Part shown: in pieces, positions 1-64,000 of the stretch | Numbering within the stretch: the stretch's first letter is position 1 | How the letters are laid out: each line of letters begins with the position of its first letter | DNA from: Spirochaetales bacterium | GTDB taxonomy: Bacteria > Spirochaetota > Spirochaetia > JABEVK01 | Assembly (NCBI GenBank): GCA_037142615.1 | Contig: JBAXAI010000006.1 | Location: forward strand, 64,001 to 128,000 | Direction of reading: 5' to 3' | DNA length: 64,000 bases | Notes under the pieces: model-generated | Database searches by the model: none | Seen by the model: the letters and a program-made list of their open reading frames with translations, nothing else | Told to the model about the DNA's origin: nothing | Position numbers and translations under genes: made by a program

Positions 1-1635
1 CGACTCGAGTTCCTTGCCGAGGAAGGCGTGGCAGAGGCTCCTTGGTTGCACCGGCGTTTCGAAAAGGACTTTGGTCTGTCGCTGAGCCGCAAAGACCGGC
101 GAGGCTACGGCCGCGCGGTCAACGTGCTCGAACGCATGGTCGACTCGCTCGAGCACACGCACGGTTCGCGCATGACGTGCTCGTTCATGGTGGGCCCGGT
201 TCAGGCGGCGAGCCCAACGGAGTCCGCGCCTCGGGGTGCGGTGGCAACAATGGCCAAGCGCGCCCTCGAAGGTGTCGAGGGCCGCACGCTCCTGGGCATC
301 GACGTGGGGGGCAGCGACATCAAGCTGGCCTTGTCGCTGAAGGGGCGCTTGGCCGCGCTCAAGGAATACGACTGGTTCCCGGCCAAGTTCACCCGAATCA
401 GCTCGCTGACCGATCCGTTGGAAGACCTCGTCAAACTGATGACGTGGCAGGCGATGGCACTGGGTGCGGCGGGAAAGCCCGACCCGGAGCTCGAGGCGGC
501 TCTCGCACCTGCCTTCGCTCACGGAGCCGACGACGCAGCTTTGCAAAAGGCCCTGCGAGCGGCGGCCCCGCTGGTGGCCCGGCATCCGGCGTTTCAGCTC
601 GACGGCATCGGGCACTCGTTCCCGGATGTCGTGGTGCGCGATAAAATTGTCGGCGGCGAGGTGTACAAAACGCGGGGCATCCGCGACAACGGCGCGCTCG
701 ACTACGAAGCCGAGTTTCAGGGCCTGACCAACCTCGACGTCCGGTTGCGGCCGTACGTGAGGCCTGAGGGCCTCATCGCCACGGTCAACGACGGTCCGAT
801 GGCCGCGTTCACGGCGCTGGTGGAGCAAGGGGCCGAGAATCCGCGCAGCGTGGCCGACGGGATCTTTGCGCACACGCTGGGCACCGAGTTGGGCACCGGT
901 TGGGTCACCGAAAACGGCGTCATCCCCGACGTGCCGCTCGAAGTGTACAACTTCATCATCGACCTGGGCTCGTACCCCGAGCGCGAGTTTGCGTGCGACG
1001 ATCCGCGCAGCAACCGCAACTTCAACACCGACTTGCCCGGAACCCTCCAAAAGTACACCAGCCAGAGTGGGGCGTTCCGGCTGGCCCTCAAGTACTTCCC
1101 GGGCGAACGAAAAGACCTGATGGCCGAACTCGCCGAAAAGGGTTTCGTGGTGCCCGTCGGCGCCTCCGGGATGAAGATTCCCCCGGCGTTCCGGATTCCC
1201 ACCGAACCCAAGGACTTGCGCAAGCCCTTCCTCGAGTACCTGATGAGCCTGCCCGACCGCGACGGGCACCCGACGGTCGAAAAGATCTTCACCGAAATCG
1301 GGGAGTTCTTGGCGGTGGCGACGCTGGAATGCAATCAGATTCTCGGCCCGGCAGCCCAATCGCGCATCCTGTTCGGTCGCATGGTGAAAAACGCTGCGTG
1401 CTTCCGGTTGATGCAGAAGGGGGCCCGGTCGATCAGCAAGACCATCGAACTCGTGCCAGCCGCCGACGACTTGGCCGTGACCAAGCTGATGAAAGAGCTC
1501 AAGGCCGATCCGGACCACACCGTCGCGCAGTTTGCGCAAGCCGTCGGCGCCATCTACTACGCGGCGAGCCGACTTGGGGTTGAACAGGGCGCGCAATTGG
1601 TTCTTAATGAAAGTGATCATGACAAAACGCCTTGA
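1..1635 (+). CDS. ROK/sugar-kinase-fold protein, 5'-truncated by the window edge
   Basis: Frame is open from base 1. Motifs GIDVGGSDIK (actin-like ATPase phosphate-1), NDG, TLGTELGTG and AVGAIYYA. Much longer than a normal ROK kinase. Confidence 0.7.
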   Translation, partial: RLEFLAEEGVAEAPWLHRRFEKDFGLSLSRKDRRGYGRAVNVLERMVDSLEHTHGSRMTCSFMVGPVQAASPTESAPRGAVATMAKRALEGVEGRTLLGIDVGGSDIKLALSLKGRLAALKEYDWFPAKFTRISSLTDPLEDLVKLMTWQAMALGAAGKPDPELEAALAPAFAHGADDAALQKALRAAAPLVARHPAFQLDGIGHSFPDVVVRDKIVGGEVYKTRGIRDNGALDYEAEFQGLTNLDVRLRPYVRPEGLIATVNDGPMAAFTALVEQGAENPRSVADGIFAHTLGTELGTGWVTENGVIPDVPLEVYNFIIDLGSYPEREFACDDPRSNRNFNTDLPGTLQKYTSQSGAFRLALKYFPGERKDLMAELAEKGFVVPVGASGMKIPPAFRIPTEPKDLRKPFLEYLMSLPDRDGHPTVEKIFTEIGEFLAVATLECNQILGPAAQSRILFGRMVKNAACFRLMQKGARSISKTIELVPAADDLAVTKLMKELKADPDHTVAQFAQAVGAIYYAASRLGVEQGAQLVLNESDHDKTP

Positions 1636-2374
1636 CCAAATACTGAAACTTCTTTCCGAACAACACAAAATAACTGTCATTCAGCTATCGGAAGAGCTTC
1701 ATGTGTCACCCGCTACCATCCGGCAGGATCTCACGGTGCTGGAGCAGGAAGGGCTTTTGGTGCGAACCCACGGCGGCGCTGAGCTCCGTGAGACCGACGA
1801 TTTGGCGCACCGCATGGCCATCAACTACGAGGACAAGCTCAAAATCGCGCGCCGCGCCGTCGAGTTCGTCAACGAGGGCGACACGATTTTCGTCGAGTCA
1901 GGCTCGACCAACGCCATCTTCGTCAAGGAACTGACCTCGCGCAAACGGGTCACGGTGATCACGTCGAACGCCTTCATCGCTCGTACGGTCGACCAGTCGC
2001 GCGGCGGCAGTGTCATCCTCATTGGCGGCGTCTACCAGCGCGAAAGCGAAAGCATAGTCGGCAACCTGGCCAAGTCGAACATCGACCAGTTGAACTTCAA
2101 ACAGGCCTTTTTGGGCGTCGATGGCTTTACCGTCGAAACCGGCTTTACCGGCCGCGACATGATGCGCGCCGAGATCGTGGCCTACATCGTGAAAAAGGCC
2201 CGCGAAGTGTTCATCCTGACCGACTCGTCGAAGTTCGGGCAGATCCACCTTTCGCAATACTGTCGGCTCGAAGACGTCGACCGCGTCGTGACCGACCAGG
2301 GGCTGGGCGCCGAGTTTCAGCAGGCGCTCGCCGGTCTGGTCGATCTCATCGTGGTCCCCAAAGACGCTTCCTAG
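1607..2374 (+). CDS. DeoR/GlpR family transcriptional regulator
   Basis: HTH VSPATIRQDLTVLEQEGLLVRTHGGA and DeoRC motifs IFVESGST and DSSKFG. ATG at 1607 or 1619. Confidence 0.93.
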   Translation: MKVIMTKRLDQILKLLSEQHKITVIQLSEELHVSPATIRQDLTVLEQEGLLVRTHGGAELRETDDLAHRMAINYEDKLKIARRAVEFVNEGDTIFVESGSTNAIFVKELTSRKRVTVITSNAFIARTVDQSRGGSVILIGGVYQRESESIVGNLAKSNIDQLNFKQAFLGVDGFTVETGFTGRDMMRAEIVAYIVKKAREVFILTDSSKFGQIHLSQYCRLEDVDRVVTDQGLGAEFQQALAGLVDLIVVPKDAS

Positions 2375-3495
2375 AGTTCAGCGACCTTCACCCAACGTTG
2401 TTGGTTCACCGACGCATAGGCCGCGTCCATGACCAGGTTGTTGAGAACCCCGTCGCGCAGCCCTGGGCTCGGTTCCCGCTTGTCGAGCACAGCCTTGAGG
2501 AACTGGTACTGGTTTTCGGCGTGGGTACGCTCCCAGCCGATGATGGCGCGGGCCGGCGGCACCAACGCCCCTTCGTAGGTCTGAATCGTCTCCAAACGCG
2601 TCCAGCCCGACTCGCCCGACTTGCGGGTGGCGTCGAAATAGTACAGCCAGTTGGCGTCCATCAGATCGAAGCGAAGCGCGCCCTTGGACCCTTCAATAGT
2701 CAGACGCAGGTCGTCGGCCGAACCGGTGGCAAACCGCGAAACGGTCAGCGTGCCGGTGGCGCCGTTCTTCATCGTCGCCTGAAGCCAGGCCGCGTCGTCC
2801 ACATCGACCGGGCCCATTTCGGACGAACCCTTGGCCACCGGACGTTCCTTGATGTAGGTCCTGGTCGTCGCCGAAATTTGGTCAAACTCACCCACCAAGA
2901 AGCGCACCAGGTCGATGATGTGCGACCCGAGGTCCATGATGGCGCCGCCCCCTGAGTCCTTCATGCGCATGCGCCAACTCAGCGGACGCGAAGCATCCTG
3001 ATACCCGGTATGGAGATACTCAGCATGATAGCGGTACACGTCGCCGATGGCGCCGGCTTCGACGAGCTTGCGCGCCTTTTGGATGGCGGGAACAAACCGG
3101 TAGTTGAAGGTCATCCCCAGGGTACCCTTCGACGCCGCAGCAACCGCCAGAAGTTCCTTGGCCTGCGATCCCGAAAGCGCCAGCGGCTTTTCGCAATAGA
3201 TGCTCTTGCCGGCCTTGAGGACGAGAAGAGCGGCTTCGGCGTGCGCGTCGTTGGGGAGCACGCAATCGATGACATCGACCGCAGGATCGTTCACCAGGTC
3301 GGTGAGGTTGGTGTAGGCCTTTGCAAAGCCACCGTCGGTTTGCGCCTCATGTGCGCTCTTTTCGGACCGGGTACACACCGCCTCGAGCCGGTAGCGGGGA
3401 AAGCTGGGGTAGTAACTGGGAATGCTGCGGTAGGCCAGGGTATGGAGTTTGCCTATTCCCCCATAGCCCAACATTCCGATGCCGAGAATTGCCAT
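2371..3495 (-). CDS. Gfo/Idh/MocA NAD(P)-dependent oxidoreductase (levoglucosan-dehydrogenase/3-ketoglycoside-like subgroup)
   Basis: GMLGYGGIG, CEKPLA, FNYRF, PLSWR, GGGAIMDLGSHIID, VDVDD. Confidence 0.9.
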   Translation of the reverse strand: MAILGIGMLGYGGIGKLHTLAYRSIPSYYPSFPRYRLEAVCTRSEKSAHEAQTDGGFAKAYTNLTDLVNDPAVDVIDCVLPNDAHAEAALLVLKAGKSIYCEKPLALSGSQAKELLAVAAASKGTLGMTFNYRFVPAIQKARKLVEAGAIGDVYRYHAEYLHTGYQDASRPLSWRMRMKDSGGGAIMDLGSHIIDLVRFLVGEFDQISATTRTYIKERPVAKGSSEMGPVDVDDAAWLQATMKNGATGTLTVSRFATGSADDLRLTIEGSKGALRFDLMDANWLYYFDATRKSGESGWTRLETIQTYEGALVPPARAIIGWERTHAENQYQFLKAVLDKREPSPGLRDGVLNNLVMDAAYASVNQQRWVKVAEL

Positions 3496-3504
3496 GGCTG
3501 CCCC

Positions 3505-4302
3505 TTAGCCCTTGAGGCCCTGGGCCGTCCGGTACTTGGCCGAGGCTTCGTCCATGGTGGCCTTGAGGTCGCGAACGGCCTGGGTGATGCCGCCCGCGCC
3601 GGGTTCAAACCGACCCTGGGGGCCCTTCATCAGCGGCGAAGAGAACTCGCCGACCGTCATGCCCCGGGCGATGAAGTCACCGACGTTCTTGCGGTTGAGG
3701 CCGCCGTCTTCCATCAGGTCGAGGTCGTGCTCGCGGCCGGCTTTGACGATCATTTCGTGCATGCGCGCGATGTTGTCGAGCATGATGGGGTCCATGGTGT
3801 GCGGGCTGGCAGCGCCGGTGGTGGGCTTCCAGAACGGTGCCTTGCTTTCGTATTCGATGATGTCGACAAACGGAATGTACTGTTCGAACGACACGATGGG
3901 AGTGCCCTGCCAGGCCCAAACGCCAACCTTGAGCTCGAGCGTTTCCTTGACGAACAGCACCTGCTGCATCAGCATTTCGCCGGTCGTCTCGATGGGAAGG
4001 CTGATCAGGTTGGCGCCCTGCTCCTTGAGCTGGCGCAGCAGGTCAAAGTTGGGACGCATCATCTGCAGCTGAACTTCGATTTCGAGGTTGGTGTGCCGGC
4101 GAATCCCCTCGAGGATGTCGATGCCACCACGGGGGGCCGAAAAGTCCATGTACTTGCCGTCGCGCATTTCGATGTGGATCCAGTCGGCGCCACCGGCCTC
4201 CAGTTCTTTCACGGTTGCGGCCAGGTTTCCATAGTCGGCCCAGAACAGGCCCGCTGCGATCTTCGTTTCTTTTCCAACAATACCGATTTTGGGAGTACTC
4301 AT
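3505..4302 (-). CDS. Ribulose-phosphate 3-epimerase family protein (RPE/AlsE-like, divergent)
   Basis: ADYGNLA, GADWIHIEMRDGKY, EDGGLN. ATG at 4302 follows a GGAGGTG RBS. Confidence 0.8.
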   Translation of the reverse strand: MSTPKIGIVGKETKIAAGLFWADYGNLAATVKELEAGGADWIHIEMRDGKYMDFSAPRGGIDILEGIRRHTNLEIEVQLQMMRPNFDLLRQLKEQGANLISLPIETTGEMLMQQVLFVKETLELKVGVWAWQGTPIVSFEQYIPFVDIIEYESKAPFWKPTTGAASPHTMDPIMLDNIARMHEMIVKAGREHDLDLMEDGGLNRKNVGDFIARGMTVGEFSSPLMKGPQGRFEPGAGGITQAVRDLKATMDEASAKYRTAQGLKG

Positions 4303-4325
4303 GTGTCTCACCTCCAGATGCGAAA

Positions 4326-4428
4326 AGAGTACCCTGAGTCCTTTCATATGTCAAGAAAAGGTCATCATATGAACGGCAATACGAAAACTATTTGCTTTCA
4401 CCTGAAGTCATGATATTCTTCATATGGA
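4326..4428. promoter_or_regulatory. Divergent sigma70 promoters overlapped by four TTCAyrTGAA-like boxes (putative DeoR operators)
   Basis: Minus strand TTGACA-17-TACTCT; plus strand TTGCTT-16-TATTCT with TG extension. Boxes near 4342, 4364, 4396 and 4419. Confidence 0.6.
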
Positions 4429-4447
4429 GTTCCAGGGAGGTTGTTTG

Positions 4448-5392
4448 ATGGAGTCATTTCTTTGCGGGGTGGATATTGGCGGGACAAAGCTCAGCGTGGG
4501 GCTGGTCACCGAGGCCGGCGACTTGGTGGATCAGCTGACCGTCCACGATCACGTCACGAAGACGCCGGACCTCATCATGCAGCAGATCGCCGGCCTCGTG
4601 GGGCAGCTTTTGGAACAAAACTCGCTGAAGCAAGACCGGCTTCGCGGCGTCGGCGTCGCAACGGCCGGGCACCTGCGCTTCCGCGACGGCACGCTGATCA
4701 CGATGAGCAACCTCGAGGGGTTCCGCGGCTATCCTATCCGTGACAAATTGCAGGCGCACTTCTCGGTGCCCGTGGTCGTCGACAACGACGCCAACGCGCA
4801 AGCGTTTGCCGAGTACAAGTTCGGGGCTGGGCGAGGGTACCCCGACCTGGTTTTTTTGACCATCAGCACGCAAATCGGAGCGGGCCTCATCCTCGGCGGC
4901 CAGATGTTCCGCGGCATGACGGGAACAGCGGGCGAGATCGGCCATACCATTGTCGACCCGAACAGCGACCTGGTGTGCCCCTGCGGCAACAAAGGTTGCT
5001 TGATCGCGGTGGCGTCGAGCGTGAACCTCGACAAAGTGTATCGGCGCAAGGTCGCGGGCTTGGGAGTTCAGCCCACCCTGGGCCCGGGCCTCATCGACGG
5101 GCCCTTCATCAAGAGGGGCCTCGACCAGGGCGACCCTGCCTCGCAGCAACTGGTGGCCGAGTACGCCGATTACATTGGCATCGCCCTGTACAACCTGTTT
5201 CAGATCTTCAATCCCAACGCCATCGTGCTCGGCGGCGGCCTGACCGCGTGGGGAGCCCCGTTCTTCGAGGGCATCGAACGCAAGTTCAAGGCTTTGGCCC
5301 GCGACATGCTTTTCGACCCCATGCCTATTTTGAAGGGAACCGTGGCGCACTCCGGTTTGGTGGGGGCCGCCTCGCTGGTGAGCGCCACGTGA
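4448..5392 (+). CDS. ROK family sugar kinase (glucokinase-like)
   Basis: GVDIGGTK, DNDANAQAFAE, GEIGH, CPCGNKGCL zinc motif. No HTH. Confidence 0.92.
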   Translation: MESFLCGVDIGGTKLSVGLVTEAGDLVDQLTVHDHVTKTPDLIMQQIAGLVGQLLEQNSLKQDRLRGVGVATAGHLRFRDGTLITMSNLEGFRGYPIRDKLQAHFSVPVVVDNDANAQAFAEYKFGAGRGYPDLVFLTISTQIGAGLILGGQMFRGMTGTAGEIGHTIVDPNSDLVCPCGNKGCLIAVASSVNLDKVYRRKVAGLGVQPTLGPGLIDGPFIKRGLDQGDPASQQLVAEYADYIGIALYNLFQIFNPNAIVLGGGLTAWGAPFFEGIERKFKALARDMLFDPMPILKGTVAHSGLVGAASLVSAT

Positions 5393-6876
5393 GCACGAAG
5401 TTCGACCTTGTAATCATCGGCTCCGGCTTGGGCGGCTCGGCTGCGGCCAAGGTGCTGCAAGCGACGGGCAAGTCGATTCTCATCGTGGAGCGCGGCGACT
5501 ACGTGAAGCAAGAGAAAGAAAACTGGGACGTCAACGAGGTGTCGGTAAAGCGGCGCTACGATTCGCCCGAAAAGTGGCTCGACGGCAAGGGCAAGGAGTT
5601 CAGCCCGCGCACCTATTACAACGTGGGTGGCAGCACCAAGTTCTATGGGGGTACCGCGCTCCGGTTCCGCGAGACCGACTTTCAGGAAAGAGCGGTGGGC
5701 GAAGGCCGCACGGTAGCCTGGCCGTTCGCCTATGCCGAGCTGGCCCCGTGGTACGAAAAGGCCGAGGAACTGCTCGAGGTGCACGGGCAGACCGGCGAAG
5801 ACCCTACCGAGCCCCCGAGGGGCGAGTTCCCCTACCCGGCGCTGGTACATGAGCCGACACTGGCGACGCTGGCCGAAAAGCTGAGCCAGCAGGGGCTGCA
5901 CCCCATCCATTTGCCCATCGCCATCGATCAAGGAGTCAAGGGCAAATGCATCAAAGGGAGTCCCTGCGACGGGTTCCCCTGTATGTACCGGGCCAAGGGA
6001 GACGCCGAGAACCGAATTTTGCGGCCCTTGCTCCTCAAAAAGCACCCCAACGTCACCCTGTGGACGAACGCCTTGGTCGACCGCCTCGAAACCTCGCCCG
6101 ATGGCAAACGGGTGGTCGCCGCGCACGTCGTGAAAAACGGCGAGGTGGTGGTGGTCGAAGGCGAGCATTTTATCGTGGCGGCGGGCGCGGTCAACTCGGC
6201 GGCGCTGCTGCTGAAGTCCAAAAGCCCCGCGCACCCCAAAGGGTTGGCGAACTCTTCCGACCAGGTGGGGCGCAACTTCATGTCGCACAACAACACGGTG
6301 CTTTTGGCCCTGCATCCGTTCCGCAAGAACCCGACCAAGTTCCAAAAGACCCTGACCATCCACGATTTTTACCAGCAAGGCACTTTTCAAGGGCGCGGCA
6401 AAGTTCAGCCCGAAATGCTGCAAGGCAAAAAAGACTGGGCGATGCGGACGTTCCGCAAGTTCATCGCGGCCCGAAGCGTCGACTTCTGGGTGATGTCAGA
6501 AGACCTTCCCACCCCCGACAACCGGGTCACGGTTGATGAAGCGGGGCGCATCCATCTGGCTCGCCGCGCCACCAATACCCTGGCGCACCAAGTGCTGATC
6601 TGGAAGGCGATGAACGCCTTGAGCAAAGCCGGCCTGCCGGTCTGTTTTGTCGACGAGCGTGGCACCTCCGCCATTCAGCACCAGTGCGGCACCGTTCGTT
6701 TTGGCAACGATCCGAAAACTTCGGTGCTGGACCAGTGGTGCCGCACCCACGAGGTCGCCAACCTGTACGTGATGGATGCCAGCTTCTTCCCGTCGTCGGC
6801 AGCCGTGAATCCCGCGCTGACCGTGCTCGCTCAGACCTTGCGGGCCGCCGAGCACCTCAAAGCCTCGTTGCTATAG
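5389..6876 (+). CDS. GMC family FAD oxidoreductase (glycoside 3-dehydrogenase/pyranose oxidase-like)
   Basis: IIGSGLGG FAD motif, VGGSTKFYGG, GLANSSDQVGRNFMSH, HQCGTVRFG, NPALT. GTG start overlaps the kinase stop. Confidence 0.9.
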   Translation: MSTKFDLVIIGSGLGGSAAAKVLQATGKSILIVERGDYVKQEKENWDVNEVSVKRRYDSPEKWLDGKGKEFSPRTYYNVGGSTKFYGGTALRFRETDFQERAVGEGRTVAWPFAYAELAPWYEKAEELLEVHGQTGEDPTEPPRGEFPYPALVHEPTLATLAEKLSQQGLHPIHLPIAIDQGVKGKCIKGSPCDGFPCMYRAKGDAENRILRPLLLKKHPNVTLWTNALVDRLETSPDGKRVVAAHVVKNGEVVVVEGEHFIVAAGAVNSAALLLKSKSPAHPKGLANSSDQVGRNFMSHNNTVLLALHPFRKNPTKFQKTLTIHDFYQQGTFQGRGKVQPEMLQGKKDWAMRTFRKFIAARSVDFWVMSEDLPTPDNRVTVDEAGRIHLARRATNTLAHQVLIWKAMNALSKAGLPVCFVDERGTSAIQHQCGTVRFGNDPKTSVLDQWCRTHEVANLYVMDASFFPSSAAVNPALTVLAQTLRAAEHLKASLL

Positions 6877-9258
6877 GGTGTGTTCCGTCCGGGCAATGAT
6901 ATCGTCTTGGGTATCGGGCGCCAGGTCGCGGAAGAACGCCGAATAGCCAGCCACCCGGACGACGAGATCGCGGTACTTCTCGGGGTCTTTTTTGGCGGCC
7001 AGCAGAGTCTCGCGCGACACAATGTTGTACTGCACGTGCCAACCCTTCAGGTCGTCAAAGAACGTGCGGATCATCGCCGCGAGCTTGGCCTTGTCGGCCG
7101 GGGTTTCGAGGGTCTTGGGCGAGAGTTTCTGGTTGAGCAGGATTCCACCGAAAATGCGCTCGGCCGGCAGTTTGCCGATTGACTGGAACACCGCCGTCGG
7201 ACCGAGCAGGTCTGTCCCCGAAGAGGGAGAGCAGCCTTCGGCTAGCGGCGTGCCGGCGTGGCGACCATCGGGCGTGGCGCCCACTTCCGACCCCGAAGGC
7301 ACGTTGGACGAAATGCTCGACGTACCCGGATAGTAGCCGCCGCCGCTGGGCCCACGTCCGTAGCGCGTGTTGTGCAGCTTTTCGATTTCGTCGGTGAAGG
7401 CAGCGTAGGCCTCGACCACCAACTGGTCCACTTCGTCGTCGTCGTTGCCGAACTTCGGCGCGTTGTTGAGCAGGCGCAGGCGCAGGATTTCGCCTTGCGG
7501 CCCGGCAAAGTCATTCGCCAGCGCGTCGAGCAGCTCCTGCCGACCGATCACGCCGTCTTCGAACACCAGCTTTTTGAGCGCAACCAGCGAATTGCCCAGG
7601 TTGGCAATGCCCACCTGCAGGCCCGAGACCCAGTCGTACACCGCGCCGCCTTCCTTGAGGTGCTTGCCGCGGCCAATGCAGTCGTCGGTAAAGGTGGAGC
7701 ACAACACGTCGGGAACCAGGTCTTCGAGGGCGGTGTCGACCGCGACGTCGATGGCGACACTGGCACGGGCATAAAACTGAACTTGCTTGGTCCACGCCGC
7801 CATGAGCGCGCGGAAGTCCTGGAAGGTCGTGAGCGAGCCCGTGCCGGGCAAAAAGGCCTTGCCCGACGCGGGGTCCTGACCGTCTCTCAGGGTTAAAATC
7901 AGCACGCGCATAAAATTAAGGAAGCTCATACCGGTGGTGCGGTAGCCCCATTTGCCCGGAACCGCGACCTCGATGCAACCGATGGCCGAATAGTCGCGCG
8001 CGTCTTCCAGGCTGACGCCCAAGCGGAGCATGCCGGGAATCACCACTTCGTCGTTGTTGAACGCCGGCATGCCAAAACCCTTTTCGATCACGCTGACGGC
8101 GCGGGCCAGGAACTCGGGGCTCATGCCCGAATGGTAGCGCACCGAAAGGTTGGGCTGGGTGAGTTTCATTTCGCCGACCGACTCGAGGATGAGCGAACTG
8201 AGGGCGTTGGTGGCATCGTGGCCCTCGCGGTTGACGCCGCCGATGGTGACGTTCTGGTACAGTGGCCCACCACCCGAGGTGCGGGTGTGACTCGACGAGC
8301 GAACTTTCTTGACGCAGGTGAGCTTGATCCACGTGCTGCACAGCAGCTCCTTCGCGGTTTCGGTGTCGATGGCACCGGTCCGCAGATCGTCGTCGTAGTA
8401 ACGGCCTAGGTACTGGTCGAGGCGGCCAAACGACAGTGAGTGACCGTTCGATTCAACTTGCAGCACCAACTGAAGGAACACGCTGAACTGCAACGCTTCG
8501 CGGAAGCTTTGGGGGCGCTTGGTCGCGATCGCCGCGCAGACTTGGGCCATCAGGGCGAGTTCAGCAGCGCGTTTCGGGTCCATTTCGGCTTTGGCTTGCG
8601 CGTCTGCCAAGTCGGCGTAGCGCTGAATGTAGAGGGTCAAGCCTTCCAGAACGTCGAGCATCGCGAGGTACAACTGGCGTTTCTTGAGGTCAAAGAACGA
8701 AGTGGGGTCGAGCGACGCCAGCGCGGCTTTCACCAAGGAGGTGTAGCCCGCAACGCCCAGGTCGAGCGCCTTGGTCAGGTTGATCGCCACGTGGCCGTCA
8801 CCCGAGGTCATGTTCCCCTCGGCCTTGATGATCTTGGTGGCGTGCAGTTCTTCCAGTTCGGGCGAGAGCAGGGCGTGGGCGTGCTCCTGAAGAGTCTTGC
8901 CTCGCCAGTAGTGGCAGATGGCCTTCAGCTCGGCCTTGACCTCGGGGGTGGCAAAGTAGGCTTCGGCGGTGCGCTGATCGATCTCATCGATTTCTTTTTC
9001 GATCCAACCGATGGCGTATTCCGGGAAGATGGCGGCGGCTTTGGGCCGGGAGGCCGTGTTGCCGAGCACCAGATCCTCGGGTTCGATGTAGAGGGTCATC
9101 TCGGCCAGGGTTTGCTTGAGGGCCAAACCGCGACGGCGGACAACGGGCAAAGGTTCGTTTTCGCGGTACACCCGCGTATAGATGCGGGCGCGTTCGGGGC
9201 AGATCGTCGCTTTGGTCGACAGCATCTTGTCTTTGGCACGTTGCATTCGCTCGGTCAT
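6871..9258 (-). CDS. ybiW: Glycyl radical enzyme, YbiW/PflF-type
   Basis: RVAGYS glycyl radical loop and GCIE thiyl Cys. Segments KAEGNMTSGDGH, PLYQNVTIGG, YDWVSGLQVGIANLGNSL and IIARTEH match E. coli YbiW as recalled. Confidence 0.88.
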   Translation of the reverse strand: MTERMQRAKDKMLSTKATICPERARIYTRVYRENEPLPVVRRRGLALKQTLAEMTLYIEPEDLVLGNTASRPKAAAIFPEYAIGWIEKEIDEIDQRTAEAYFATPEVKAELKAICHYWRGKTLQEHAHALLSPELEELHATKIIKAEGNMTSGDGHVAINLTKALDLGVAGYTSLVKAALASLDPTSFFDLKKRQLYLAMLDVLEGLTLYIQRYADLADAQAKAEMDPKRAAELALMAQVCAAIATKRPQSFREALQFSVFLQLVLQVESNGHSLSFGRLDQYLGRYYDDDLRTGAIDTETAKELLCSTWIKLTCVKKVRSSSHTRTSGGGPLYQNVTIGGVNREGHDATNALSSLILESVGEMKLTQPNLSVRYHSGMSPEFLARAVSVIEKGFGMPAFNNDEVVIPGMLRLGVSLEDARDYSAIGCIEVAVPGKWGYRTTGMSFLNFMRVLILTLRDGQDPASGKAFLPGTGSLTTFQDFRALMAAWTKQVQFYARASVAIDVAVDTALEDLVPDVLCSTFTDDCIGRGKHLKEGGAVYDWVSGLQVGIANLGNSLVALKKLVFEDGVIGRQELLDALANDFAGPQGEILRLRLLNNAPKFGNDDDEVDQLVVEAYAAFTDEIEKLHNTRYGRGPSGGGYYPGTSSISSNVPSGSEVGATPDGRHAGTPLAEGCSPSSGTDLLGPTAVFQSIGKLPAERIFGGILLNQKLSPKTLETPADKAKLAAMIRTFFDDLKGWHVQYNIVSRETLLAAKKDPEKYRDLVVRVAGYSAFFRDLAPDTQDDIIARTEHTL

Positions 9259-9262
9259 GGGG

Positions 9263-10174
9263 TCATCCTCCAACGGTCAGGGTCATTGCCAGGCTGCCCG
9301 CCGCCTTCTTCCAGCCTTCCAAAGTTTCTTGTCCGATCCGGTCACGGGTGTAGGGGTTGGGTCGGCCCAACTGGTGGTATTTTCCGGCCGCGAGGTCGTG
9401 GTAGGGCAACACATCGACGCACACCGGGCCCAACGAGCGCCGCTCCAACGAGGCGATGAAGCCCAGGATCCAGTCCCGGTCGGAATCCGAATCGTTGAAC
9501 CCCGGAATGAGGGGAACCCGGTACGCGACGTGGTCCGCCTTGTCCGAAACCAGTCGAACGTTGGAAACCACCGAGGCGACGTCGCCGGCTGTCCGCGTTA
9601 AAAAACGCTGGGGATCGAGGTGTTTCACATCGACCAGCCATTGAATGTTGTGCTCCAGAAACGGGAGCAAGACCGCTGACTCGACCGCGAGGCAAGTCTC
9701 AATCGCCACGGGCACCCCCAGAGCCTCCAGCTTTTCGATGCACTGCAGCAGGAACTCCGGCTGGTCGAGCGGCTCGCCACCCGAAAAAGTCACCCCGCCG
9801 CCGCTCTTGGCAAAGAAGGCTTGATCTTTGACCACCTCGCGGACGAGCGCATCGACCTCGACCTCGCGCCCCGCCACCCGAAGCGCCAACGAGGGGCAAA
9901 CGGCCGCCAGCGCGCGGGGCACGGTCTTGGTCCGGTCGGGCTGAATCTTGCCTTCCACCTCGTGCATCGCTCCGCCAAATTGCGGGTGAAGGCAGGCGCG
10001 GCAGCCCACACATCGGGTAGAATCGAAAAGGATCTCGAGTTCCACTTTTTGGCTTTCGGGATTCGAGCACCAGTCGCAACGAAGCGGACAGCCCTTGAAA
10101 AAAACTACCGTCCGGATGCCGGGACCGTCGTGGGTGGAGTAGCGTTGTACGTCGAAGACCAGCGGTTTCCTCAC
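9263..10174 (-). CDS. ybiY: Glycyl-radical activating enzyme (radical SAM with ferredoxin insert)
   Basis: HDGPGIRTVVFFKGCPLRCDWCSNPESQ, CVGCRAC, GGVTFSGGEP. GTG 10174 preferred because the promoter overlaps ATG 10201. Confidence 0.93.
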   Translation of the reverse strand: MRKPLVFDVQRYSTHDGPGIRTVVFFKGCPLRCDWCSNPESQKVELEILFDSTRCVGCRACLHPQFGGAMHEVEGKIQPDRTKTVPRALAAVCPSLALRVAGREVEVDALVREVVKDQAFFAKSGGGVTFSGGEPLDQPEFLLQCIEKLEALGVPVAIETCLAVESAVLLPFLEHNIQWLVDVKHLDPQRFLTRTAGDVASVVSNVRLVSDKADHVAYRVPLIPGFNDSDSDRDWILGFIASLERRSLGPVCVDVLPYHDLAAGKYHQLGRPNPYTRDRIGQETLEGWKKAAGSLAMTLTVGG

Positions 10175-10180
10175 ACCCCC

Positions 10181-10229
10181 AGAATAGTCATTAACTTTCA
10201 TATTGTCAATAAAAGACTTTCATGTGAAA
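10181..10229 (-). promoter_or_regulatory. Sigma70 promoter of the activase-GRE operon with two DeoR-like boxes
   Basis: TTGACA-17-TATTCT on the minus strand. TTTCATATTGTCA at 10196 and near-palindrome TTTCATGTGAAA at 10218-10229. Confidence 0.65.
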
Positions 10230-10264
10230 ATGATACGAAGGATATTTGAAAAAAGGAGTCGAAA

Positions 10265-10594
10265 ATGGAAAAGAAGGTTGGTACGTACCGCCATGTGGTC
10301 CTGTTTGGATTCAAGGACGGAACGCCACAGTCAACGCTCAGGTCGGTCGAAAAGGCCTTTGAGGAGTTTTGCAAAGAACTGCCGTTTGTGAAAGGTTTCG
10401 AGGGTGGCACCAATTCGAGCCCCGAGAAGCTCGACCAAGGGTTCACCCACTGCTTCTTGGTCACCTTTGAAGACGCCGCCGCCCGCGACCTGTACCTGCC
10501 GCATCCGGCCCACCAGCGCTTCATCGCCCAGTGGATCGAGCCCTACCTGGCCAAGGTTTGCGTGCTCGACTACGAACCGGGGAAGTTTGAGTAA
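10265..10594 (+). CDS. Dabb family stress-responsive alpha/beta barrel protein
   Basis: RHVVLFGFK, GTNSSPEKLDQGFTH, YLPHPAHQRF. AGGAG RBS. Confidence 0.92.
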   Translation: MEKKVGTYRHVVLFGFKDGTPQSTLRSVEKAFEEFCKELPFVKGFEGGTNSSPEKLDQGFTHCFLVTFEDAAARDLYLPHPAHQRFIAQWIEPYLAKVCVLDYEPGKFE

Positions 10595-10660
10595 CCGCCC
10601 GTGGCTGTCAAAACCAGCGCAAAGTAGTACGCTTCTGGCAACGACCCAAGGAGAAGATCT

Positions 10661-11125
10661 ATGCCCTACGTCGTCGATTTTGTGACCGTTTCGACGGTCG
10701 GCCTGGAAACGTCGCCCGTTGCCGCCGCTCTGGCGGGCTTGCGGGCCAACGAGGCGCGCTACTACCAGAACAAGTACAAGCATGTGTTCACCACCGTACC
10801 CGCTGCTGAGAGTCAGGAGACTCTCGACTACGTGCATAAAATCCTCAAGGACGAACGCAAAATCGAATTGGGCGCCAAGCCGCTTGAGACCTCGCGCTTC
10901 CAAGTGGAAAACCTGGCCATGGCGTACGTGTTCTACGAAAGTGGACTGGCGGTCAACGTGATGTACACCATCGACGAGGCCAAAAAGCGGGCGGTGGGCT
11001 TCAAGCTTTCCGAAGGAATGGAGGTTCCTGCCGAGCTGGAACCGAAGTTCAAGTTCGCGCGCCAAAAGTCAAAGTTGGCCGGAACGATCCGTGGTTCGTT
11101 TTTCGTCATTAAGGGGCAGTACTAG
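10661..11125 (+). CDS. Conserved hypothetical protein
   Basis: Good RBS (AAGGAG), host-like codon usage, motifs LAGLRANEARY and KRAVGFKLS. Function not recognised. Confidence 0.75.
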   Translation: MPYVVDFVTVSTVGLETSPVAAALAGLRANEARYYQNKYKHVFTTVPAAESQETLDYVHKILKDERKIELGAKPLETSRFQVENLAMAYVFYESGLAVNVMYTIDEAKKRAVGFKLSEGMEVPAELEPKFKFARQKSKLAGTIRGSFFVIKGQY

Positions 11126-11129
11126 CCGA

Positions 11130-12380
11130 CTAGAAGTTCACTGGCTGCGAAAAGAACTCATTGATCACCAGACATGCGCCACCGACCATGCCGCGATTCT
11201 CGTCCATGGTCGAGGCCTCGATGCGGACCCGCTTTTCTACCGCAGGAAGGCCGATGTGATTCATGCCGTCGCGCAGGAGGGTCAGAAAGTACTCGCCCGC
11301 CCGGACGTACTCGCCCTGGATGATAATCAGCTCAGGGTCGTTCACCAGCACCACATTTCCCAGGCCCACGACAAACCAGTGCGCCACATCGCGGATCAGT
11401 TCCCGGGAAAGTGGGTCGCCTACCGAGGCTCCGTCGCTGATTTGGGTCAGCGTGAGCGCTTCGCAGGCCTCGGCCGACGTCACGACGGTCGAAGCGATTG
11501 TGCCTAACAGCGACCTGGCACGGGCTCGCATCCGCTTGGCCGACACGAGGGCTTCGAAGCACCCACGGTTGCCGCAAATGCACTCGGGCCCGTTGAGCGA
11601 ATCCAGCGTCAGGTGCCCGACTTCGCCCGAAAGGCTTTGAGCGCCGTGCTTCACCTTGCCCGCGAGCACGATTCCGGCACCGAGCCCCTCTTCGAGCGCG
11701 TCGATGATCATGAAGTTCTCGATGCCATTGGCGAGCCCGCGGTCGCGTTCGGCGATGGCCTGGAACCGGTTCGTACAATCGACGTAGATCGGAAGGCCAG
11801 CGCTCGTGGGGAGCACGCTGACCAGGCCCTTGCGGAACAGCTCGGCAATCGGCAAGTCGCGGCCCCAGATTGGAAAGTGAGGCGAGAAGATCGAAACCCC
11901 CCGTTGGGAATCGACAAGGCCAGGCAGGGCAATCGCGAAGCCGACCAGCCTGCCGCTCGCCTCACCCCGGCGCCCCACGAGCGAAATCACCATTCCCAGT
12001 AGCTTCTTGAGAATGAAGTCGAAGTCCCGTTCGGCGCCGGTATGGTATTCCTCGCGGTCCAGAATCACGGCGTCGAGATCCATGGTCGCCACGATAATGG
12101 AGTCGGGCGTGATGTGAGCGCTCACCACGTAGCCGTAGGCGGGTCGGAAGCGGTACAGCTCCGGCCGTTTGCCACCCTCGTCGGTGGACTCGCCCTTGCC
12201 GACCGAAACCACGAAACCCCGGGCCAGAAGTTGGTCGATGATCTTCTTGGCCGTGGTCTTGCTGAGGCGGATTTCTTCGGAAATCCCGGCCACCGAAACG
12301 ATCTCGCCGCGCCGGATGATCTCGAGGGCGAGGCGTACGTTGTTATCTTTGAGGCTCTTCGGCTTGGACCCTGTCTTCAT
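11130..12380 (-). CDS. ROK family transcriptional regulator (XylR/NagC-like)
   Basis: N-terminal wHTH ending GGKRP; GEVGH and CICGNRGCFE. Confidence 0.9.
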   Translation of the reverse strand: MKTGSKPKSLKDNNVRLALEIIRRGEIVSVAGISEEIRLSKTTAKKIIDQLLARGFVVSVGKGESTDEGGKRPELYRFRPAYGYVVSAHITPDSIIVATMDLDAVILDREEYHTGAERDFDFILKKLLGMVISLVGRRGEASGRLVGFAIALPGLVDSQRGVSIFSPHFPIWGRDLPIAELFRKGLVSVLPTSAGLPIYVDCTNRFQAIAERDRGLANGIENFMIIDALEEGLGAGIVLAGKVKHGAQSLSGEVGHLTLDSLNGPECICGNRGCFEALVSAKRMRARARSLLGTIASTVVTSAEACEALTLTQISDGASVGDPLSRELIRDVAHWFVVGLGNVVLVNDPELIIIQGEYVRAGEYFLTLLRDGMNHIGLPAVEKRVRIEASTMDENRGMVGGACLVINEFFSQPVNF

Positions 12381-13351
12381 GGTAGTTTCCTTGTTGCATA
12401 GTATTGGCTGGCGGACGCCTCCATCAGAAGATGAAAAGCCTGCCCCTCGCTCGAGGTTCCGATGGACTGAAAGCTGGGGGCACCACAAACACCTTGGACA
12501 AGGCCTTGGGCATCGACCTGGCGGTGACAGACCTCGCGCAGCCGTTCTGCGGTTTGCACAAGCTCCACTGTCGCCGCCCCGAGGTGCGCCAACTGAAAGA
12601 TCGCTGTCGCCAGCATCTGGGCCAGGTTGGCCTCGACGAAGCTCGTGGGGTCGTCGAGCACATCGTGGAACAAGCCGTCGGCTCGCTGGTAGGCAAGACA
12701 CCCCGCAATCACCTCGAGGGCCAAAGTCACCAGGCGCTCGCGCTGGGCTGCCGTCCACGTGGTGCCGTTGACGAGGGTCCTCACCAAACCCGTCGCGGCC
12801 CACCCGTTGCCACATCCCCAAAAGGCCTCCCGCTCCCAACGCTGCCGATCTTCGTCCCAGATGTGCGAGTACAACCGGGCACCCGGGTTCCACAACCGCC
12901 CCTGCAAAAGCTCAACCTGAGCAAAGGCCTCGTCCTCATAACCAGCGGCCGCCAGAAACGGGGGTGCCATGTACAGCGAATCGACCCACACCTGGCGCGG
13001 TCCGACCCGATGCAGCAGAACGCCGCCAGCGCCGTGATGTTCAGGCTTCCTGAGCCATTCGAGAAGCTGACCGACGGCGGCGGTGGCAAGGGGCTCGCCA
13101 GAACGCCGCGCCAAGACCAGGGCCCCTTCGCCATTGGTGGCTGGGTCGACCACGTAGGCGGCGTCGCCCATCACGCCCAACCGCCCATCGGGCAACCGGC
13201 GGACCAAAGCCTCCCGAGCCGCCAGTTCGGCCAAGTCGAGGCGCCCCAAAGCTATCAGGGCGTGCGTCAGCAGACCTTGTTCCCAAGAGTGTCGCTGCAT
13301 CGTCAGCAGTGCAAACAAGACCTTGTCTGTCGAAGCGTCAAAACCAAGCAT
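12377..13351 (-). CDS. GH105/GH88 unsaturated glycuronyl hydrolase
   Basis: WVDSLYMAPPFLA, LYSHIWD, WGCGNGWA, DGLFHDVLD. Confidence 0.85.
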   Translation of the reverse strand: MLGFDASTDKVLFALLTMQRHSWEQGLLTHALIALGRLDLAELAAREALVRRLPDGRLGVMGDAAYVVDPATNGEGALVLARRSGEPLATAAVGQLLEWLRKPEHHGAGGVLLHRVGPRQVWVDSLYMAPPFLAAAGYEDEAFAQVELLQGRLWNPGARLYSHIWDEDRQRWEREAFWGCGNGWAATGLVRTLVNGTTWTAAQRERLVTLALEVIAGCLAYQRADGLFHDVLDDPTSFVEANLAQMLATAIFQLAHLGAATVELVQTAERLREVCHRQVDAQGLVQGVCGAPSFQSIGTSSEGQAFHLLMEASASQYYATRKLP

Positions 13352-13390
13352 TAGGGACACTATGCTCCGCTGCGATAGTCCTGTCAATTT

Positions 13391-13460
13391 GTTTTCCAAG
13401 AGTATTATCTAACCCCGACTTTTCCTAATCTAATTATGTTATCTAACATTATTGCATAAT
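13391..13460. promoter_or_regulatory. Two 23-bp ROK-type operators between divergent GH genes
   Basis: GTTTTCCAAGAGTATTATCTAAC (13391-13413) and GTTATCTAACATTATTGCATAAT (13438-13460). Confidence 0.65.
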
Positions 13461-13486
13461 TGGGAGTTTGACCTTACGATAGAGCT

Positions 13487-15856
13487 ATGGAACACTCGCC
13501 TCTTCCCCCGCTGCAACTGTGCGACCAAGACTATTTTGCACTGCCTGGACTCAATGTGCTCCTGGGGCAGGACTACTATCCCGACGGCCACCAGTCGGGT
13601 CTGGTGATTCTCCAGCACGGAAAACGAGTCGCCAGCAACGGAGACCTGAGGCTCGAGACAGCCGGCGGGCAATGGCAACCCATTCCACGTCAGGTCACGC
13701 GGACCGTCAGCGAGGCCAGCCAGACCATCACCGTCACGATGGCGTACCCGGATGCCTCGCGCAACCGCACGGGCTTCAACCCGATCGAATACCCCGACCT
13801 CTCGTTCAGCTATCGCGTGTTGGTCACGGCCGAAGGGCGACGCTTTCGGGTGGGGCTCGAACTGGAAACGCCCCTTCCTTCACCGTGGGACAAGAAGGTG
13901 CGTTTCTGCCTCGAGTTGTTTCCCGGTGCCCTCTTCGGCCGCTCGTTTTGCAGCCCCGGGGGAACCGGAAGCTTCCCGCGTCAGCCGAACGGACCTTTCG
14001 CGCCCGACAGCCAGGGGGAACGGCACCTCTCGCCCCTCGCAAAGGGCGCGTGGCTGGTAGTGGCTCCCGAGACCCCTTGCCAGCGCCTGCGCATCGAAGC
14101 GGTAACGGGAGGGGAACTGACCCTGGTCGATGGCCGCGAACGGCACAACAACGGGTGGTTTGTCGTGCAGGCTGAACTGGCAACGGGGAAGGCCGGTCGC
14201 GTCCTGGAGTGGCTGGTTGACGTTTCGGCCGACCCGAGCTTTCGCGCCCCCGCAACCGTTCAGATCAATCAGGTCGGCTACAAACCCCAGGGAGAAAAAA
14301 GGGTCGTCGTGGAGCTGGATCCTCTGGACCTTCCCCTGCAGCCCGTGCGCGTCGAAAGGGTGCTGCCCTCGGGCGAGCGGCAGGTCGTAGCTCAAGGCGG
14401 GCAAAGTTGGGGAATGTTCCTGCGCAGCCGGTACCTGACCTTCGACTTCAGCGCGGTGAATGAACCCGGAACCTACCTGGCTGCCTACGGAGACACCGAG
14501 GCTGGGCCGTTCCAGATCGGTGACGAGGTGTACGCCAGGCACGTCTGGCAGCCGACGCTGGAATACTTCCTTCCGGTGCAGATGTGCCATATGCGGGTAG
14601 ACGACGGCTATCGCGTTTGGCATGGGGCCTGCCATCGCTCCGATGCCCTGATGGCCCCGCCGGGCCTACAGCACTTCGACGGCTATCGGCAGGGTCCGAC
14701 CACGCTCTGCGCGGCCAAGGGCGGCGAAAAACTCCGCGGACTGAACGAGGGCGGCTGGCACGATGCGGGAGACTTCGACCTGAGGTTGGAAAGTCAGGCC
14801 GAAACGGTCCGTGGCTTGGCGTTGGCCAGGGAACTGTTCGGTGCCGAGCTCGACAGCACGACGGTGGACTGGGCCCACCATGTTGTCACCCTGCGTCGTC
14901 CGGATGGGACGCCCGATATCCTGGAGCAGATCGAGCACGGACTGAAGTCCCTGTTGGGGGGCTGGAAGGCGCTGGGACGACCTTATCGCGGCATCATCGA
15001 AGCCTCCTTGCAGGACTACGTCCTCTTGGGCGACCCGGTGAATCACGAACAACCTCGCTTGGTCTTTACGGAAGAGCAACCTCACCACGAGGCGCTGATG
15101 GGAGCAGCCCTGGCCGCGGCAAGCCGGGTGATGGTTCATCGCCCGGCCTTGGCTCGGGAATGTCTGGACGTCGCCTGGCGTCTGTGGGAGCGCCTGGCCA
15201 CAGCGGAGGCCCAGGCCAAGCTCGTCCTTGCCGTGGAACTCCTGCAGTGCGAGGGGCCAAGTGCCCGGGGACTTCTGCTCGCGAAGTTCCTTTCCGAGCA
15301 GAAGTCCTTGGTCTCGACTTCCTTCGATCAGGTGGGTTGGCTGATGGTCCGTGTTCTGGATCAGGTCGAGCAGGCTGGTTTCGAGTTTCGCCGCTGGGTG
15401 ACCGAGGCGGCCCGCCTTCATCGCGACACGCTAGCCCGGAGTGCCGACACCACCCCGTATGGCATTCCCTACCGTCCGAATATCTGGGGCGCCGGCTGGC
15501 AGATCCAGAACTTCGGCATGCAGCAGGTGTTCCTGCACCTCGCGCTTCCCGAGCTCTTCGATTCCCGAAGTGTGTATCGGGCGCTGGACTTCATCTTGGG
15601 TTGCCATCCGGGTGCCAACAACGCCTCTTTTGTTTCGGGAGTCGGCGCGAAGTCGGTCACCACCGCTTACGGCCTCAACCGCGCCGACGCGGGGTGTATT
15701 CCCGGTGGTGCGGTGTCGGGCACGGCGCTGATCCGGCCCGACTTCCCCGAACTTTTGGACTGGCCCTACCTGTGGCAGCAGACTGAATACGTGCTCGGAG
15801 CCGGCACCACGGACTGGCTGCTGCTGGCGCTGGCGGCCGACAAGCTGGGCCGCTAG
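13487..15856 (+). CDS. GH9 glycoside hydrolase with N-terminal extension and Ig-like domain, no signal peptide
   Basis: INQVGY, GACH, GGWHDAGD, SFVSGVG, TEY catalytic-acid region. Confidence 0.85.
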   Translation: MEHSPLPPLQLCDQDYFALPGLNVLLGQDYYPDGHQSGLVILQHGKRVASNGDLRLETAGGQWQPIPRQVTRTVSEASQTITVTMAYPDASRNRTGFNPIEYPDLSFSYRVLVTAEGRRFRVGLELETPLPSPWDKKVRFCLELFPGALFGRSFCSPGGTGSFPRQPNGPFAPDSQGERHLSPLAKGAWLVVAPETPCQRLRIEAVTGGELTLVDGRERHNNGWFVVQAELATGKAGRVLEWLVDVSADPSFRAPATVQINQVGYKPQGEKRVVVELDPLDLPLQPVRVERVLPSGERQVVAQGGQSWGMFLRSRYLTFDFSAVNEPGTYLAAYGDTEAGPFQIGDEVYARHVWQPTLEYFLPVQMCHMRVDDGYRVWHGACHRSDALMAPPGLQHFDGYRQGPTTLCAAKGGEKLRGLNEGGWHDAGDFDLRLESQAETVRGLALARELFGAELDSTTVDWAHHVVTLRRPDGTPDILEQIEHGLKSLLGGWKALGRPYRGIIEASLQDYVLLGDPVNHEQPRLVFTEEQPHHEALMGAALAAASRVMVHRPALARECLDVAWRLWERLATAEAQAKLVLAVELLQCEGPSARGLLLAKFLSEQKSLVSTSFDQVGWLMVRVLDQVEQAGFEFRRWVTEAARLHRDTLARSADTTPYGIPYRPNIWGAGWQIQNFGMQQVFLHLALPELFDSRSVYRALDFILGCHPGANNASFVSGVGAKSVTTAYGLNRADAGCIPGGAVSGTALIRPDFPELLDWPYLWQQTEYVLGAGTTDWLLLALAADKLGR

Positions 15857-15869
15857 ACTCGACCTACCG

Positions 15870-17507
15870 CTAGTCGAGCCCGGCGAGAACAAACACCAAA
15901 GGCGTGTTCCAGTAGATGGCGACTTCGTTCGTTGAATAGCTCCCCGCGTCGTCGATCCAACTTCGAGCGGGTGCGGCCCCCGACCGCTGGTCGCGGACCA
16001 AGGAATCTTCCAGGTTCCGGTTGGGCCCCCCCGACACCATTCCGGGAACAGGGCGGAAAACGCCCGCCGCAACCGAAGGGCGGTGGTGCGGGTTGAGCAC
16101 GGGCCAGGCACCAAAGCCGGTCACGAAACTCTGCCCAACCGCGTTCCTCCCAAAAAGGGAATGCAGGTTTTCCAAGGCCGCGTCGAGGGGTTGGCGTGGG
16201 TCCAGCCGATGAGCCACGGCGAGGAGCATGGCGTGGTCCATCAACGTCATGTTGCTGCCCCAATGGAAGTAACCGGGGCTCATCGTGGTCAAGTCGGGGG
16301 CGGAAAGCGAGCCCTGCTGAAGCTCGGCCAGTCGACCGTCAAACAACTTCTGGGCCCTGGTACGCGTCGCGGCATCCAACTTCGTGTCGGCAAGCAGCAC
16401 CCCGACAACGCTGAACAGCCCGGTTTGGGCCCAGCCGAACGCATCGGCGCGCAGCGAGCGGGAACTCACGCCCAAGCGGACAGCCGTGGCGAAGGTCGCC
16501 TCGCCGGTGGCGCGAAACAGCTCGGTGTTCATCCAAAGTCCTTCGTCGCTGCCGTCGCCGTCGCCGTACTCGCCCGTTTGAATCCCGGGCGGGTTCACAA
16601 ACCCTTGGAACGCGTGGGCGCGAGTCCAACGTTCGGCGCTCCGCGCGGCCTTCAAGCAGCGCTCAGCAAAGGCCTTGTCAGTCGCTCGGTAGAGCCGCGA
16701 GCCGGCTGCCATCACGGCGGCAAAATCGGCCGTGGCTGTCCACGACACGGGCGATACGACTTGGGTCGAGAAGTCGAAGTCAGGAGCCACGTCGAGGCCA
16801 GGGAAGTTGCGGCTCGTGAGCTTGTGGTACACCCCGCCGGTGCCGGTGTCTTGCATCTTGAGCAGCCATTCCAGCTCGTAGCGGGCCTCGTCGAGCAAGC
16901 CCGGTGCCTTGCCTGGCCAAAGTTCTTCCGCCAGCAGCAGGTGACCCACGGCAACCGCCCCGGGCACCACGTACCGGCCGTAGTCACCGGCGTCGTGCCA
17001 GCCGCCCTCGGCCAGCAAGGTGCGGTCGCTGCCCAAGATCTCGGCCGGTCCCAAGTGGCAGGCCGCGTGGGCGAAGTCGCCGGCAAAGGCGGCCTCGAGC
17101 TCGGTTCCGCAGCGCTGGTAGTGGAGCATCGCCAAAGCCGCGGCACCCACCTCGCGGTACACGGCAGGGTCGATACGGAAGGGTACCGACCGGTGGCCGC
17201 TGTCGGTCACCAGCACGTAGGTGCCCGGCACCTTTAGCGAACTGAAGTCGAGCCGGCGAAGCGAAGTTTGGCTGTTGGGGTCGTAGGAGGCCACTCCCGC
17301 AGTACCGGTAATGGCCACCTTTCCAGCGGTATCGAGAAGCTGGAAGCTTGAAACGGTTGTTTCCGCCAGCGCGATCTTCGCGTCGCCCGGACGATAACCA
17401 AGCTGATCGACCCAGAGCACGGGGTCGTGTTCGCCCTCCCCGGTCTGCGCCTCACCCCAAGAGCCCGCGAGCAGCAACAAGCCAACCAACCAACACCACT
17501 TCTTCAT
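15870..17507 (-). CDS. Secreted GH9 endoglucanase-like protein
   Basis: Signal peptide MKKWCWLVGLLLLAGSWGEA; VDQLGY, GGWHDAGDYGRY, PHHRPS, NEVAIYWN. Confidence 0.92.
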   Translation of the reverse strand: MKKWCWLVGLLLLAGSWGEAQTGEGEHDPVLWVDQLGYRPGDAKIALAETTVSSFQLLDTAGKVAITGTAGVASYDPNSQTSLRRLDFSSLKVPGTYVLVTDSGHRSVPFRIDPAVYREVGAAALAMLHYQRCGTELEAAFAGDFAHAACHLGPAEILGSDRTLLAEGGWHDAGDYGRYVVPGAVAVGHLLLAEELWPGKAPGLLDEARYELEWLLKMQDTGTGGVYHKLTSRNFPGLDVAPDFDFSTQVVSPVSWTATADFAAVMAAGSRLYRATDKAFAERCLKAARSAERWTRAHAFQGFVNPPGIQTGEYGDGDGSDEGLWMNTELFRATGEATFATAVRLGVSSRSLRADAFGWAQTGLFSVVGVLLADTKLDAATRTRAQKLFDGRLAELQQGSLSAPDLTTMSPGYFHWGSNMTLMDHAMLLAVAHRLDPRQPLDAALENLHSLFGRNAVGQSFVTGFGAWPVLNPHHRPSVAAGVFRPVPGMVSGGPNRNLEDSLVRDQRSGAAPARSWIDDAGSYSTNEVAIYWNTPLVFVLAGLD

Positions 17508-17522
17508 CAAGGGCCTCCCCAC

Positions 17523-17553
17523 AAAAAAAGTCCCGGGGCGTCTGCCCCGGGAC
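17523..17553 (-). terminator. Rho-independent terminator after the solute-binding protein gene
   Basis: Stem GTCCCGGGGC/GCCCCGGGAC (10 bp) followed by T7 on the minus strand. Confidence 0.8.
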
Positions 17554-17582
17554 CAACTCAACTCAAATCAACTCACGTGAGC

Positions 17583-19052
17583 TTAGTACTTCACCTTGTT
17601 CGCGGCCAGCCAAGCATCGTACTGCTTCTGGGCCTCGGCCAAAACCTTGTCGATACCCGAAGCCTTGAACTTGGTCAGGGCCTTAGGCAGTTCTACGGCC
17701 GGATCCACCGAACCGGTTTCCAGGCCAGGCATGAACTCGGCCCACACATTCTTGATGGCCGTGACTTCGTTCTTCACCTTCGAGATGTCGAAGTCGAAAC
17801 CCAGGCTCTTGAGGGGCAGCGACTTGGCGTTGTAGTCCAAGAACAACTGGGCCTTCTTCGGATTTTCCGAAATGTCCAGGTAGTTGACGAACGTGTTGCC
17901 GAACATCCAAGGGGTTCCCACGTTGTACTTTTCTTTGTCGGGACCGGCAGTGATCATCGGCACGCCGGTGGCGTCCTTCTTGTCGGACTTGACGTAGTGC
18001 TTGCCCTCAATACCCCAGTTGATCAGGTTGTTGAAGTACGGGTCGGTATTGAACAGCTCCAGAACCTGAAGCGCCATCGCGGGATTCTTCGAGGTACGGC
18101 TGATGGCCTGCAACGAGCCAATGGTCTCGCGGTTGGTCATGACGACGGGGGTGATATCAATCTGAGTCCACTGCTGGCCCGTGCTCATGGTCATTTCGGC
18201 GTCCTTGCCGGGCTTCAGTGACTTGATCGCGGCGAAAATCTTGCCGGCCTTTTCGTCGGCGTTGAAGTCGGTCACAGCGGCCGAGTCCTTGCGGGTGTAC
18301 CCTGCCACGTAGAACTTGTGCATGGTGTTGTACAAGGCCTTGGCTTCGGCGGTTGCGGGCAGGAACACAACGGTCTTCGAACTGTTGTCGTTCTTCAACC
18401 CGACGCCCAGGTTGTCGTCGGCAAAGTTGTCGAGGTCCAAGCCACGGGCAGGGTTTTCACCCACAATGCCTTCCAGCGGATAAACTTGGGGTTCCTTGTC
18501 CTTGATCACCTTGAGCAGGGGTTCGATGTCTTCGAACTTCTTGATCTTGGAAATGTCCAGGTTGTACTTCTTGACCAGGTCGGAGCGGATCAGGAAGCCC
18601 CAGTTGTGGGCCTTTTCCTTGTTGGCGGGGATGCCGTACATCTTGCCGTCAATCGCCGAACCGCTGATGAAGGCGTCACCGAGGGCGGCGACCGTCTTGG
18701 GGGCGTACTGACGCGACAGTTTGGTGATGTCCAAGAAGGCACCGCGCTGGGCATTGAGCCGGAAGTTGTTCGTCCAGCTTGCCGTGAAGCTAATGTCGAA
18801 AGGTTGCTGCGAGGCGATGATCTGCTGCAGCTTTCCGTCGTAGGTTCCCCAGTCAAAGGTGACCAGCTTGAGAGTCGCATCGAGACCTTTCTCGGCGAGG
18901 TACTTGTTGGCGGCCTCGGTAACCGCCTGGATGTCGGGCGGGGTCCCGTTGCCGATGACGTACCACGTCACTTCGTAGGGGGCCGCCACTGCAGGCAGCG
19001 CCATGGTCAGGCTCAACGCGAGCACCGACAGGAGTGTAAGCATCTTCTTCAT
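17583..19052 (-). CDS. Carbohydrate ABC transporter substrate-binding protein (DUF3502 C-terminus)
   Basis: Signal peptide, GAFLDIT, IDGKMYGIP, WGIEGKHY, EAQKQYDAW. Confidence 0.92.
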   Translation of the reverse strand: MKKMLTLLSVLALSLTMALPAVAAPYEVTWYVIGNGTPPDIQAVTEAANKYLAEKGLDATLKLVTFDWGTYDGKLQQIIASQQPFDISFTASWTNNFRLNAQRGAFLDITKLSRQYAPKTVAALGDAFISGSAIDGKMYGIPANKEKAHNWGFLIRSDLVKKYNLDISKIKKFEDIEPLLKVIKDKEPQVYPLEGIVGENPARGLDLDNFADDNLGVGLKNDNSSKTVVFLPATAEAKALYNTMHKFYVAGYTRKDSAAVTDFNADEKAGKIFAAIKSLKPGKDAEMTMSTGQQWTQIDITPVVMTNRETIGSLQAISRTSKNPAMALQVLELFNTDPYFNNLINWGIEGKHYVKSDKKDATGVPMITAGPDKEKYNVGTPWMFGNTFVNYLDISENPKKAQLFLDYNAKSLPLKSLGFDFDISKVKNEVTAIKNVWAEFMPGLETGSVDPAVELPKALTKFKASGIDKVLAEAQKQYDAWLAANKVKY

Positions 19053-19116
19053 TTCGTTCTCCTCAAAGACTTTTTTTCACACGCAACGCGTGCTGGAAGC
19101 CAAATCAGGGTGCGCT

Positions 19117-20013
19117 CTATTCCTTGAGCGAACCAATCGTGATGCCCTGGACGAAGAACCGTTGAAAGAACGGGTACGCCAGGACAATCGGCCCAATCGC
19201 GATAACGGTCATCGCCATTTGGGCCGAACGGGACGGGAGATTGCGGGCCACTTCGGCCGCAGCGGTTCCCAGGTTGCCGGCGTTGGCCGACAAGTACTGG
19301 ATGTTCGCCTGCACGCGGTACATCAGGAACTGCAGGTTGAACAGGTTGGGGTCGTTGATCAGCGTCATGTTGATCCAGTAGTCGTTCCAGTAAACGATGG
19401 TGTTGAACAAGGCGATGGTGGCCATGCCGGGGGCTGCCAACTGAATCACGATCCGAAAGAAGATCCTCAACTCGCCGGCGCCGTCCATCTTGGCCGACTC
19501 GATGATGGAATCGGGAATGCTGGACTTGAAGAACGTACGCATGATGACCACGTACCAGGGACTCATCAGGTAAGGCAGGATCAGCGCGAGGATGGTGTCG
19601 TTGATGTGAAGGATGTTCACGCACACGATGAACCAGGGAATCAGCCCGCCGCTGAACAGCAAGGTCAGCACAATCGCGCCATTGAACACCTTGCGGGGCC
19701 CAAAGTCTTTTCGCGAAAGGGGATACGCAAACATGGCGATCATCATGGTGCTCAAAATAGTCCCGATGATGGTAACGAAGATCGTGAGCAAGTAGGCGCG
19801 GATCACCGTGTCGGCTGAAGTGAACAGGAACTCGTAGGCCCGGGTGCTGATCTTGGTCGGAAAGATGCTGAAGCCGTTGCGGGCGATTTCCAGTTCATCC
19901 GAAAAAGAGATGCCCAGGACCAGCAAGAGAGGATAGATGCATAGTGCGCAGAGAAAAACAAACAAGCTGTGTTTGAGGATGGTCGGCGGTTCGATCTTCT
20001 TGAAGCTCTTCAT
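19117..20013 (-). CDS. Carbohydrate ABC transporter permease
   Basis: EAA-loop IPDSIIESAKMDGA, YWNDY, YPFFQRFFVQG. Confidence 0.93.
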   Translation of the reverse strand: MKSFKKIEPPTILKHSLFVFLCALCIYPLLLVLGISFSDELEIARNGFSIFPTKISTRAYEFLFTSADTVIRAYLLTIFVTIIGTILSTMMIAMFAYPLSRKDFGPRKVFNGAIVLTLLFSGGLIPWFIVCVNILHINDTILALILPYLMSPWYVVIMRTFFKSSIPDSIIESAKMDGAGELRIFFRIVIQLAAPGMATIALFNTIVYWNDYWINMTLINDPNLFNLQFLMYRVQANIQYLSANAGNLGTAAAEVARNLPSRSAQMAMTVIAIGPIVLAYPFFQRFFVQGITIGSLKE

Positions 20014-20024
20014 AGGTTTTCCTG

Positions 20025-20942
20025 CTAAAAAAGGCTCTTGTCGGGGTCGATGCGCTTGACCACCACGTTGGCAAGGATGACGACCACGCAACCGACAACC
20101 GACTGGTACAAGCCGGCGGCCGAGGACATTCCGATGTCGCCCATGTTCATCAGGGTGCGGTACACATAGGTGTCGATGGTCTGGGTTGTGGGGAACAGCG
20201 AGCCCATGTTGAGCGTGACGTTGTAGAACAGCCCGAAATCCGAGAAGAAGATGCGACCCACCTGCAGCAGGACCATGATGACAACCACGTTGGCAATGAG
20301 CGGCAAGATGATGCGGCGCACGATCTGCAGGCGCGTGGCCCCCTCGAGCGAAGCCGCCTCAATGAAGCCAGGGTCGATGCTCATCATCGCTGCCAAGTAG
20401 ATGACGCTCGTGTAGCCGACGTACTTCCACAGGTTGGCAAAGGTCAGGATGAACGGCCACAATTCCGGGCGCTGATACCACATGATCTCGGGTTGGCCCA
20501 GGGGCTTCATCACTTGAAGATTCAGTACGCCCTGGTCGACCGAAAGCAGGGCAAAAACAAGGTTGCTGATCACGACCCACGACAGGAAGTAGGGAAGAAA
20601 CATCACCGCCTGATAAAACCGGGTGGCCTTGCGGGCCCGAAGCCCCTCCAAACCCAAAGCAACTGCCAGAGCGCAAGCCGTCCCGATGATGATGAACACG
20701 ACGTTGTAGGCAATCGTGTTGAAGGTGATTGTCCAGGCGTCGGGGGTGGTCATGAAGAACTGAAAGTTGTCGAAGCCCGCCCAGTCGCTGCCGAAGATCC
20801 CTTTTTCGTAGTCAATGTTCTTAAAGGCGATGAAAATCCCGAACATCGGCAGAATACTGAACGCGAACAGCGCCAGCGACCCAGGAAGCATCATGACCAT
20901 CAGGCCCCAGTTGACCGGCTTCTTCCGCTTGGTGATTGTCAA
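20025..20942 (-). CDS. Carbohydrate ABC transporter permease (LplB-like)
   Basis: FLPYFLSWVV, EAASLEGA, TIDTYVYR, AAGLYQSVVG. Confidence 0.93.
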   Translation of the reverse strand: MTITKRKKPVNWGLMVMMLPGSLALFAFSILPMFGIFIAFKNIDYEKGIFGSDWAGFDNFQFFMTTPDAWTITFNTIAYNVVFIIIGTACALAVALGLEGLRARKATRFYQAVMFLPYFLSWVVISNLVFALLSVDQGVLNLQVMKPLGQPEIMWYQRPELWPFILTFANLWKYVGYTSVIYLAAMMSIDPGFIEAASLEGATRLQIVRRIILPLIANVVVIMVLLQVGRIFFSDFGLFYNVTLNMGSLFPTTQTIDTYVYRTLMNMGDIGMSSAAGLYQSVVGCVVVILANVVVKRIDPDKSLF

Positions 20943-20995
20943 ATTGGCCTCCTTCTTCCCGCCCAGCTTAGCACGGTCCGGTATATTGTCAATCT

Positions 20996-21133
20996 GTTTT
21001 CTAAGTTACTTGCAAAACTAAACATCAACACCGTGTCCACTCCATTCGGTCGATCCGCTTTGCACCAGATTTCGAGACCATCCTAGCACGGACTTCCGTA
21101 ATGTCAATAGGTTTTATAAGTTTCTTGCGTAAC
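20996..21133. promoter_or_regulatory. Two 23-bp ROK-type operators, each adjacent to a minus-strand TTGACA
   Basis: GTTTTCTAAGTTACTTGCAAAAC (20996-21018) and GTTTTATAAGTTTCTTGCGTAAC (21111-21133). Promoters TTGACA-16-TAAGCT and TTGACA-16-TAGGAT. Confidence 0.65.
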
Positions 21134-21195
21134 CGATTGACAAGTCGTCAGACTGGCGTAAGATGGACACAGCGGGAAACCGCCGAGGAGAAGTA

Positions 21196-21900
21196 ATGGG
21201 AAACTTTCAGGGAAGGCGCATCGTTCTGACAGGTGCGACACGAGGGGTCGGTTTTGAGTCGGCCAAACTGTTCTTGGCGGCGGGTGCCCACGTTTTGGGA
21301 ACCGGCCGTGATGCGGCGCGGCTCGAAAAGTCCACCGCAGAACTGTCAAAGTTGGGGACCTTTCACCCTTGCCTGGCCGACTTCGACGATCCGACCGCAC
21401 CGGAAACCGTCGCCAAGTCGGCCCGCAAGCTGTGGCCAGCGGTCGACCTGCTCATCAACAATGCGGCGGTACAAACCTACAAGGCTGGCTGGGCCGACGA
21501 GGGCCTGGAACTGCTCGACCATCAGTGGCGCTGCAACGTGTTTGCGCCGCACGAGCTGACTTTCCGCCTTGTCGAGCTGCTGGAAAAGGGAGACCAACCC
21601 CGAATTGTCAATGTGAGCTCGGGGGCCGGCACGCTGAGCGCGCTCAAAGCGTCGAAAGATATGCCGACTTACCGGCTTACCAAGTACGCTCTGGGCGGTG
21701 TGACGATTCTGTGGGCCAATCAGCTCCAGGGAAAAGTATCGGTGAACTGCTTGGACCCCGGGTGGTTGAAGACAGACCTGGGTGGTCCGAACGCACCGGG
21801 CGAACCCGCCGATGGGGGCCGAAGGATGTGGGAGGTTTGCTCCCTTCCGTGGTCAACCACCGGACGGTTCTACAGCGGCGACAGGGAGCTCGAGTTTTGA
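21196..21900 (+). CDS. SDR family NAD(P)-dependent oxidoreductase
   Basis: TGATRGVG, NNAA, NVSS, YRLTK, DPGWLKTDLGG. Confidence 0.92.
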   Translation: MGNFQGRRIVLTGATRGVGFESAKLFLAAGAHVLGTGRDAARLEKSTAELSKLGTFHPCLADFDDPTAPETVAKSARKLWPAVDLLINNAAVQTYKAGWADEGLELLDHQWRCNVFAPHELTFRLVELLEKGDQPRIVNVSSGAGTLSALKASKDMPTYRLTKYALGGVTILWANQLQGKVSVNCLDPGWLKTDLGGPNAPGEPADGGRRMWEVCSLPWSTTGRFYSGDRELEF

Positions 21901-22367
21901 CCGCCCCCTCGACCTTCCTGGCCTGCCTGGCCGAAGAAAACGAACTGCTGCTGGACTCCTTCACGGCCCAGGAGGCCCTCGAGCTGGGGCTGAAGGTGCT
22001 GGACGTCGCCCGTGAAATGACCAGCAAACCGGTGGCCATTCACATCGACAACCTGCAGCATCCACTGTTCACGCACTTCATGGACGGCACCGGCACAGGC
22101 AACTGGGATTGGGTAGGCAAAAAGCGCCGGGTGGTGCGCGAGTTTGGGCACTCGTCGTGGGGCGTGGGGCTGGACTTCCGCGAAAAGGGGCTCACGTTTG
22201 CCACCGAAACGGGCCTGGACCCCGACCGCTACCGTGCCGAAGGCGGCTCGATTCCGCTTCACCTCCGCGACGGAAAGTGCGTGGGGAGCCTGACCATTTC
22301 GGGTCTGGAAGGCTTTGAGGACCATGCCGTGGCCGTGGCAGGGCTGCGCCGCTGGTTGGGAAGGTAG
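21897..22367 (+). CDS. UPF0303 / GlcG-HbpS-like heme-binding domain protein
   Basis: FTAQEALELG, NWDWVGKKRRVV, GGSIP, TISGLEGFEDH. TTG start overlaps the SDR stop. Confidence 0.8.
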   Translation: MTAPSTFLACLAEENELLLDSFTAQEALELGLKVLDVAREMTSKPVAIHIDNLQHPLFTHFMDGTGTGNWDWVGKKRRVVREFGHSSWGVGLDFREKGLTFATETGLDPDRYRAEGGSIPLHLRDGKCVGSLTISGLEGFEDHAVAVAGLRRWLGR

Positions 22368-22369
22368 CC

Positions 22370-22984
22370 GTGCCTGAACTCCTCATTTTCGGTCGAACCG
22401 AGGGGGCACCCTACCATCCTCTCGAGCCCCTCAAGGACGACCTGCTGTCTCTGTTCGGAGGCAAACAGCAAGCCGAGTGCACAGAGTCACCGGGGCGGCT
22501 CAACGATCTAGCGACCTCGGGCGTGAAAACGTTGGTCGCCCTCGACGACAACTGGAACGAGCCCCTCGACGTGACAGCCCTGTTTTCTGTGGAGCGCTGG
22601 GTCAGAAAAGGGGGGAACCTGCTGGTGATCCACAACGGCATTTGCTGGGCGCGTCACCGTCGCTGGAAGTCCCTTGCTGCGGCGAGCTTTGTGGGCCACG
22701 AACCCGCCAAGCTTCTGACCTTCGGGCGCCCGGACGGCACCCACTTCGAGCTCTTCGAGGAGCCCTACCGCTTTTCGTTTGCCCGCGGGAAAGCCAAGAC
22801 GGTCTTGGCAACCTACCGCGATGAGGGCAAGGACTGGCCCGCCGCGTGGTTCTGCCCCGTCGGCAAAGGAAGAATCACCTACGCGCTGCCTGGCCACTTT
22901 CCAACCGCGTTCCAAGTGCCGCTCTATCGCAACTGGCTGAAGGAGTGGGCAACGCCCGCCCCGGATGAAGGGGCCTCCCTTTGA
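22370..22984 (+). CDS. ThuA-like (class I glutamine amidotransferase-like) domain protein
   Basis: GGNLLVIHNG, FVGHEP, EEPY, GKGRITYALPGH. Confidence 0.8.
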   Translation: MPELLIFGRTEGAPYHPLEPLKDDLLSLFGGKQQAECTESPGRLNDLATSGVKTLVALDDNWNEPLDVTALFSVERWVRKGGNLLVIHNGICWARHRRWKSLAAASFVGHEPAKLLTFGRPDGTHFELFEEPYRFSFARGKAKTVLATYRDEGKDWPAAWFCPVGKGRITYALPGHFPTAFQVPLYRNWLKEWATPAPDEGASL

Positions 22985-24123
22985 AAGCCACGTCAGCGAA
23001 TCCAGACAGCGACCTCTTGCTGCGCACGGTGACCAAACTTCAGCGTACCGCCGAGCGCTTGCAGGACAGCATGCCGTACACCACCGTCGCAGGGCGCTAC
23101 CAAAACTGTGAAAGCGTCGACCCCAGTTGGTGGACCAACAGTTTCTGGGCGGGCCTGCTGTGGCTCCTCTACCGCGAAACCAACGAGGCACGTTACCGCG
23201 TTTGGGCCGAGTCGGTCGAGGCCAAGCTCGACCAGGTGCTGCTGGACTACAACGGCCTCCACCACGACGTGGGCTTCCAATGGTTGCTCACCGCTGTACT
23301 CAGCCACGAAACCACCGGCAACGCCGCCTCGAGATCAAGGGCCCTGTTGGCAGCCTCGGTGTTGGCATCGCGCTTTAACCTTTCGGGGGGCTTTATCCGG
23401 GCCTGGAACTGGGATCAGCCGGGGCTGACCATTATTGACTGCCTGATGAACCTGCCGCTGCTCTATTGGGCCAGTCGGCAAACCGACGACGACCGCTTTG
23501 CCCAAATCGCCCGGGCGCATACCGACAAGGTCGTCGCCCACTACCTTCGCGACGACGGCTCGGTGCCTCACATTGTGGTTTTTGACGCCCCCACGGGTGC
23601 CAAACTCGACACGCCGCGTGGGCAGGGGTTCGCTGCCGGCTCTTCCTGGAGCCGGGGGCAAGCCTGGGCACTTTATGGCCTGGCGCAGGGCCATCGTTGG
23701 ACCGGCCAGGCCACCTACTTGGAGGCCGCGCGGCGCGTGGCAGCGTTCCTGTTGCGGGCCCTGCCAGCCACCGGCTATTTGCCGCCCTGCGACTACGCCC
23801 AGCCGGCCCAACCGGAGCGTTGGGACAGCAGTGCCGGCGCGGTGACGGCGTGTGGGTTTCTGGAGCTCGCGGCGCAGGTACCCGCTTCCGAGGGCCAGAA
23901 GTATGCGAATGCTGCCGAGTGCCTTCTTTCGGCGCTCGAAACCCGTTGCCTGGCAGCGGGCGACGAGGCCCTGCTGACGCTCGGTACTTCGGCCTACCAC
24001 ACCGGCGACAGCCGCTGGGATGTGGTTCACGGAGCTCTTATCTACGGTGACTACTACTTTCTCGAGGCCCTGTTGAAACTGAGGGCCTGGCACACAACTC
24101 AAGGAGCACTTTCCCATGAATGA
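22981..24123 (+). CDS. GH88 unsaturated glucuronyl hydrolase
   Basis: WWTNSFWAG, HHDVGF, IIDCLMNLPLL, WSRGQAW, IYGDYYFLEAL. Confidence 0.92.
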   Translation: MKATSANPDSDLLLRTVTKLQRTAERLQDSMPYTTVAGRYQNCESVDPSWWTNSFWAGLLWLLYRETNEARYRVWAESVEAKLDQVLLDYNGLHHDVGFQWLLTAVLSHETTGNAASRSRALLAASVLASRFNLSGGFIRAWNWDQPGLTIIDCLMNLPLLYWASRQTDDDRFAQIARAHTDKVVAHYLRDDGSVPHIVVFDAPTGAKLDTPRGQGFAAGSSWSRGQAWALYGLAQGHRWTGQATYLEAARRVAAFLLRALPATGYLPPCDYAQPAQPERWDSSAGAVTACGFLELAAQVPASEGQKYANAAECLLSALETRCLAAGDEALLTLGTSAYHTGDSRWDVVHGALIYGDYYFLEALLKLRAWHTTQGALSHE

Positions 24124-25039
24124 CCGCCTTCCCCCCCTCACCCCCTACACCTTTGGCAGCATGTCGCTGGGCCACGACCCGGCCAAGTTCCCAGACGATG
24201 TCCGGGTCGCCCGGCACGCCATGGACCTCGGGCTCTGGGTGCATTCCAGCCGCGCGTACGCAGGAGGCAAAACGTTTGAAGTGCTAAAGAAGGCCTTCGA
24301 CGAGGCGCCGGCAAAACGTCCCCGCACCATGTTCAAGGTCTCGTGCGAGAGCGCGACCGAGCTGGCGGCCGACGTGGAGTTCACGCTGACGTCGCTGGGC
24401 CTCCCCAAAATCGAAATCGCCCAACTGGCGGGCAAGACCCACCAGAAGCGAGACATTGTCGCCGACTTTCTGACGCAAGGACCCATGTACCAGACTTGCA
24501 GCCGGCTCAAGGAACAGGGACTGGTGGATCGCTTTGTGTTCGAGATCTTTTACAGCTACTCGGCGGACGCGCTCAAGGCCGTGCAGAATGACCTGTTCGA
24601 CGGCTACATTTTCTACTACAGCCTTCTGGAGCGACAGGTCAGCAACGAAATCTGGCAGCTTCTCTGGGAGCGCCAACTGCCGGTGCTCGCCCTTCGCCCC
24701 GTCGCCGGGTCCTTCCTCACCGACTCGCCCAAGCTTCGCGAGCGCCGCCAAACCGATCCAAAACATCCAGCTTTCCAGCGGCTTGACGAGCTCGCTCCGG
24801 TGCTGGCCGCGTCGGACTGCCACGACTTGCTCGAGCTCAGCCTCCGCTTTCTGGCCTCGCACCCGAACGTGGTCACGGCCATCGCCGGTACGGGAAGTTT
24901 GGCCCATCTGGACCAGCTCGAGTCGTCGGTACGAACCGCCAAACCGCTGGCGCCAGAACTGGTCGAGAGGATCCGCACTCTCCACCGAACCTGGTGCAGC
25001 CAAGAGGCAACCTACCAGTTCGCGAAGGAACTCTGGTAG
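24116..25039 (+). CDS. Aldo/keto reductase family protein (divergent)
   Basis: FGSMSLG, YAGGK, YSLLERQ, HPNVVTAIAG. Confidence 0.8.
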   Translation: MNDRLPPLTPYTFGSMSLGHDPAKFPDDVRVARHAMDLGLWVHSSRAYAGGKTFEVLKKAFDEAPAKRPRTMFKVSCESATELAADVEFTLTSLGLPKIEIAQLAGKTHQKRDIVADFLTQGPMYQTCSRLKEQGLVDRFVFEIFYSYSADALKAVQNDLFDGYIFYYSLLERQVSNEIWQLLWERQLPVLALRPVAGSFLTDSPKLRERRQTDPKHPAFQRLDELAPVLAASDCHDLLELSLRFLASHPNVVTAIAGTGSLAHLDQLESSVRTAKPLAPELVERIRTLHRTWCSQEATYQFAKELW

Positions 25040-25052
25040 GCAACCCTGTGCG

Positions 25053-26507
25053 TCAGCGGGTCCGGAGGAAAAGACTCTTGACCCGCGTGTAGGCGAGCAG
25101 GCTTTCGATGCCACCTTCGCGGCCAAAGCCGCTGAAGCCGATTCCGCCGAACGGAACTTCGATCCCGAAACCGCCAGAGCCGTTAACCGTAACATGGCTG
25201 GAGTTCAGCCGGCGCGCAAAGGCAATCGCCTTCCCCGGATCCTGCGTCCAAAGCTCGGCCGACAAACCATAGACGGTATCGTTGGCGAGGGCCAGCGCGG
25301 CTTCCTCATCCCCGTCGGGATAGGTCAAAATCGCCAACACGGGGCCGAAGATTTCCTGCTGGGCCAACGACATGTGCGTCTCGACGCCCGTGAAGACGGC
25401 GGGAGTGAGAAAACTTCCCTTCGCCAAAGAGGCGTCCACGGGAACTTCGCCTCCAAACTCCAGCCGGGCCCCTTCGTTCTTGCCTCGGGCAATCGCCGCC
25501 AGCACTTCCTCCCGTTGCCGGAAATTGACCAGTGGCCCCATGCGAGCCCCCGAGTGGGAGTGCCCCAACGCGACCTGACGGAAGATCTCTTTGACGACCT
25601 TGGTCACCGCAGCCAGTTGGGAAGCCGGCACAATCAAGCGCGACCGGCAACCACACGATTGCCCTGAGTTGTGGATAATCCCGTTGGCGCAGCCCGAGGC
25701 CGCTCGCAAAGCGTCCCCGTCGGAAAGCACCAGACAGGGCGCCTTTCCACCCAGTTCGAGCGACAAAACCGGTACCAGCGTCGAAGCGGCGGCCTTCAGC
25801 ACGTCTTGGCCCACCTCGGCCGAACCGCAAAAGACCAGCCCGTCCAAGTCGCGGGAATGGATGAGCGCGTCTCCAGCCTCCGATCCGTAGCCAAGAACCA
25901 CGTTGAAGACTCCCGCAGGAAAGCCGGCCTCGGTGGCGAGGCGTGCAATTTCGAGCGACGAAAGGGGGGTGTCGCGAGCAGGTTTGGCGATCACCGTGTT
26001 GCCCGCGGCAAGGCAGGGCGCCGCCCCCCGGAGAAGGATATCGACCGGGTAGTTCCAGGGAATGATGTGAGCCACCACCCCCACGGGTTCGCGGCGGGTC
26101 ACGGCAAACTCCCCGCCCGGGAGAGGAATCTCCCGCCCGTCGAGCTTGTCCGCGTAGCCTGCGAAAAACTCGCAATAGCGGGCAGCGACGCTGATTTCGC
26201 CCTTGGCATCGCCCAAAGGTTTACCGTTTTCGCGGGCCAGCAGCCCGGCCAGGCGGTCTCGGTCTCTCTCGATGAGTTGGCCCAAGCGAAGGAGCCAGCG
26301 CCCCCGCTGAGCCGGGTCGACCCCCGCCCAAGACGGCGCCGTCAGGGCCTTGCGGGCCGCAGCGATCGCAGCCCGAACGTCCTCGGCGCCACCTCGAGCC
26401 GCCTTGCCGACAGGACTCCCGTCCCCGGGATCGAGCACCTCAAACCACTGTCCGTTGGCTGAAGGGCGCTCGTACCCGTCAATCCAGTGTCCCGTCACCT
26501 GTTCCAT
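25053..26507 (-). CDS. NAD(P)-dependent aldehyde dehydrogenase
   Basis: IIPWNYP, LELGGK, NSGQSC (catalytic Cys), EIFGPV, PFGG. Confidence 0.93.
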   Translation of the reverse strand: MEQVTGHWIDGYERPSANGQWFEVLDPGDGSPVGKAARGGAEDVRAAIAAARKALTAPSWAGVDPAQRGRWLLRLGQLIERDRDRLAGLLARENGKPLGDAKGEISVAARYCEFFAGYADKLDGREIPLPGGEFAVTRREPVGVVAHIIPWNYPVDILLRGAAPCLAAGNTVIAKPARDTPLSSLEIARLATEAGFPAGVFNVVLGYGSEAGDALIHSRDLDGLVFCGSAEVGQDVLKAAASTLVPVLSLELGGKAPCLVLSDGDALRAASGCANGIIHNSGQSCGCRSRLIVPASQLAAVTKVVKEIFRQVALGHSHSGARMGPLVNFRQREEVLAAIARGKNEGARLEFGGEVPVDASLAKGSFLTPAVFTGVETHMSLAQQEIFGPVLAILTYPDGDEEAALALANDTVYGLSAELWTQDPGKAIAFARRLNSSHVTVNGSGGFGIEVPFGGIGFSGFGREGGIESLLAYTRVKSLFLRTR

Positions 26508-26582
26508 AACTTTGCTCCTCTTTACGGACGCCTTGCGGAGTTCCCGCTTGAAGTCTAGCACAGACTCTAGTTATGTCAACCT

Positions 26583-26605
26583 GTTATCTAACGTATTTGT
26601 GTAAC
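26583..26605. promoter_or_regulatory. 23-bp ROK-type operator upstream of the ALDH promoter
   Basis: GTTATCTAACGTATTTGTGTAAC, 3 bp from a minus-strand TTGACA-16-TAGACT. Confidence 0.65.
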
Positions 26606-26636
26606 GTGACGTGGCAGATTGTCCGGGCGACGTGAC

Positions 26637-28703
26637 TCAGCCCAGCAGGTCACCTGCCTTCAGGAAGGTTTCGAGGTCGGCCGACGCGGCCCGGGTAAAA
26701 ACGGGAATGCGGCCCACGGGCGCCAACACGGTGTAGGTTCGCCCCGGGCCAGTTGCCCCGCCGAACCGCTTGCCCGTCCCGAGTTGAACCCAGTCACCTG
26801 CGGGCAGGTACACCTGGCGACTGCGGTAGCCTTCGCGGACTACCGGCGCGACGAGCAGGTCGGCGCCGAGCATGAACTGGTCTTTGATCGTCCAGCACAC
26901 GTCGTCGCCCTCAAACTCCCAAAACAGAGGGCGCATCACGGCGATTCCGGTGGCGGCGTTTTCAGCGATCAGGCGCCTTCGATACGGTGCCAGCGCCTGG
27001 AACAATTGGCCAAACCGAGCCAGGTGGTCCAGCGTTTCGTCGTCGCTGTCGAACTGCCAGTTGTCGCCGGGCCGGTTGCCTTCGTGCGAGCGCATCAGCA
27101 CCGTGAACGCCGACAACTCCACCCACCGCTGGAACAACTCGCGGGTGCGCTTCATGCCAAACAGCGTGGTGTAACCGCCCATGTCGCTGTGATGCAGGCC
27201 CATGCCGCACACGGCCAGCGACAACGCGGCGGGAATCACCGAGATCAGGCCGTCGTCCTCGGACCAGTCGACGTTCTGGTCGCCGGCCCACGCCATGCCG
27301 CACCACTTTTGGCTCCCGGTGTACCCGGCGCGCATAAAGTACAGAATCTCGTCGCGCGCGCCCACCTCGTCGATGGCTTCGCGGTTGATGCGCGCCCAGA
27401 TGGCCGGCCATTCGTTGTGCGCCAGCTCGGCAGGGGTGCCGTCGTGCAGCACCACGTCGGTGGGCAGGTACTCGCCAAAGTCGGCCATCCACCCGGCCAG
27501 GCCAAACGCGATCAGGTTGGTCTGGATCACCTTTTTGTACCAAACGCAGGCGGCCGGGAGCGTAAAGTCGACAATACCAGCGTCGAACTCGCCAAAATCG
27601 ACAAAATAGTCCTCGCCCTTCCGGTTCTTCACCAGGTAGCCCTTGGCCTGCGCCTCTTGGCACAGCGGTTTGTCTTTCACCACGTAGGGGTTGATGTAGC
27701 CGAGGAACCGAACACCCCGCTGGCGGAGCTTGGGCAGGGCGGCGTCGAGGCCGGGGTAGTGCTTTTCGTCCCATTGCCAGTTCCACATCAGGCGCTTGCC
27801 AAAGCTGGTGATCCGTTGGCCCTGCCAGTCCTGGGCCCAAATGCCCACGACCGGGACCTGGTGCGTTTGCGCGCGTTCCAGCTTGTCGAGGCACACCTGC
27901 GTGCCCCCCTGAATGCCCAGAATCACCCCGTCTTGGGTCCATTCCGGGAGAACAGGCTGGCGGCCCAACAGGTGCGACAGCGATTGGGCACAGGCCTTGA
28001 GGGTGGCCCCGGTTCCCAGCGTCAGGCGCGGGGGAATCTCGTGGAACTCGAGCGCGTGACGGTCGGCCTTCGAAAAGTCGAACACCGCGTAGGCTCGGCT
28101 GTCGGCGTGCAGCCAGTACCGTGCCGACGACACAAACGTGGGCTGGGGGAAGAACGTCCACCAGTAGTCGCCGCCGGCTTTGTCGAGCACGTCGGCCTTC
28201 CACGTGACCCAAGTGCTCTTGTTGCGGCCCACGCCTTGCTCGCTGGTCCACAGGGGAAACCGCCGGCCACGCAGATCGAAGTGCGAGAACTGCTCGCCAC
28301 AACCGTAAATATGCTCGTCGGCACCGGCGTCGAGCTCGAGCCACAACCGGTTCCACCGGGCGTTGGTGCAGCGGGGCAAGACTTCGAGCCGTTGGTGCAC
28401 GGCTTTCCGGTCGGCCACTTCCTGCGGCCGAAACTCCAGGCGCAAGGTGCAGTCGGCAGCGTCGGCGGCAACGCGCGGGAACAGCTCGAGCAGGCCCGTT
28501 GCTGCGGTGAACCGCCAGCCCTCGAGTGGGACCTTCTGAAACAGGTGATCCTGCACCTGAAAGTTGCCCCGGTACATCTGAATGTCGTCCTGGCCTTGGC
28601 CCAAAGCGGCGCAAGGTCGTTGCACACTGTGGCGCAACACAAGCCGACCCTCGAACGACAGTTCGAAGCCTTCGGCGGTTTCGGCGAAATGCAGACCCCT
28701 CAT
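26637..28703 (-). CDS. yihQ: Sulfoquinovosidase (GH31, YihQ-type)
   Basis: WAQDW, SFGKRLMWNW and GGYTTLF carry the Q/R/W/Y sulfonate-binding residues; nucleophile WMADFGEYLP; WAGDQNVDWS. Confidence 0.9.
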   Translation of the reverse strand: MRGLHFAETAEGFELSFEGRLVLRHSVQRPCAALGQGQDDIQMYRGNFQVQDHLFQKVPLEGWRFTAATGLLELFPRVAADAADCTLRLEFRPQEVADRKAVHQRLEVLPRCTNARWNRLWLELDAGADEHIYGCGEQFSHFDLRGRRFPLWTSEQGVGRNKSTWVTWKADVLDKAGGDYWWTFFPQPTFVSSARYWLHADSRAYAVFDFSKADRHALEFHEIPPRLTLGTGATLKACAQSLSHLLGRQPVLPEWTQDGVILGIQGGTQVCLDKLERAQTHQVPVVGIWAQDWQGQRITSFGKRLMWNWQWDEKHYPGLDAALPKLRQRGVRFLGYINPYVVKDKPLCQEAQAKGYLVKNRKGEDYFVDFGEFDAGIVDFTLPAACVWYKKVIQTNLIAFGLAGWMADFGEYLPTDVVLHDGTPAELAHNEWPAIWARINREAIDEVGARDEILYFMRAGYTGSQKWCGMAWAGDQNVDWSEDDGLISVIPAALSLAVCGMGLHHSDMGGYTTLFGMKRTRELFQRWVELSAFTVLMRSHEGNRPGDNWQFDSDDETLDHLARFGQLFQALAPYRRRLIAENAATGIAVMRPLFWEFEGDDVCWTIKDQFMLGADLLVAPVVREGYRSRQVYLPAGDWVQLGTGKRFGGATGPGRTYTVLAPVGRIPVFTRAASADLETFLKAGDLLG

Positions 28704-28705
28704 GG

Positions 28706-29548
28706 TTAGCCCTTGACCCCGCCGGAAGTCAGCCCGGCGATGATTTTGTTGTGCATGAACACATAAACAGCCACGGTGGGCAAAATGGACAACATGATGG
28801 CGGCAAACATCGGACCGTAGTCCGTCAGGAACTGGCTCTGAAAGAACCGGATGCCGAGCTGCACGGTACGGGTCGTCTCGCTCGAGGTGAACAGCATGGC
28901 CAGGATGAACTCATTCCAGGCGTAGATGAAGCAGAAGGTGCCCGCCGTGGCCAAGCCCGACTGGGCGAGCGGTAAAATCACCTTCCAAAAGCGGTCGATG
29001 AAGTTGCAGCCGTCGATGGTGGCCGCCTCTTCCAGTTCCTTGGGAATGGCCTTCATAAACGACGTGAGCAAAAAGATCGACACCGGGATGTTGACCGCCG
29101 AATACACCAAAATGAGGGCCAGCAGATTGTTGTACAGCCCGATGCGGTTGACCAGGATGAAGTACGGCACCAGGAACGAAATGATGGGGATCAGCACTCC
29201 GGCCGTCAGCATCACGTACAGAAAGTCCTTGCCTGGAAACTTTTCACGCGCAAAGACAAACGACGCCAAGGCCGCCACCACGAGGTTGAGCAGCACAGTA
29301 AAGGCGGCCACGAGGATGGAGTTCATGAACAGAACCGGCAGGTTGGCCACCGAAAGCGCGTTCGCGTAGTTGACGAACTGCGGAACCGCCGGCAGCGTGA
29401 ACCCGCTGGTCTCGATCTCGAAGCTGGTCTTGAGCGATGAAACCAACAACCACAGGAAGGGCATCAGCGTCACGATCAAGAAGAACAGCAGGATGGCCCA
29501 CTTGAGCAAAAAGCCGGGGTAGTCGCGAACGGTCAGTTTTGTGGTCAT
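28706..29548 (-). CDS. Carbohydrate ABC transporter permease (SQ/SQ-glycerol uptake by context)
   Basis: IPKELEEAATIDG, WNEF, GLTSGGVKG. Confidence 0.93.
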   Translation of the reverse strand: MTTKLTVRDYPGFLLKWAILLFFLIVTLMPFLWLLVSSLKTSFEIETSGFTLPAVPQFVNYANALSVANLPVLFMNSILVAAFTVLLNLVVAALASFVFAREKFPGKDFLYVMLTAGVLIPIISFLVPYFILVNRIGLYNNLLALILVYSAVNIPVSIFLLTSFMKAIPKELEEAATIDGCNFIDRFWKVILPLAQSGLATAGTFCFIYAWNEFILAMLFTSSETTRTVQLGIRFFQSQFLTDYGPMFAAIMLSILPTVAVYVFMHNKIIAGLTSGGVKG

Positions 29549-29557
29549 GGTAGGTTC

Positions 29558-30448
29558 CTATTGGGAGGCGTCGGACATCGGGTCTTTGCTGCCGAAAATG
29601 GCGCGCAGCAGCACAATCATGCCGGTACCGAAGGCAATGAGGATGAGCGCAACCGCGCCCGCCCGCCCGTATTGAAGCTCGTCCATCTGCTGAAACAAAA
29701 CGATACCCATGGTGGTGGTGGAATACGCCGGGCCCCCTCCGGTCATCAGAAAGGTCGCCTCAAAGTGGCGGATTCCATAGGCCATGGCCAGCGTCGCCGA
29801 CGTGACCAGCGTTCCCCGGAGCATGGGAATCGTGATGGCGAACTCCTGTTGCGTGCGCGTGGCCCCGTCGAGCTCGGCGGCCTCGTAGAGTTCGATGGGA
29901 ATGTTCGTGGCGGCGGCCATCAGAATGATCATGAAGTAACCGATGTACAGCACCGACTGGGCAATGATGGCGGCCAAAGCCGTGGCGGGAACTCCCAGCC
30001 AGTGGTAGTGGGCCAAATCGGGAAAAATCGGCGCCAGGAGCGCGTTGAGCAGGCCGTGATTGGGGTTGTACACCTGCGTCCACATCATCGCGATGGCCAC
30101 CGCCGAAATCACGTTCGGCAAAAAGAAGATCGTGCGGAAAGCTCCCCAGCCCTTGGGTTTGCGGTTGAGCAGGATGGCGACCAACAGAGCCAGCGGCACC
30201 TGGATGAACCCCGAGGCCAGCGCCCAGATCAGGTTGTTTCCCAGGGCCATCTGGAACGTGTCGTCGGTAAACAGCCGCTCGAAGTTCCTCAGCCCGATGA
30301 ACTCCATGTCGCCGATGCCTTTCCACTTCATCACGCTGGTTTGCGCGGTGAAGAACAAGGGAAAGACGAAGAACAGGACAAACAGGATCAGCACAGGCAG
30401 AAGAAACAGCACGATGTAGAGTCCGTTCCGGTTGCGGCTTCGGGCCAT
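29558..30448 (-). CDS. Carbohydrate ABC transporter permease
   Basis: FIGLRNF, IFFLPNVIS, ELYEAAELDGA. Confidence 0.93.
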   Translation of the reverse strand: MARSRNRNGLYIVLFLLPVLILFVLFFVFPLFFTAQTSVMKWKGIGDMEFIGLRNFERLFTDDTFQMALGNNLIWALASGFIQVPLALLVAILLNRKPKGWGAFRTIFFLPNVISAVAIAMMWTQVYNPNHGLLNALLAPIFPDLAHYHWLGVPATALAAIIAQSVLYIGYFMIILMAAATNIPIELYEAAELDGATRTQQEFAITIPMLRGTLVTSATLAMAYGIRHFEATFLMTGGGPAYSTTTMGIVLFQQMDELQYGRAGAVALILIAFGTGMIVLLRAIFGSKDPMSDASQ

Positions 30449-30461
30449 AGAGTCCTCCTGA

Positions 30462-30496
30462 AGAAAAAAACGGACCGGTCACACGCCTGACCGGTC
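30462..30496 (-). terminator. Intercistronic hairpin/terminator after the binding-protein gene
   Basis: GACCGGTCA-6 nt-TGACCGGTC stem followed by a T-run on the minus strand. Confidence 0.65.
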
Positions 30497-30514
30497 ACAA
30501 GCTGCGATGAAACT

Positions 30515-31771
30515 CTAGTCTTCGAGCTTCTTGGCGATGGCCTTCAGCATGTCGGCTTCGGTGGTTTCACCGGCAACGTACTTGCTGATCAGCTGGCCAA
30601 ACTCTGCCACGGCGGCGGGTCCGAGCGCCACTTCGAGGTTGGGAACCGTGAAGGAGGCCTTCTGGACCAGGTCCATAAAGCGCTGCATGCCCTTTTCGAC
30701 GGGAGTGGCGGCCTGGAAGGTAAAGGGAACCGTGAACATCGCACCGGAAGCCAGCGAAATCTTCTTCACGCTGTCGGGTGACGTCAGCACCTTGAGGAAG
30801 GTGATGATGGCGGCGCGACGGGCGGGATCCTTGGTTTCGCCAGCGGCGAGCATGGCCTGCAGGAACATGGGAACCGAGTTCTTGTAGGTGCCGAACGACG
30901 GCAGGTAGTCAAACGCCAGGTTGGAGAACACGGCGGGGCCGTCCTTCTCGGAGGGAGCCAAGCGCCACGAACCGTTGGAGTAGATGGCCGACTCTTCCTT
31001 GAGGAAGTGACCGTTGGCAATCGCCGGAGCGGCACCCACCGAGTCAACGTTGGCGTAGCTGAACATCTTCTTCAGGTCCTTGAGCGATTCGACGAACACC
31101 GGGTCGGTGATGGGCTTCGACCAGACATTTTCGCCGCCACGGGTGGCCGCAATCTGGGTGAACCACAGCATGGTGATGTAGGCGTTGGTGCCACCGGTGT
31201 TCTGGGCGATGGGGCTGATGCCCAGCGCCTTGAGCTTGTCGGCAGCGGCCCAGAACTCAGCCGAGGTGGCGGGAACCTTGGTGACGCCGGCCTTCTTGAG
31301 CAGCGCCATGTTGTACCAGACGGGGGTGACGCCCACTTCGAAGGGGAGCGACTTGAGCTGGCCCTTGATGGTGGCCTGCTTGATCGAGGCTGCGGGGAAC
31401 GACTTGGCCCAAGTACCGGTCAGGTCCTTGCTGAAGTCCATCACCAACGGAGATTTGTAGAACTCCGAGGTAGCAGGGTTGAGCTTGAACGTGAAAATGT
31501 CGCCCGGGCTGGTACCGGCGGCCAACGAGGTGCGGATCTTCTGCTCATAGGCGTCGTAGTTGGGTTGGGCCTCAATATCAACACGGATCTTGCCCACATT
31601 GGCGGCATTGAACGCGTCGACAATCTCCTTGACGGGTGCGGCTTTGGCGTCGCCACCGACCCAGATACAGGGCCAGGTGAGCACAATTTCCTGGGCCGCC
31701 GCCTGGGCACCCACGAGCGTCAAGACAACGCCAAGCGTCGTCAGAAACTTCAGAACTTTGCTGGTTCGCAT
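30515..31771 (-). CDS. Sugar ABC transporter substrate-binding protein
   Basis: Signal peptide ending AQAAA, WYNMALLKKAGV, SBP_bac_1 pattern. Confidence 0.9.
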   Translation of the reverse strand: MRTSKVLKFLTTLGVVLTLVGAQAAAQEIVLTWPCIWVGGDAKAAPVKEIVDAFNAANVGKIRVDIEAQPNYDAYEQKIRTSLAAGTSPGDIFTFKLNPATSEFYKSPLVMDFSKDLTGTWAKSFPAASIKQATIKGQLKSLPFEVGVTPVWYNMALLKKAGVTKVPATSAEFWAAADKLKALGISPIAQNTGGTNAYITMLWFTQIAATRGGENVWSKPITDPVFVESLKDLKKMFSYANVDSVGAAPAIANGHFLKEESAIYSNGSWRLAPSEKDGPAVFSNLAFDYLPSFGTYKNSVPMFLQAMLAAGETKDPARRAAIITFLKVLTSPDSVKKISLASGAMFTVPFTFQAATPVEKGMQRFMDLVQKASFTVPNLEVALGPAAVAEFGQLISKYVAGETTEADMLKAIAKKLED

Positions 31772-31817
31772 ACTCTTCTCTCCTCTTTTGACTTTTTCCC
31801 TTGCTAGGGATTTAATT

Positions 31818-32555
31818 TCAAACAACCAACATCACGATTCCCGTGACAAACAGCATCGAAAACACGATCTTGGCGAACAGGTCGGAATCGACCCGCCGAT
31901 GCGCAAACTCCCCGGCGATGATGCCGGCAATCAGGAAGGGTGACATCAGGCCCAGTTCGCCCAGCGACTCGGTGGTAAACATGCCCTGCAGGTAAAACTG
32001 CGTCATGAGCACGGAATTAAGTGTCACCCACAAAAGGACTAACGTCGAGCGGAAGTTGCCTTTGTCGGGTAGCGTGCGGCTGGCGTACAGCACCACCAAA
32101 GGCCCTCCCGTGGCAAACGCGCCGTGCACAATGCCGCCCAGGAACAGCAGAACCCAGTAAAACGGCGTCGGCAGGCCCTTCGAGGCCCCCTCGCGGGCGG
32201 GCAAGAACCGCTTCCACAGCTGGTAGCCGGCGCTGAACAAAATGAACACGGCCAAGGCCTTGGTCAGCAGCACCTTGTCGAGCACCTGGTAAGCCCACAT
32301 GCCCAGCGGCAACCCCAGCCCGACGAAGAACAGGATGATCCCGAACTCCTTCCAGACGATCTTGCGGAACGCAGTGATCACAAAATACAGGGCCAGCACC
32401 CAGGCCAGCACCGCCAGCAGGAACTTGGCCTTGCCCAACCCCAGCAGCATGCTGACAAAGGGCATGGCGAGCACGGTACACCCGAAGCCGGTGATGGCTT
32501 CCAGTCCGTGGGTAACGAGCACCACGAACCCGGTGACCAGCCAGGTCAGAGTCAT
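31818..32555 (-). CDS. tauE: TauE/SafE family sulfite/organosulfonate exporter
   Basis: EAITGFGC, GGIVHGAFATGGP; about 8 TM helices in two repeats. Confidence 0.9.
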   Translation of the reverse strand: MTLTWLVTGFVVLVTHGLEAITGFGCTVLAMPFVSMLLGLGKAKFLLAVLAWVLALYFVITAFRKIVWKEFGIILFFVGLGLPLGMWAYQVLDKVLLTKALAVFILFSAGYQLWKRFLPAREGASKGLPTPFYWVLLFLGGIVHGAFATGGPLVVLYASRTLPDKGNFRSTLVLLWVTLNSVLMTQFYLQGMFTTESLGELGLMSPFLIAGIIAGEFAHRRVDSDLFAKIVFSMLFVTGIVMLVV

Positions 32556-33721
32556 GTGCGCTTGGCTCCCACCAATTGACGTACGGCTTCGACGCCCATC
32601 GGGGGCACGTTGTTGAGCAGCTTGAAGTCGGTTTGGCACTTGTCGAACAGCTCGGCGAGGCGCGCGTCGGTGAGCACCCCCGCCCCGGCGATATCGGCGA
32701 AACGGCACGGCAGACCGGTGTGCACTTTGAGGCGCAGCAGCTCATCGGCCAGGCGTTTCACCGGCTCGGCGGCTCGAGGCCACAGCTGGTTCGCAACGGC
32801 CTCGAGCTTGGGGCGCACCCTGGGGTCGACCGCGTTGAACGCAAACACATCCTCGGTGAAAAACGCGCAGGCCGCGCCGTGCGGCACGTGCCATTCCTCG
32901 CTGAGAATGAACGACAGCGCGTGGATGGCGGCCGTCCCGGTGTTGTTGAAGGCCACGCCCGCAGCGCACGCGGCGGCCAGCAGTTCGGCGGTTCCCTCGC
33001 TCCTGCCAGCTTTGCGGGCGTCGTAGGCCGGTTGGAAAAAGCGCAGCAGGTTCACCAGCGCGTCGGTCGCCAGCAGGTCACTGACCGGGGTGGCATTTTT
33101 GTTCCACAGGGTTTCGAGGGCGTGCGTCATGGCATCGTAGGCGGTGCTGGCCAGCAAAGCCGGAGGAATGTCGGCCACCAGCGCCGCTACCAGCAGCGCC
33201 AAGTCGGCCTGCAGCAACGGGCTGCCCAGCGAGTACTTGCGGCCGCTGCGGGCGGTGTACACGCCGAACTTGGTCACCTCGGCGCCGGTGACACAGGTGG
33301 TGGGGACCAGCAACAGTTTGGCGCCCCGGCGTTCCAGTTTGCGGGTGGCGTGGGGTCCCAGGTAGTCGTCGAGGTCGCCTTCGTGGCCGGCCATGGCACA
33401 CACGGCCTTGGCGGAATCCAGCGCGCTGCCGCCACCGATGCCGAGCACCAGGTCGGGGGCAAACACGCGGGCGTCGGCCACCATGGCCATGATGTCGGCG
33501 GTTTGCGGGTTGGGCACAATGCGGTCGTCCACGCGCATGCGGGCCGGTTCCACAAACTCCGCCAGCACCTTGTCGAGCAGCGGGAACGGCCTGGGATCTT
33601 TGATGAGGAGCACCCGGGCATCAGTCCGGTTGGCCAGAAAGGCCGTCACCTGGCGCAGGGTAGCGGCGTCGAGGTGGTCGAGCGCCTGAACTTTGGTGGA
33701 ACTCTGAACGCTGAAAAGCAT
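32552..33721 (-). CDS. Iron-containing alcohol dehydrogenase (candidate sulfoaldehyde reductase)
   Basis: GGGSALDSAK, PTTCVTGAEVT, DAMTHALE, AIHALS, PHG metal ligands. Confidence 0.88.
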   Translation of the reverse strand: MLFSVQSSTKVQALDHLDAATLRQVTAFLANRTDARVLLIKDPRPFPLLDKVLAEFVEPARMRVDDRIVPNPQTADIMAMVADARVFAPDLVLGIGGGSALDSAKAVCAMAGHEGDLDDYLGPHATRKLERRGAKLLLVPTTCVTGAEVTKFGVYTARSGRKYSLGSPLLQADLALLVAALVADIPPALLASTAYDAMTHALETLWNKNATPVSDLLATDALVNLLRFFQPAYDARKAGRSEGTAELLAAACAAGVAFNNTGTAAIHALSFILSEEWHVPHGAACAFFTEDVFAFNAVDPRVRPKLEAVANQLWPRAAEPVKRLADELLRLKVHTGLPCRFADIAGAGVLTDARLAELFDKCQTDFKLLNNVPPMGVEAVRQLVGAKRT

Positions 33722-33730
33722 GCCGTCCCC

Positions 33731-34234
33731 TTATTTGCTCACTACGGGCTTGAACTGTTCGGCTTCGAGCTTGCGCACCTGCTCAAACGCGTTGGTCAAA
33801 AAGTCCTTCTTGAACTCCATCTTCTGGGTGAACTCCATGGCCAACCACGCATCGACAATTTGGCAGCCGAGGAAAGGCGCGGTGATCCAGCCACCCAGCG
33901 TGATCACGTTGGCGTTGTTGACGATTTTGGCGCGCTCGCCGCTGAACACATCGTCGACGACGCAGGCGTACACGCCTTGGTGTTTGTTGGCGACGATGGC
34001 CATGCCCTGGCCGGTACCGCAGATCAGAATGCCCTTGTGCGCGGCGCCGGATTGAACCGCCGTGGCCACCTTGGGTGCCTGCTCAAAGTACGGCTTGGGC
34101 GCATCGGCGCTGTCGATACCGAAGTCCTGGATCTCGAGGGTGGGGTATTTTTCGCGCAGGTGCTTCACGATTTCCTGCTTGAGGGGAAAGCCGGAAAGGT
34201 CGCTGGCGATGGCAAGTTTGATGGTTTCAGACAT
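33731..34234 (-). CDS. RpiB/LacA/LacB family isomerase (candidate sulfoerythrose isomerase, SqwI-like)
   Basis: IASD, ICGTGQGMAIVANK, NNANVITLG. Lies in the operon with the transketolase and the SQase. Confidence 0.88.
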   Translation of the reverse strand: MSETIKLAIASDLSGFPLKQEIVKHLREKYPTLEIQDFGIDSADAPKPYFEQAPKVATAVQSGAAHKGILICGTGQGMAIVANKHQGVYACVVDDVFSGERAKIVNNANVITLGGWITAPFLGCQIVDAWLAMEFTQKMEFKKDFLTNAFEQVRKLEAEQFKPVVSK

Positions 34235-34261
34235 GGTGTTCTTCCTTTTGGCGAGAGCAGT

Positions 34262-35197
34262 CTATAGACGTTCGACGATTTCCAGGGTGTCCTTGGCGGT
34301 GAGGGCAAAGCGGGGTTGCAGGTAGTCGACCGTGCCCACTTCGCCAAACAGGTCCTTGACCCCTTGGCGGGCAAACTTGACGGCGATGCCGGCTTCCATT
34401 AGGTACTCCGCCACGGCCGAACCCAAGCCGCCGATGGCCTGATGGTTTTCCATAGTGACGACCTTGCCGCACTTGCGGGCCCAGGTGCCGATCAGTTCCG
34501 TGTCGAGGGGTTTGAGGCTCAGCACGTCGATCACGGCGGCTTTGACGCCTTTTTCGGCCAGTTGATCGGCGGCTTTGAGTGCCTCGGCCACCATGAGCAC
34601 GCCGAGGGCGACCAGCAGAACGTCGGTGCCTTGGCGCAGCAGTTTGCCCTTGCCGAGCTCGAACTTTTCGCCGGCCGGGTAGAGCGCGGGTGCGGCGCGG
34701 CGGGTGAGGCGCAGGTACACGCAACCCTGGTGGGCCGCCGCGAGCCCCACCAGCGCCGCCAGCGAAACCGGGTCGCTGGGTTCGATCACCGTGAGGCCGG
34801 GAATGACGCGCATCAAGGCCAGGTCTTCAAACGGCATGTGAGTGCCGCCGTTGAAGGCCGCCATCACGCCGGGGTCGGTACCAACCAGCTTGACGTTCAG
34901 GTGGGCGTAATTGGCCGACAGGAAAAACTGGTCGTAGGCGCGGCGGCTGGCAAAACACGCGAACGTCGCGGCAAACGGGATCTTCCCGGTGGACGACAAG
35001 CCGGCGGCAACGCCCACCATGTTGGCCTCGGCGACGCCAATGTTGAACGCGCGGTCGGGGTAGGTCTTGGCGAACACCCCGGTTCCGGTGGCCCTCATCA
35101 GGTCGGCCTCGAGAATGACGATGTCGGGGTTGGTCTTCGCGAGCTCCACCAGGGTGCCGTTGTAAACCACCCGCATTTCGATCGGTGCGTCTGCCAT
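34262..35197 (-). CDS. Split transketolase, C-terminal subunit (SqwH-like)
   Basis: GVAEANMVG, RRAYDQ, NGGTHMPFED, ENH...GGLGSAVAE. Confidence 0.92.
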   Translation of the reverse strand: MADAPIEMRVVYNGTLVELAKTNPDIVILEADLMRATGTGVFAKTYPDRAFNIGVAEANMVGVAAGLSSTGKIPFAATFACFASRRAYDQFFLSANYAHLNVKLVGTDPGVMAAFNGGTHMPFEDLALMRVIPGLTVIEPSDPVSLAALVGLAAAHQGCVYLRLTRRAAPALYPAGEKFELGKGKLLRQGTDVLLVALGVLMVAEALKAADQLAEKGVKAAVIDVLSLKPLDTELIGTWARKCGKVVTMENHQAIGGLGSAVAEYLMEAGIAVKFARQGVKDLFGEVGTVDYLQPRFALTAKDTLEIVERL

Positions 35198-35210
35198 GGG
35201 TCTGCTCTCC

Positions 35211-36029
35211 TTACGCCAGGGCCGCGAGGGCCTGTTGAACTTGCTCGGCGGTGATGGGCATGTTGTGGCTGGTCACCAGGCCTTCACAGAACGAGCAGCC
35301 CTTGCCCTTGATGGTGTCCATCACGATCATGCTCGGTTGCCCGCGGTGAGCTTTGGCTTCCACCACCGCCCGCTCGAGGGCTTCGAAGTTGTGCCCGTCG
35401 ATCTGCACGGCATTCCAGCCAAAAGCCACCCATTTGTCGAGCAACGCGCCTTGGTCCATGATTTCACTCGTCATGCCGTCAATCTGCATCTTGTTGAAGT
35501 CGGTGAACGCGATCAAGTTGTCCAACTTGTAGTGGGCGGCCATCATCGCCGCCTCCCAAACCAGGCCCTCATCGCTCTCGCCGTCGCCGATGATGCAGTA
35601 CGTGCGGGCTCCCTTGCCGTCAAGACGCTGTCCGAGCGCAATGCCGCAGGCGGCCGAGATGCCCTGCCCCAGCGAGCCGGTCGACATGTCGATACCGGGG
35701 GTTTTGGTGCGGTCACAATGCGATGGAAGATTGGTGCCGCCCTTGTTGAGCGTGTGCAGCCAGTCCTTGGGGAAAAAGCCCTTCTGGGCCAGCATGGCGT
35801 ACAGCGCGGGGCCGGCGTGCCCCTTCGACAGCACGAACCGGTCGCGATGCGGCAGGTTGGGTTGCTTGGCGTCAAAACGCAGATGGCGATGGTAGACCAC
35901 CGCAAGCGCGTCGACGACCGACATGGACCCGCCAATATGGCCGACACCCAGATGGCCGATCTCGTCGATGGTCAGCCGCCGGACTTCCTTGGCAAGCTCG
36001 ACCAGTTCCTGCAGTTCCTTCGGTTCCAT
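35211..36029 (-). CDS. Split transketolase, N-terminal TPP-binding subunit (SqwG-like)
   Basis: GHIGGSMS, LSKGH, STGSLGQG, GDGESDEG...N TPP motif, TIKGKG. Confidence 0.93.
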   Translation of the reverse strand: MEPKELQELVELAKEVRRLTIDEIGHLGVGHIGGSMSVVDALAVVYHRHLRFDAKQPNLPHRDRFVLSKGHAGPALYAMLAQKGFFPKDWLHTLNKGGTNLPSHCDRTKTPGIDMSTGSLGQGISAACGIALGQRLDGKGARTYCIIGDGESDEGLVWEAAMMAAHYKLDNLIAFTDFNKMQIDGMTSEIMDQGALLDKWVAFGWNAVQIDGHNFEALERAVVEAKAHRGQPSMIVMDTIKGKGCSFCEGLVTSHNMPITAEQVQQALAALA

Positions 36030-36079
36030 GCTCAAAACCCGCCCCCTTGCCCCACTGTCACGTCAGGCCCTCCCTTATA

Positions 36080-36106
36080 TTAAAATCGTTATCGACTTAT
36101 TGTCAA
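36080..36106 (-). promoter_or_regulatory. Promoter of the transketolase operon with operator in the spacer
   Basis: Minus-strand TTGACA (36101-36106) overlapping TTAAAATCGTTATCGACTTATT. The same motif occurs at 37321. Confidence 0.6.
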
Positions 36107-36153
36107 CGAAATCTTTCCCTGTTACAGTAAGGCGGGATGCAAGGAGTCCAATC

Positions 36154-37326
36154 ATGGCTTTCGGCACGGTGATCGAACAGCGCAAGACCGCTAAACGCAA
36201 CCACGTGATCGGTCTTTTCCGCGAAAAGACGCACCTGTCGAAAGCCGAGGTGCGCCAGCTGTCGGGGTACTCGATGGAAACCCTGATCGGGATTTTCCGC
36301 AACCTGGAAGACAGCGGGCTGCTTTGCCCCAGCGAGGTGGCCGCGGCGCGCCTCAAGGGTCGCCCATCCGAGCGTTACCGGCTCAACCCGCTGGTCGGGC
36401 TGTACCTCGGGGTCACATTTACCAGCGCGCGTCTGCACCTGATGCTGGTCAACCTTTCGCTGGAACGGCTGAGCTTCCGGTCGGTCGACGTTCCCGATGG
36501 CGCGGCACAGGACGAGTTCGAGCGGTTCTTTACCGCCGAACTGGCGCGCTTCGCGGCCGACAACCAACACCATTTGCCGGCCATCCGCAAGATCGCGTTG
36601 GCCCTTCCCGGCCAGGTGGACCCGGCAACCGGCGTGCTGAGGCACTACGGCCTGATGCCCTCCTGGCGGAACCTGGACCTGGCGTCGGTGGTGACCCGCG
36701 TGTTCGGCGCCGTGCCGCTGGTGGTACGCCACAATATCGCCGGGTACGCGCGCGAGGTGCTTTCCACCCCGGCTTTGCGCGATTTCGACGGCCGCATCCT
36801 GTACGTGACCGCGCGCTCGGGCACCGCGCATGCCCTCCTGCAACAGGGAAAAATCGTGCTCGACAACGGCGAAATGGGGCACCTGCACGTCAGTCAGTCC
36901 AACCTGGTGTGCGAATGTGGGCGCACCGGCTGCCTCGACACCATTTTTTCGCTCAAGGCCATCGGCAAACTGCTGCCCGGACAGACGCTGGGCGACTTTG
37001 GCCACCACCTGCGCAACCTGGCCGTGGCAGCTCAAGCCGAAGCGCTGGCGCCCCTGGAGACGGCCTACCAGGCCTTTTCGGAAGCCCTGCTCGACCTCTG
37101 TGCTGCCACCTCGCCCGACCTGGTGGTGCTGTCGGGCGAGCTGCTGGCCGTGCTGCCCGAACCCGTGGCGTGGATCGAACGGTGGCTGGGCCAGCTGTAC
37201 AACCCTGCCCAGCCGCCGGTCTGGCTGCCCGAGGACTTTCTGTACCTTCCTTCGGGGACCGAAGCCGCGGCGTTGGGCCTCTGCAGCGCGCTCATGGACG
37301 AGGATCTGCAGGGCGGGACATTTTAA
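36154..37326 (+). CDS. ROK family transcriptional regulator
   Basis: N-terminal HTH ending KGRP, GEMGH, CECGRTGCL. AAGGAG RBS. Confidence 0.87.
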   Translation: MAFGTVIEQRKTAKRNHVIGLFREKTHLSKAEVRQLSGYSMETLIGIFRNLEDSGLLCPSEVAAARLKGRPSERYRLNPLVGLYLGVTFTSARLHLMLVNLSLERLSFRSVDVPDGAAQDEFERFFTAELARFAADNQHHLPAIRKIALALPGQVDPATGVLRHYGLMPSWRNLDLASVVTRVFGAVPLVVRHNIAGYAREVLSTPALRDFDGRILYVTARSGTAHALLQQGKIVLDNGEMGHLHVSQSNLVCECGRTGCLDTIFSLKAIGKLLPGQTLGDFGHHLRNLAVAAQAEALAPLETAYQAFSEALLDLCAATSPDLVVLSGELLAVLPEPVAWIERWLGQLYNPAQPPVWLPEDFLYLPSGTEAAALGLCSALMDEDLQGGTF

Positions 37327-37351
37327 TCGTTGTCGATTTTAACCCTTGACA
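37321..37351 (+). promoter_or_regulatory. Operator plus -35 box upstream of the DUF4867 gene
   Basis: TTTTAATCGTTGTCGATTTTAA pseudo-palindrome followed 3 bp later by TTGACA. Confidence 0.6.
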
Positions 37352-37381
37352 GCCGTGTTGGAACGGGTTGAAGATGCCCGC

Positions 37382-38029
37382 ATGAAATATTTTTCTTGTG
37401 AGGACGAGGCCTTCCGGCCCTACGGCCGAGTGCTCTCCGGGTTACCGACCAGCGGTCTGGTCGATTGGATGCAGGCCCAGGTCAAGATTGCCGAGGGCAC
37501 CCAGTACCAGCGGAGCGTCGGTGCCCTCGAGGACCTGCCAGGCCCCGAGCAACTGACCTGGAAGCAGTGGGCGTCGAAGGTGTTTTACGGCTCGTTCCCC
37601 GCGCAGGTGGGCTGGGTGGCCGGGCACAGCCGCAAACTCAACGCGCTGGAGTACCACAAAGCCAGCGAGATCACCGTGGCCACCACCGACCTGGTGCTGT
37701 TCCTGGGGCGCCTGCAGGACCTCCGCGACCACCGCACCTATGATTCCAGCCTTTTGGAAGGGTTCCGCGTTCCGGCAGGTACCGCAATTGAGATTTATTC
37801 GACCACGCTGCACTTTGCGCCCGCCACCCTGAGCCCCGCGGGGTTTCAGGCGGTGATCATCCTTCCCCTGGGGACCAACGCCCCGCTCGAAAAGGTGAAC
37901 ACCCAGGCCGCCGGCGAGGAAGCCCTGCTGTGGATGGCCAACAAGTGGCTTATCGCTTGTCAGGACTCGATTCCCGCCAAGCGCGGGGCCAAGGTGGGTA
38001 TCTCGTCCAACCTCGAATTGCCCGGCTGA
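37382..38029 (+). CDS. DUF4867 family cupin-like protein (SftX/SqvB-like, sulfoglycolysis-associated)
   Basis: FRPYGRVL, LNALEYHKASEI, EIYSTTLHFAP, LPLGTN, NKWLIA. Confidence 0.85.
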   Translation: MKYFSCEDEAFRPYGRVLSGLPTSGLVDWMQAQVKIAEGTQYQRSVGALEDLPGPEQLTWKQWASKVFYGSFPAQVGWVAGHSRKLNALEYHKASEITVATTDLVLFLGRLQDLRDHRTYDSSLLEGFRVPAGTAIEIYSTTLHFAPATLSPAGFQAVIILPLGTNAPLEKVNTQAAGEEALLWMANKWLIACQDSIPAKRGAKVGISSNLELPG

Positions 38030-39150
38030 TCGGCCGGCAGGTCCAAAAAGAACGCTCGCACCGCGATGGCGGCCCCTCCTAAATAGGGAGCGGCCTCGTC
38101 GAGCGCCGAATGGCGGATCACCGCGGCGGCCTGCGGGTTGGCGGTGAGTTCCACCAATTGGTCGACCAGCAGACCCAGGACCAGCGGGTGGTTGAGAAAG
38201 CTGCCGTAAAGCACCACCCAGTAGGGGTCGAGCAGCTGGATGGCGTGGTCGATGGCCAGCGCCAAATGCCCCAGCGTCGTCTGGACCAGCTCCTTCACCC
38301 GGGCATCCCCGTCGGCCAGCGCCTGCAGGATCAACGCCGGTGACGCCAGCCCCGTAGCGGCCACCAACGCGGCGGGTGAGGCCAAGGTCTCCAGGCACCC
38401 GGTGCGGCCGCAGCGGCAGACCAGCTTGTTGCCCGGCACCAGCGTGTGACCGATCTCGCCCGAGCGGTCGTGCGACCCGGTGTCGATGCGGTGCTCCAGA
38501 ATCAACGCCGAACCGATGCCCGGTCCGTACTTGAGGAACAGCTGGCGGCCGTCGCCGGGGTTGCCGCCAAAGTCCATTTCGGCCAAGGCCAACGCGCGCA
38601 CGTTATTTTCCAGGCACACGGGCACACCCAATGCGGCTTCCAGAAGCGCCACCACCGGCACGGGCTGGTCCCACAGGCCGTAGTCGTGCAAGGTGCGCCC
38701 CGTTTGCCGGTCCACGCTTCCCACCACCACCACCCCGACCCCCACAAGCTGTGCCACCGCGAGGTTGTGCGAGGCCGCCAGTTGCAGCAGTGAGGTGGCG
38801 ACCCGCGCCAGGATTTGCTCCGGGGTTTCTCCGTCCAGCGGTGGCAGGCGGCTGGAAGCCAGCGGCACCCCATCGAGGCGGCACAGCGCCGTAGTGAGTC
38901 CCTCGGTCTCGATGGACGCGGCCCCGACAAAAGATCGACTGTAGTCGAGGTCGACGAGAATCTTGCGGCGGCCGGCGCGGTTTTCGACCTCCTCGCCGCG
39001 TTCAACCAGCAGGCCGGCGTCGAGCATCTTGGCCGTCAGAATGGTCACCGCCGCCGGGGTGAGCCCAATGCGCGCCGCGATGTCTTTGCGCGACAAGGGG
39101 CCGCTCTTGCGCAGCACCCGCAGCACGGCGATCTGACTCAGTAGTCGCAG
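37960..39150 (-). CDS. ROK family transcriptional regulator (start uncertain, 39126-39231)
   Basis: GPLSRKDIAARIGLTPAAVT HTH, AGRR, ENNVRALALAE, GEIGH, CRCGRTGCLE. Confidence 0.88.
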   Translation of the reverse strand: MRLLSQIAVLRVLRKSGPLSRKDIAARIGLTPAAVTILTAKMLDAGLLVERGEEVENRAGRRKILVDLDYSRSFVGAASIETEGLTTALCRLDGVPLASSRLPPLDGETPEQILARVATSLLQLAASHNLAVAQLVGVGVVVVGSVDRQTGRTLHDYGLWDQPVPVVALLEAALGVPVCLENNVRALALAEMDFGGNPGDGRQLFLKYGPGIGSALILEHRIDTGSHDRSGEIGHTLVPGNKLVCRCGRTGCLETLASPAALVAATGLASPALILQALADGDARVKELVQTTLGHLALAIDHAIQLLDPYWVVLYGSFLNHPLVLGLLVDQLVELTANPQAAAVIRHSALDEAAPYLGGAAIAVRAFFLDLPADQPGNSRLDEIPTLAPRLAGIES

Positions 39151-40478
39151 ACTTCCATCCCCAACAGCGAACCCAGCACGCGCAGCTCGGCCACCACGTC
39201 GTCGTAGATCACCACGAAGTGCGGTTCCCAACCGTCCTTGACGGCCTTGGTGATCAACTGCTCGGCGTTCATGCGCGGCTGGAACACCAGCGAGGTGCCG
39301 CTGAACTGCTGCGGCGCGTCGAGCACGCTGCCCGGCGACACCAGAAACCGGAAGCTGCCGTCGGGTTTGCGGCCCACGCGGAACACCGTGGCCTTTTCGG
39401 CAGGCTTGCAGCCAAACTCCATCGTCGGTCCGATTTTACGGTTGGGGTGCACGCCCATGGCAGCGCCGCTGTCGGCGCGCGCCAGCGAGCATGCCGCCGT
39501 TCCGCAGTGCCAAAACGTCACGGTGTTGGCGGCTTCGTCGAGCGAGACGGGGTCGCCGAAAAACACCGCGGCGTGCGACAGCTCGATGCCGATGTACATC
39601 GAAATGGCGCCGTACAGGTCGGCTTCGCAGGCCGCCGCCACGAGGTTGTCGTTGAGCATGCCCAGCACGCCGCACACCGGCGTTCCATAGTCGACGAAGT
39701 AGTCGGGCCAGCAACGTGAGGCCAGGGCTTGCACATTCTTGGACACGACAAAGTCCTTGTAGGCCTTGTACAGGCGCACGTAGGCCTCGACGTTTTCGGC
39801 GGGCAGTTTGTCCAGGCCGACCATTTTGGCGCGGGACTCTTCCCACTCGACGGTCAGGTCGGCGGCGGCGTAGCTTTTGGCCTTGGTCATCAGCTCGCGC
39901 GCCTCCACCGACTCGAGGTTGGCACCGAAGGCGCGCACCACATCGGCGTCGAGCGCGCGGCCAAAGCCGAAACCCTGCGGCGTGTGCCCGATCGAAGCCA
40001 CGGTGAGCCCGCGCAGCTGCTTTTTGACGCGGGCGGCACCGATCACGGCCTTGAGGGTGTTGCGCACCTTGTCTTCGCCCGGTCCGCCAAACACGTACTC
40101 GAAGTTGGGGCGGTCCAGGTGGTGCATCAGGTTACCGGCCGAAAACGCCCCGGTGAGCGAGTTCAGCCGCAACCGGCCGCCGTCGATCACCGGTTCTCGC
40201 AACGTCCACAACACCAGCGGGCAGGCGCAGCTTTTCACCACCTCGGTGGCGAAGGCCGAGTTGGCGAAGGTGTTGTTTTGCAGCACCACCAGGTCGGCGT
40301 TCAGCGTGTCGAGGTAGGCCTTGAGGTCGTCGAGCTTGAGCAAGGGACCAGCGGGAACCACGCAGTCGGGGCTCAGCGACTTGAGCAGTTCCACCGAGCG
40401 GTGAAACTGCTCGTGGGCGCTCTCCATGTGAAACGTGGGCACCCCGATGGGCACGTAAGCGAGCTGAAAGGGTTTCAT
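39138..40478 (-). CDS. sqvD: L-fucose/L-arabinose isomerase family protein (SQ isomerase SqvD/SftI-type)
   Basis: PIGVPTF, GRLRLNSLTG, RCWPDYF, CEADLYGA, FWHCG, GWEPHFV. Cotranscribed with the SF transaldolase. Confidence 0.8.
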   Translation of the reverse strand: MKPFQLAYVPIGVPTFHMESAHEQFHRSVELLKSLSPDCVVPAGPLLKLDDLKAYLDTLNADLVVLQNNTFANSAFATEVVKSCACPLVLWTLREPVIDGGRLRLNSLTGAFSAGNLMHHLDRPNFEYVFGGPGEDKVRNTLKAVIGAARVKKQLRGLTVASIGHTPQGFGFGRALDADVVRAFGANLESVEARELMTKAKSYAAADLTVEWEESRAKMVGLDKLPAENVEAYVRLYKAYKDFVVSKNVQALASRCWPDYFVDYGTPVCGVLGMLNDNLVAAACEADLYGAISMYIGIELSHAAVFFGDPVSLDEAANTVTFWHCGTAACSLARADSGAAMGVHPNRKIGPTMEFGCKPAEKATVFRVGRKPDGSFRFLVSPGSVLDAPQQFSGTSLVFQPRMNAEQLITKAVKDGWEPHFVVIYDDVVAELRVLGSLLGMEVCDY

Positions 40479-40488
40479 AGGGGTCTCC

Positions 40489-41565
40489 TTAACCGACCAG
40501 GTATTTTCGCAGAATCAGCACGAGTTTGTCGTACCCGGCGTAAAAACCGCGCAGCGTGGCCAAGGTGGCCCCGTAGGTATCAAACTCGGGGATGGTCAGG
40601 CCGTCGGGCTCGTACGCCTGCCGGAACTCGGGGAACTTGTCGAGCAGCGCGGCCAAAAGCGCGGGCGGGACTTCGTCGTTCATCGTGGGCACAATGGCGA
40701 TGTCGGACGCGTTGTAGTTCAGCTGCCACTGGTAGGGAATCGTGTGCAGCATGTCGCCGCCGATGAGTTGGGCCAAGTGGTGGCGGTTGCGGTACGCCGC
40801 ACCCAGCAGTTTGGTGGTAAACCGGCGTTCCTGGTAAATTCCGTAGGCGCGTTTGATCACCGCCACGCCGCACCAGTCGAGCGCGGCCGGGTCGATCACC
40901 GTGCCTTTTTTGGCCGCGACGTCCTTGAGGTAGTCGTCGGTGCGGCCGCCCATGATAGTGCACACCGGGTTGATTCCCGCGGTGGTGAGGCCTTCGCTCT
41001 TGCGGCGCGCCAACCCGCGCTCCACCGCTTCGGCGACAGAGAGAGCCTGGGCCACCGTGAAACTCACCGTGGCGTTGATGCTGAAGCCGCGGTAGGTGAC
41101 TTCCTCGATGGCTGCGATGCCGGCGCTGGTGGCGGGCAGCTTGATCTGGATATTGGGGGCGAGCGTGCCAAAGTGCAGCGCCTGTTCCACCATCAGCGCG
41201 GTGCTGCGATGGAACTTGGTGTTCGTCTGGATCGAGATGCGTCCGTAGCCCTTGGCCGGGTCAAAAATCGGGAGCAGGGTGCGGGCCCCGTCGACGGCCA
41301 GGTGCTCAATCATCTTCCACGCCAGCTCGTCCTCGGTGGCGTGCGGAAACGCCTTCACCAGCTCGCGGATCACCGGGTCGTACTTGGGCAGTTCCTTTTC
41401 GAGCACCGCCTGCACGATCAGCGGGTTGGTGGTGGCACCCACCGCGCCGTTTTCGAGGGCGTACGCCAGCTCGGTTTGTGAACAGGAATCCAGCCAGTAT
41501 TGCGTGGGCGTGGTGGCCGCCATCTCATGGAGCTTGCTGCGATACGTCATGGTGCCCGGTTTCAC
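40489..41565 (-). CDS. Transaldolase family protein, long form
   Basis: WLDS, GATTNP, IKLPAT (Schiff-base Lys), INATVSF. Confidence 0.88.
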   Translation of the reverse strand: MKPGTMTYRSKLHEMAATTPTQYWLDSCSQTELAYALENGAVGATTNPLIVQAVLEKELPKYDPVIRELVKAFPHATEDELAWKMIEHLAVDGARTLLPIFDPAKGYGRISIQTNTKFHRSTALMVEQALHFGTLAPNIQIKLPATSAGIAAIEEVTYRGFSINATVSFTVAQALSVAEAVERGLARRKSEGLTTAGINPVCTIMGGRTDDYLKDVAAKKGTVIDPAALDWCGVAVIKRAYGIYQERRFTTKLLGAAYRNRHHLAQLIGGDMLHTIPYQWQLNYNASDIAIVPTMNDEVPPALLAALLDKFPEFRQAYEPDGLTIPEFDTYGATLATLRGFYAGYDKLVLILRKYLVG

Positions 41566-42245
41566 GGTGCCACCTTGGTCTCGTCCCAGGCTTTGCGGAA
41601 CACCCCCAACCCATGATCGGTGAACGGATGGTGCATCGCGTCCTGGTACACCTGCAGGCCGCAGGTGACGATGTCGGCTCCGGCGATGGCCGCTTCGGCG
41701 ATCTGGCGTCCGTTGCGCAACGCCGCGACGATGATTTCGGTTTTGAAATGGTAGTTACGGTACATGGTGACGATGTCGCGCACGTAGTCGAGCCCCTCAT
41801 CACCGCTGTTTTCCTTCCAGCCCACGAAGGGCGACACAAACAGCGCGCCGATCTTAGCGATGGGCAAGGCCTGCGACGGCGAAAAGACAAGCGTGACGTT
41901 GGTGCGGATGCCCTCTTTTTCCAGTTGGCGGGCGGCGATGATGCCTTGTTCGGTGCAGGGAATCTTGATCACAAAATGGGGCGACAGGGCGGCGATCTTG
42001 CGGCCTTCGGGAACCATTTCGGCGGCCTTTTCGAGGTGCGGGTTGATCTCGACCGAGATGGGAAACTGCTTCAGACCGTCGAGCTTGAGCGAGGCCGCCC
42101 AGTCGCCCAGCTCACGGATTACCGTCAGGAACGGCTTGCCGCTGGCCTGAATGTGGCGGGGGTTGGTCGTCACGCCGTCGATTCCCCAACTCTCGTAGGC
42201 ATACCGGATCTCTTCAATTTTGGCGCTGTCGAGAAAATACTTCAT
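41562..42245 (-). CDS. sqvA: 6-deoxy-6-sulfofructose transaldolase (SqvA/SftT-type)
   Basis: MKYFLDSA, GVTTNPRH, FPISVEINPHL, SPFVGWKENSG, AALRNG; closely matches Bacillus SqvA as recalled, including the TNPR and GWK features absent from housekeeping TalC/FSA. Confidence 0.85.
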   Translation of the reverse strand: MKYFLDSAKIEEIRYAYESWGIDGVTTNPRHIQASGKPFLTVIRELGDWAASLKLDGLKQFPISVEINPHLEKAAEMVPEGRKIAALSPHFVIKIPCTEQGIIAARQLEKEGIRTNVTLVFSPSQALPIAKIGALFVSPFVGWKENSGDEGLDYVRDIVTMYRNYHFKTEIIVAALRNGRQIAEAAIAGADIVTCGLQVYQDAMHHPFTDHGLGVFRKAWDETKVAP

Positions 42246-42259
42246 CGGGCCCTCCAGGG

Positions 42260-42313
42260 TATTTGATTAAATCATTTAATCAAATAATAGAGGGGCCTCG
42301 AAGGTTCTGTCAA
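42260..42313 (-). promoter_or_regulatory. Promoter of the transaldolase operon with a perfect palindromic operator
   Basis: TATTTGATTAAA-TCA-TTTAATCAAATA (42260-42286) overlaps the -10 of TTGACA-18-TATTAT. Confidence 0.8.
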
Positions 42314-42406
42314 GAAGATAACTGCGTGAGAGGTCCCTCAGACTCCTGAGGTCCGTTCTCACAAGCGCGTCTTTCTGCTATATTCGACTCCCCAGTGAGA
42401 ACCCAT

Positions 42407-43588
42407 ATGAAACAAAATGATTCCAGCCCCGCAGCGGAAGACTTCACCAGCCTGTACGAGAAGAGCTTCCTAGGCATGACCAAACTCCAACCCGGCCAAC
42501 TGGTCGAGACCCAGGTTCTGTCGATTTCCAAGGACACCATCTTCTTGCAACTGAACGGCAAGAGCGAAGGCGTGCTACCCCGCGAAGAACTGACCGACAA
42601 GCAAGGTGAGTTGACCGTCAAGATCGGCGACGCGCTCAAGGTGTACTTTCTGAAGGCCGACAACGGCGAAATGTTGTTCACCACGCGCCTGACCGGCGAA
42701 ACGGCGGGCCCCGACCTGCTCGAAAAGGCCTACCACGAAAAGATTCCCGTGGAAGGCGTGGTCGAAAAAGAAATCAAGGGCGGCTTTGAAGTCAAAATCG
42801 GCGACACGCGGGCCTTTTGCCCCTACTCGCAAATGGGCGACAAGCGCTCCGACAACGCCGCCGAATACGTGGGCAAACGCCTGACTTTCCGCATCCAGGA
42901 ATACAAAGAAAAGGGCCGCAATATTCTGGTGTCGAACCGGGTCTTCCACGAAGAGGCCCGCCAAGACCAACTCGCTTCGCTGAAGACCACCCTCAAAGAG
43001 GGCCAGATCATCAAGGGCGCCATCCAGTCCGTGCAGGACTTCGGCGCGTTTATCGACTTGGGTGGCGTTCAAGCCCTGTTGCCCGTTTCCGAAATCGGCC
43101 GTGCACGCGTCGATGACATCCGCGCCGTCTTGTCGGTCGGTCAGGAGATCGAGGCTTCCATCCTCAAAATCGACTGGCACAACGAAAGGATCACGCTGAG
43201 CATGAAGAGCCTGGCGGCTGACCCGTGGGAAAAAGCGGTGGAAAAGTACCCTGCGGGGTCAAAACACGCCGGGCGAGTGGCCCGTGTGACCGACTTTGGC
43301 GCCTTTGTCTCGCTCGAACCCGGCCTCGATGGCTTGGTACACATTTCGGAGTTTCGAACCGAAGGCAAGTACGGCCGCGAGGGTCAACTGTCTGGCAAGA
43401 GCGATATCCCGGTCAAGGTAGGGCAAACTCTTTCCGTGCAAGTGCTTACGGTGGATCGCGCTAACCGGCGGATTTCACTCAAGCAGGCCACCAGCCGCGA
43501 AGAGGACGAAACCTCGGCCAAGTACCTGGGGAACGCGGGCGACAGCGACACCTACAATCCCTTCGCCAACCTGCTGAAAAAAAAGTAG
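42407..43588 (+). CDS. S1 RNA-binding domain protein (bS1-like, four S1 repeats)
   Basis: KSEGVLP, IKGGFEV..RAFCPYSQM, DFGAFIDLGG, DFGAFVSLEPGLDGLVHISE, NPFA tail. Confidence 0.9.
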   Translation: MKQNDSSPAAEDFTSLYEKSFLGMTKLQPGQLVETQVLSISKDTIFLQLNGKSEGVLPREELTDKQGELTVKIGDALKVYFLKADNGEMLFTTRLTGETAGPDLLEKAYHEKIPVEGVVEKEIKGGFEVKIGDTRAFCPYSQMGDKRSDNAAEYVGKRLTFRIQEYKEKGRNILVSNRVFHEEARQDQLASLKTTLKEGQIIKGAIQSVQDFGAFIDLGGVQALLPVSEIGRARVDDIRAVLSVGQEIEASILKIDWHNERITLSMKSLAADPWEKAVEKYPAGSKHAGRVARVTDFGAFVSLEPGLDGLVHISEFRTEGKYGREGQLSGKSDIPVKVGQTLSVQVLTVDRANRRISLKQATSREEDETSAKYLGNAGDSDTYNPFANLLKKK

Positions 43589-43658
43589 CTCGGCACCTCC
43601 GGTAACCTTCTCTTGAAATTGGCACGCTTTGGGCCAATGCTGGAGTGGGAGACCGCCG

Positions 43659-45368
43659 GTGAGTCGTTTACGCTTTCAAGACCTTTCTCTTTCCACGAAA
43701 ATCATGAGCCTCAGCTTGCTGTGGGCTGCGGCGCTGGCGCTGCTCGCGCTGTCGTTGCTGGTGCCTACGCTGCGAAGCCTGTTGCTCGACGAGAAAAAGG
43801 CCCAGCTGCGCAGTGTCACCGAGGTGATTTCTCACATTGTCGCGGAATATCGGGACATGGCCGCCAAGGAACAGATGGACGTCGAGTCGGCCCAGCGGGC
43901 CGCGATTGACCGTATCCGCTCGAGCCGGTACGCCGCGGGCGTGGGGTACTTTTTCGTTACCGACATCGGCAAGCCCTTCCCTTCCATGATCCTGCATCCC
44001 ATCACGCCCGCCCTTGAGCATCAAGTTCTCAGCGATCCGAAGTACAACACCGCTGGCGGCCAGAATGTGTTCCAGAAGTTTGTTCAGGTCGCCCTCGCTG
44101 ACGACCAAGGGTTCGTCGAGTACCTGTGGCCCAAACCGACGGCAAACGGTCTCAGCTCGCAGCAACCCAAGCTTTCGTACGTGCAGTTGATCAAGGATTG
44201 GAACTGGGTACTTGGCACGGGAGTGTACATCGACGAGCTCGATTCCCAGCTTGGACAGGTCACCGGCGCCATCTTCGTGGCCCTCGGCGCGCTCTGCATC
44301 GCCCTCTTGCTCTTGTCGTTTGGCATTGGCCGCGGGCTGGGTAAACGGTTGCGCGTCGTGGTGTTCGAAGCCGACCAGATCGGCCTGGGCGTACTAGGCA
44401 GCGCCCGCGCCCACGATGGCGCCCGCGACGAGGTCGGGCAGCTTTCCGCCAGTTTTGAGCGCATGGCCGAACAACTTCGAACCAAAGAAGCCTATCTGGA
44501 GACCCTCGCGTCGAAAGACCTTTCGGTGGACGCACCGCTTTCCTCACCAGACGACCGGCTTGGCCTGGCGTTGACCACGCTGACCGAAAGCTTCCGTGAG
44601 CTGTTCGTTTCGTTCGTGGAGGCCTCAGACCGCGTAAATGTCGAGGCCGACCAGCTTTCCGTTTCGTCTTCCACACTCTCGAAGCAGGCCGCCGACCAAT
44701 CGTCGTCACTGGAGGAGATGGGGGCTGCCGTTGAGTCGTTGACTCAGCAATCGCGGCGGACCTCGCACGATTCGCTCGAGGTGACCCGCTTGACCGCCGA
44801 GAACGCGCAGAGTGCCTCCCGGGGGCAGGAAGCTCTTGAACGCTTGGTGGGAGCGATCCGTGCCGTGAACGTGTCGGCTCAAAAAATCTCACAGATTAAC
44901 AAGCTGGTTGACGACATTGCCTTTCAGACCAACCTGCTGGCGCTCAACGCCAACGTCGAGGCTGCCCGAGCGGGCAAATACGGTCGCGGGTTCTCGGTCG
45001 TGGCGCAGGAAGTCCGCAGTTTGGCCAACCGCACGGCGGTATCGGCGCAAGAAAGTTCCGAAGTGATCGGCGGAACGCTGGCTAGCCTTGGTGAAATCAG
45101 CACCCTGGCACAGGCCGCCACCTCCGCCCTGGGAGATATTCACAGTGGCGTCGAGGCCGTGCGGGCCTTGGCCGCCGGGGTGTCGTCGGCGAGCCAGAAC
45201 CAGTCCACCAGTTTGGAACAGGTTTCCGAGGCTCTGGCGCAGATTGAGCGGACGACCCTGGGCCTCACCAACAACTCGCAGGAGGGAGAGGTGGCCTCGG
45301 CCGAGCTCAACGCCCAAGCCCGCCACTTGCAGCATTTGATCCGGCAATTCCAGTTGCCAGACCGTTAG
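43659..45368 (+). CDS. Methyl-accepting chemotaxis protein (Cache sensor, HAMP)
   Basis: Two TMs, [51 protein letters not shown]. Confidence 0.95.
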
Positions 45369-45656
45369 GAGCCTGTCGGACTTAGGGTTTCGGATCCATT
45401 CGGAGCGAATTTCGAGGATGATTTTGGATCGGAAAGAGCCTCGAATCGAGATTCGGGGCGACTGACGGGCCGGAATCAGACCGAAAGACGCCCGAATGGA
45501 CCGAAAGACCTTTGGACGCCGGGTTTTGGACGAGCCCCTGGGGGTCGGCTGGGCCTCTTCGGTCGCACCATAACGGATTATGGCACTCGCTCAGAGGCCC
45601 AGCCGGCCCCCAGCTCCTTCGCCCAAAACCCGGCCCCTAAGTCCGACAGGCTCCTA
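45366..45656. mobile_element. MITE-like non-autonomous element (about 290 bp)
   Basis: Perfect 22-bp inverted repeat TAGGAGCCTGTCGGACTTAGGG (45366-45387) / CCCTAAGTCCGACAGGCTCCTA (45635-45656), consistent with a TA or TAG target duplication; no ORF inside. Confidence 0.8.
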
Positions 45657-47663
45657 GGCGTTCAGCAATTCCCGCAGTTGGCTCAACAGGAGCGGCTTTC
45701 GAAGCAGCTTGGTGTGGGGGGTCGACGCCACCAAATCAAGAACGCTTTGGTCGGCCAGGCCGGTTGAAATGATCACCGGCAGGTGCGGGCGCTGTTTCCG
45801 CAACTGCACCAAGGTGGCCGCTCCGCTGAGTTTGGGCATGTTCATGTCGAGCAGAACCAAGTCAAACAGCTCGCCGCGTCCGAGCCGGTCCAAGGCAAGC
45901 AGTCCGTCGGAAGCTTCCTCCACGTGAAAGCCGAGGGTCTCGAGTAGCTCCCGCAAGTTTTCGCGCACGAGGTCGTCGTCATCGACGAGGAGAATCCGAC
46001 GCCCGGAAGGGCCGACGGTAACCTCTGCGTGGAATTTTGTCGGGGCAACCGAGGCTCCCGCCGCCGGAAAACTCATTCGCACGGTCGTACCATGACCGAC
46101 TTCGCTGTCTATCTCGAGGTGCCCACCGTGGGACTCCACGACGCGAAGCGCCAAAGCCAAACCAAGACCCGTGCCTGCGTGAGGCGCCTTGGTGGTGAAA
46201 AAAGGCTCGAGCGCGTGGGCCCTGACGTCGGGATCCATGCCCTCGCCGTTGTCGGTGACTTCGATCACGACTCTCGTCGCGTTCTGGCGCGAAGTGATCA
46301 ACAGCACGGATTCGCGGCTCGTGTTCTTCATGGAATCGAGGGCGTTGAGGCACAGGTTCATCAGCACGTGACCGAGGCTCTCGACCTCACCGTCGATAGC
46401 TTCCAGATTGGGGTCGAGCTCCACCCGAAAGCTCACCCGCGAAAGGGTGGTGTACCGAAGCAGTTCGAGGTGCTCGGTGATAACCTGGTTCCAGGCGACT
46501 GCTTGGGTCAGGCCCGGCTTCTTGCGGACAAAGTTGAGCAGACCGGTGGTCAGGGCCCCGCCGCGCTCAACGGCCTTCTCAATCGTGGTCAACGCCTTGA
46601 GGCTGGGATCTCCGGGACTGAGTTGCAGCACTTGTCGGCTGGCAACGGTACCGATGGCCGACAACACGTTGTTGACATCGTGGGCGACGCCGCTGGCCAG
46701 TTGTCCCAAGCTTTCCAGCTTCTGCGACTGCTGGTACAGGACTTCGAGCTCGCGTAGTCCTTTTTCGGTGGCCCTGCGGGCCGAAACGTCTTCCATCACT
46801 CCAACAAGAACCAACTTTTCGTCGCTGACTCGAACGCTGGTAATCGACAGCGAGTTCCAGAACGGCGTCCCGTCGCGCCGGTAGTTGAGAAGTTCGCATC
46901 GCATGGCGCCGCAAGCAGCCACTTGCGAACGAAGTCTGGCCACCTCGACCTGGTCAGTGCCCGGGCCCTGCAAAAGGCGCAGGTTCTTGCCGAGGATTTC
47001 GTCGGCGCTCCAACCAGAAAGGGTTGTGAAGGCCTCATTCACAGACAGCACGTCGCCCAGCAACGTAGTGGTGACAACCCCAATGGCAAGGGACTCCAGC
47101 GCCAGGTGGCTGATCTCCAGGTCGTCGTAGTGCCGGGTTCGGCGAATTGACACCGTGTAGATTTCCGCCAGGACCTTCAGGATGTCCAGATCGTCGTCCG
47201 TGAACGGCACCGGAGAGTTCGCCAAACCGATCAGTCCGACAGCCCGGCCGTTGTCGAGCGCCGGGGCTGCCAGGAACGAGCGGATAGCGACGTGCCCGGG
47301 AGGAACTCCGGTCGACGCGGGGTGGTGCGGCGCGTCGTTGGTATAGAACGCCTGAAGTGTGTTGAGGGCATGGCCCAGCAAAGCGGGATAGCGGCCCTGT
47401 TGATTCCTGTGGAACACTATTCGCCGATCCGACTCGGCCAACGAGGGCATGGTGGCGAACGCGTCGAGGTGGGTGTGCGAGATCAACGTGCCGGTGGCAG
47501 GGTCGACAGTAGACACAAAAGCCAGCGTGGCTCCGGTACTTTCTATCGCCACGGTCCGGATCAGCCGAGCGAGGTCCAACAAGTCCAAGTCCGGCTGAAG
47601 GAGGCCTTGAAGCTGCGCTGTGGAGAGGGGAGCCCTTCTTGGCGGACTGGAGGTGCTTTTCAT
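45654..47663 (-). CDS. Cytoplasmic hybrid histidine kinase (GAF-PAS-HisKA-HATPase-REC)
   Basis: LGKNLRLLQG/NYRRDGTPFWN PAS, GVAHDVNN, EPFFTTK, GTGLGL, LLVDDD, DMNMP. Confidence 0.93.
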   Translation of the reverse strand: MKSTSSPPRRAPLSTAQLQGLLQPDLDLLDLARLIRTVAIESTGATLAFVSTVDPATGTLISHTHLDAFATMPSLAESDRRIVFHRNQQGRYPALLGHALNTLQAFYTNDAPHHPASTGVPPGHVAIRSFLAAPALDNGRAVGLIGLANSPVPFTDDDLDILKVLAEIYTVSIRRTRHYDDLEISHLALESLAIGVVTTTLLGDVLSVNEAFTTLSGWSADEILGKNLRLLQGPGTDQVEVARLRSQVAACGAMRCELLNYRRDGTPFWNSLSITSVRVSDEKLVLVGVMEDVSARRATEKGLRELEVLYQQSQKLESLGQLASGVAHDVNNVLSAIGTVASRQVLQLSPGDPSLKALTTIEKAVERGGALTTGLLNFVRKKPGLTQAVAWNQVITEHLELLRYTTLSRVSFRVELDPNLEAIDGEVESLGHVLMNLCLNALDSMKNTSRESVLLITSRQNATRVVIEVTDNGEGMDPDVRAHALEPFFTTKAPHAGTGLGLALALRVVESHGGHLEIDSEVGHGTTVRMSFPAAGASVAPTKFHAEVTVGPSGRRILLVDDDDLVRENLRELLETLGFHVEEASDGLLALDRLGRGELFDLVLLDMNMPKLSGAATLVQLRKQRPHLPVIISTGLADQSVLDLVASTPHTKLLRKPLLLSQLRELLNA

Positions 47664-47741
47664 CGAATCCACGTGGTCCAGACTACTTCAATACGTCCAT
47701 TATGTCAAGTCTCTTGACAACCTCTGTTCGGGCTCCCAAAG

Positions 47742-48974
47742 CTAGAACGCGTATTTGAACGTCGCCTCGACGACGCTATTGTTGTTCCACGAGCCCCAGG
47801 TCACCGCCGTGTCGCCAAGAAAGGCGAACCCGGCCAGCGTGGCGCTCAAGCCGTCCGCCACGGTGTAGGTGAGCTGTGGCGACACCATGCCGGCCCCGTC
47901 GAAGTCCCACGCGCTAACCGCCTTCCAGGACCAACGGCTGTCGGGAGCAGCACTCAGCGCAAGCACGGCCTTCGCCTTCGCGGTGCCCTCGTACCCGGCG
48001 GTGTTGGTCCAGTCGACGACGCCCTCGGCGATGGCCTTCACGCCAATGACCGGCAGGGTGTACTCGAGCGAGGCAACCCCCTGCGCTGTGGCGTCACCAG
48101 CCACCGGGTTCTGAGGGTCGGTATCGCGCCAAAGCCGACCTGCGGCCTCCGTTCGCAGCACAAGCCCTTCCAGAGCGACCACGGCGTCGGCACCCGCCAG
48201 CAGGAAACGGTCGTAGTCAAGTGTCGAAGTGGCCTTCATCTGCCCGGGAGTGCCCGCCGAGGCCAGCGTGACCGTGGCGCGAGGCAGGGGGTTGCGTCCC
48301 TGGTAGAACGTGACCCCGAAGTCGACACCCTGGAACACGTCGAGACTGGCCCCGGCGCGCCCACCCCACGCCAGGTTGTCCCAGATCAGCGCGGGCACCT
48401 GGTCGACCAGGGTGCGGCTGACAATGGTCACGCCGGTGGGGGGCGTCAGCGTCGTAGCCGGTTGCCACCGGGCCTCGGGAACAACGCCCTTTGCGAACGC
48501 CGGCACCAACACCAGGTCGAGCGAGAGTCCTGACCCAGTCAGAAGCACCCTTCCCGACGGCACGGGAATCTTCACCGAGTCCAGGGGGTGGCTCATGTCG
48601 CGCGGGTTCACCACGTCGAGAGGTGTGAACACGTCGGTGACACCCCAAGCGATGGTCTGGTTTCCCACCGAAACGTCGGCCGGCCCCAGATACGCCTTGA
48701 CCCACGCGTCGGCCAAAGCGAACGAGGTTTGTCCCCCGGGGAGAAGCTTGGCTTGAAAACCGATGGAGTACTGACCGGCCGGAGCCTCGGCCGCACCGAC
48801 GTTTCCGGCCACTTTGGCGTCGAATTGGGGGCCCGCCGCCGCAAGGTCGCTGGAGTTGTAGAACCAACCCCAGCCCGACTGCAGAGTGCCCGAAAAGGTC
48901 TGGGCGGAACTAGGCAAAAGGGCACCCAGCAGCAAGACTGCGGCAAGGGCCCGGCGAAGGTGTGTGCGTGTCAT
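47742..48974 (-). CDS. Putative outer-membrane beta-barrel protein (DUF1302-like)
   Basis: Signal peptide, GNQTIAWGVTD..PLDVVNP, terminal YAF barrel signature. Confidence 0.7.
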   Translation of the reverse strand: MTRTHLRRALAAVLLLGALLPSSAQTFSGTLQSGWGWFYNSSDLAAAGPQFDAKVAGNVGAAEAPAGQYSIGFQAKLLPGGQTSFALADAWVKAYLGPADVSVGNQTIAWGVTDVFTPLDVVNPRDMSHPLDSVKIPVPSGRVLLTGSGLSLDLVLVPAFAKGVVPEARWQPATTLTPPTGVTIVSRTLVDQVPALIWDNLAWGGRAGASLDVFQGVDFGVTFYQGRNPLPRATVTLASAGTPGQMKATSTLDYDRFLLAGADAVVALEGLVLRTEAAGRLWRDTDPQNPVAGDATAQGVASLEYTLPVIGVKAIAEGVVDWTNTAGYEGTAKAKAVLALSAAPDSRWSWKAVSAWDFDGAGMVSPQLTYTVADGLSATLAGFAFLGDTAVTWGSWNNNSVVEATFKYAF

Positions 48975-48983
48975 TTCGGCCTC

Positions 48984-49742
48984 CTACTGCTTCAAGAACC
49001 GCTCAGTGAACGTCGCATCGCTCACGTCCTGGTCTACCTTCTGGTCGCTGACCTTGAGCTCGGTCTTGGAGCCGCTGGTCGAAGTCATCACGATGAGCGA
49101 AGGGAGCAAGTAGGCGCCCACCTTTTCAAGCGTGAGCACCTGCGCCTTGGCGAGTTTGCCCGCCTTGTAGTACTCGATCTTTCGCGCGGCGAAGTCACCC
49201 AAGTCGAGCGAGTACACCAGCCTTTCGTAGCCCATCTCTTTTTTCGGCTTGGCTTCGATAGTGGCCGTGTTGTTGGCCGTGCTCAGCAGAGTGTAAGTGA
49301 AGTCGGCCTCGACGAACCCGCTGATGTCGCGGTTGGTGAAGTCGGACCCGAAGAACGCCGAATCCTGATCCGAAGCCCCCGAACCGAGGCGGCGGACCTT
49401 GCCCAGCGCGGGCAGCCACAGTTGGCTCTCGGTAGAGCCGTCGACCTTCTTCGAGGTGAGGAAGCCCGAGCCCTTGATGTCGCCGGGGGCCAGGAACTTG
49501 ACGACCCGGCGTTCCACCTCGCCCTTGGCGTTGTCGCCCGTGCCCCAGTTCATCATGGTGCGGGTCAGCGAGGCGCCGTTCTTGGTGATGGTCATCACCA
49601 TGGTGGTGATCTCGGTTTTGGGTTTGGTTCGGTGGAAGTACTTGGCCATCAACTCGGCCCCCGAAAGGTCTTGCGCGGCGGCGGGCAACAGGCACGCGAG
49701 TGCGACGGCCGCCAAACTGATTCTGAAAATGAACTTAAGCAT
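48984..49742 (-). CDS. Outer-membrane lipoprotein-sorting (LolA-like) protein
   Basis: FLAPGDIKGSGFL, QLWLPALGKVRR, FFGSDFTNRD, FTERFL. Confidence 0.88.
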   Translation of the reverse strand: MLKFIFRISLAAVALACLLPAAAQDLSGAELMAKYFHRTKPKTEITTMVMTITKNGASLTRTMMNWGTGDNAKGEVERRVVKFLAPGDIKGSGFLTSKKVDGSTESQLWLPALGKVRRLGSGASDQDSAFFGSDFTNRDISGFVEADFTYTLLSTANNTATIEAKPKKEMGYERLVYSLDLGDFAARKIEYYKAGKLAKAQVLTLEKVGAYLLPSLIVMTSTSGSKTELKVSDQKVDQDVSDATFTERFLKQ

Positions 49743-51996
49743 GGGAAAGCTCCTTTGATTTGGGTTTGCGAGGATTGCGCAGGAAGATTAGGCAGGCGGC
49801 GGGCAAAATGGTGAGGGTGAACAAGCCGACAATCATCACGGTGAGAACCATCACGCCGCCCAGGGTCGACACAGGAACCATTTGGCTGAAGGTGAGCGCC
49901 AAAAACCCTCCGCCGAGCGTGAGCGCCGTGAAAAACACCGAGCGACCCGAGGTGGCAAGGGCCGAAACCACGGCGTCTTCGGGGGACAGACCTGCTTGCC
50001 GGTCTTCCATATAGCGCACGGTGAGGTGGATGGCGTAGTCGCCCACCCCGATGGCCAGAGCCCCAGCGAGGGCCGTGGCCAGGTTGAACGGCAGACCCGC
50101 CAAGCCCAGAATGCCGTACTGAAGCACAATGGTCGAAATCAGCACGGTGATCGTCACCAGCGCGGCCCGCACGCTTCGGATCATGCTGTCGATCAGGATG
50201 ACGAGCAGAATGGCCAGCGTCAGGCTCAAGATGAAGTCGTGCACGATGGTGTCTTCGACGGCCACCTCGGACAAAATGTCACCGGCGAACTGAACCTTGG
50301 CGGTGGAGCCCAGGTAGAAGTCGGTTCGGGCCTGCAACTTGGTGAGCAGCGCCTTGGTTTCGTGGGTTGGCAACCGGGGAGCCACGATGGTGACCACGCC
50401 GCGGGTGTAGTCGAGGTTGGTCAGCGACGTGATGTCGTCCACGCTGCCCGAGGCCTGGTAAACGAGCAGCTCCTGGGCCACCAGCTCGCGGCTTGCAGGC
50501 ATACCCGCTTCACCCGTGAGCGTTTCGTGCAACGACCGCACCAGCGTCGCGAGCGAGGTCGAGGCGCCGAGTTGGGGAGCCGTGGTTTTCAGGTCTTCCT
50601 GAAAGGCCAGAAGACCTTTCAGCACTTGCGGATCCTGAAGGTCGCCGCTTACGAGGGCCTTCACCGCCGTGGAACCCCCAAACACTTCATCGACGGCATT
50701 CATACCCCGCACCACCGACGAATCAGGCTTGAAGAACCCGACCAGCGAGGTGTTGGGCACGATGCGACCGATGCCGAACGCTGCAATGACGAGTGTAGCG
50801 ACGCCTACCAACAGGATCGCCCGAGGGTGGCGGCCGATCCAACGGCCGAGACGGCTCAACTGATGGCTGAGTACGCCGGTGTCTTCCAGCTTGACCCTCA
50901 CCTTGGGCGCCCCAAGCACGTTGAGCAAGCTTGGCACCAGCGTCAACGACGACACCATGGCGGTGAACACGCCCGTGGCGCACAGCACGCCGATTCCGCG
51001 CACCATCGCGAGGTCCGACAGCAAAAACGTGAGCATCGAGGCCGTGATGGCCAGCCCCGAAACAAACACCCCGAGCCCGGTTTTGCCCAGCACGTTCAGA
51101 ATGGCCTGACGCTTTTCGGTGCCCTGCGAAAGCTCGAGGAAGTAACGGCCCAACAAGTGGAGCGTGAACGAACTGCCCACCGCGAGCACGGCCACCGGCG
51201 CAATGATGGTGAGGGCGCCGAACTTGAGGTGGAGCCAACCGTACAGACCGGCACCCCACACCAGGCCGACGACGACCTGGAGCAGTGGCAGCCACATGCC
51301 CAGCGGCGAACGGAAGTTGAACAAAAACATCAGCAGGATGATCACCAGCGCGGTACCGCCAAGCGTCGGCATGTCGATGTGCATGGCGTTGAGCATGTAC
51401 GATTCCATGGAGGGCAGTCCGGTGAGGTCGTAGGTACCCGTCCAGCGCTGCTTGACGGCCGCTTCCATGGCCGCAGCGATGGTGGGCAGGTCGACGGCGT
51501 CTTCAAACTCGACGACGACGTTGGTCGAACTGCCATCGGCGGCTGCGAGCATGCCCGACTTGGTGGCGTAGTTGGTTGCCAGGTATTGGCGCAACGCCGC
51601 GATGTCGGTGCCCGAGGGATTGTCGCTTTCGACCATGTCGCTGCTCACCAGCAGGCCGTCAGTTTCGACCATTTTCTTGGTGTTGCTGAGCGAGGTGACC
51701 TTTTTGACACCGGTGACCCCCTCGAGCGCCGCGGTGAGGGCTCTGACTTCGGTCAGGTGCCCCGGGGTAAACACGTCGGGGGCGCGCAGAACGAACACTT
51801 CGGTCCGGCCCGAGTTGAACTCGCGGCTGATTTGATCGTTCAGCTGCACGATGGCGTTGTTGTCAGGATTCAGCGCGTCGGCTGAGGCGTCCTGTACGAT
51901 GTGCGTGGCTCCAACAGCCATGAACACGGTCAAGACGGCGAAGGCGGCGATAATCCACCAACTGCGGTCGAGCATTCCTTTCCAAAAAGTCTTCAA
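49735..51996 (-). CDS. MMPL/RND superfamily exporter
   Basis: Two MMPL repeats, AIGVGDYAIH; TTG start after a GAGGAGG RBS. Confidence 0.9.
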   Translation of the reverse strand: MKTFWKGMLDRSWWIIAAFAVLTVFMAVGATHIVQDASADALNPDNNAIVQLNDQISREFNSGRTEVFVLRAPDVFTPGHLTEVRALTAALEGVTGVKKVTSLSNTKKMVETDGLLVSSDMVESDNPSGTDIAALRQYLATNYATKSGMLAAADGSSTNVVVEFEDAVDLPTIAAAMEAAVKQRWTGTYDLTGLPSMESYMLNAMHIDMPTLGGTALVIILLMFLFNFRSPLGMWLPLLQVVVGLVWGAGLYGWLHLKFGALTIIAPVAVLAVGSSFTLHLLGRYFLELSQGTEKRQAILNVLGKTGLGVFVSGLAITASMLTFLLSDLAMVRGIGVLCATGVFTAMVSSLTLVPSLLNVLGAPKVRVKLEDTGVLSHQLSRLGRWIGRHPRAILLVGVATLVIAAFGIGRIVPNTSLVGFFKPDSSVVRGMNAVDEVFGGSTAVKALVSGDLQDPQVLKGLLAFQEDLKTTAPQLGASTSLATLVRSLHETLTGEAGMPASRELVAQELLVYQASGSVDDITSLTNLDYTRGVVTIVAPRLPTHETKALLTKLQARTDFYLGSTAKVQFAGDILSEVAVEDTIVHDFILSLTLAILLVILIDSMIRSVRAALVTITVLISTIVLQYGILGLAGLPFNLATALAGALAIGVGDYAIHLTVRYMEDRQAGLSPEDAVVSALATSGRSVFFTALTLGGGFLALTFSQMVPVSTLGGVMVLTVMIVGLFTLTILPAACLIFLRNPRKPKSKELSHA

Positions 51997-52017
51997 ACTT
52001 ACCTCCTCAAACATTCA

Positions 52018-52036
52018 GTTCAACCACTTGGTTGAC
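52018..52036. promoter_or_regulatory. TetR operator upstream of the MMPL gene
   Basis: TCAACCA-CT-TGGTTGA, same arms as the site at 52704. Confidence 0.75.
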
Positions 52037-52060
52037 TCGAAGACAAAAAAAGAGACCCTC

Positions 52061-52702
52061 TCAGCGCAGGGTCACATCCACAAGACTCTTGGCCAGACCG
52101 ACCTGTCGGTCCAGCACCTGGGCCCAACGTTCGGGCTGCACATCGAGAAGAATCTGCAGGATGGGGCCGCCCAAAGTGGGGAACACCAGCAGCGAAATGA
52201 CTCCCGTGAGCAGCACCTCGAGCCGGTCGCCCACTTCGGAAGCTGCCGGTGTGACGCCCTCGGGCTCCCGCGCCAGTTCCAGCAGGTGGGCAGGAACGGC
52301 GAACACGCGCAGTTCCTGCAGCAGGGTCCGGATGAGGGCGGGATTTCGGTTCACTTCGTTGATCAGAAACATGGGCATCTGCGGGAACTTGCGCAGGAAC
52401 TGGGCCCGGTCGTCGATCCAAAACTTGAGCACCTCGCGCAGCGACTGTCCCGCCACAGGCCCAGGTTGCCGGACCGACAAACCCTCGGCCGGACGGAGCA
52501 AGGCCTGCATTTCCTCGCGGAAGATGAGCAGGAAGAGGGTGTCTTTGCTGCGGTAGTAGTAGTGCAGCTGGGCCTTGTTGAACCCGGCGCGGTCGGCGAT
52601 GGCCTGCATGGTAGCGCCGTCGTAGCCCTTGGCGACAAACACTTCTCTGGCAGCCTCTTTGATTTTGAGCGCGGAGGTTTCTTCGAGCACTTTCCCTTTC
52701 AT
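52061..52702 (-). CDS. TetR/AcrR family regulator
   Basis: IKEAAREVFVAKGYDGATMQAIADRAGFNKAQLHYYYRSKDTL. Confidence 0.95.
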   Translation of the reverse strand: MKGKVLEETSALKIKEAAREVFVAKGYDGATMQAIADRAGFNKAQLHYYYRSKDTLFLLIFREEMQALLRPAEGLSVRQPGPVAGQSLREVLKFWIDDRAQFLRKFPQMPMFLINEVNRNPALIRTLLQELRVFAVPAHLLELAREPEGVTPAASEVGDRLEVLLTGVISLLVFPTLGGPILQILLDVQPERWAQVLDRQVGLAKSLVDVTLR

Positions 52703-52703
52703 C

Positions 52704-52738
52704 GGTTCAACCATATGGTTGAACCAAAAGATTGTCAA
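52704..52738 (-). promoter_or_regulatory. tetR promoter with a perfect 22-bp palindromic operator
   Basis: GGTTCAACCATATGGTTGAACC (52704-52725) overlaps the -10 of TTGACA-17-TATGGT. Confidence 0.8.
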
Positions 52739-52895
52739 GCACTCGTGAGAAGCTCGGCCCATGGCTGAACTTCCCGTGACCCGTCTTTGTAAACGGCTTC
52801 ACTCCGGCTGGAGCCGTGCCGAGATTCCGTTTGCCGTCGCGGTCAATTTGCTGCTGTTCGGGCTGGTCGGCGTGTTCGACGTGGCCGGCACACTC

Positions 52896-53873
52896 CTAAG
52901 GTCGCGCTTCGGTGGTCGTGATCCTCTGGCTGATCTGCGTGCCGGCTTTTCCCGCGATGGCGTCGAGCATGCGGTCGAGGGTCGTGATGATGGCCGTTCC
53001 CTCGGGGTGGGCTCCCGTGTACTTCACAGTGGCCATGACCTTTTCGAGCATGCTGCCCTTGGCGAAGTAGCCGTTGTCGCAGCGTTCCTTGGCCTCGGTG
53101 TAGGTCAATTTGGCCAAGCGCCTCTCGGTAGGTTTTCCAAAGTCGAGGGCGATGCCGTCGCCTCCAGCCGTGGGAATCACAAGGTAGTCGGCGCGCAACA
53201 GGGTGGCCAGCAGCGCAGAGGTGAGGTCTTTGTCGATCACGCCCTCGATTCCGTTGAGGATGTTGCCCTCGCGGACCACAGGCACCCCGCCTCCCCCACA
53301 CGCGATCACCAGATAGCCGTCTTCCGAGAGCTTCTGGATCTGCCGTAGCTCGACCAGTTCGAGCGGCGCCGGCGAGGGCACACAACGGCGCCAGCCCCGT
53401 CCGGAGTCTTCCATGACCGTCCAGCCCATTTCTTGGGCCAGGTGCTCGGCAGCCTCTTTGTCGTAGAACGAGCCGATAGGCTTGGAAGGGTTGGCAAACG
53501 CAGCATCGTCTTTGCTGACAACGGTTTGTGTGATCACGGTGGCCACGGGAATGTCGAGCCCTTCCATCGCGAACGCCTCGTGGAAGGCCTTCTGGAACAT
53601 GTAGCCGAGCGTACCTTGGGTGTTGGCAATGGCGTAGTCCATGGGCACCGGCGCCAACTCCTTGGCGGCCAGTTCGGAGCGGCGCAGAGCGAAGCCCACC
53701 TGCGGGCCATTACCGTGGGTGAGCACGACCCGCCAACCTTCCTTGACCAGTTTGACCACCGAGGCGGCGGTTTGTTCGGCGGCCTCGAATTGGTCGGCGA
53801 TCGAGGCCTTCTTGGGGTCCTTGATGAGGGCGTTTCCTCCGACGGCGATGACGACGAGTTTGGTGTTGGCCAT
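52896..53873 (-). CDS. arcC: Carbamate kinase
   Basis: AVGGNAL, THGNGPQVG, PSKPIG, EDSGRGWRRCVPSP, GGGGVPV, VIDKD, GSMLEKV. Confidence 0.95.
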   Translation of the reverse strand: MANTKLVVIAVGGNALIKDPKKASIADQFEAAEQTAASVVKLVKEGWRVVLTHGNGPQVGFALRRSELAAKELAPVPMDYAIANTQGTLGYMFQKAFHEAFAMEGLDIPVATVITQTVVSKDDAAFANPSKPIGSFYDKEAAEHLAQEMGWTVMEDSGRGWRRCVPSPAPLELVELRQIQKLSEDGYLVIACGGGGVPVVREGNILNGIEGVIDKDLTSALLATLLRADYLVIPTAGGDGIALDFGKPTERRLAKLTYTEAKERCDNGYFAKGSMLEKVMATVKYTGAHPEGTAIITTLDRMLDAIAGKAGTQISQRITTTEARP

Positions 53874-53874
53874 G

Positions 53875-55287
53875 TCATTGAACTCCTTTGAGAGCAAGAG
53901 CCTCGAGGGCCTGAACAAAGCAGGCCAACGGGGCATTGGTGATACCGGCACCGATTTGTCCGATGCCGGCCTGCTGGTGCGCGATGCCGGTGTTGATCAC
54001 TGGCAAAATGGACGTGTCGACCACCTTGCGGGCGTCAATACCGGCTGGACAACCCCCGAAGTCGAGCGGCGGCAGGGTGAAGGCCGCGTTCTGTCCCAGG
54101 GTGATGTGGAGCATGCGTCGGGTGTTGGCGATAGCGTCGGCCGGGGTTCCCCCGACAAACTGCACGATGGCAGGCGAGGCGGCCATCGAAAAGCCGCCCA
54201 ACCCGGCGGTCTCGGTGATGGCGCTATCGCCCAGGTCGCGTGCCGCGTCGTCGCGGCTGTAGCCCGAAAAGTACAAGCCCTCGATGAAGTTGGCCGGTGC
54301 TGTGAACCACTGGCCCGGAAGACCCGACAACTGAATGCCGAAATCGACCCCGTTGCGCGCCATCACCGTCACCAGCGTGGAGTTCTTGACGCCCTCTGCG
54401 GCTTGCAACATGCCCTTGCACGCGGCCATCGACAGGTTGAGGAAGAAGTGGTCGTTGGAGGCCACAAAGGCCAAGGTCTCGCGCACCTTCTGCAGGTCGA
54501 GCGACGGAAGCTCACCCAGAGCGGCCAAGGTCAGCTTTTTGAAGAACAGAGCGCTGGCCGCGGCGTTGCGGTTGTGCACCTCGTCGCCCATGTGGAGCGC
54601 CTGCGCCATCAGGGGCTTGAGCGCTACCGGCCCCAGGCTTGCCAGGATAACCTTCAGGGTCGGGGCCAGCACGTCGCGCATCCACACCAAGCGCTCGAGC
54701 ACTTCGGGCGAGTTGGCCCCGAAGCGCAGCACTTTGCCCAAGCCTTCGTTCAGGTTGCAGTACGATCGGTGGCCGTTGGTCGTGTTTTCGACGATCCACA
54801 CCGGCATCGAGGGGCTGATGACTCCGGCCATAGGGCCGACGGCGTTGTGGTGGTTGCAGGCATCGAGATTCACCCCGCCGCCGACCACCAGCGCCTCGGC
54901 CTCGCCCAGCGTTTTGGCCCAGCCTTCGTACAAAATGGCTCCGAGCACCGCTCCCTTTTGAGGGCCACACATGGCACTCCACGAAATGGGGGGTCCCGAA
55001 TGCAGCAAGGTTCGGGCACCAAAACCCGGGAGTTCGTCGCGCGCCACTCCGAGCCCCACCAGCACCGGCTGGGCGCTCAGATAGCGCTCGTAGGCCGTCT
55101 GGTTGGCGGCATTTACTTGGGGATGGTTGATCAGCTCAGCCAGCGCCATTCCAGCCTGACTATTGCCTTCAGCCGGGGGTCGCCACTCGAGGTCGAGGGC
55201 CGTTCCTCCGTGGGCGCGGATCGGCTCACTGAACGACTTCAGCCCGATATTGATCACCCGGATTTCACTCGACAGCAGGGGATTCAT
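53875..55287 (-). CDS. yahG: DUF1116 protein (YahG/YlbE-AllG-like carbamoyltransferase subunit)
   Basis: HSGPP, AVGPMAG, NEGLGKVLRFGA, MGDEVHNRN, DLGDSAITET, INTGIAH. N-terminal INIGL..WRPPA segment as in YahG. Confidence 0.88.
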   Translation of the reverse strand: MNPLLSSEIRVINIGLKSFSEPIRAHGGTALDLEWRPPAEGNSQAGMALAELINHPQVNAANQTAYERYLSAQPVLVGLGVARDELPGFGARTLLHSGPPISWSAMCGPQKGAVLGAILYEGWAKTLGEAEALVVGGGVNLDACNHHNAVGPMAGVISPSMPVWIVENTTNGHRSYCNLNEGLGKVLRFGANSPEVLERLVWMRDVLAPTLKVILASLGPVALKPLMAQALHMGDEVHNRNAAASALFFKKLTLAALGELPSLDLQKVRETLAFVASNDHFFLNLSMAACKGMLQAAEGVKNSTLVTVMARNGVDFGIQLSGLPGQWFTAPANFIEGLYFSGYSRDDAARDLGDSAITETAGLGGFSMAASPAIVQFVGGTPADAIANTRRMLHITLGQNAAFTLPPLDFGGCPAGIDARKVVDTSILPVINTGIAHQQAGIGQIGAGITNAPLACFVQALEALALKGVQ

Positions 55288-56822
55288 GCTTGGCTCCCGG
55301 CGACGAGTTGTCGCACCAGTTCGGCGGCGTGGGCATTGCTCTCGGCAACGAAAACCCCGGCGCCGCTTAAAGCCGCCCGCTGTTGGGCCAGGTTCTGGGG
55401 GTCCTTGTCGGTGCCGCAGACAAAGCCCACAAACTCCAGCTTGCGACCTTCGGCTTGGGCAACCGCCCGTGAGCGGGCGATCACCTCGACGAGGCCCGCC
55501 GCCGGGTTCTCATGCGCTCCGTAGCCGAGCACGAGGTCCAAGAGAATCAGCCCGGTCTGGGGGTCTTTTGCCTCTTGCAGCAGGCGATCGTTGCGGGTGG
55601 AAGGATCGATCATCGGGTGGGGTTTTCCGCGGGTAAAGTCGTCATCGCCCAGGTCAATCAGGGTATGACCCTGGCTCTTCCACAGGTCAGGAAGTTTTTG
55701 CACGCCTTTGGTCGGGGTATTGGAAAATACCTCACCCAGAAAAGGCTGCAGCAAAATCTGGGCCTCGTAACAGAACGTGCCGCCAGTGAAAAGTCCCCGG
55801 ACAAAGCCCGCGGCGTGGCGGCCTTCGAGCAGGGCACGGTCGCTATCGCCGCGTTCGGGGCCCGCCTTTGTTCGCTGGCCCGTCAAGAGACCGACAGCCA
55901 GCACGGCAGCCTGTTCCAGCGTCGGGGCAAAGGTCAGCTTGCCCCGAGCGGGTCTGATTTCGTCGCCGAGAAAGCAAATCACGATGGGCTTGGTGACTTT
56001 CTGCGCCTCTTCCAGAATTCTGGCAGCAACCGACTCGGCCGGCGGCTTGGAAAGCAACACAATGACCTTTGTCTTTTCGTCGGCGGCGAAGAGCCCAAGG
56101 GCAGACAGCATCGTGATGCCCCCGACTTCCTGGCTCAAGTCGTGCCCGCCGGTGCCAATGGCGTGCGAAATACCTTGCCCCAAGGAATCGATCAGGCAGG
56201 TCACCTGCTGGATGCCCGTGCCCGACGCCCCCACGACGCCGATGGCCCCGGGGGTCACCACATTGGCAAACGCCAGCGGAACCCCACCCAAGATGCTGGT
56301 ACCGCAGTCGGGGCCCATCACCAGCAAATCATGGTCGCGGGCGTAGGTCTTGAGCTTCACTTCTTGCCAACCCGGCACATTGTCGCTGAACATCATGACG
56401 TTGAGGCCCTGCTTGAGGGCCTTGAGCGCTTCGGCACCGGCAAACTCCCCGGGCGTCGAAATAAGCACCACGTTGCCAAGCGGGTCTTGTGCCAGCGCCA
56501 TCGCGATCGAGCGGGGGGGCTCGGTCTTGGCCGAAGAGTCACCGACGCCCTTCTTCTCGTCGAGGGCCTGCTGGGCAAACTCCAAAGCCGCCTGACCCTG
56601 GGCTACCGAGTTTGCCTGCACCACCACGAGCAGGTCGTTGGGTCTGGCTGCCAGCGGTTGGCTCAGCAACCCGGTGTTGAGCAGCAGGTCGAGGTTGGCG
56701 GCGGTGGCCATCTGCACCGAGGCAGATACCACGCCGTCCTGGGCGGTCAACTTGGCCGACAATTGCATCAGGGCCACCGAGTCGCGGTAGTACCCCGGCA
56801 GGAACTGCTGAACCCTCTCCAT
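55284..56822 (-). CDS. fdrA: FdrA/YahF (AllF-like) protein, succinyl-CoA-ligase-like fold
   Basis: YRDSVALM, FSDNV, MGPDCGT, GASGTG, GTGGHDL, SKPP, DLGDDDFTRGKPHPMIDP. Confidence 0.92.
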   Translation of the reverse strand: MERVQQFLPGYYRDSVALMQLSAKLTAQDGVVSASVQMATAANLDLLLNTGLLSQPLAARPNDLLVVVQANSVAQGQAALEFAQQALDEKKGVGDSSAKTEPPRSIAMALAQDPLGNVVLISTPGEFAGAEALKALKQGLNVMMFSDNVPGWQEVKLKTYARDHDLLVMGPDCGTSILGGVPLAFANVVTPGAIGVVGASGTGIQQVTCLIDSLGQGISHAIGTGGHDLSQEVGGITMLSALGLFAADEKTKVIVLLSKPPAESVAARILEEAQKVTKPIVICFLGDEIRPARGKLTFAPTLEQAAVLAVGLLTGQRTKAGPERGDSDRALLEGRHAAGFVRGLFTGGTFCYEAQILLQPFLGEVFSNTPTKGVQKLPDLWKSQGHTLIDLGDDDFTRGKPHPMIDPSTRNDRLLQEAKDPQTGLILLDLVLGYGAHENPAAGLVEVIARSRAVAQAEGRKLEFVGFVCGTDKDPQNLAQQRAALSGAGVFVAESNAHAAELVRQLVAGSQA

Positions 56823-57487
56823 CACGCCAAGGCTTCAATGATTCGCTGCGAAGGGGTGACCCAGCCGAAGATTCCGCCCTGGGCCTTGATCATCTCGAGG
56901 GCCAGCCGGTTGAACTCGGGAAAGTACGACGCCACGGCGTCGGAAGCGACCACGCACTCGTAGCCCCGATCGTTGGCTTCGCGCACGGTGGTCGTGACGC
57001 ACACCTCGGTGGTGACGCCGCAGCAGATCAGGGTCTTGATGCCGTAGTTGCGCAGAATCAGGTCGAGGTCGGTGGCGTGGAACGACCCCTTGCCGGGCTT
57101 GTCGATCACCGGCTCGCCGGGCAGGGGCTGAAGCTCGGGGATGATGCCGTGGCCTTTTTCGCCCCGGATCAGGATGCGGCCCATGGGCCCGACGTCGCCA
57201 ATGCCGGTCTTGAGGTTGCCCCGGGCTTTTTTGGTGGGCGGACAGTCCGACATTGTCGGGTCGTGGCCCTCACGGGTGTGGAGCACCCGAATTCCTGCCT
57301 TCCGGGCGGCCGTGAGCAGGGCTTGGCAGGGTCCTATCGCTGCCCGGAGCAGGGTCACGTTGTTGCCCAGCAGGGTGCCAAACCCCCCTTCTTCCACAAA
57401 GTCCCGCTGCATGTCGATCACGACCAGGGCTGTCGTTTTAGGGTCAAACTCGAGGTTGTACGGCTCGGCGACGATCTCTTTTTTCAT
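56822..57487 (-). CDS. trtA: Isochorismatase-family cysteine hydrolase, triuret hydrolase (TrtA)-type
   Basis: Triad motifs IDMQRDF, DKPGKG, TTEVC. Positions recalled as separating TrtA from BiuH are TrtA-like: GGFGxxLGN, TTE, ASYF, GGIFG. Confidence 0.75.
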
Positions 57488-57873
57488 TGGGGTGTTCCTT
57501 TCTTGCTCTGCATGTACTTGCGCCAGTCGCCAAAGTGCGAAATATCGACGTGTTCGGGTCGGATCTTGTCTTTCGGGAACAGAATACCATCCACGACACG
57601 CCCGTCTTCCAGTTCTACCGGTCCGTCGTACAGGTGAGGGGGCTCCCCGGCCTGAACCCGGTTCCAGACGTCGTCGGGAAGCCGGTAGAGCTCCCCGGCG
57701 ACAGCGACGCCGCCCTGCTGCACTTCGTACATGCCAGGGTGAACGTCGCCGATGCTGAAGACCCGGTATCTGGGCTTGGTGTAAAACTCACCCAGAAACT
57801 CCGCGCCGGCGAGGTTCTTGTGCAGGGCCAATCCCCGCATCAAGGTCCCGTTGACAAAGAGGGTCTTCGGCAT
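57484..57873 (-). CDS. Stand-alone allophanate-hydrolase C-terminal-like (GGCT-like) protein
   Basis: [42 protein letters not shown]. Confidence 0.8.
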
Positions 57874-57876
57874 GGT

Positions 57877-59469
57877 TCAGTCGTCCGCTGCTTCGCTGAC
57901 GGGCTTCCAACTGATGGCATGACCGTCTTTCTTTTCCTGGTACATAAAGTAGACAAACACCAGAGCGGCCAGAAGGTAGCCGAACGAGACTGTCGGCGAG
58001 GCATTGAAGGCCAACTGGCTTCCGTGGATGAACCCGAAGAACGACAGGACGACGGCGATGCCCGCGTAGACGGCGGCCCAGTTGAAGCGTTTTTCGATGA
58101 CGAACACACCGATGGCTCCCAGCACCAAACCAGCCAAGATGCCACCACCACCGGTCACCGAGATGCCGTTGTAGTACACGGCCGCGTTCGAGGCCATGGC
58201 CGAGGCGAGCTCGGGGCTCACGCCCTTGCCGGTGGCCACACTCACCACGTTGTTGATCTGGGTATGCAGCCAGTCAGCAATGTTGGGAACCAAGGCCAGG
58301 ATGATCGCTGGCGCATGGCGCCGGGGAGTCGCTTGAAAGGCCTGCGCCCCGATGATCAAACCAATGAACAGCAGAATCGGCAAAATCGCCACCAGCGGGA
58401 TCACCGAAAGCAGCAAGGCCGTCAGCCCAAGCATACACACCAGACCGATGGCGATGCCGGTGGCCAGCGAGTAGCCGATGCGTCCGCCGATGGCCTTCCA
58501 GCCAGGGTGGCCGATGTAAACGGCGGGAGGGAACGGGGAACCAGCGAAGGCGCCCAGAACAGCACCCGAACCGTCGGCCAGCAACACGGCGCGGAGGTTG
58601 TATTCATCCCCAGCGGTGGCGGCCGATTCCACGTTGTTCATGGCCTCGGTAAAGTTGTAAATGCCCAGCGGGATGGCGGTGACCAGCAGCGGCCACACTT
58701 GGTCCATCGAAAGCGAGAACACATCGAGGCTGAACATCGGGATGCGGAACCCAAACTGCCGGAACGAATCGCCCACGGCGGCCGGATGCATGTACTCCGA
58801 ATAGCCCGGTAGCCCCAGAAGCACGGCTCCCCAAGCCAAAATCGCCCCCACGACGACGACCGCGAGGCCGCCCGGAATGCCAAATGGCAGGCGAACGTTT
58901 CCCATCCACGAAATCATGATAATCATGAAACAGATCAGGCCGATCCAGGCCACGTCGAACATCTGGAAGGCGGGAGCCATCGAGATGAAGGTGATCGAGA
59001 TACCGGCCAGGGTGCCCAACATGGCGGCCTTTGGCGTGAACTTGCGGATGATGGGCCCCACCAGCGCACCGGCCATGACAATCAGACCGATGATGAGCGC
59101 CCACACCAAACCGAGAACCCACGCCATCACCGGATTACCGGTGGTCAAATAGGTCGGCAGCATGACGGCAAACACAACGATGAACATGTGCGGCACCGAG
59201 GGGCCGTACGGCAAAGCTGCAACCGTGTCACGCTTTTCCTTCTTGGCCTTTTGGAACGCGAGGTAGGCGTAAAAAATGTTGCCCAGCATAAGCGCCAGGC
59301 CCAAGGCAGGAAGGATGCGCCCGTAGACGGTGGCCTCCGGGATCTTGATGACGAACAGGGAAAGGCTCGTCAGGACAATGGTGTTCAAGAGGACGTTGGT
59401 AAACAGGCCGAAAAAGCCGTTTAAGTCACCCAGGACCCACAGTTTCGGTTTGGTCAGATCTTGTGCCAT
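57877..59469 (-). CDS. NCS2/AzgA-like nucleobase/ureide permease
   Basis: About 14 TMs; GDLNGFFGL, ALPYGPSVPH, NNVESA..AGDEY, YIGHPGWK. Confidence 0.85.
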   Translation of the reverse strand: MAQDLTKPKLWVLGDLNGFFGLFTNVLLNTIVLTSLSLFVIKIPEATVYGRILPALGLALMLGNIFYAYLAFQKAKKEKRDTVAALPYGPSVPHMFIVVFAVMLPTYLTTGNPVMAWVLGLVWALIIGLIVMAGALVGPIIRKFTPKAAMLGTLAGISITFISMAPAFQMFDVAWIGLICFMIIMISWMGNVRLPFGIPGGLAVVVVGAILAWGAVLLGLPGYSEYMHPAAVGDSFRQFGFRIPMFSLDVFSLSMDQVWPLLVTAIPLGIYNFTEAMNNVESAATAGDEYNLRAVLLADGSGAVLGAFAGSPFPPAVYIGHPGWKAIGGRIGYSLATGIAIGLVCMLGLTALLLSVIPLVAILPILLFIGLIIGAQAFQATPRRHAPAIILALVPNIADWLHTQINNVVSVATGKGVSPELASAMASNAAVYYNGISVTGGGGILAGLVLGAIGVFVIEKRFNWAAVYAGIAVVLSFFGFIHGSQLAFNASPTVSFGYLLAALVFVYFMYQEKKDGHAISWKPVSEAADD

Positions 59470-59515
59470 GCGAAACTCCTCTATGCGATTCATGTGCTTG
59501 CCCAGCTACGCCAGG

Positions 59516-59657
59516 ATTGTATACAATTGCTAGCGTAATCCCGGTTTTCTGCTTTGTCAATATCTTCTTGATTCTTTAGTATTATGTTGTTATATAATAC
59601 TTTAAGTATCTATCTGCGAAATTTGAGTTCCGTTCGAACAAGATTCTTTGTATACTG
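59516..59657. promoter_or_regulatory. GntR (FadR-subfamily) operators in an AT-rich divergent promoter region
   Basis: Perfect palindrome ATTGTATACAAT (59516-59527) and partial TTTGTATACT near 59648. Confidence 0.65.
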
Positions 59658-59700
59658 ATATACTGAGAACGAGCCCCGGAAGGCGGGAGGAGACCGACAA

Positions 59701-60387
59701 GTGGCCGAGAACTTGAGTGCCGACGTGTACGAACGTCTGAGCGAGCGCATCCTCAAACTGGACTATCCGCCGGGGTACCGACTGACCGAGGAAGGGTTGT
59801 GCGCCGAGTTCCAGGTGAGCCGTAGCCCGGTGCGGGAAGCGCTGAACATGCTGGTGCAGCGTGGCCTGGTCCGAAAGAATCCGCGGCAGAACTACGTGGT
59901 TCGTGAACTCGACGTCAAAGAGATCCGCGATGCCTACCACGTACGGCTCGTGCTGGAGCTTGAGGTGATGACACTCCTGTGTCGGCAGGGTGTCGACCAG
60001 GCGATCCTCGACCGGCTCGAAGCCCACTGGCTTGGCGTGCGCGACCGCTTGCCCGAGGGCATGGCGCACGCTGCCGACGACGACGAGAGGTTTCACCGCG
60101 AACTCGCCGAGGCCACGGGCAATCAAGCTCTAACCCGGACCTTGGCCGCCATCGATTCGCAGATTCACTTTGTACGCCTGTACGATATCACCAACATCGA
60201 ACGCCTTCGCCGGACCTGCACCGATCACCTGGAGATCCTCACCGCGCTGCGCCGTCAAGACCTCAAGAATGCGGTGGTCGCCTTGGCCAGGAATATCGAG
60301 TGGGCCGAGGCCAACGTCGAGGGAGCGCTCAGCGACGTGGCCTCGCGGAGCCGTGCCGGAGGGCGCGAAGGAACCTCGAGGGGCTAG
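59701..60387 (+). CDS. GntR family regulator with FCD domain
   Basis: PGYRLTE..L...FQVSRSPVREAL, DERFH, DHLEIL. GGAGGAG RBS. Confidence 0.93.
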   Translation: MAENLSADVYERLSERILKLDYPPGYRLTEEGLCAEFQVSRSPVREALNMLVQRGLVRKNPRQNYVVRELDVKEIRDAYHVRLVLELEVMTLLCRQGVDQAILDRLEAHWLGVRDRLPEGMAHAADDDERFHRELAEATGNQALTRTLAAIDSQIHFVRLYDITNIERLRRTCTDHLEILTALRRQDLKNAVVALARNIEWAEANVEGALSDVASRSRAGGREGTSRG

Positions 60388-61442
60388 TCGACCAGCCCCG
60401 CCAACTGGCCGCACGCCGCTGCGATGGATTCGCCGGCTGACCGACGAACTGTCGATACGATGCCCGCCTCGCGGAGTGCCCGCTGGAAGGCATCAAGAAC
60501 CGGCCGTGCCGACGGTGACCAACTGCCCGAAATGCCGGGGTTGTAGGGAATCAAATTGACATGAGCGTCCCGGCCGGCAACCAAGGCGATCAACTCGGCC
60601 AGTTCGCGCTCGCTGTCGTTGACTCCGGCGATCATGATGTATTCCAAGAAGAGGCGGTGGCCGGTGTTGTCTTGGTAGCGTCGAAGGGCTTCCATCAGCT
60701 TTTCGAGCGGCCAGCGCCGGCAGCCGGGCATCAGGGTGTCGCGCAGGTCCTGCCTCGGGGCGTGGAGCGAAACCGCCAGCCTGACCTTGGGAAACTCGCG
60801 CCCGAACCTTTCGATGGCCCCGACCACCCCGCAGGTCGAAACCGACAGGTAGCGCGGCGCCAACTCAAAGCGCCGCTGGTCGGTCAGGCCGCGTAGAGCC
60901 TCTGCCAGGGCCTCGAAGTTGAGCAGGGGCTCGCCCATGCCCATGAACACGACATTGCGCAACCGGCCGCCCTCAGCCCGCAGTTGCTCTACAGCCCAGG
61001 TGGCCTGTTCCAGAATCTCGGCCGCGCCCAGGTCGCGAATCAGGCCAAGGCGCCCGGTAGAGCAAAAGGCGCAGCCCAGGGCGCAGCCAATCTGGGTGCT
61101 CACACACAGGGTGTTGCGGCCCTCGCGCTGCCGGAGGAGCACCGCTTCAAACCGCTGCCCGTCGGGGGCTTCGAACAACGCCTTGGTTGAGCCATCGGCA
61201 GCGGCTTCGAGGCGTTTTGTCCTTGTGGTCTTCCACTCGAAAAGCTGGGCCACCTCAACCGCCAAGGGCTCGGGTAACCGCGCAAGGGCGGCTTCCCAGG
61301 TGACTCCCTCGCGAAAAAGCGCCTTTCTGAGCGCCGAATAGCCTTGTTGGCCTCCGGTTCGGGTTCGGAGGATGCTCAGAACGGCTCCTTCGTCATGAAA
61401 CGAAGGGCGAAGCGACCCAGAGGGCGCAGGCGGGCTGGTCAT
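60384..61442 (-). CDS. rlmN: RlmN/Cfr family radical SAM RNA methyltransferase (RlmN-like)
   Basis: CVSTQIGCALGCAFCSTG, VFMGMGEPL, SLHAP, NLIPYN, AACGQL. Confidence 0.85.
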   Translation of the reverse strand: MTSPPAPSGSLRPSFHDEGAVLSILRTRTGGQQGYSALRKALFREGVTWEAALARLPEPLAVEVAQLFEWKTTRTKRLEAAADGSTKALFEAPDGQRFEAVLLRQREGRNTLCVSTQIGCALGCAFCSTGRLGLIRDLGAAEILEQATWAVEQLRAEGGRLRNVVFMGMGEPLLNFEALAEALRGLTDQRRFELAPRYLSVSTCGVVGAIERFGREFPKVRLAVSLHAPRQDLRDTLMPGCRRWPLEKLMEALRRYQDNTGHRLFLEYIMIAGVNDSERELAELIALVAGRDAHVNLIPYNPGISGSWSPSARPVLDAFQRALREAGIVSTVRRSAGESIAAACGQLAGLVD

Positions 61443-61599
61443 GGTTGATAGACTACATCGTAGGACGGTGATTTCTCTTCGTCAACCAAGGGATTCGTCC
61501 ACAATCTATTGCCGAAGAGGGAGGCTTCTGGCTAGCCCTTGCGCCATAGCCTGTCATGCTAGATAGTTACACGGAGCTGTTCGTGGTTTTGGAGTTGCC

Positions 61600-64000
61600 A
61601 TGTTTCCAATCATCCTGTTCGACGAGTCAGATCGAAACCTCCGCCGTCTCGTGCAACTACTCTACGCGATTGTTGGGCCGTCGTTTGTTCTGATTCTGGT
61701 GCTGGTGGGGCGCGAACAGGTGCTTTGGTCGGCGCTGGCGACCGGCGTCCTCTGTCTGGCGGCGGTGGCCATCACGGGTTTTTCCAAAAACGTCGGGCCC
61801 TACCGGTGGATCTTCCCGGGCGGTGTGGCCCCGGTGTTGTGCTGTGGCCTGGCGGCGGTGTCGCTGGGCCCGATGGGATGGGTCTTCCTGGCCGTGTCGA
61901 CGGCACCCATCGCCTGGGCCGGGGTCTTGTTCTCGGCCCCCGCCGTGATCGGCGCTTTGGTCAGCGGCGTCATCGTTTGCTTTACGGTTCTGACCATCCA
62001 GGGCGGCTGGGTCTTCGGTCTGCTGAGCACCGCGATCTACGCCATCATTCAAGGACTGGTGGCCTGGGTGGCCTTCGCCAAGGCCAACAGTCTCCGGGGG
62101 GCCCGCCTGGAAAGCCTGGCCCGACAAATCGACGAAATGGAACTCAGCATGACCACCGACGGTCACATCACCTTCGCCAACGAGCACGCGGCGAAAAACT
62201 ACGGGTACAGCGTCGACGAGCTGTGCCGAATGAGCATCCGCGACCTGCGGGCCGACCCGGATTCCACCGAGTTCCGGCAGCAGTTTTCCGACGTTCAGGA
62301 AAGGAGTGTTTTGTTCGAGGCCGTCCACCGGCGGGCCGACGGCACCACCTTTCCCGTCGAAGTCAATTCCCGCCGTTTCTGGTCGCAGGGTCGCACACTG
62401 GTGCACAGCGTCGTGCGCGACATCACCGAGCGCCGCGCCAGGGAACAGGCCCTGCGCCAAACCCTCGAGGAGCTACGGCAGAATCAGTACCAACTCACCA
62501 AGGTCATCGAGTCGATGTCCGAGGGCTTGGTCGCCATCGACGCGCAGGGTCGTATTGTCCTGGCGAATAAGTCGGCCGAAAAGACTCTTGGTGTGCCGCA
62601 GGAAACACTGCTCAAAATGTCGGTCAGTGACACGGATTATCAGGCCGTTCATAGCGACGGAACCCCGTGGCCCGCGAAAGACCAACCGGCCATGCTCGCC
62701 TTGGCAAGCGGGTTGCCGCTCATCGACCAAGTGATGGGCCTTGACGACCCGAAAGAGGGTCGTCGGTGGATCAGCGTCAACGCGGTGCCGTTGTTTCTGC
62801 ACGGCGGAGAGCAGCCCGATCAGGTAATTTTGACGTTTGTCGATGTCACCGAGAGAAGATCCTTTACAGACGAGCTGATCAAGACTCGAGAACGATATCA
62901 GATGATTTTCGACCATGCAGCCTCGGGCAACGCCATTTTTGACCGCGAGTGTCGTCTTGTGGTTCAAAACCGGGTTGCGGAAAAAAGGTCGGGTATGGCG
63001 GCAGGAATGAATGTCGGCAAAAGCGTCGAGGAGATGTATGGAGTCGAGCGCGGAGGCCGCCTTCGCAAGCGCATCGTTCGAGTCTTGCAGGACCGGGTTA
63101 CCGACGTTCTGCAATCCGAGTATGCAACTGAACGGGGCCCCAGGTGGGTTGAGTCGACAATCAACCCGGTTTTTGACGATGACGACACCCTTGCCGTCGG
63201 GGTTCACGTGCAGCTGCGCGACATTACGGCCGAGCGTGAACTCGAGGCCCGCGTGGTCCAGGCCCAAAAGATCGACAGTTTGGGCGTGCTGGCCGGCGGC
63301 ATTGCGCACGACTTCAACAATCTATTGGCAGGTCTCTCAGGCAATGTCGAACTGGCGCGCATGAACCTCAAAGCCAACCGAGTCGACACCGCGATCGAAA
63401 AGCTCGACCGCACGTTGCCGGTTTTTCAGCGGGCCAAGGCGCTCAGCCGCCGGGTCCTGACGTTTTCAAAGGGCGGGGAGCCGGTCAAGCGGGTCGAGTT
63501 TCTCGGTCCTCAGTTGGAACGGTGGGCCGAGTTCTCGTTGGTCGGCTCAAGTCTCAAGCTCGAAACGTCCATCGATCCGGACCTGTGGGCCTGCAACTGC
63601 GACAAAGACCAGATCAGCCAGATCATTGACAACCTGGTGGTCAACGCCCGTCAGGCTTCGCAACCGGGAGGAACCGTGAGGCTGGAGGCCGGGAACCGCG
63701 AGGGGAACCCGAAACTGATCCGGATCAGCGTCATCGACTCCGGAGCGGGCATTGAACCGGGTGTGCAAGCCAAGATCTTCGACCCGTTCTTCACGACCAA
63801 GACGAGCGGAACCGGCCTCGGACTGACCACGTCCTTTTCGATCGCCAAGCGGCACGAGGGCTGGATCGAGGTCGACTCGCGCGCGGGCCAAGGAAGCACC
63901 TTTTCGCTCGTGTTGCCCGCCTTGGGCGATGTCGCGCCCGAAGCACAACCCGTCGCTCGGCTCGTGGAGTTTCGCGGTAGCGGTACGGCCCTTGTGGTCG
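61600..64000 (+). CDS. Membrane-anchored multi-PAS histidine kinase, 3'-truncated by the window edge
   Basis: Missing from the ORF track because no stop is in the window. Frame 1 from ATG 61600 gives several TMs, PAS repeats (HRRADGTTFPVEV), LAGGIAHDFNN, FDPFFTTK, GTGLGL and the start of a REC domain (ALVV). Confidence 0.92.
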   Translation, partial: MFPIILFDESDRNLRRLVQLLYAIVGPSFVLILVLVGREQVLWSALATGVLCLAAVAITGFSKNVGPYRWIFPGGVAPVLCCGLAAVSLGPMGWVFLAVSTAPIAWAGVLFSAPAVIGALVSGVIVCFTVLTIQGGWVFGLLSTAIYAIIQGLVAWVAFAKANSLRGARLESLARQIDEMELSMTTDGHITFANEHAAKNYGYSVDELCRMSIRDLRADPDSTEFRQQFSDVQERSVLFEAVHRRADGTTFPVEVNSRRFWSQGRTLVHSVVRDITERRAREQALRQTLEELRQNQYQLTKVIESMSEGLVAIDAQGRIVLANKSAEKTLGVPQETLLKMSVSDTDYQAVHSDGTPWPAKDQPAMLALASGLPLIDQVMGLDDPKEGRRWISVNAVPLFLHGGEQPDQVILTFVDVTERRSFTDELIKTRERYQMIFDHAASGNAIFDRECRLVVQNRVAEKRSGMAAGMNVGKSVEEMYGVERGGRLRKRIVRVLQDRVTDVLQSEYATERGPRWVESTINPVFDDDDTLAVGVHVQLRDITAERELEARVVQAQKIDSLGVLAGGIAHDFNNLLAGLSGNVELARMNLKANRVDTAIEKLDRTLPVFQRAKALSRRVLTFSKGGEPVKRVEFLGPQLERWAEFSLVGSSLKLETSIDPDLWACNCDKDQISQIIDNLVVNARQASQPGGTVRLEAGNREGNPKLIRISVIDSGAGIEPGVQAKIFDPFFTTKTSGTGLGLTTSFSIAKRHEGWIEVDSRAGQGSTFSLVLPALGDVAPEAQPVARLVEFRGSGTALVV

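Follow-up and report, generated by a model that had tools for sequence, protein, structure and literature searches.

Gene content and organization of the island

Within the window (the whole stretch of 64,000 nucleotides analysed), all genes that the initial annotation had listed were recovered between positions 26637 and 42313 from the open reading frame list and by Pfam and NCBIfam searches:

26637..28703, minus: YihQ-type GH31 sulfoquinovosidase (NF007746, 921.1 bits against a cut-off of 553)
28706..29548, minus: ABC importer permease (BPD_transp_1; 53-62% identical partners in spirochaete sulfo-TK loci)
29558..30448, minus: ABC importer permease (BPD_transp_1; 50-62% identical partners in spirochaete sulfo-TK loci)
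30515..31825, minus: extracellular solute-binding protein of the importer (SBP_bac_8 and SBP_bac_1)
31818..32555, minus: TauE/SafE-family exporter, SqwE-like (Pfam TauE, 67.2 bits)
32552..33721, minus: iron-type alcohol dehydrogenase (Fe-ADH), SqwF-like sulfoacetaldehyde reductase candidate (Fe-ADH and ADH_Fe_C)
33731..34234, minus: RpiB/LacAB-family isomerase, SqwI-like sulfoerythrose isomerase candidate (PF02502, 131.7 bits)
34262..35197, minus: split transketolase, C-terminal subunit, SqwH-like (274.5 bits against split transketolase 6yaj)
35211..36035, minus: split transketolase, thiamine-diphosphate-binding subunit, SqwG-like (Transketolase_N, 186.1 bits)
36154..37326, plus: ROK-family protein, probable repressor (ROK domain; Mlc/NagC models matched from model position 11)
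37346..38029, plus: DUF4867 protein, SqvB/SftX type, putative sulfoquinovose mutarotase or ring opener (PF16161, 213 bits)
37960..39231, minus: ROK-family regulator with MarR-type HTH (ROK, 126.4 bits, and MarR HTH)
39138..40478, minus: FucI-like sulfoquinovose isomerase, SqvD/SftI type (NF048012, 381.6 bits; weak PF02952 match)
40489..41565, minus: long transaldolase-family protein, 358 aa, Faecalicatena 'F2' type (TAL_FSA, 129.2 bits)
41562..42245, minus: sulfofructose transaldolase, SqvA/SftT type, 227 aa (333.4 bits to BmSF-TAL 8bc3)

The minus-strand operon A (26637-36035) comprises the glycosidase, two permease, binding-protein, TauE, Fe-ADH, RpiB-like isomerase and transketolase C-half and N-half genes. 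The minus-strand operon B (37960-42245) comprises the genes of the short transaldolase, the long transaldolase-family protein, the FucI-like isomerase and the ROK/MarR-HTH protein, and the plus-strand pair of ROK (36154-37326) and DUF4867 (37346-38029) genes lies between the two operons. No ABC ATPase gene was found within the island. Two start codons were revised, that of TauE to an ATG at 32555, which overlaps the Fe-ADH stop codon, and that of the plus-strand ROK protein to an ATG at 36154 with AGGAG upstream; the start of the operon B regulator is uncertain (candidates 39231, 39126 and 39117).

Independent assemblies show that this layout does not stem from misassembly. Over positions 37666-45430 the window matches a separate metagenome contig, L120, at 99.97% identity, and two further sequencing runs supplied contigs (X3 record 16 and X8 record 32) that bridge the junction of the isomerase and long transaldolase genes. 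RNA-library contigs identical to the sulfoquinovosidase, binding-protein, TauE, RpiB-like and transketolase C-half genes were found in one freshwater metatranscriptome, where level and strand are not readable from contigs and DNA carry-over is possible. Other contigs of the genome encode a full-length transketolase (C16, 452 bits) and two housekeeping transaldolases, one classical (C15, 301 bits) and one short (C11, 165 bits); the transketolase and transaldolase copies in the island are dedicated ones. Neither phosphoketolase nor Dak1 was found in the genome.

Uptake, isomerization and regulatory proteins

The glycosidase aligned with E. coli YihQ (5aed) at 796.2 bits, with the KRxMW, MADFGE and GGYTT stretches conserved. 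Partners 40-44% identical to the binding protein adjoin sulfoquinovosidase genes in spirochaete loci; comparison with solved sulfoquinovosyl-glycerol binding proteins gave no sequence match. The score of the FucI-like isomerase with NF048012, the NCBIfam SftI model named "sulfoquinovose isomerase", lies below the cut-off of 700. Its identity is 78% in a same-genus island and 56-59% in the hybrid clusters L137 and L052. Since this sole FucI-like sulfoquinovose isomerase of the island is encoded in operon B, operon A depends on operon B for it. The assignments of DUF4867 to SqvB, of the PF02952-type isomerase to SqvD, of PF02502 to SqwI and of PF00465 to SqwF follow PMC9594981, and the putative mutarotase or ring-opening role of DUF4867 is taken from PMC9594981 and PMC11659671. 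Since both ROK proteins match NagC/Mlc regulator models across their HTH regions, they are predicted to be repressors more likely than kinases.

The transketolase set

The best named relatives of the transketolase N-half (55-64% identity) come mostly from spirochaete loci with sulfo-transketolase (sulfo-TK) gene sets. Compared with 6yaj, the C-half retains R9 but has Ala at position 36 (Ser in 6yaj) and Asp at position 108 (His in 6yaj); the A36/D108 changes give an "RAFDR" motif, which section 3.4 of PMC11659671 describes for sulfofructose (SF) transketolases. The RpiB-like isomerase is 62-85% identical to the product of the gene adjoining the split transketolase in spirochaete loci, and TauE has 45-49% identical partners in spirochaete sulfo-TK loci. 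The Fe-ADH occupies the SqwF position of sulfo-TK clusters; its score with the SarD model was far under the cut-off.

Two transaldolase-family proteins

The short transaldolase is clearly orthologous to the Bacillus SF transaldolase of known structure, the best ordinary transaldolase reaching only 163.4 bits. The catalytic Asp, Glu and Lys, the Trp of SPFVGW and the AALRN stretch are all conserved, so that the Trp...Ala-x-Arg arrangement is kept, with Trp where TalB has Arg181. The long protein, whose best solved relative scored only 69.1 bits, has Gln where the catalytic Glu would stand and keeps Arg at the TalB Arg181 position; its family shows little or no variation at D26, Q113, K142, R208 and R259. 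The large Gln-bearing clade to which it belongs is found mostly in inositol gene clusters. The long protein accompanies transketolase sets (L030, L039, L052, L123 and L137) and is present in none of the 14 sulfo-transaldolase (sulfo-TAL)-only loci of the phylum.

One can imagine a plain sulfo-TK pathway in which both proteins only add pentose-phosphate capacity (sedoheptulose-7-P/fructose-6-P exchange) in returning xylulose-5-P to the acceptor glyceraldehyde-3-P, with no SF cleavage. Since each SF consumes two glyceraldehyde-3-P in the transketolase route and the genome yielded no phosphoketolase, pentose-phosphate flux must be high, and the co-occurrence of the long protein with transketolase sets and its retained Arg also agree with such a role. 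The orthology of the short protein and its Arg-to-Trp replacement argue against it, as do the classical and short housekeeping transaldolases already present elsewhere in the genome. We consider this explanation improbable for the pair, although it could hold for the long protein alone. As the initial annotation had proposed, a single glycosidase, importer, isomerase and exporter stand beside both enzyme sets, a sulfofructose-type split transketolase and a sulfofructose-type transaldolase.

Promoter-like sites and other DNA elements

A scan for promoter-like sites returned 5 sites, against 2.4 +/- 1.5 in shuffles. The following elements were found in and next to the island:

42284..42313, minus: promoter-like site of operon B (TTGACA-18-TATTAT, 11/12)
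42263..42283, no strand: perfect 21-bp palindrome between the operon B -10 box and ribosome-binding site, candidate operator
36077..36128, both strands: divergent promoter-like sites (minus, TTGACA-18-TAATAT, 10/12; plus, TTGTCA-17-TACAGT, 9/12) between the transketolase operon and the ROK/DUF4867 pair
30473..30496, minus: GC-rich hairpin, then a T-run, between the binding-protein and permease genes (9-pair stem, 6 GC pairs, tail CGTTTTTTTC)
26552..26579, minus: promoter-like site before an aldehyde dehydrogenase gene (TTGACA-16-TAGACT, 10/12, with TG)

The -35 box of the operon B site coincides with position 42313, the end coordinate given by the initial annotation. The palindrome is unique in the window, had no counterpart in any of 100 shuffles even when up to 3 mismatches were allowed, and is retained exactly in the related population L122, where DNA identity is about 89%. 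The hairpin may act as a partial terminator.

Relatives and origin of the combination

The same-genus genome G001 carries the genes from the sulfoquinovosidase through the isomerase in the same order, with 71.7% nucleotide identity over window positions 26782-40478. The match breaks off precisely at the isomerase start codon, and G001 lacks the transaldolase pair, with an alpha/beta hydrolase gene in its place. No ortholog of the SF transaldolase was found in the 40 relatives searched.

Since this sister species copes with the transketolase set alone, the pair might be a silent or non-functional passenger, a transfer remnant beside a working sulfo-TK island in an effectively sulfo-TK-only organism. 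Several features of the pair speak against this. Both genes are intact with catalytic residues conserved, they share a 4-bp overlap of the kind seen in co-translated genes, and a promoter-like site and conserved palindrome precede them. Their GC3 of 0.80-0.85 is the same as in the island at large (0.80-0.87) and matches the host, and L122 keeps the same arrangement, with transaldolases of 94% and 91% protein identity. The passenger explanation therefore appears unlikely.

The initial annotation had suggested a search for co-localised sqvA and sqwGHI. Hybrid clusters do exist (e.g., L137 and L052), but no other sampled genome of the phylum had the two routes side by side (none of 14 sulfo-TAL loci and none of 35 spirochaete-labelled transketolase loci). 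In trees, both transaldolases fell outside the Firmicutes hybrid clades sampled, which suggests that the combination was assembled independently of the Firmicutes hybrids. The best explanation is that the transketolase part is an older, lineage-typical core and the transaldolase pair an add-on specific to the species group; gain here and loss in the sister species both fit.

Predicted course of sulfoquinovose breakdown

Taken together, the gene content makes it likely that the island serves sulfoquinovose (SQ) catabolism and encodes the bifurcated sulfo-TK/sulfo-TAL pathway already described, in a freshwater Spirochaetia host; the probable spirochaete origin proposed earlier was borne out at class level. 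The ABC importer would take up SQ or SQ-glycerol, the YihQ-type glycosidase would release free SQ, DUF4867 (SqvB) may mutarotate it or open its ring, and the single FucI-like isomerase would yield SF. In the first branch, the split transketolase would transfer C1-C2 of SF to glyceraldehyde-3-P, with xylulose-5-P and sulfoerythrose as products; the RpiB-like isomerase would convert the latter to sulfoerythrulose, a second transketolase cut would give sulfoacetaldehyde, and the Fe-ADH would reduce this to isethionate for export by TauE. Because no phosphoketolase was found, xylulose-5-P would have to return via ordinary pentose-phosphate enzymes. In the second branch, the short transaldolase, whose gene opens the isomerase operon together with that of its partner, behind a promoter-like site and palindrome of their own, would transfer C1-C3 of SF to glyceraldehyde-3-P, giving fructose-6-P and sulfolactaldehyde. 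The split probably provides redox and carbon flexibility, as isethionate formation consumes NADH and the C3 branch need not.

The onward route of sulfolactaldehyde is not unambiguously encoded, and no clear sulfolactaldehyde reductase or dehydrogenase was found among the island genes. The neighbouring gene is:

25053..26507, minus: aldehyde dehydrogenase (Pfam Aldedh, 480.7 bits)

It falls outside the range given by the initial annotation and starts at a revised ATG (26507) with GAGGAG upstream, 129 bp downstream of the glycosidase gene; it received no specific NCBIfam or PDB assignment. Its promoter-like site suggests a separate transcription unit. This site and the presence of an ortholog (75%) in G002, which belongs to the same genus but lacks the island, make it probably a bystander, and as a sulfolactaldehyde oxidiser it is a weak candidate only.

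The initial annotation had also raised a combined transketolase/transaldolase cycle on sulfosugars, in which sulfonated intermediates from the transketolase branch would serve the transaldolases as substrates (e.g., sulfoerythrose to a sulfo-heptulose) with no separate branch. Our analysis gave no support for it. Co-localisation and the unexplained second transaldolase-family gene are all that speaks for such a cycle, whereas Pfam and NCBIfam searches revealed no further enzyme for such intermediates in the island. By established transaldolase chemistry, we reason that sulfoerythrulose is without the C4 hydroxyl required of a transaldolase donor; moreover, two end branches account for the growth results published on this gene set. 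We regard the cycle as very improbable.

Comparison with published systems

Sulfo-TK and sulfo-TAL had been taken as alternatives in the initial annotation, a premise that is out of date, since bifurcated clusters have been published (PMC11659671, PMC13219744). A published cluster with this layout, which the initial annotation had named as grounds for rejecting its claim, is that of Faecalicatena sp. DSM22707 (Borusak et al. 2024; PMC11659671), with the same enzyme set and two transaldolases; the same paper reports co-localised sulfo-TK/TAL sets in 21 genomes. The pathway itself is thus published for gut Firmicutes (2024), and what is new is the host: a bifurcated-type island in the class Spirochaetia, found in freshwater metagenomes.

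According to PMC11659671, the Faecalicatena enzymes, among them an F1 transaldolase resembling BmSF-TAL and an F2 transaldolase with the Gln, are SQ-induced, and the products are mainly isethionate, plus sulfolactaldehyde and sulfolactate; in the Firmicutes cases as published, flux through the C3 branch is minor. The two clusters share the split SF transketolase with Ala36/Asp108 in its C-terminal subunit, the RpiB-like sulfoerythrose/sulfoerythrulose isomerase, the Fe-ADH sulfoacetaldehyde reductase, the FucI-like SQ isomerase, DUF4867, the ABC importer, and the BmSF-TAL-like transaldolase followed directly by the longer protein (Gln for catalytic Glu, Arg for the sulfonate Trp). They differ in host (Spirochaetota here, Bacillota there) and in glycosidase (YihQ-type GH31 here; an NAD-dependent candidate there, PMC11659671). 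The window island lacks glycerol dehydrogenase and dihydroxyacetone kinase genes and has the TauE exporter and two ROK regulators. Its transaldolase pair heads the isomerase operon, whereas the Faecalicatena pair is described as coming after the gene for the sulfoerythrose isomerase.

Caproiciproducens strain KNHs216 and rumen MAGs are reported to use a bifurcated sulfo-TK/TAL pathway (PMC13219744, 2026), with SftI, SftT and SqwGHI together as here; isethionate is the main product, plus a second sulfonate of unassigned identity. Those genomes are described as lacking YihQ and SqgA (PMC13219744), unlike the window island, which has YihQ. In our tree, their transaldolases group with L030 and L039 (100/100 clade), apart from those of the window.

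Sulfo-TK alone is known from Clostridium sp. MSTE9 and Sphaerochaetaceae such as Neosphaerochaeta fermentans (PMC9594981, PMC12890257, PMC13219744), and has been reported in Spirochaetes and Sphaerochaetaceae by PMC12890257 and PMC13219744. Operon A together with the isomerase and DUF4867 makes up a complete sulfo-TK set; G001 and three spirochaete-labelled loci (L004, L009 and L025) have the same set in nearly the same order. In contrast to the window, none of the 35 spirochaete-labelled loci has a transaldolase, and most of their isomerases are only 22-25% identical to that of the window.

With the sulfo-TAL systems of Bacillus megaterium and Priestia aryabhattai (SqvA/SftT; 8bc2-8bc4), the island lacks a nameable dedicated sulfolactaldehyde dehydrogenase/reductase gene in comparison and has the transketolase branch in addition. 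Common to both are the FucI-like isomerase, DUF4867, the YihQ-type glycosidase, TauE and the short transaldolase ortholog, with about 70% identity counted from the alignment.

Layout of the sulfoquinovose island

The GC content of the window (0.62) leads to crowded ORF lists, and one clear gene per stretch was picked with the help of Pfam and NCBIfam scans. All genes named in the initial annotation of the sulfoquinovose (SQ) island (26637-42313) were recovered by ORF, Pfam and NCBIfam scans, and its description and coordinates proved correct. The island contains two minus-strand operons, A and B, and a plus-strand gene pair.

Genes and promoter-like sites of the SQ island and its edge, from high to low coordinates
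42313-42284, promoter-like site upstream of operon B
41562-42245, minus strand, 227-aa transaldolase, head of operon B (42245 down to 37960)
40489-41565, minus strand, 358-aa transaldolase-family protein of operon B, 4-bp overlap with the 227-aa transaldolase gene
Operon B, minus strand, 446-aa protein, sole NCBIfam match "sulfoquinovose isomerase SftI"
Operon B, last gene, minus strand, ROK protein with a MarR-type HTH
Paired with the plus-strand ROK gene, plus strand, DUF4867 (213 bits)
From ATG 36154 (likeliest start, AGGAG upstream), plus strand, ROK protein
36100-36128, promoter-like site upstream of the plus-strand ROK/DUF4867 pair, divergent
36106-36077, promoter-like site upstream of the transketolase operon
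Operon A (36035 down to 26637), first gene, minus strand, transketolase N-half (Transketolase_N, 186 bits)
Operon A, minus strand, transketolase C-half (Transket_pyr and Transketolase_C)
Operon A, minus strand, RpiB/LacAB-family isomerase (132 bits)
Operon A, minus strand, iron-type alcohol dehydrogenase, then TauE (Pfam/NCBIfam scans)
Operon A end, to 26637, minus strand, solute-binding protein, two permeases and GH31 glycosidase (Pfam/NCBIfam scans)
26579-26552, promoter-like site upstream of the aldehyde dehydrogenase gene

Intergenic gaps in operon A range from -8 to 66 bp, with ATG 32555 taken as the TauE start. The promoter-like scan returned 5 sites, compared to 2.4 ± 1.5 in shuffled sequences. 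A perfect 21-bp palindrome (42263-42283), present in a single copy in the window, is located between the -10 box and the ribosome-binding site of operon B; it is letter-identical in L122, a metagenome contig with the same gene order and ca. 89% identical DNA. The palindrome is absent from the promoter of the transketolase operon, so operons A and B may be under separate control. That the island junctions are genuine is shown by an independent metagenome contig, L120, with 99.97% identity across window positions 37666-45430, and by contigs of two further sequencing runs that span the boundary between the isomerase and long transaldolase genes.

One freshwater metatranscriptome assembly (X18) contained contigs with full identity to the genes for the glycosidase, the binding protein, TauE, the RpiB-like isomerase and the transketolase C-half, the longest (1502 bases) on the binding-protein gene, which lends weak support to expression of operon A in nature. 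No contig of this assembly fell on 39525-42400 or 25000-26742, an absence that carries no evidential weight. The highest word depth of the RNA-library contigs fell on the binding-protein and TauE genes, contig depth being unfit for ranking genes. A strong hairpin with a T-run is present between the binding-protein and permease genes (30473-30496); a hairpin at this place is the usual device for a higher output of binding protein than of permease.

Sulfosugar signatures of the island enzymes

The glycosidase scored 921.1 bits against NF007746 (cut-off 553), as expected of a YihQ-type GH31 enzyme, and 796 bits against E. coli YihQ 5aed, with R301, W304, D405 and Y508 identical in the alignment (positions counted by hand). 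We take the Arg, Trp and Tyr of YihQ to bind the sulfonate and two Asp to be catalytic.

Sulfofructose (SF) transketolases are described as having R-A-F-D-R in place of the ordinary R-S-F-H-R, the C-terminal subunit contributing Ala36 and Asp108 (PMC11659671, section 3.4). When the transketolase C-half was aligned with the split transketolase 6yaj, R9 was kept and A36 and D108 stood in place of Ser and His of 6yaj, so at these three residues the protein carries the SqwGH motif. The short (227-aa) transaldolase scored 333.4 bits against 8bc3, the SF transaldolase of Bacillus megaterium, versus 163 bits for the best ordinary transaldolase. It conserves FLDSA, SVEIN, VIKIP, SPFVGW and AALRN, which hold the catalytic Asp/Glu/Lys and the sulfonate-orienting Trp-Ala-Arg, and is thus of the SqvA/SftT type by the motif definition in PMC11659671.

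The isomerase of operon B matched NF048012 (SftI equivalog), its single NCBIfam match, across the full model length at 381.6 bits, below the cut-off of 700; its match to PF02952 (FucI fold) was weak (20.5 bits) and also under cut-off. It is 78% identical to its counterpart in G001, a sister species of the same genus, and 56-59% identical to those of the hybrid clusters L137 and L052. The island isomerase is therefore SftI-like by family and context and lies outside the NF048012 equivalog. The RpiB-like protein (PF02502, 131.7 bits) is encoded next to the transketolase genes and has partners of 62-85% identity at the same position in spirochaete loci, as is characteristic of SqwI, whose activity is reported as unproven even for the type enzyme (PMC9594981). 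The same source defines DUF4867 as SqvB, FucI-like proteins as SqvD, PF02502 as SqwI and PF00465 as SqwF; the remaining island families agree with these definitions.

Outside the island, the host genome encodes two further transaldolases, one classical and one short, as well as a full-length transketolase, from which it follows that the island copies are extra and dedicated. No phosphoketolase (PF09364) was found in the genome, apart from a weak match of the island transketolase, so xylulose-5-P would return via pentose-phosphate enzymes. Comparison of the iron-type alcohol dehydrogenase and the aldehyde dehydrogenase with solved structures revealed generic relatives only, and the binding protein had no sequence match at E <= 1e-5 among solved SQ-glycerol binding proteins. 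Taken at the level of genes, the prediction of both the transketolase (sulfo-TK) and the transaldolase (sulfo-TAL) route is sound.

Comparison with the published bifurcated pathway

Borusak et al. (2024, PMC11659671) used growth products together with transcriptomic and proteomic data to describe a bifurcated sulfo-TK/sulfo-TAL pathway in Faecalicatena. The cluster reported there encodes an SQ isomerase, a sulfoacetaldehyde reductase, both transketolase subunits, a sulfoerythrose/sulfoerythrulose isomerase, two transaldolases (F1 and F2), a DUF4867 protein, an NAD-dependent glycosidase candidate and an ABC transporter. F1 is said to resemble the Bacillus enzyme, and F2 to have D23/K140/Q111 and an Arg replacing the sulfonate Trp (PMC11659671). 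The same gene set is reported in Caproiciproducens, along with sulfo-TK alone in a Sphaerochaetaceae MAG (PMC13219744). The initial annotation had taken sulfo-TK and sulfo-TAL to be described as alternatives and had named published clusters of this layout as a refutation; with these clusters in print, the claim of novelty falls.

PMC11659671 counts 21 genomes with co-localised TK and TAL candidate genes; its main text names no spirochaete, Sphaerochaeta or Treponema. Spirochaetes are named among sulfo-TK hosts (PMC12890257) and single Spirochaetes genomes among sulfo-TAL hosts (PMC7491151). PMC11659671 (legend to Fig. 10) calls a cluster bifurcated when candidate genes for an SQ isomerase, a sulfoerythrose/sulfoerythrulose isomerase, an SF transketolase and an SF transaldolase occur together. 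Candidates for all four lie inside 8.5 kb of the window (33731-42245).

Since the pathway is already known and the hybrid-route claim is in print, the finding is modest. What is added is a freshwater spirochaete host, by whose gene content the bifurcated route is extended from gut Firmicutes to freshwater spirochaetes, and a lead on the long (358-aa) Gln-type transaldolase-like family. The excreted sulfonate (C2 isethionate versus C3 sulfolactate/DHPS) sets which secondary degraders follow and how much sulfide is formed.

Distribution of the two routes

The host belongs to class Spirochaetia. [quoted passage not shown] A search with the transketolase N-half, with one genome taken per species, retrieved 166 relatives, 80 of which were kept. 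The best relatives were 55-64% identical and mostly Spirochaetota-labelled, with some Anaerolineae, Bacteroidales and Clostridia. The 80 loci were searched with the island's 16 proteins (tblastn, coverage >= 0.5). A transaldolase gene was present near the transketolase in three of them, all Firmicutes-labelled (both kinds in L030 and L039, only the long one in L052), and in none of the 35 spirochaete-labelled loci; an RpiB-like gene at least 60% identical to that of the island was also present in 19 of these 35.

No short transaldolase ortholog was detected in 40 relatives (4 of the same genus, 7 of the same family and 29 of the same class), the best match being 45% identical. Among 400 further genomes sampled from the phylum, 14 carried orthologs of 55-66% identity, with two more at 49%. 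Up to 20 kb was fetched around each of the 14 (four contigs were shorter than 9 kb). A YihQ-type glycosidase, isomerase and/or TauE gene was found near many of them, and a transketolase, RpiB-like or long transaldolase gene near none. Both pure routes are present in the phylum, and among the genomes searched they stand side by side only here.

Close relatives of the split transketolase (55-61% identity) also occur outside the phyla that the reviews consulted name for sulfo-TK, in Chloroflexota-labelled (L003, L010, L023, L031, L040, L041, L044 and L048-L050), Bacteroidales-labelled (L005 and L007) and Gemmatimonadetes-labelled (L019) loci. The Chloroflexota-labelled loci combine an RpiB-like partner of 71-79% identity with a nearby GH31 protein that shares just 24-27% identity with the sulfoquinovosidase, and their substrate may accordingly differ.

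The island in a sister species

In the sister species G001 (90% complete) a single contig holds the island, its gene order preserved from the glycosidase to the isomerase, with proteins 56-85% identical and a nucleotide identity of 71.7% over window positions 26782-38712 and 38876-40478. The homology breaks off precisely where the isomerase gene starts (start codon at 40478). Past this point, the window contains both transaldolase genes with their promoter-like site and the 21-bp palindrome, and G001 contains a divergent alpha/beta-hydrolase gene followed by a two-component system; no match to either island transaldolase was found in G001. The island is absent altogether from G002 (same genus), G003 and G004. 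The GC3 of the transaldolase pair is the same as that of the rest of the island, and nothing in its composition points to a recent transfer; gain by this lineage is therefore indistinguishable from loss in G001. Two congeneric genomes whose island differs by just the transaldolase pair provide a clean natural comparison for the purpose of the second branch.

Phylogeny of the transaldolases

The short transaldolase has 3678 relatives at E <= 1e-60; the best (65-73% identical, one at 89% aside) come from Fusobacteriaceae, Bacillota, Bacillus, Enterococcus gilvus and Caproiciproducens. A maximum-likelihood tree was built from 39 hand-chosen sequences, namely 17 database hits, 18 locus translations, two weaker hits of the same class, the window protein and, as an outgroup, the genome's housekeeping copy. 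The window protein and two close relatives form a group (100/99) that is sister (90/84) to a Clostridia sequence and six sulfo-TAL-only sequences of the phylum. The short transaldolases of the Firmicutes hybrids (L030, L039 and Caproiciproducens) form a separate clade (100/100) elsewhere in the tree.

Relatives of the long protein at E <= 1e-20 number more than 7800. In a 35-sequence tree, members from SQ clusters occupy three separate well-supported places, namely the window protein with L121/L122 and L123/P0004 (100/97), L137 with L052 (100/99) and L030 with L039 (100/100), and are separated by members from other contexts. Midpoint rooting was used in the two trees for drawing only. The spirochaete layout was apparently assembled independently of the Firmicutes ones, an origin for which the two trees argue short of proof.

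The long transaldolase-family protein

A Gln (Gln113 in the window protein) is found at the position of TalB E96 in 14 of 14 aligned family members, as well as in all six long-family members aligned with TalB; the replacement of the catalytic Glu rules out a classical transaldolase. We take a Gln at the Glu position combined with a Tyr at the TalB Phe178 position to be the mark of fructose-6-phosphate aldolases. The long protein has the Gln but lacks this Tyr: at the F178 position, different aligners place either Val or Met. Arg208 is at the position of TalB Arg181, where the SF enzyme has Trp, and Ala is at the position of TalB Ser226, as in the SF enzyme.

Outside SQ clusters, relatives of the long protein are found in inositol-type clusters. 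Out of 36 metagenome loci, 12 contained IolB-, IolD- or IolG-like genes (many of the other contigs are only 1-3 kb long), and seven contained an aldehyde dehydrogenase like that next to the host's own paralog. In L126 (586-7784) the gene order is permease, IolB, IolD, IolE-like, IolG, aldehyde dehydrogenase, transaldolase-like; the arrangements in L133:1457-11944, L128:11-11925 and L141:153-4926 resemble it, and neither a PfkB kinase nor a class II aldolase was found among the ORFs scanned in these four loci. The host's paralog (G000:C2:27658-28764), 53% identical to the long protein, adjoins aldehyde dehydrogenase, GntR regulator, IolG-like and IolD-like genes; the stretch G000:C2:27658-30296 is the same as L119:7659-10297.

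A literature search, which covered sources other than subscription journals, returned no report of a transaldolase in inositol catabolism. The long family may transfer the dihydroxyacetone unit of unphosphorylated 5-dehydro-2-deoxy-gluconate, releasing malonic semialdehyde and replacing IolC and IolJ. By our reasoning the stereochemistry of the inositol step fits, and we keep this reading as a lead.

Three functions are possible for the long protein in the SQ island. It may be a phosphosugar transaldolase that helps to regenerate the acceptor, a second SF transaldolase or, as proposed for F2 (PMC11659671), a fructose-6-phosphate aldolase. Its presence with transketolase clusters and absence from the 14 sulfo-TAL-only loci favour a tie to the transketolase branch. 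No Dak1 dihydroxyacetone kinase (PF02733) was detected in the host genome (96.7% complete), which speaks against the release of free dihydroxyacetone and, short of disproof, against the aldolase function.

In a reading that we consider rather unlikely, it is a second SF transaldolase that evolved independently within the inositol-cluster clade, in an island assembled independently of the Firmicutes ones, and the bifurcated layout is convergent. The long protein would then not be a pentose-phosphate helper but a member of a Gln-for-Glu clade of the transaldolase superfamily. The home of this clade would be iol clusters with IolG, IolE, IolD, IolB and an IolA-like aldehyde dehydrogenase and without IolC/IolJ among the scanned genes. 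SF is a close analogue of 5-dehydro-2-deoxy-gluconate, an anionic six-carbon ketose, with which it shares the D-threo ketose head and an anionic tail, and clade members would have entered sulfo-transketolase clusters on three or more separate occasions. The long Gln-type transaldolase-like protein is a recurrent partner of such clusters.

In L134:6497-10921 and L130:293-3703, long-family relatives are located directly behind an aldehyde:ferredoxin oxidoreductase gene, and in L134 also behind a FucI-like isomerase 23.5% identical to the island isomerase. The isomerase/transaldolase/aldehyde-oxidiser layout of L134 is reminiscent of sulfo-TAL logic, applied to an unassigned sugar.

Neighbouring genes

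The aldehyde dehydrogenase encoded downstream of the glycosidase is generic by sequence. Orthologs of 75% identity are present in G001, where the contig end cuts the gene, and, in the same neighbourhood, in the island-less G002. With its own promoter-like site, an ortholog in a genome that lacks the island and no counterpart in any of the 80 transketolase loci at the thresholds used, it was rejected as a core island gene; it is a neighbour that might have been co-opted for sulfolactaldehyde. Three plus-strand genes (ThuA-like, GH88-like and aldo/keto reductase; 22370-25039) separate it from conserved neighbours. At this position neither G001 nor G002 has an equivalent of them, a GH88-like homolog being present elsewhere in the same G002 stretch.

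A glycyl-radical enzyme (6871-9273; TIGR01774, 922 bits) and its activase (to 10201) are encoded on the minus strand ca. 17 kb from the island. Considered as a sulfonate lyase candidate, the enzyme stays unassigned, with scores at about half the HpfG, HpsG, HypD and CutC cut-offs alike, models for sulfopropanediol dehydratase, hydroxyproline dehydratase and choline lyase among them. Its neighbours are genes for a DeoR regulator, a levoglucosan-dehydrogenase-like oxidoreductase, a ROK kinase and an epimerase-like protein, and a second glycyl-radical enzyme is encoded just upstream of the window (G000:C6:60649-62553).

Follow-up and report, generated by a model that had tools for sequence, protein, structure and literature searches.

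A TrtA-type hydrolase operon with FdrA, DUF1116 and carbamate kinase genes as a candidate ATP-conserving branch of triuret catabolism

The stretch of DNA that we analysed (the window, 64,000 nucleotides from a Spirochaetales bacterium) contains a six-gene operon which, as judged from sequence comparisons, we believe with some reservation to encode a branch of triuret catabolism that proceeds by phosphorolysis and conserves ATP. In the proposed pathway, a permease would take up triuret or a close ureide, and a TrtA-type hydrolase would convert triuret into carboxybiuret and NH3. An FdrA/DUF1116 pair would then transfer the terminal carbamoyl group of the TrtA-derived ureide to phosphate, without an AllH subunit from the operon. 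Carbamate kinases convert carbamoyl phosphate and ADP into ATP and carbamate; the kinase of the operon would couple this reaction to the transferase, and the carbamate would decay to NH3 and CO2. Our literature search found no assays of enzymes from this operon type.

Results

Operon organization

The operon lies on the minus strand and consists of genes for a permease (57877..59469, alternative start at 59493), a stand-alone AH_C-like protein (57484..57873; PF21986, 1.7e-30), a TrtA-type isochorismatase-fold cysteine hydrolase (56822..57487), an FdrA/AllF-like subunit (55284..56825; NF004760, 504.6 bits with a cut-off of 433), a DUF1116/AllG-like subunit of the long, YahG-like form (53875..55287; PF06545, 5.3e-93), and a carbamate kinase (52896..53873), in that order. 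A gene for a GntR-family regulator with an FCD ligand-binding domain (59701..60387, plus strand; PF00392 9.4e-18, PF07729 5.2e-17) is divergent from these. All seven genes were found where a sequence-only reading of the window had placed them, and its description of the operon as tightly coupled was borne out by 4-base overlaps at the AH_C/TrtA, TrtA/FdrA and FdrA/DUF1116 junctions and gaps of 1-3 bases at the others. Some of its details had to be corrected. The kinase reading frame opens at 53951, but translation probably begins at the ATG at 53873 (M27 of the frame), the permease is a member of an unnamed family, and the YahFG label describes a subunit architecture rather than orthology. The kinase scored 332 bits against NF009007, above the cut-off of 266, and 351.7 against TIGR00746, slightly below the cut-off of 358.25.

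In the divergent promoter region (59494..59700) two elements were noted by eye: at 59516-59527 a perfect 12-base palindrome, ATTGTATACAAT, and at 59648-59655 a half-site that resembles it, TTGTATAC. An automated repeat search of this region reported no inverted repeat. These elements are candidate GntR/FadR-type operators, and GntR genes flank TrtA at 15 of 80 related loci. The permease had no match in Pfam or NCBIfam, even at E<=10, and its closest named Atlas cluster was Xan_ur_permease (0.89), which is a lead only. Its AF2 model (pLDDT 83) matched SLC26, SVCT1, UraA and AZG in a Foldseek search of the PDB (E 1e-7 to 1e-5, TM 0.45-0.6), and thus predicts a 7+7 inverted-repeat fold of the UraA/SLC26/SLC23/AzgA kind. 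Homologues of this unnamed family adjoin TrtA at 61 of the 80 loci, in FdrA-type and BiuH-type contexts alike, and the protein probably imports triuret or a related ureide.

The hydrolase is of the TrtA type

The best PDB matches of the hydrolase were the TrtA structures 6XIX and 6XJ4 (285.6 and 281 bits), whereas BiuH (6AZO) reached only 221.8 bits and RutB 106 bits. Over 212 aligned residues, the protein is ∼62% identical to the crystallised Herbaspirillum TrtA, and it retains all catalytic and substrate-contact residues (D24/K129/C162, F29, E72, K132 and Q202). Of six residues described as discriminating (PMC7948467), five are TrtA-type (F35, N41, E160, Y187 and I205); position 134 is a serine, as in BiuH, and an A134S mutant of TrtA was not deleterious (PMC7948467). 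Apart from this position, the active-site and second-shell residues are those of the hydrolytic TrtA-(TrtB)-BiuH-AtzF route of Herbaspirillum sp. BH-1 and Rhizobium leguminosarum (PMC7948467). A phylogeny placed the hydrolase in the TrtA clade, separate from the BiuH paralogues (SH-aLRT 100). The TrtA motif was present in 80/80 nearest relatives, while 18 full-length second copies had the BiuH motif YY[S/A]DTV, and the motif test also split the two paralogues of one R. leguminosarum plasmid. Altogether, bit scores, residues, motif and tree agree with the earlier assignment as TrtA-type, and the 62% identity and the conserved motif suggest specificity for triuret. Deamidation of triuret to carboxybiuret and NH3 was demonstrated for the Herbaspirillum enzyme, and carboxybiuret breaks down to biuret (half-life ∼20 min; PMC7948467).

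In contrast to the Herbaspirillum and Rhizobium route, the window operon contains FdrA/DUF1116 and a kinase in place of BiuH and AtzF. The sequence-only reading had remarked on the absence of a second, BiuH-type hydrolase and of an amidase-fold allophanate hydrolase, and this holds for the operon as well as for the 96.7%-complete genome, in which we found no BiuH, allophanate hydrolase (AtzF), urease, urea carboxylase, AllD equivalog or allantoinase, and a single TrtA/BiuH-family gene. The host therefore appears to have neither an endogenous oxalurate route nor a hydrolytic sink for the TrtA product, and urea would be a dead end there.

FdrA, DUF1116 and the accompanying proteins

FdrA shares 42% identity with YahF and 43% with AllF. 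For DUF1116 the values are 48% with YahG (461 aa aligned) and 52% with AllG (378 aa), and for the kinase 38% with AllK. In the E. coli yahEFGIJ cluster, FdrA (∼515 aa) and DUF1116 (∼470 aa) likewise have a carbamate-kinase-like neighbour, so that the earlier assignment to YahFG stands for the architecture. It fails for orthology, given the identities of only 42-48%; moreover, the operon lacks YahE (DUF2877) and the YahJ amidohydrolase. In the DUF1116 tree, the window protein falls within a 36-row clade of exclusively TrtA-linked members (SH-aLRT 96), outside of which are E. coli AllG, YahG and the second copy of the host genome (contig C43), with YahG grouping with this second copy. To judge from succinyl-CoA synthetase alpha, a relative in fold, FdrA would catalyse the reaction of an activated acyl group with phosphate to an acyl phosphate. 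His403, in the motif G-x-P-H-P-M-I-D, is invariant across 45 aligned homologues and is a candidate catalytic residue.

The AH_C-like protein aligns solely with the last ∼125 positions of allophanate hydrolase models and appears to be a stand-alone homologue of the C-terminal domain of that enzyme (AH_C/GGACT fold). It probably decarboxylates an N-carboxy ureide, such as carboxybiuret, allophanate or N-carboxycarbamate.

FdrA/DUF1116 and BiuH are near-exclusive partners of TrtA

Our survey covered the 80 best matches among 568 TrtA relatives from species-representative genomes; these are the most query-like loci and not a random sample. FdrA and DUF1116 were present at 41 loci (40 of them with the kinase), BiuH at 19, both at 1, and neither at 21, with 10 of the latter having <3 kb of flanking sequence to one or both sides of TrtA. 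Among the 51 loci with >=6 kb on both sides, the corresponding numbers were 34, 12, 1 and 6. The mutual exclusion gave a Fisher p of 2.7e-6, which counts sequences and not independent events, and overstates independence because as few as 3 changes on the TrtA tree account for the FdrA/BiuH label. At four loci (L038, L058, L063, L069) an AtzE-family carboxybiuret amidase replaces BiuH, so that TrtA appears to have three interchangeable downstream modules. An AtzE/AtzG-AtzH route in Pseudomonas sp. ADP also handles carboxybiuret and bypasses biuret, but by hydrolysis and with no energy conserved, and the window operon has no AtzE-family gene.

The sequence-only reading had suggested surveying this synteny together with the absence of biuH. 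Genome-wide, 35 of the 41 FdrA-type genomes lacked BiuH and 31 lacked AtzF (above cut-off in 6 and 10, respectively), where absence is a soft statement, since most of the surveyed genomes are metagenome bins of uncertain completeness. Urease was above cut-off in 27 of these genomes, in two pieces in 1 more and absent in 13, and in two Burkholderiales genomes it lay within ∼2 kb of the fetched locus; 11 genomes lacked urease, AtzF and BiuH altogether. A full AtzF is present at six FdrA-type loci, all without BiuH, and a stand-alone AH_C at 19, whereas the two occur together at 0 of the 41. In the reciprocal survey, 25 metagenome loci with window-type DUF1116 were informative, and 19 of them had TrtA. 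Because FdrA/DUF1116 and BiuH are near-exclusive next to TrtA (41 versus 19 of 80) and most FdrA-type genomes lack BiuH and AtzF, the replacement of these hydrolytic steps by FdrA/DUF1116 and the kinase, as previously suggested, is the most likely explanation for these patterns.

Discussion

Relation to described systems

The closest characterised system is the oxamic transcarbamylase AllFGH of E. coli, which works with the catabolic carbamate kinase AllK (PMC11326118, PMC9843812). The window shares with it an FdrA-type subunit, a DUF1116 subunit and an adjacent kinase, and presumably the logic by which an N-carbamoyl compound and phosphate give carbamoyl phosphate and then ATP. The differences are that the operon has no AllH (DUF2877), the sole genome copy of which lies in an unrelated cluster on another contig, that the host lacks allantoin-to-oxalurate genes, and that the window DUF1116 is of the long form, its first ∼50 residues corresponding to the C-terminal tail of AllF, and belongs to a separate clade. 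Since the pair is coupled to TrtA, its substrate is likely different from that of AllFGH.

Among 5426 complete E. coli genomes, 1560 have an operon of the window type as well; one of these is that of the BL21-derived BAP1, where it lies between ysgA and metE. This is the 'GR 29' island, reported without a function in the accessible part of its description (PMC12928451), with the order cysteine hydrolase-AllH-FdrA-DUF1116-ArcC-AH_C-NCS1 permease-LysR. Its hydrolase has the full TrtA motif and is 71% identical to that of the window (DUF1116 62%, kinase 53%, FdrA 49%, AH_C 41%); the island differs in the presence of AllH, in that its permease is of the NCS1 and not of the 7+7-fold kind, and in that LysR replaces GntR as the regulator. 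In comammox Nitrospira and archaeal ammonia oxidisers, a TrtA/BiuH-family hydrolase likewise adjoins FdrA, DUF1116 and carbamate kinase, but there biuH and atzF are kept, and the available text reads allFGHK as oxalurate degradation (PMC12625717). The sequence-only reading had presented its energy-conserving route as one not known to be described. Co-location of trtA with allFG-type genes is already in print (PMC12625717, PMC12928451), interpreted as two separate pathways, but we found no paper proposing that TrtA is coupled to FdrA/DUF1116.

The carbamoyl donor

Within the favoured model, the donor could be carboxybiuret, an aza-analogue of oxalurate, which would yield allophanate; this would be passed to AtzF where present, perhaps to the AH_C-like protein, or to a second phosphorolysis to carbamate. 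Alternatively, carboxybiuret would be decarboxylated to biuret, and biuret converted to urea. We give the former about half of the weight and the latter somewhat less, and leave the small remainder to both or another TrtA product; the allophanate route thus fits at least as well as biuret to urea plus carbamoyl phosphate. The six FdrA-type loci with AtzF and without BiuH point to allophanate as a product, and hence to carboxybiuret as the donor, as does the finding that AtzF and AH_C never occur together.

Biuret as donor was the version of the sequence-only reading. Here carboxybiuret would become biuret spontaneously or with AH_C as TrtB, and FdrA/DUF1116 would be a biuret:phosphate carbamoyltransferase, with one ATP per triuret. 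We hold this version, which overlaps with our own in the second donor, to be rather unlikely as it was put. The 20-min half-life of carboxybiuret is in its favour, as are the urease genes in 27 of 41 genomes (plus the split one) and the position of the AH_C-like gene directly upstream of trtA. Three Chloroflexota loci (L034, L044, L057) likewise have close AH_C orthologues (57% identical) immediately upstream of TrtA-BiuH, a context in which a carboxybiuret decarboxylase would make sense. However, the window genome has no urease, urea carboxylase or AtzF, the complete E. coli BAP1 chromosome with the operon has neither urease nor AtzF, and urease is missing from 13 of the 41 genomes, 11 of which lack AtzF and BiuH as well. 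In urease-less genomes half of the remaining nitrogen would be lost as urea, which is wasteful though tolerable, since to our knowledge E. coli leaves the oxamate from its allantoin route unused. Furthermore, a transferase that accepted neutral biuret should accept triuret too, which would make TrtA superfluous, and AtzF at the six loci would have no substrate.

Alternative explanations

Some observations weigh against the favoured model as a whole: the 6 of 25 DUF1116 loci without TrtA, the 6 of 41 FdrA-type genomes with BiuH elsewhere, the comammox loci that hold trtA, biuH and atzF together with allFGHK in the accessible account (PMC12625717), and the absence from the operon of AllH, which, like AllF and AllG, is reported to be required in E. 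coli (PMC11326118, accessible part). In one alternative, which follows the published reading, two independent pathways lie side by side, the hydrolase acting on triuret and an ordinary oxamic transcarbamylase on imported oxalurate. The Pfam and NCBIfam names (AllG, FdrA) agree with this, as do the oxalurate use of the sole characterised member (PMC11326118, accessible part) and the complete hydrolytic route in the comammox loci. Nevertheless, we consider it improbable. The genes overlap by 4 bases within one operon, the genome lacks an AllD equivalog and allantoinase, the BiuH and AtzF needed for a separate triuret route are missing here and in 35 and 31 of the 41 genomes, FdrA/DUF1116 and BiuH are near-exclusive beside TrtA, the DUF1116 clade is distinct from AllG, and no AllH is encoded in the operon. 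A slightly better, though still poor, chance goes to the idea that the hydrolase deamidates another purine- or pyrimidine-derived ureide amide in vivo (oxalurate amide or a pyrimidine ring-opening product, for example), the carboxylate product being the FdrA/DUF1116 substrate. The logic of an amidase making an anionic N-carbamoyl compound for the transferase is independent of triuret, the published TrtA substrate table spans only eight compound classes, oxaluramide being among those absent (PMC7948467), and the E. coli operon carries an NCS1 'cytosine permease'; a PLoS One 2026 paper suggests, in its accessible part, pyrimidine use and connects the E. coli operon with functions like those of RutB and CodB (PMC12928451). 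On the other hand, RutB matched the hydrolase far more weakly, the contact and second-shell residues for triuret specificity are kept in the window, in E. coli B and in 80/80 relatives, bar the neutral A134S, and the partners of this same TrtA clade also include BiuH, AtzE and AtzF, all of them enzymes of biuret, carboxybiuret or allophanate.

We also considered the anabolic direction, in which the kinase would trap ureide-derived carbamate as carbamoyl phosphate and FdrA/DUF1116 would carbamoylate an acceptor, for salvage or biosynthesis and not for ATP. Both reactions are reversible, the assays of the E. coli oxamic transcarbamylase followed synthesis (PMC11326118, accessible part), and at one locus (L022) the kinase is next to TrtA with no FdrA/DUF1116 within 10 kb. 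Even so, this seems very improbable to us: genes that make the acceptor or use the product are not conserved across the 41 loci, a permease and a catabolic hydrolase form a degradative context, and L022 may be a rearranged remnant, since transposases flank it. If the favoured model of phosphorolytic triuret breakdown is true, the operon would represent a candidate route for gaining ATP from triuret, which would be present in many E. coli genomes as well.

Operon layout and promoter region

The sequence-only reading had described one tightly coupled operon of six genes divergent from a GntR gene, and gene calls, Pfam and NCBIfam matches and gene junctions confirmed all of this. The six genes lie on the minus strand, with junctions that are 4-base overlaps or 1-3-base gaps. 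A permease of 530-538 aa (59469/59493..57877) is followed by an AH_C-like protein of 129 aa (PF21986, 1.7e-30; the match is confined to the allophanate hydrolase C-terminal domain), an isochorismatase-fold cysteine hydrolase of 221 aa (PF00857, 2.9e-45), an FdrA-type protein of 513 aa (NF004760, 504.6 bits versus a cut-off of 433), a DUF1116/AllG protein of 470 aa (PF06545, 5.3e-93) and a carbamate kinase. The FdrA and DUF1116 genes are adjacent and overlap by 4 bases, placing subunits of the AllF and AllG type side by side. The kinase falls within a curated carbamate kinase family (NF009007, 332.1 bits versus 266), its TIGR00746 equivalog score of 351.7 is slightly below the cut-off of 358.25, and its most likely start is the ATG at 53873, one base past the DUF1116 stop.

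The divergent GntR/FCD regulator gene (59701..60387, plus strand) is separated from the operon by a 207-base spacer. Within this spacer we read by eye a perfect 12-base palindrome, ATTGTATACAAT, at 59516-59527, although an automated repeat search of the promoter region reported no inverted repeat, and a related half-site, TTGTATAC, lies at 59648-59655 in the same region. Both resemble GntR/FadR-type sites and are candidate operators. On the opposite strand to the GntR gene, whose end it overlaps by 4 bases, is a gene for an RlmN/Cfr-family radical SAM methyltransferase (60384-61442, minus strand), which scored 283, slightly below the RlmN cut-off of 290 and far below the Cfr cut-offs.

The cysteine hydrolase is of the TrtA type

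The best PDB matches of the hydrolase were TrtA structures (6XIX, 285.6 bits; 6XJ4, 281 bits; ∼62% identity), versus ∼222 bits for BiuH (biuret hydrolase) structures (6AZO, 221.8) and 106 bits for RutB. Section 10 of the TrtA paper (PMC7948467) lists the residues of the catalytic triad and those that contact the substrate, together with six positions that discriminate between the TrtA and BiuH consensus sequences. The window's protein has the isochorismatase-like fold, the Asp-Lys-Cys triad (D25, K130 and C163, equivalent to TrtA D24, K129 and C162) and the substrate contacts F30, E73, K133 and Q203 (TrtA F29, E72, K132 and Q202). At discriminating positions 35, 41, 134, 160, 187 and 205 it carries F, N, S, E, Y and I, five of which (F35, N41, E160, Y187 and I205) are TrtA-type. 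The sole BiuH-like residue, Ser134, recurs in 17 of 81 TrtA-type rows, and A134S is described in the same section as the one TrtA mutant without harm (PMC7948467).

When applied to 99 homologues, this motif test gave a clean split into 81 rows (the window's protein and its 80 relatives) reading FN[A/S]EY[I/L] and 18 second copies with the BiuH motif YY[S/A]DTV, and it also told apart two paralogues of a single Rhizobium leguminosarum plasmid. The two motif groups formed separate clades in a tree built without the Herbaspirillum TrtA sequence itself (SH-aLRT 100 each), and the window's hydrolase, with motif FNSEYI, fell in the TrtA clade. Its score against the BiuH model NF050097 was 274.1, below the cut-off of 370. 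On these sequence criteria the hydrolase is a TrtA-type (triuret hydrolase-like) enzyme, as first assigned.

Missing hydrolytic steps in the genome

The window's assembly (4.27 Mb, 96.7% complete) holds a single TrtA/BiuH-family gene, that of the operon. Searches of this genome did not find an allophanate hydrolase (best 168.7 bits versus a cut-off of 511), a urease alpha subunit, a urea carboxylase, an AllD equivalog (best 140.7 versus 496) or an allantoinase (best 27.7 versus 358), so the operon has no partner allantoin-to-oxalurate route (AllB, AllD) in this genome. The absence of a second, BiuH-type hydrolase and of an amidase-fold allophanate hydrolase, first noted for the operon, therefore extends to the whole genome. 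Lacking BiuH, AtzF (allophanate hydrolase), urease, urea carboxylase, AllD and allantoinase, the genome encodes neither the hydrolytic triuret route known from the literature nor a source of oxalurate of its own.

TrtA neighbourhoods in other genomes

A search of species-representative genomes gave 568 TrtA relatives, and for the best 80 we scored the gene neighbourhoods with local BLAST and HMMs; these 80 loci are the nearest to the query, and most of the genomes are bins. For AllH (DUF2877) we used a local HMM trained on 25 seed sequences, and for amidases Pfam/NCBIfam scans of representatives. FdrA and DUF1116 occurred together in 41 of the 80 loci, 40 of which also had a carbamate kinase, while a BiuH-motif paralogue occurred in 19 and both modules in one (L044). 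Neither module was seen in 21 loci; in 10 of these the available sequence extended <3 kb to one or both sides of TrtA. Among the 51 loci flanked by 6 kb or more in each direction, the counts were 34 for FdrA+DUF1116, 12 for BiuH, 1 for both and 6 for neither. On the TrtA tree three changes of the FdrA/BiuH label suffice, and these locus counts are counts of sequences rather than events. At the genome level, BiuH was above cut-off in 6 and AtzF in 10 of the 41 FdrA-type genomes, compared with 9/9 and 8/9 in a comparison set of nine BiuH-type genomes. The linkage seen in the window is therefore real and conserved in other genomes, mostly in the absence of BiuH.

The taxa included Alpha-, Beta- and Gammaproteobacteria, Chloroflexota, Actinomycetota, Verrucomicrobiota, Bacillota and others, and a minimal trtA-fdrA-DUF1116-kinase operon was present in seven Mycobacterium-type genomes (Actinomycetota). 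Two Burkholderiales genomes (G003 and G013; loci L013 and L026, with the order AtzF-TrtA-AllH-FdrA-DUF1116-kinase) have a urease alpha gene within ∼2 kb of the locus edge on the same contig. Several of the loci with neither module instead encode an AtzE-family carboxybiuret amidase (NCBIfam 637-688 versus a cut-off of 461). This third context, found in L038, L058, L063, L069 and L086, consists of TrtA, a permease of the same unnamed family as the window's and the AtzE-family amidohydrolase, often with AtzF, and lacks BiuH and FdrA, which suggests a triuret route via carboxybiuret hydrolysis. Taken together, the three contexts indicate that any one of three modules can take the place after TrtA: BiuH(+AtzF), AtzE(+AtzF) or FdrA/DUF1116 with the kinase. 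In L022 (L022:8655-13500) TrtA and the permease are transcribed away from a carbamate kinase gene, and FdrA/DUF1116 is missing from the surrounding 10 kb; as transposase genes directly follow the permease, we treated this locus as a possible rearranged remnant.

The window's permease had no Pfam or NCBIfam family match. Its AF2 model (pLDDT 83) resembles 7+7 inverted-repeat transporters (SLC26, SVCT1, UraA, AZG; E 1e-7 to 1e-5), and thus shows a predicted 7+7 inverted-repeat fold as in UraA/SLC26/SLC23/AzgA transporters. Homologues of this widespread family flank TrtA in 61 of the 80 loci, across all context types, and the permease is therefore likely to be a ureide importer.

Relatives and subunits of the FdrA/DUF1116 pair

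Metagenome loci recovered with the window's DUF1116 (n=80) comprised 54 of the window's type and 26 resembling a paralogue on C43, another contig of the window's genome. TrtA was present in 19 of 25 informative window-type loci, and the other 6 had different neighbours, such as amidohydrolase-family genes. Among nine informative C43-type loci, only L161 had a TrtA/BiuH-family gene nearby (sharing only 54% identity with the window's TrtA, and placed at the family level). Only 2 of the 26 C43-type loci had a carbamate kinase in the vicinity, and in none of the 26 was a TrtA-type gene seen. The C43 cluster itself (L010:6819-15423, outside the window) holds, in addition to FdrA and DUF1116, genes for a cyclase-family protein, a 228 aa protein, a thiolase-like protein, a DUF35-type zinc-ribbon protein, a GntR/FCD regulator, a carbamate kinase and the genome's only AllH/DUF2877.

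The pair had initially been labeled YahFG, after the E. coli paralogues. This name suits the subunit architecture, with a short FdrA (513 aa; ∼515 expected), a long DUF1116 (470 aa; ∼470 expected) and full-length alignments to YahF and YahG, but not orthology. In the DUF1116 tree the window lies inside a 36-row clade of TrtA-linked sequences only (SH-aLRT 96), whereas E. coli YahG clusters with the C43 paralogue, L077 and L044 (SH-aLRT 92) and AllG with five other TrtA-linked rows; because the E. coli branches are long, this placement is no strong rejection of orthology with YahG.

The E. coli oxamic transcarbamylase is stated by its authors to need AllF, AllG and AllH (PMC11326118). AllH is not in the window's operon, and the genome's sole PF11392 match is that of the different cluster on C43. 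Ten of the 41 FdrA-type loci also lack AllH, and in seven of those ten genomes, all of the Mycobacterium type, AllH is missing altogether. An FdrA/DUF1116 enzyme that works as two subunits is therefore likely in some lineages. AH_C was considered as a replacement for AllH and rejected, as 9 of the 10 AllH-less loci also lack AH_C. Within FdrA, His403 is invariant in the motif G-x-P-H-P-M-I-D across 45 homologues, and from the fold kinship with succinyl-CoA synthetase alpha we infer that the FdrA step could be of the kind activated acyl + Pi → acyl phosphate.

A related operon in E. coli

E. coli carries an operon for a TrtA-motif cysteine hydrolase, AllH, FdrA, DUF1116, ArcC, an AH_C-like protein, an NCS1 permease and a LysR regulator. 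Identity to the window's proteins is 71% for TrtA, 62% for DUF1116, 53% for the kinase, 49% for FdrA and 41% for AH_C. The full TrtA motif is shared with the window, while AllH, the NCS1 permease and LysR are not part of the window's operon. This operon was found in 1560 of 5426 complete genomes (∼29%), at 1502 chromosomal places and 127 on plasmids, including IncF plasmids of poultry isolates, plasmid pACN001-B (L181) and the chromosome of BL21-derived BAP1 (L183), where it lies between ysgA and metE. Many poultry isolates carry it on a plasmid. A search of the BAP1 chromosome returned no urease, AtzF or BiuH. E. coli is not known to make use of oxamate, the leftover of its allantoin route. 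By its gene content, the operon is a third, uncharacterised FdrA system besides all and yah.

In a 2026 paper the E. coli region appears as 'GR 29', with pyrimidine use as its suggested role (PMC12928451), and in comammox loci trtA, biuH and atzF have been reported together with allFGHK (PMC12625717). The co-location has thus already been published, and was read in these accounts as separate oxalurate/pyrimidine and triuret functions (PMC12625717; PMC12928451). In the literature searched, no paper put forward a phosphorolytic cleavage of a ureide derived from triuret.

Possible carbamoyl donors and the fate of carboxybiuret

We consider it rather probable that FdrA/DUF1116 and carbamate kinase replace BiuH/AtzF after TrtA with a yield of ATP, and this is the best-supported reading. 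The published comammox loci, which combine trtA, biuH and atzF with allFGHK (PMC12625717), limit the case for such a replacement. The carbamoyl donor could be carboxybiuret, giving allophanate and carbamoyl phosphate, or biuret, giving urea and carbamoyl phosphate as first proposed for the window; the biuret-to-urea step stays a live one of these two variants. Carboxybiuret equals oxalurate with one inserted NH, allophanate equals oxalurate minus one carbonyl, and biuret is neutral. TrtA makes carboxybiuret, which is described as turning into biuret with a half-life of ∼20 min (PMC7948467). Carboxybiuret as donor is favored by a full AtzF without BiuH in six FdrA-type loci (amidase plus AH_C checked for L028), and by the distribution of AtzF (6), stand-alone AH_C (19) and both (0) over the 41 FdrA-type loci, a non-co-occurrence which suggests that the two may serve the same step. 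The distribution of urease argues in the same direction: the window's genome, 13 of the 41 FdrA-type genomes and a complete, operon-bearing E. coli chromosome lack it, and in 11 of the 41 urease, AtzF and BiuH are all missing. Biuret is favored by three Chloroflexota loci in which an AH_C orthologue, 57% identical to the window's protein, immediately precedes TrtA-BiuH, and by urease above cut-off in 27 of the 41 FdrA-type genomes (plus one in two pieces). Urease presence showed no clear association with AH_C: by hand count it was present/absent in 14/5 AH_C-positive FdrA-type genomes versus 8/6 with neither AH_C nor AtzF.

TrtB, the carboxybiuret decarboxylase, may be AH_C-like. A stand-alone AH_C lies beside TrtA in 6 of 19 BiuH-type and 19 of 41 FdrA-type loci, and a ChrR-like cupin in 9 of 19 versus 1 of 41, the small cupin gene following TrtA/BiuH in L032, L040, L045, L049, L053, L065, L066, L081 and L085. 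A ChrR-like cupin is also found next to atzD on a Rhizobium plasmid (L182:8656-9009). Both folds are candidates for TrtB. No NCBIfam model of that name was among the matches and no statement of the TrtB fold was found in the literature searched; for this reason the name TrtB is not given to the AH_C-like protein here.

A more tentative extension, which we regard as rather unlikely in its full form, is a wholly phosphorolytic pathway in which FdrA/DUF1116 would be a carboxybiuret:phosphate carbamoyltransferase that takes allophanate as its next substrate, working as a two-subunit enzyme without AllH in some lineages; it would also explain the operon of ∼29% of complete E. coli genomes. With no need for BiuH, AtzF or urease, triuret would then yield 4 NH3, 3 CO2 and at most 2 ATP.

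Implications

Triuret and biuret occur as impurities in fertiliser and arise from urate oxidation, and to our knowledge their known breakdown is purely hydrolytic. A catabolic transcarbamylase coupled to carbamate kinase would be of a kind already known, and the phosphorolysis of a triuret-derived ureide would be previously undescribed. If true, the carbamoyl-phosphate route would conserve energy by substrate-level phosphorylation and release nitrogen in organisms without urease and allophanate hydrolase. The recently discovered FdrA/DUF1116 transcarbamylase family would gain a second substrate and would be able to work without AllH. A function would moreover be assigned to an operon of 1560/5426 complete E. 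coli genomes, on chromosomes and plasmids, and the reading of the allFGHK genes beside trtA/biuH in nitrifier genomes would change.
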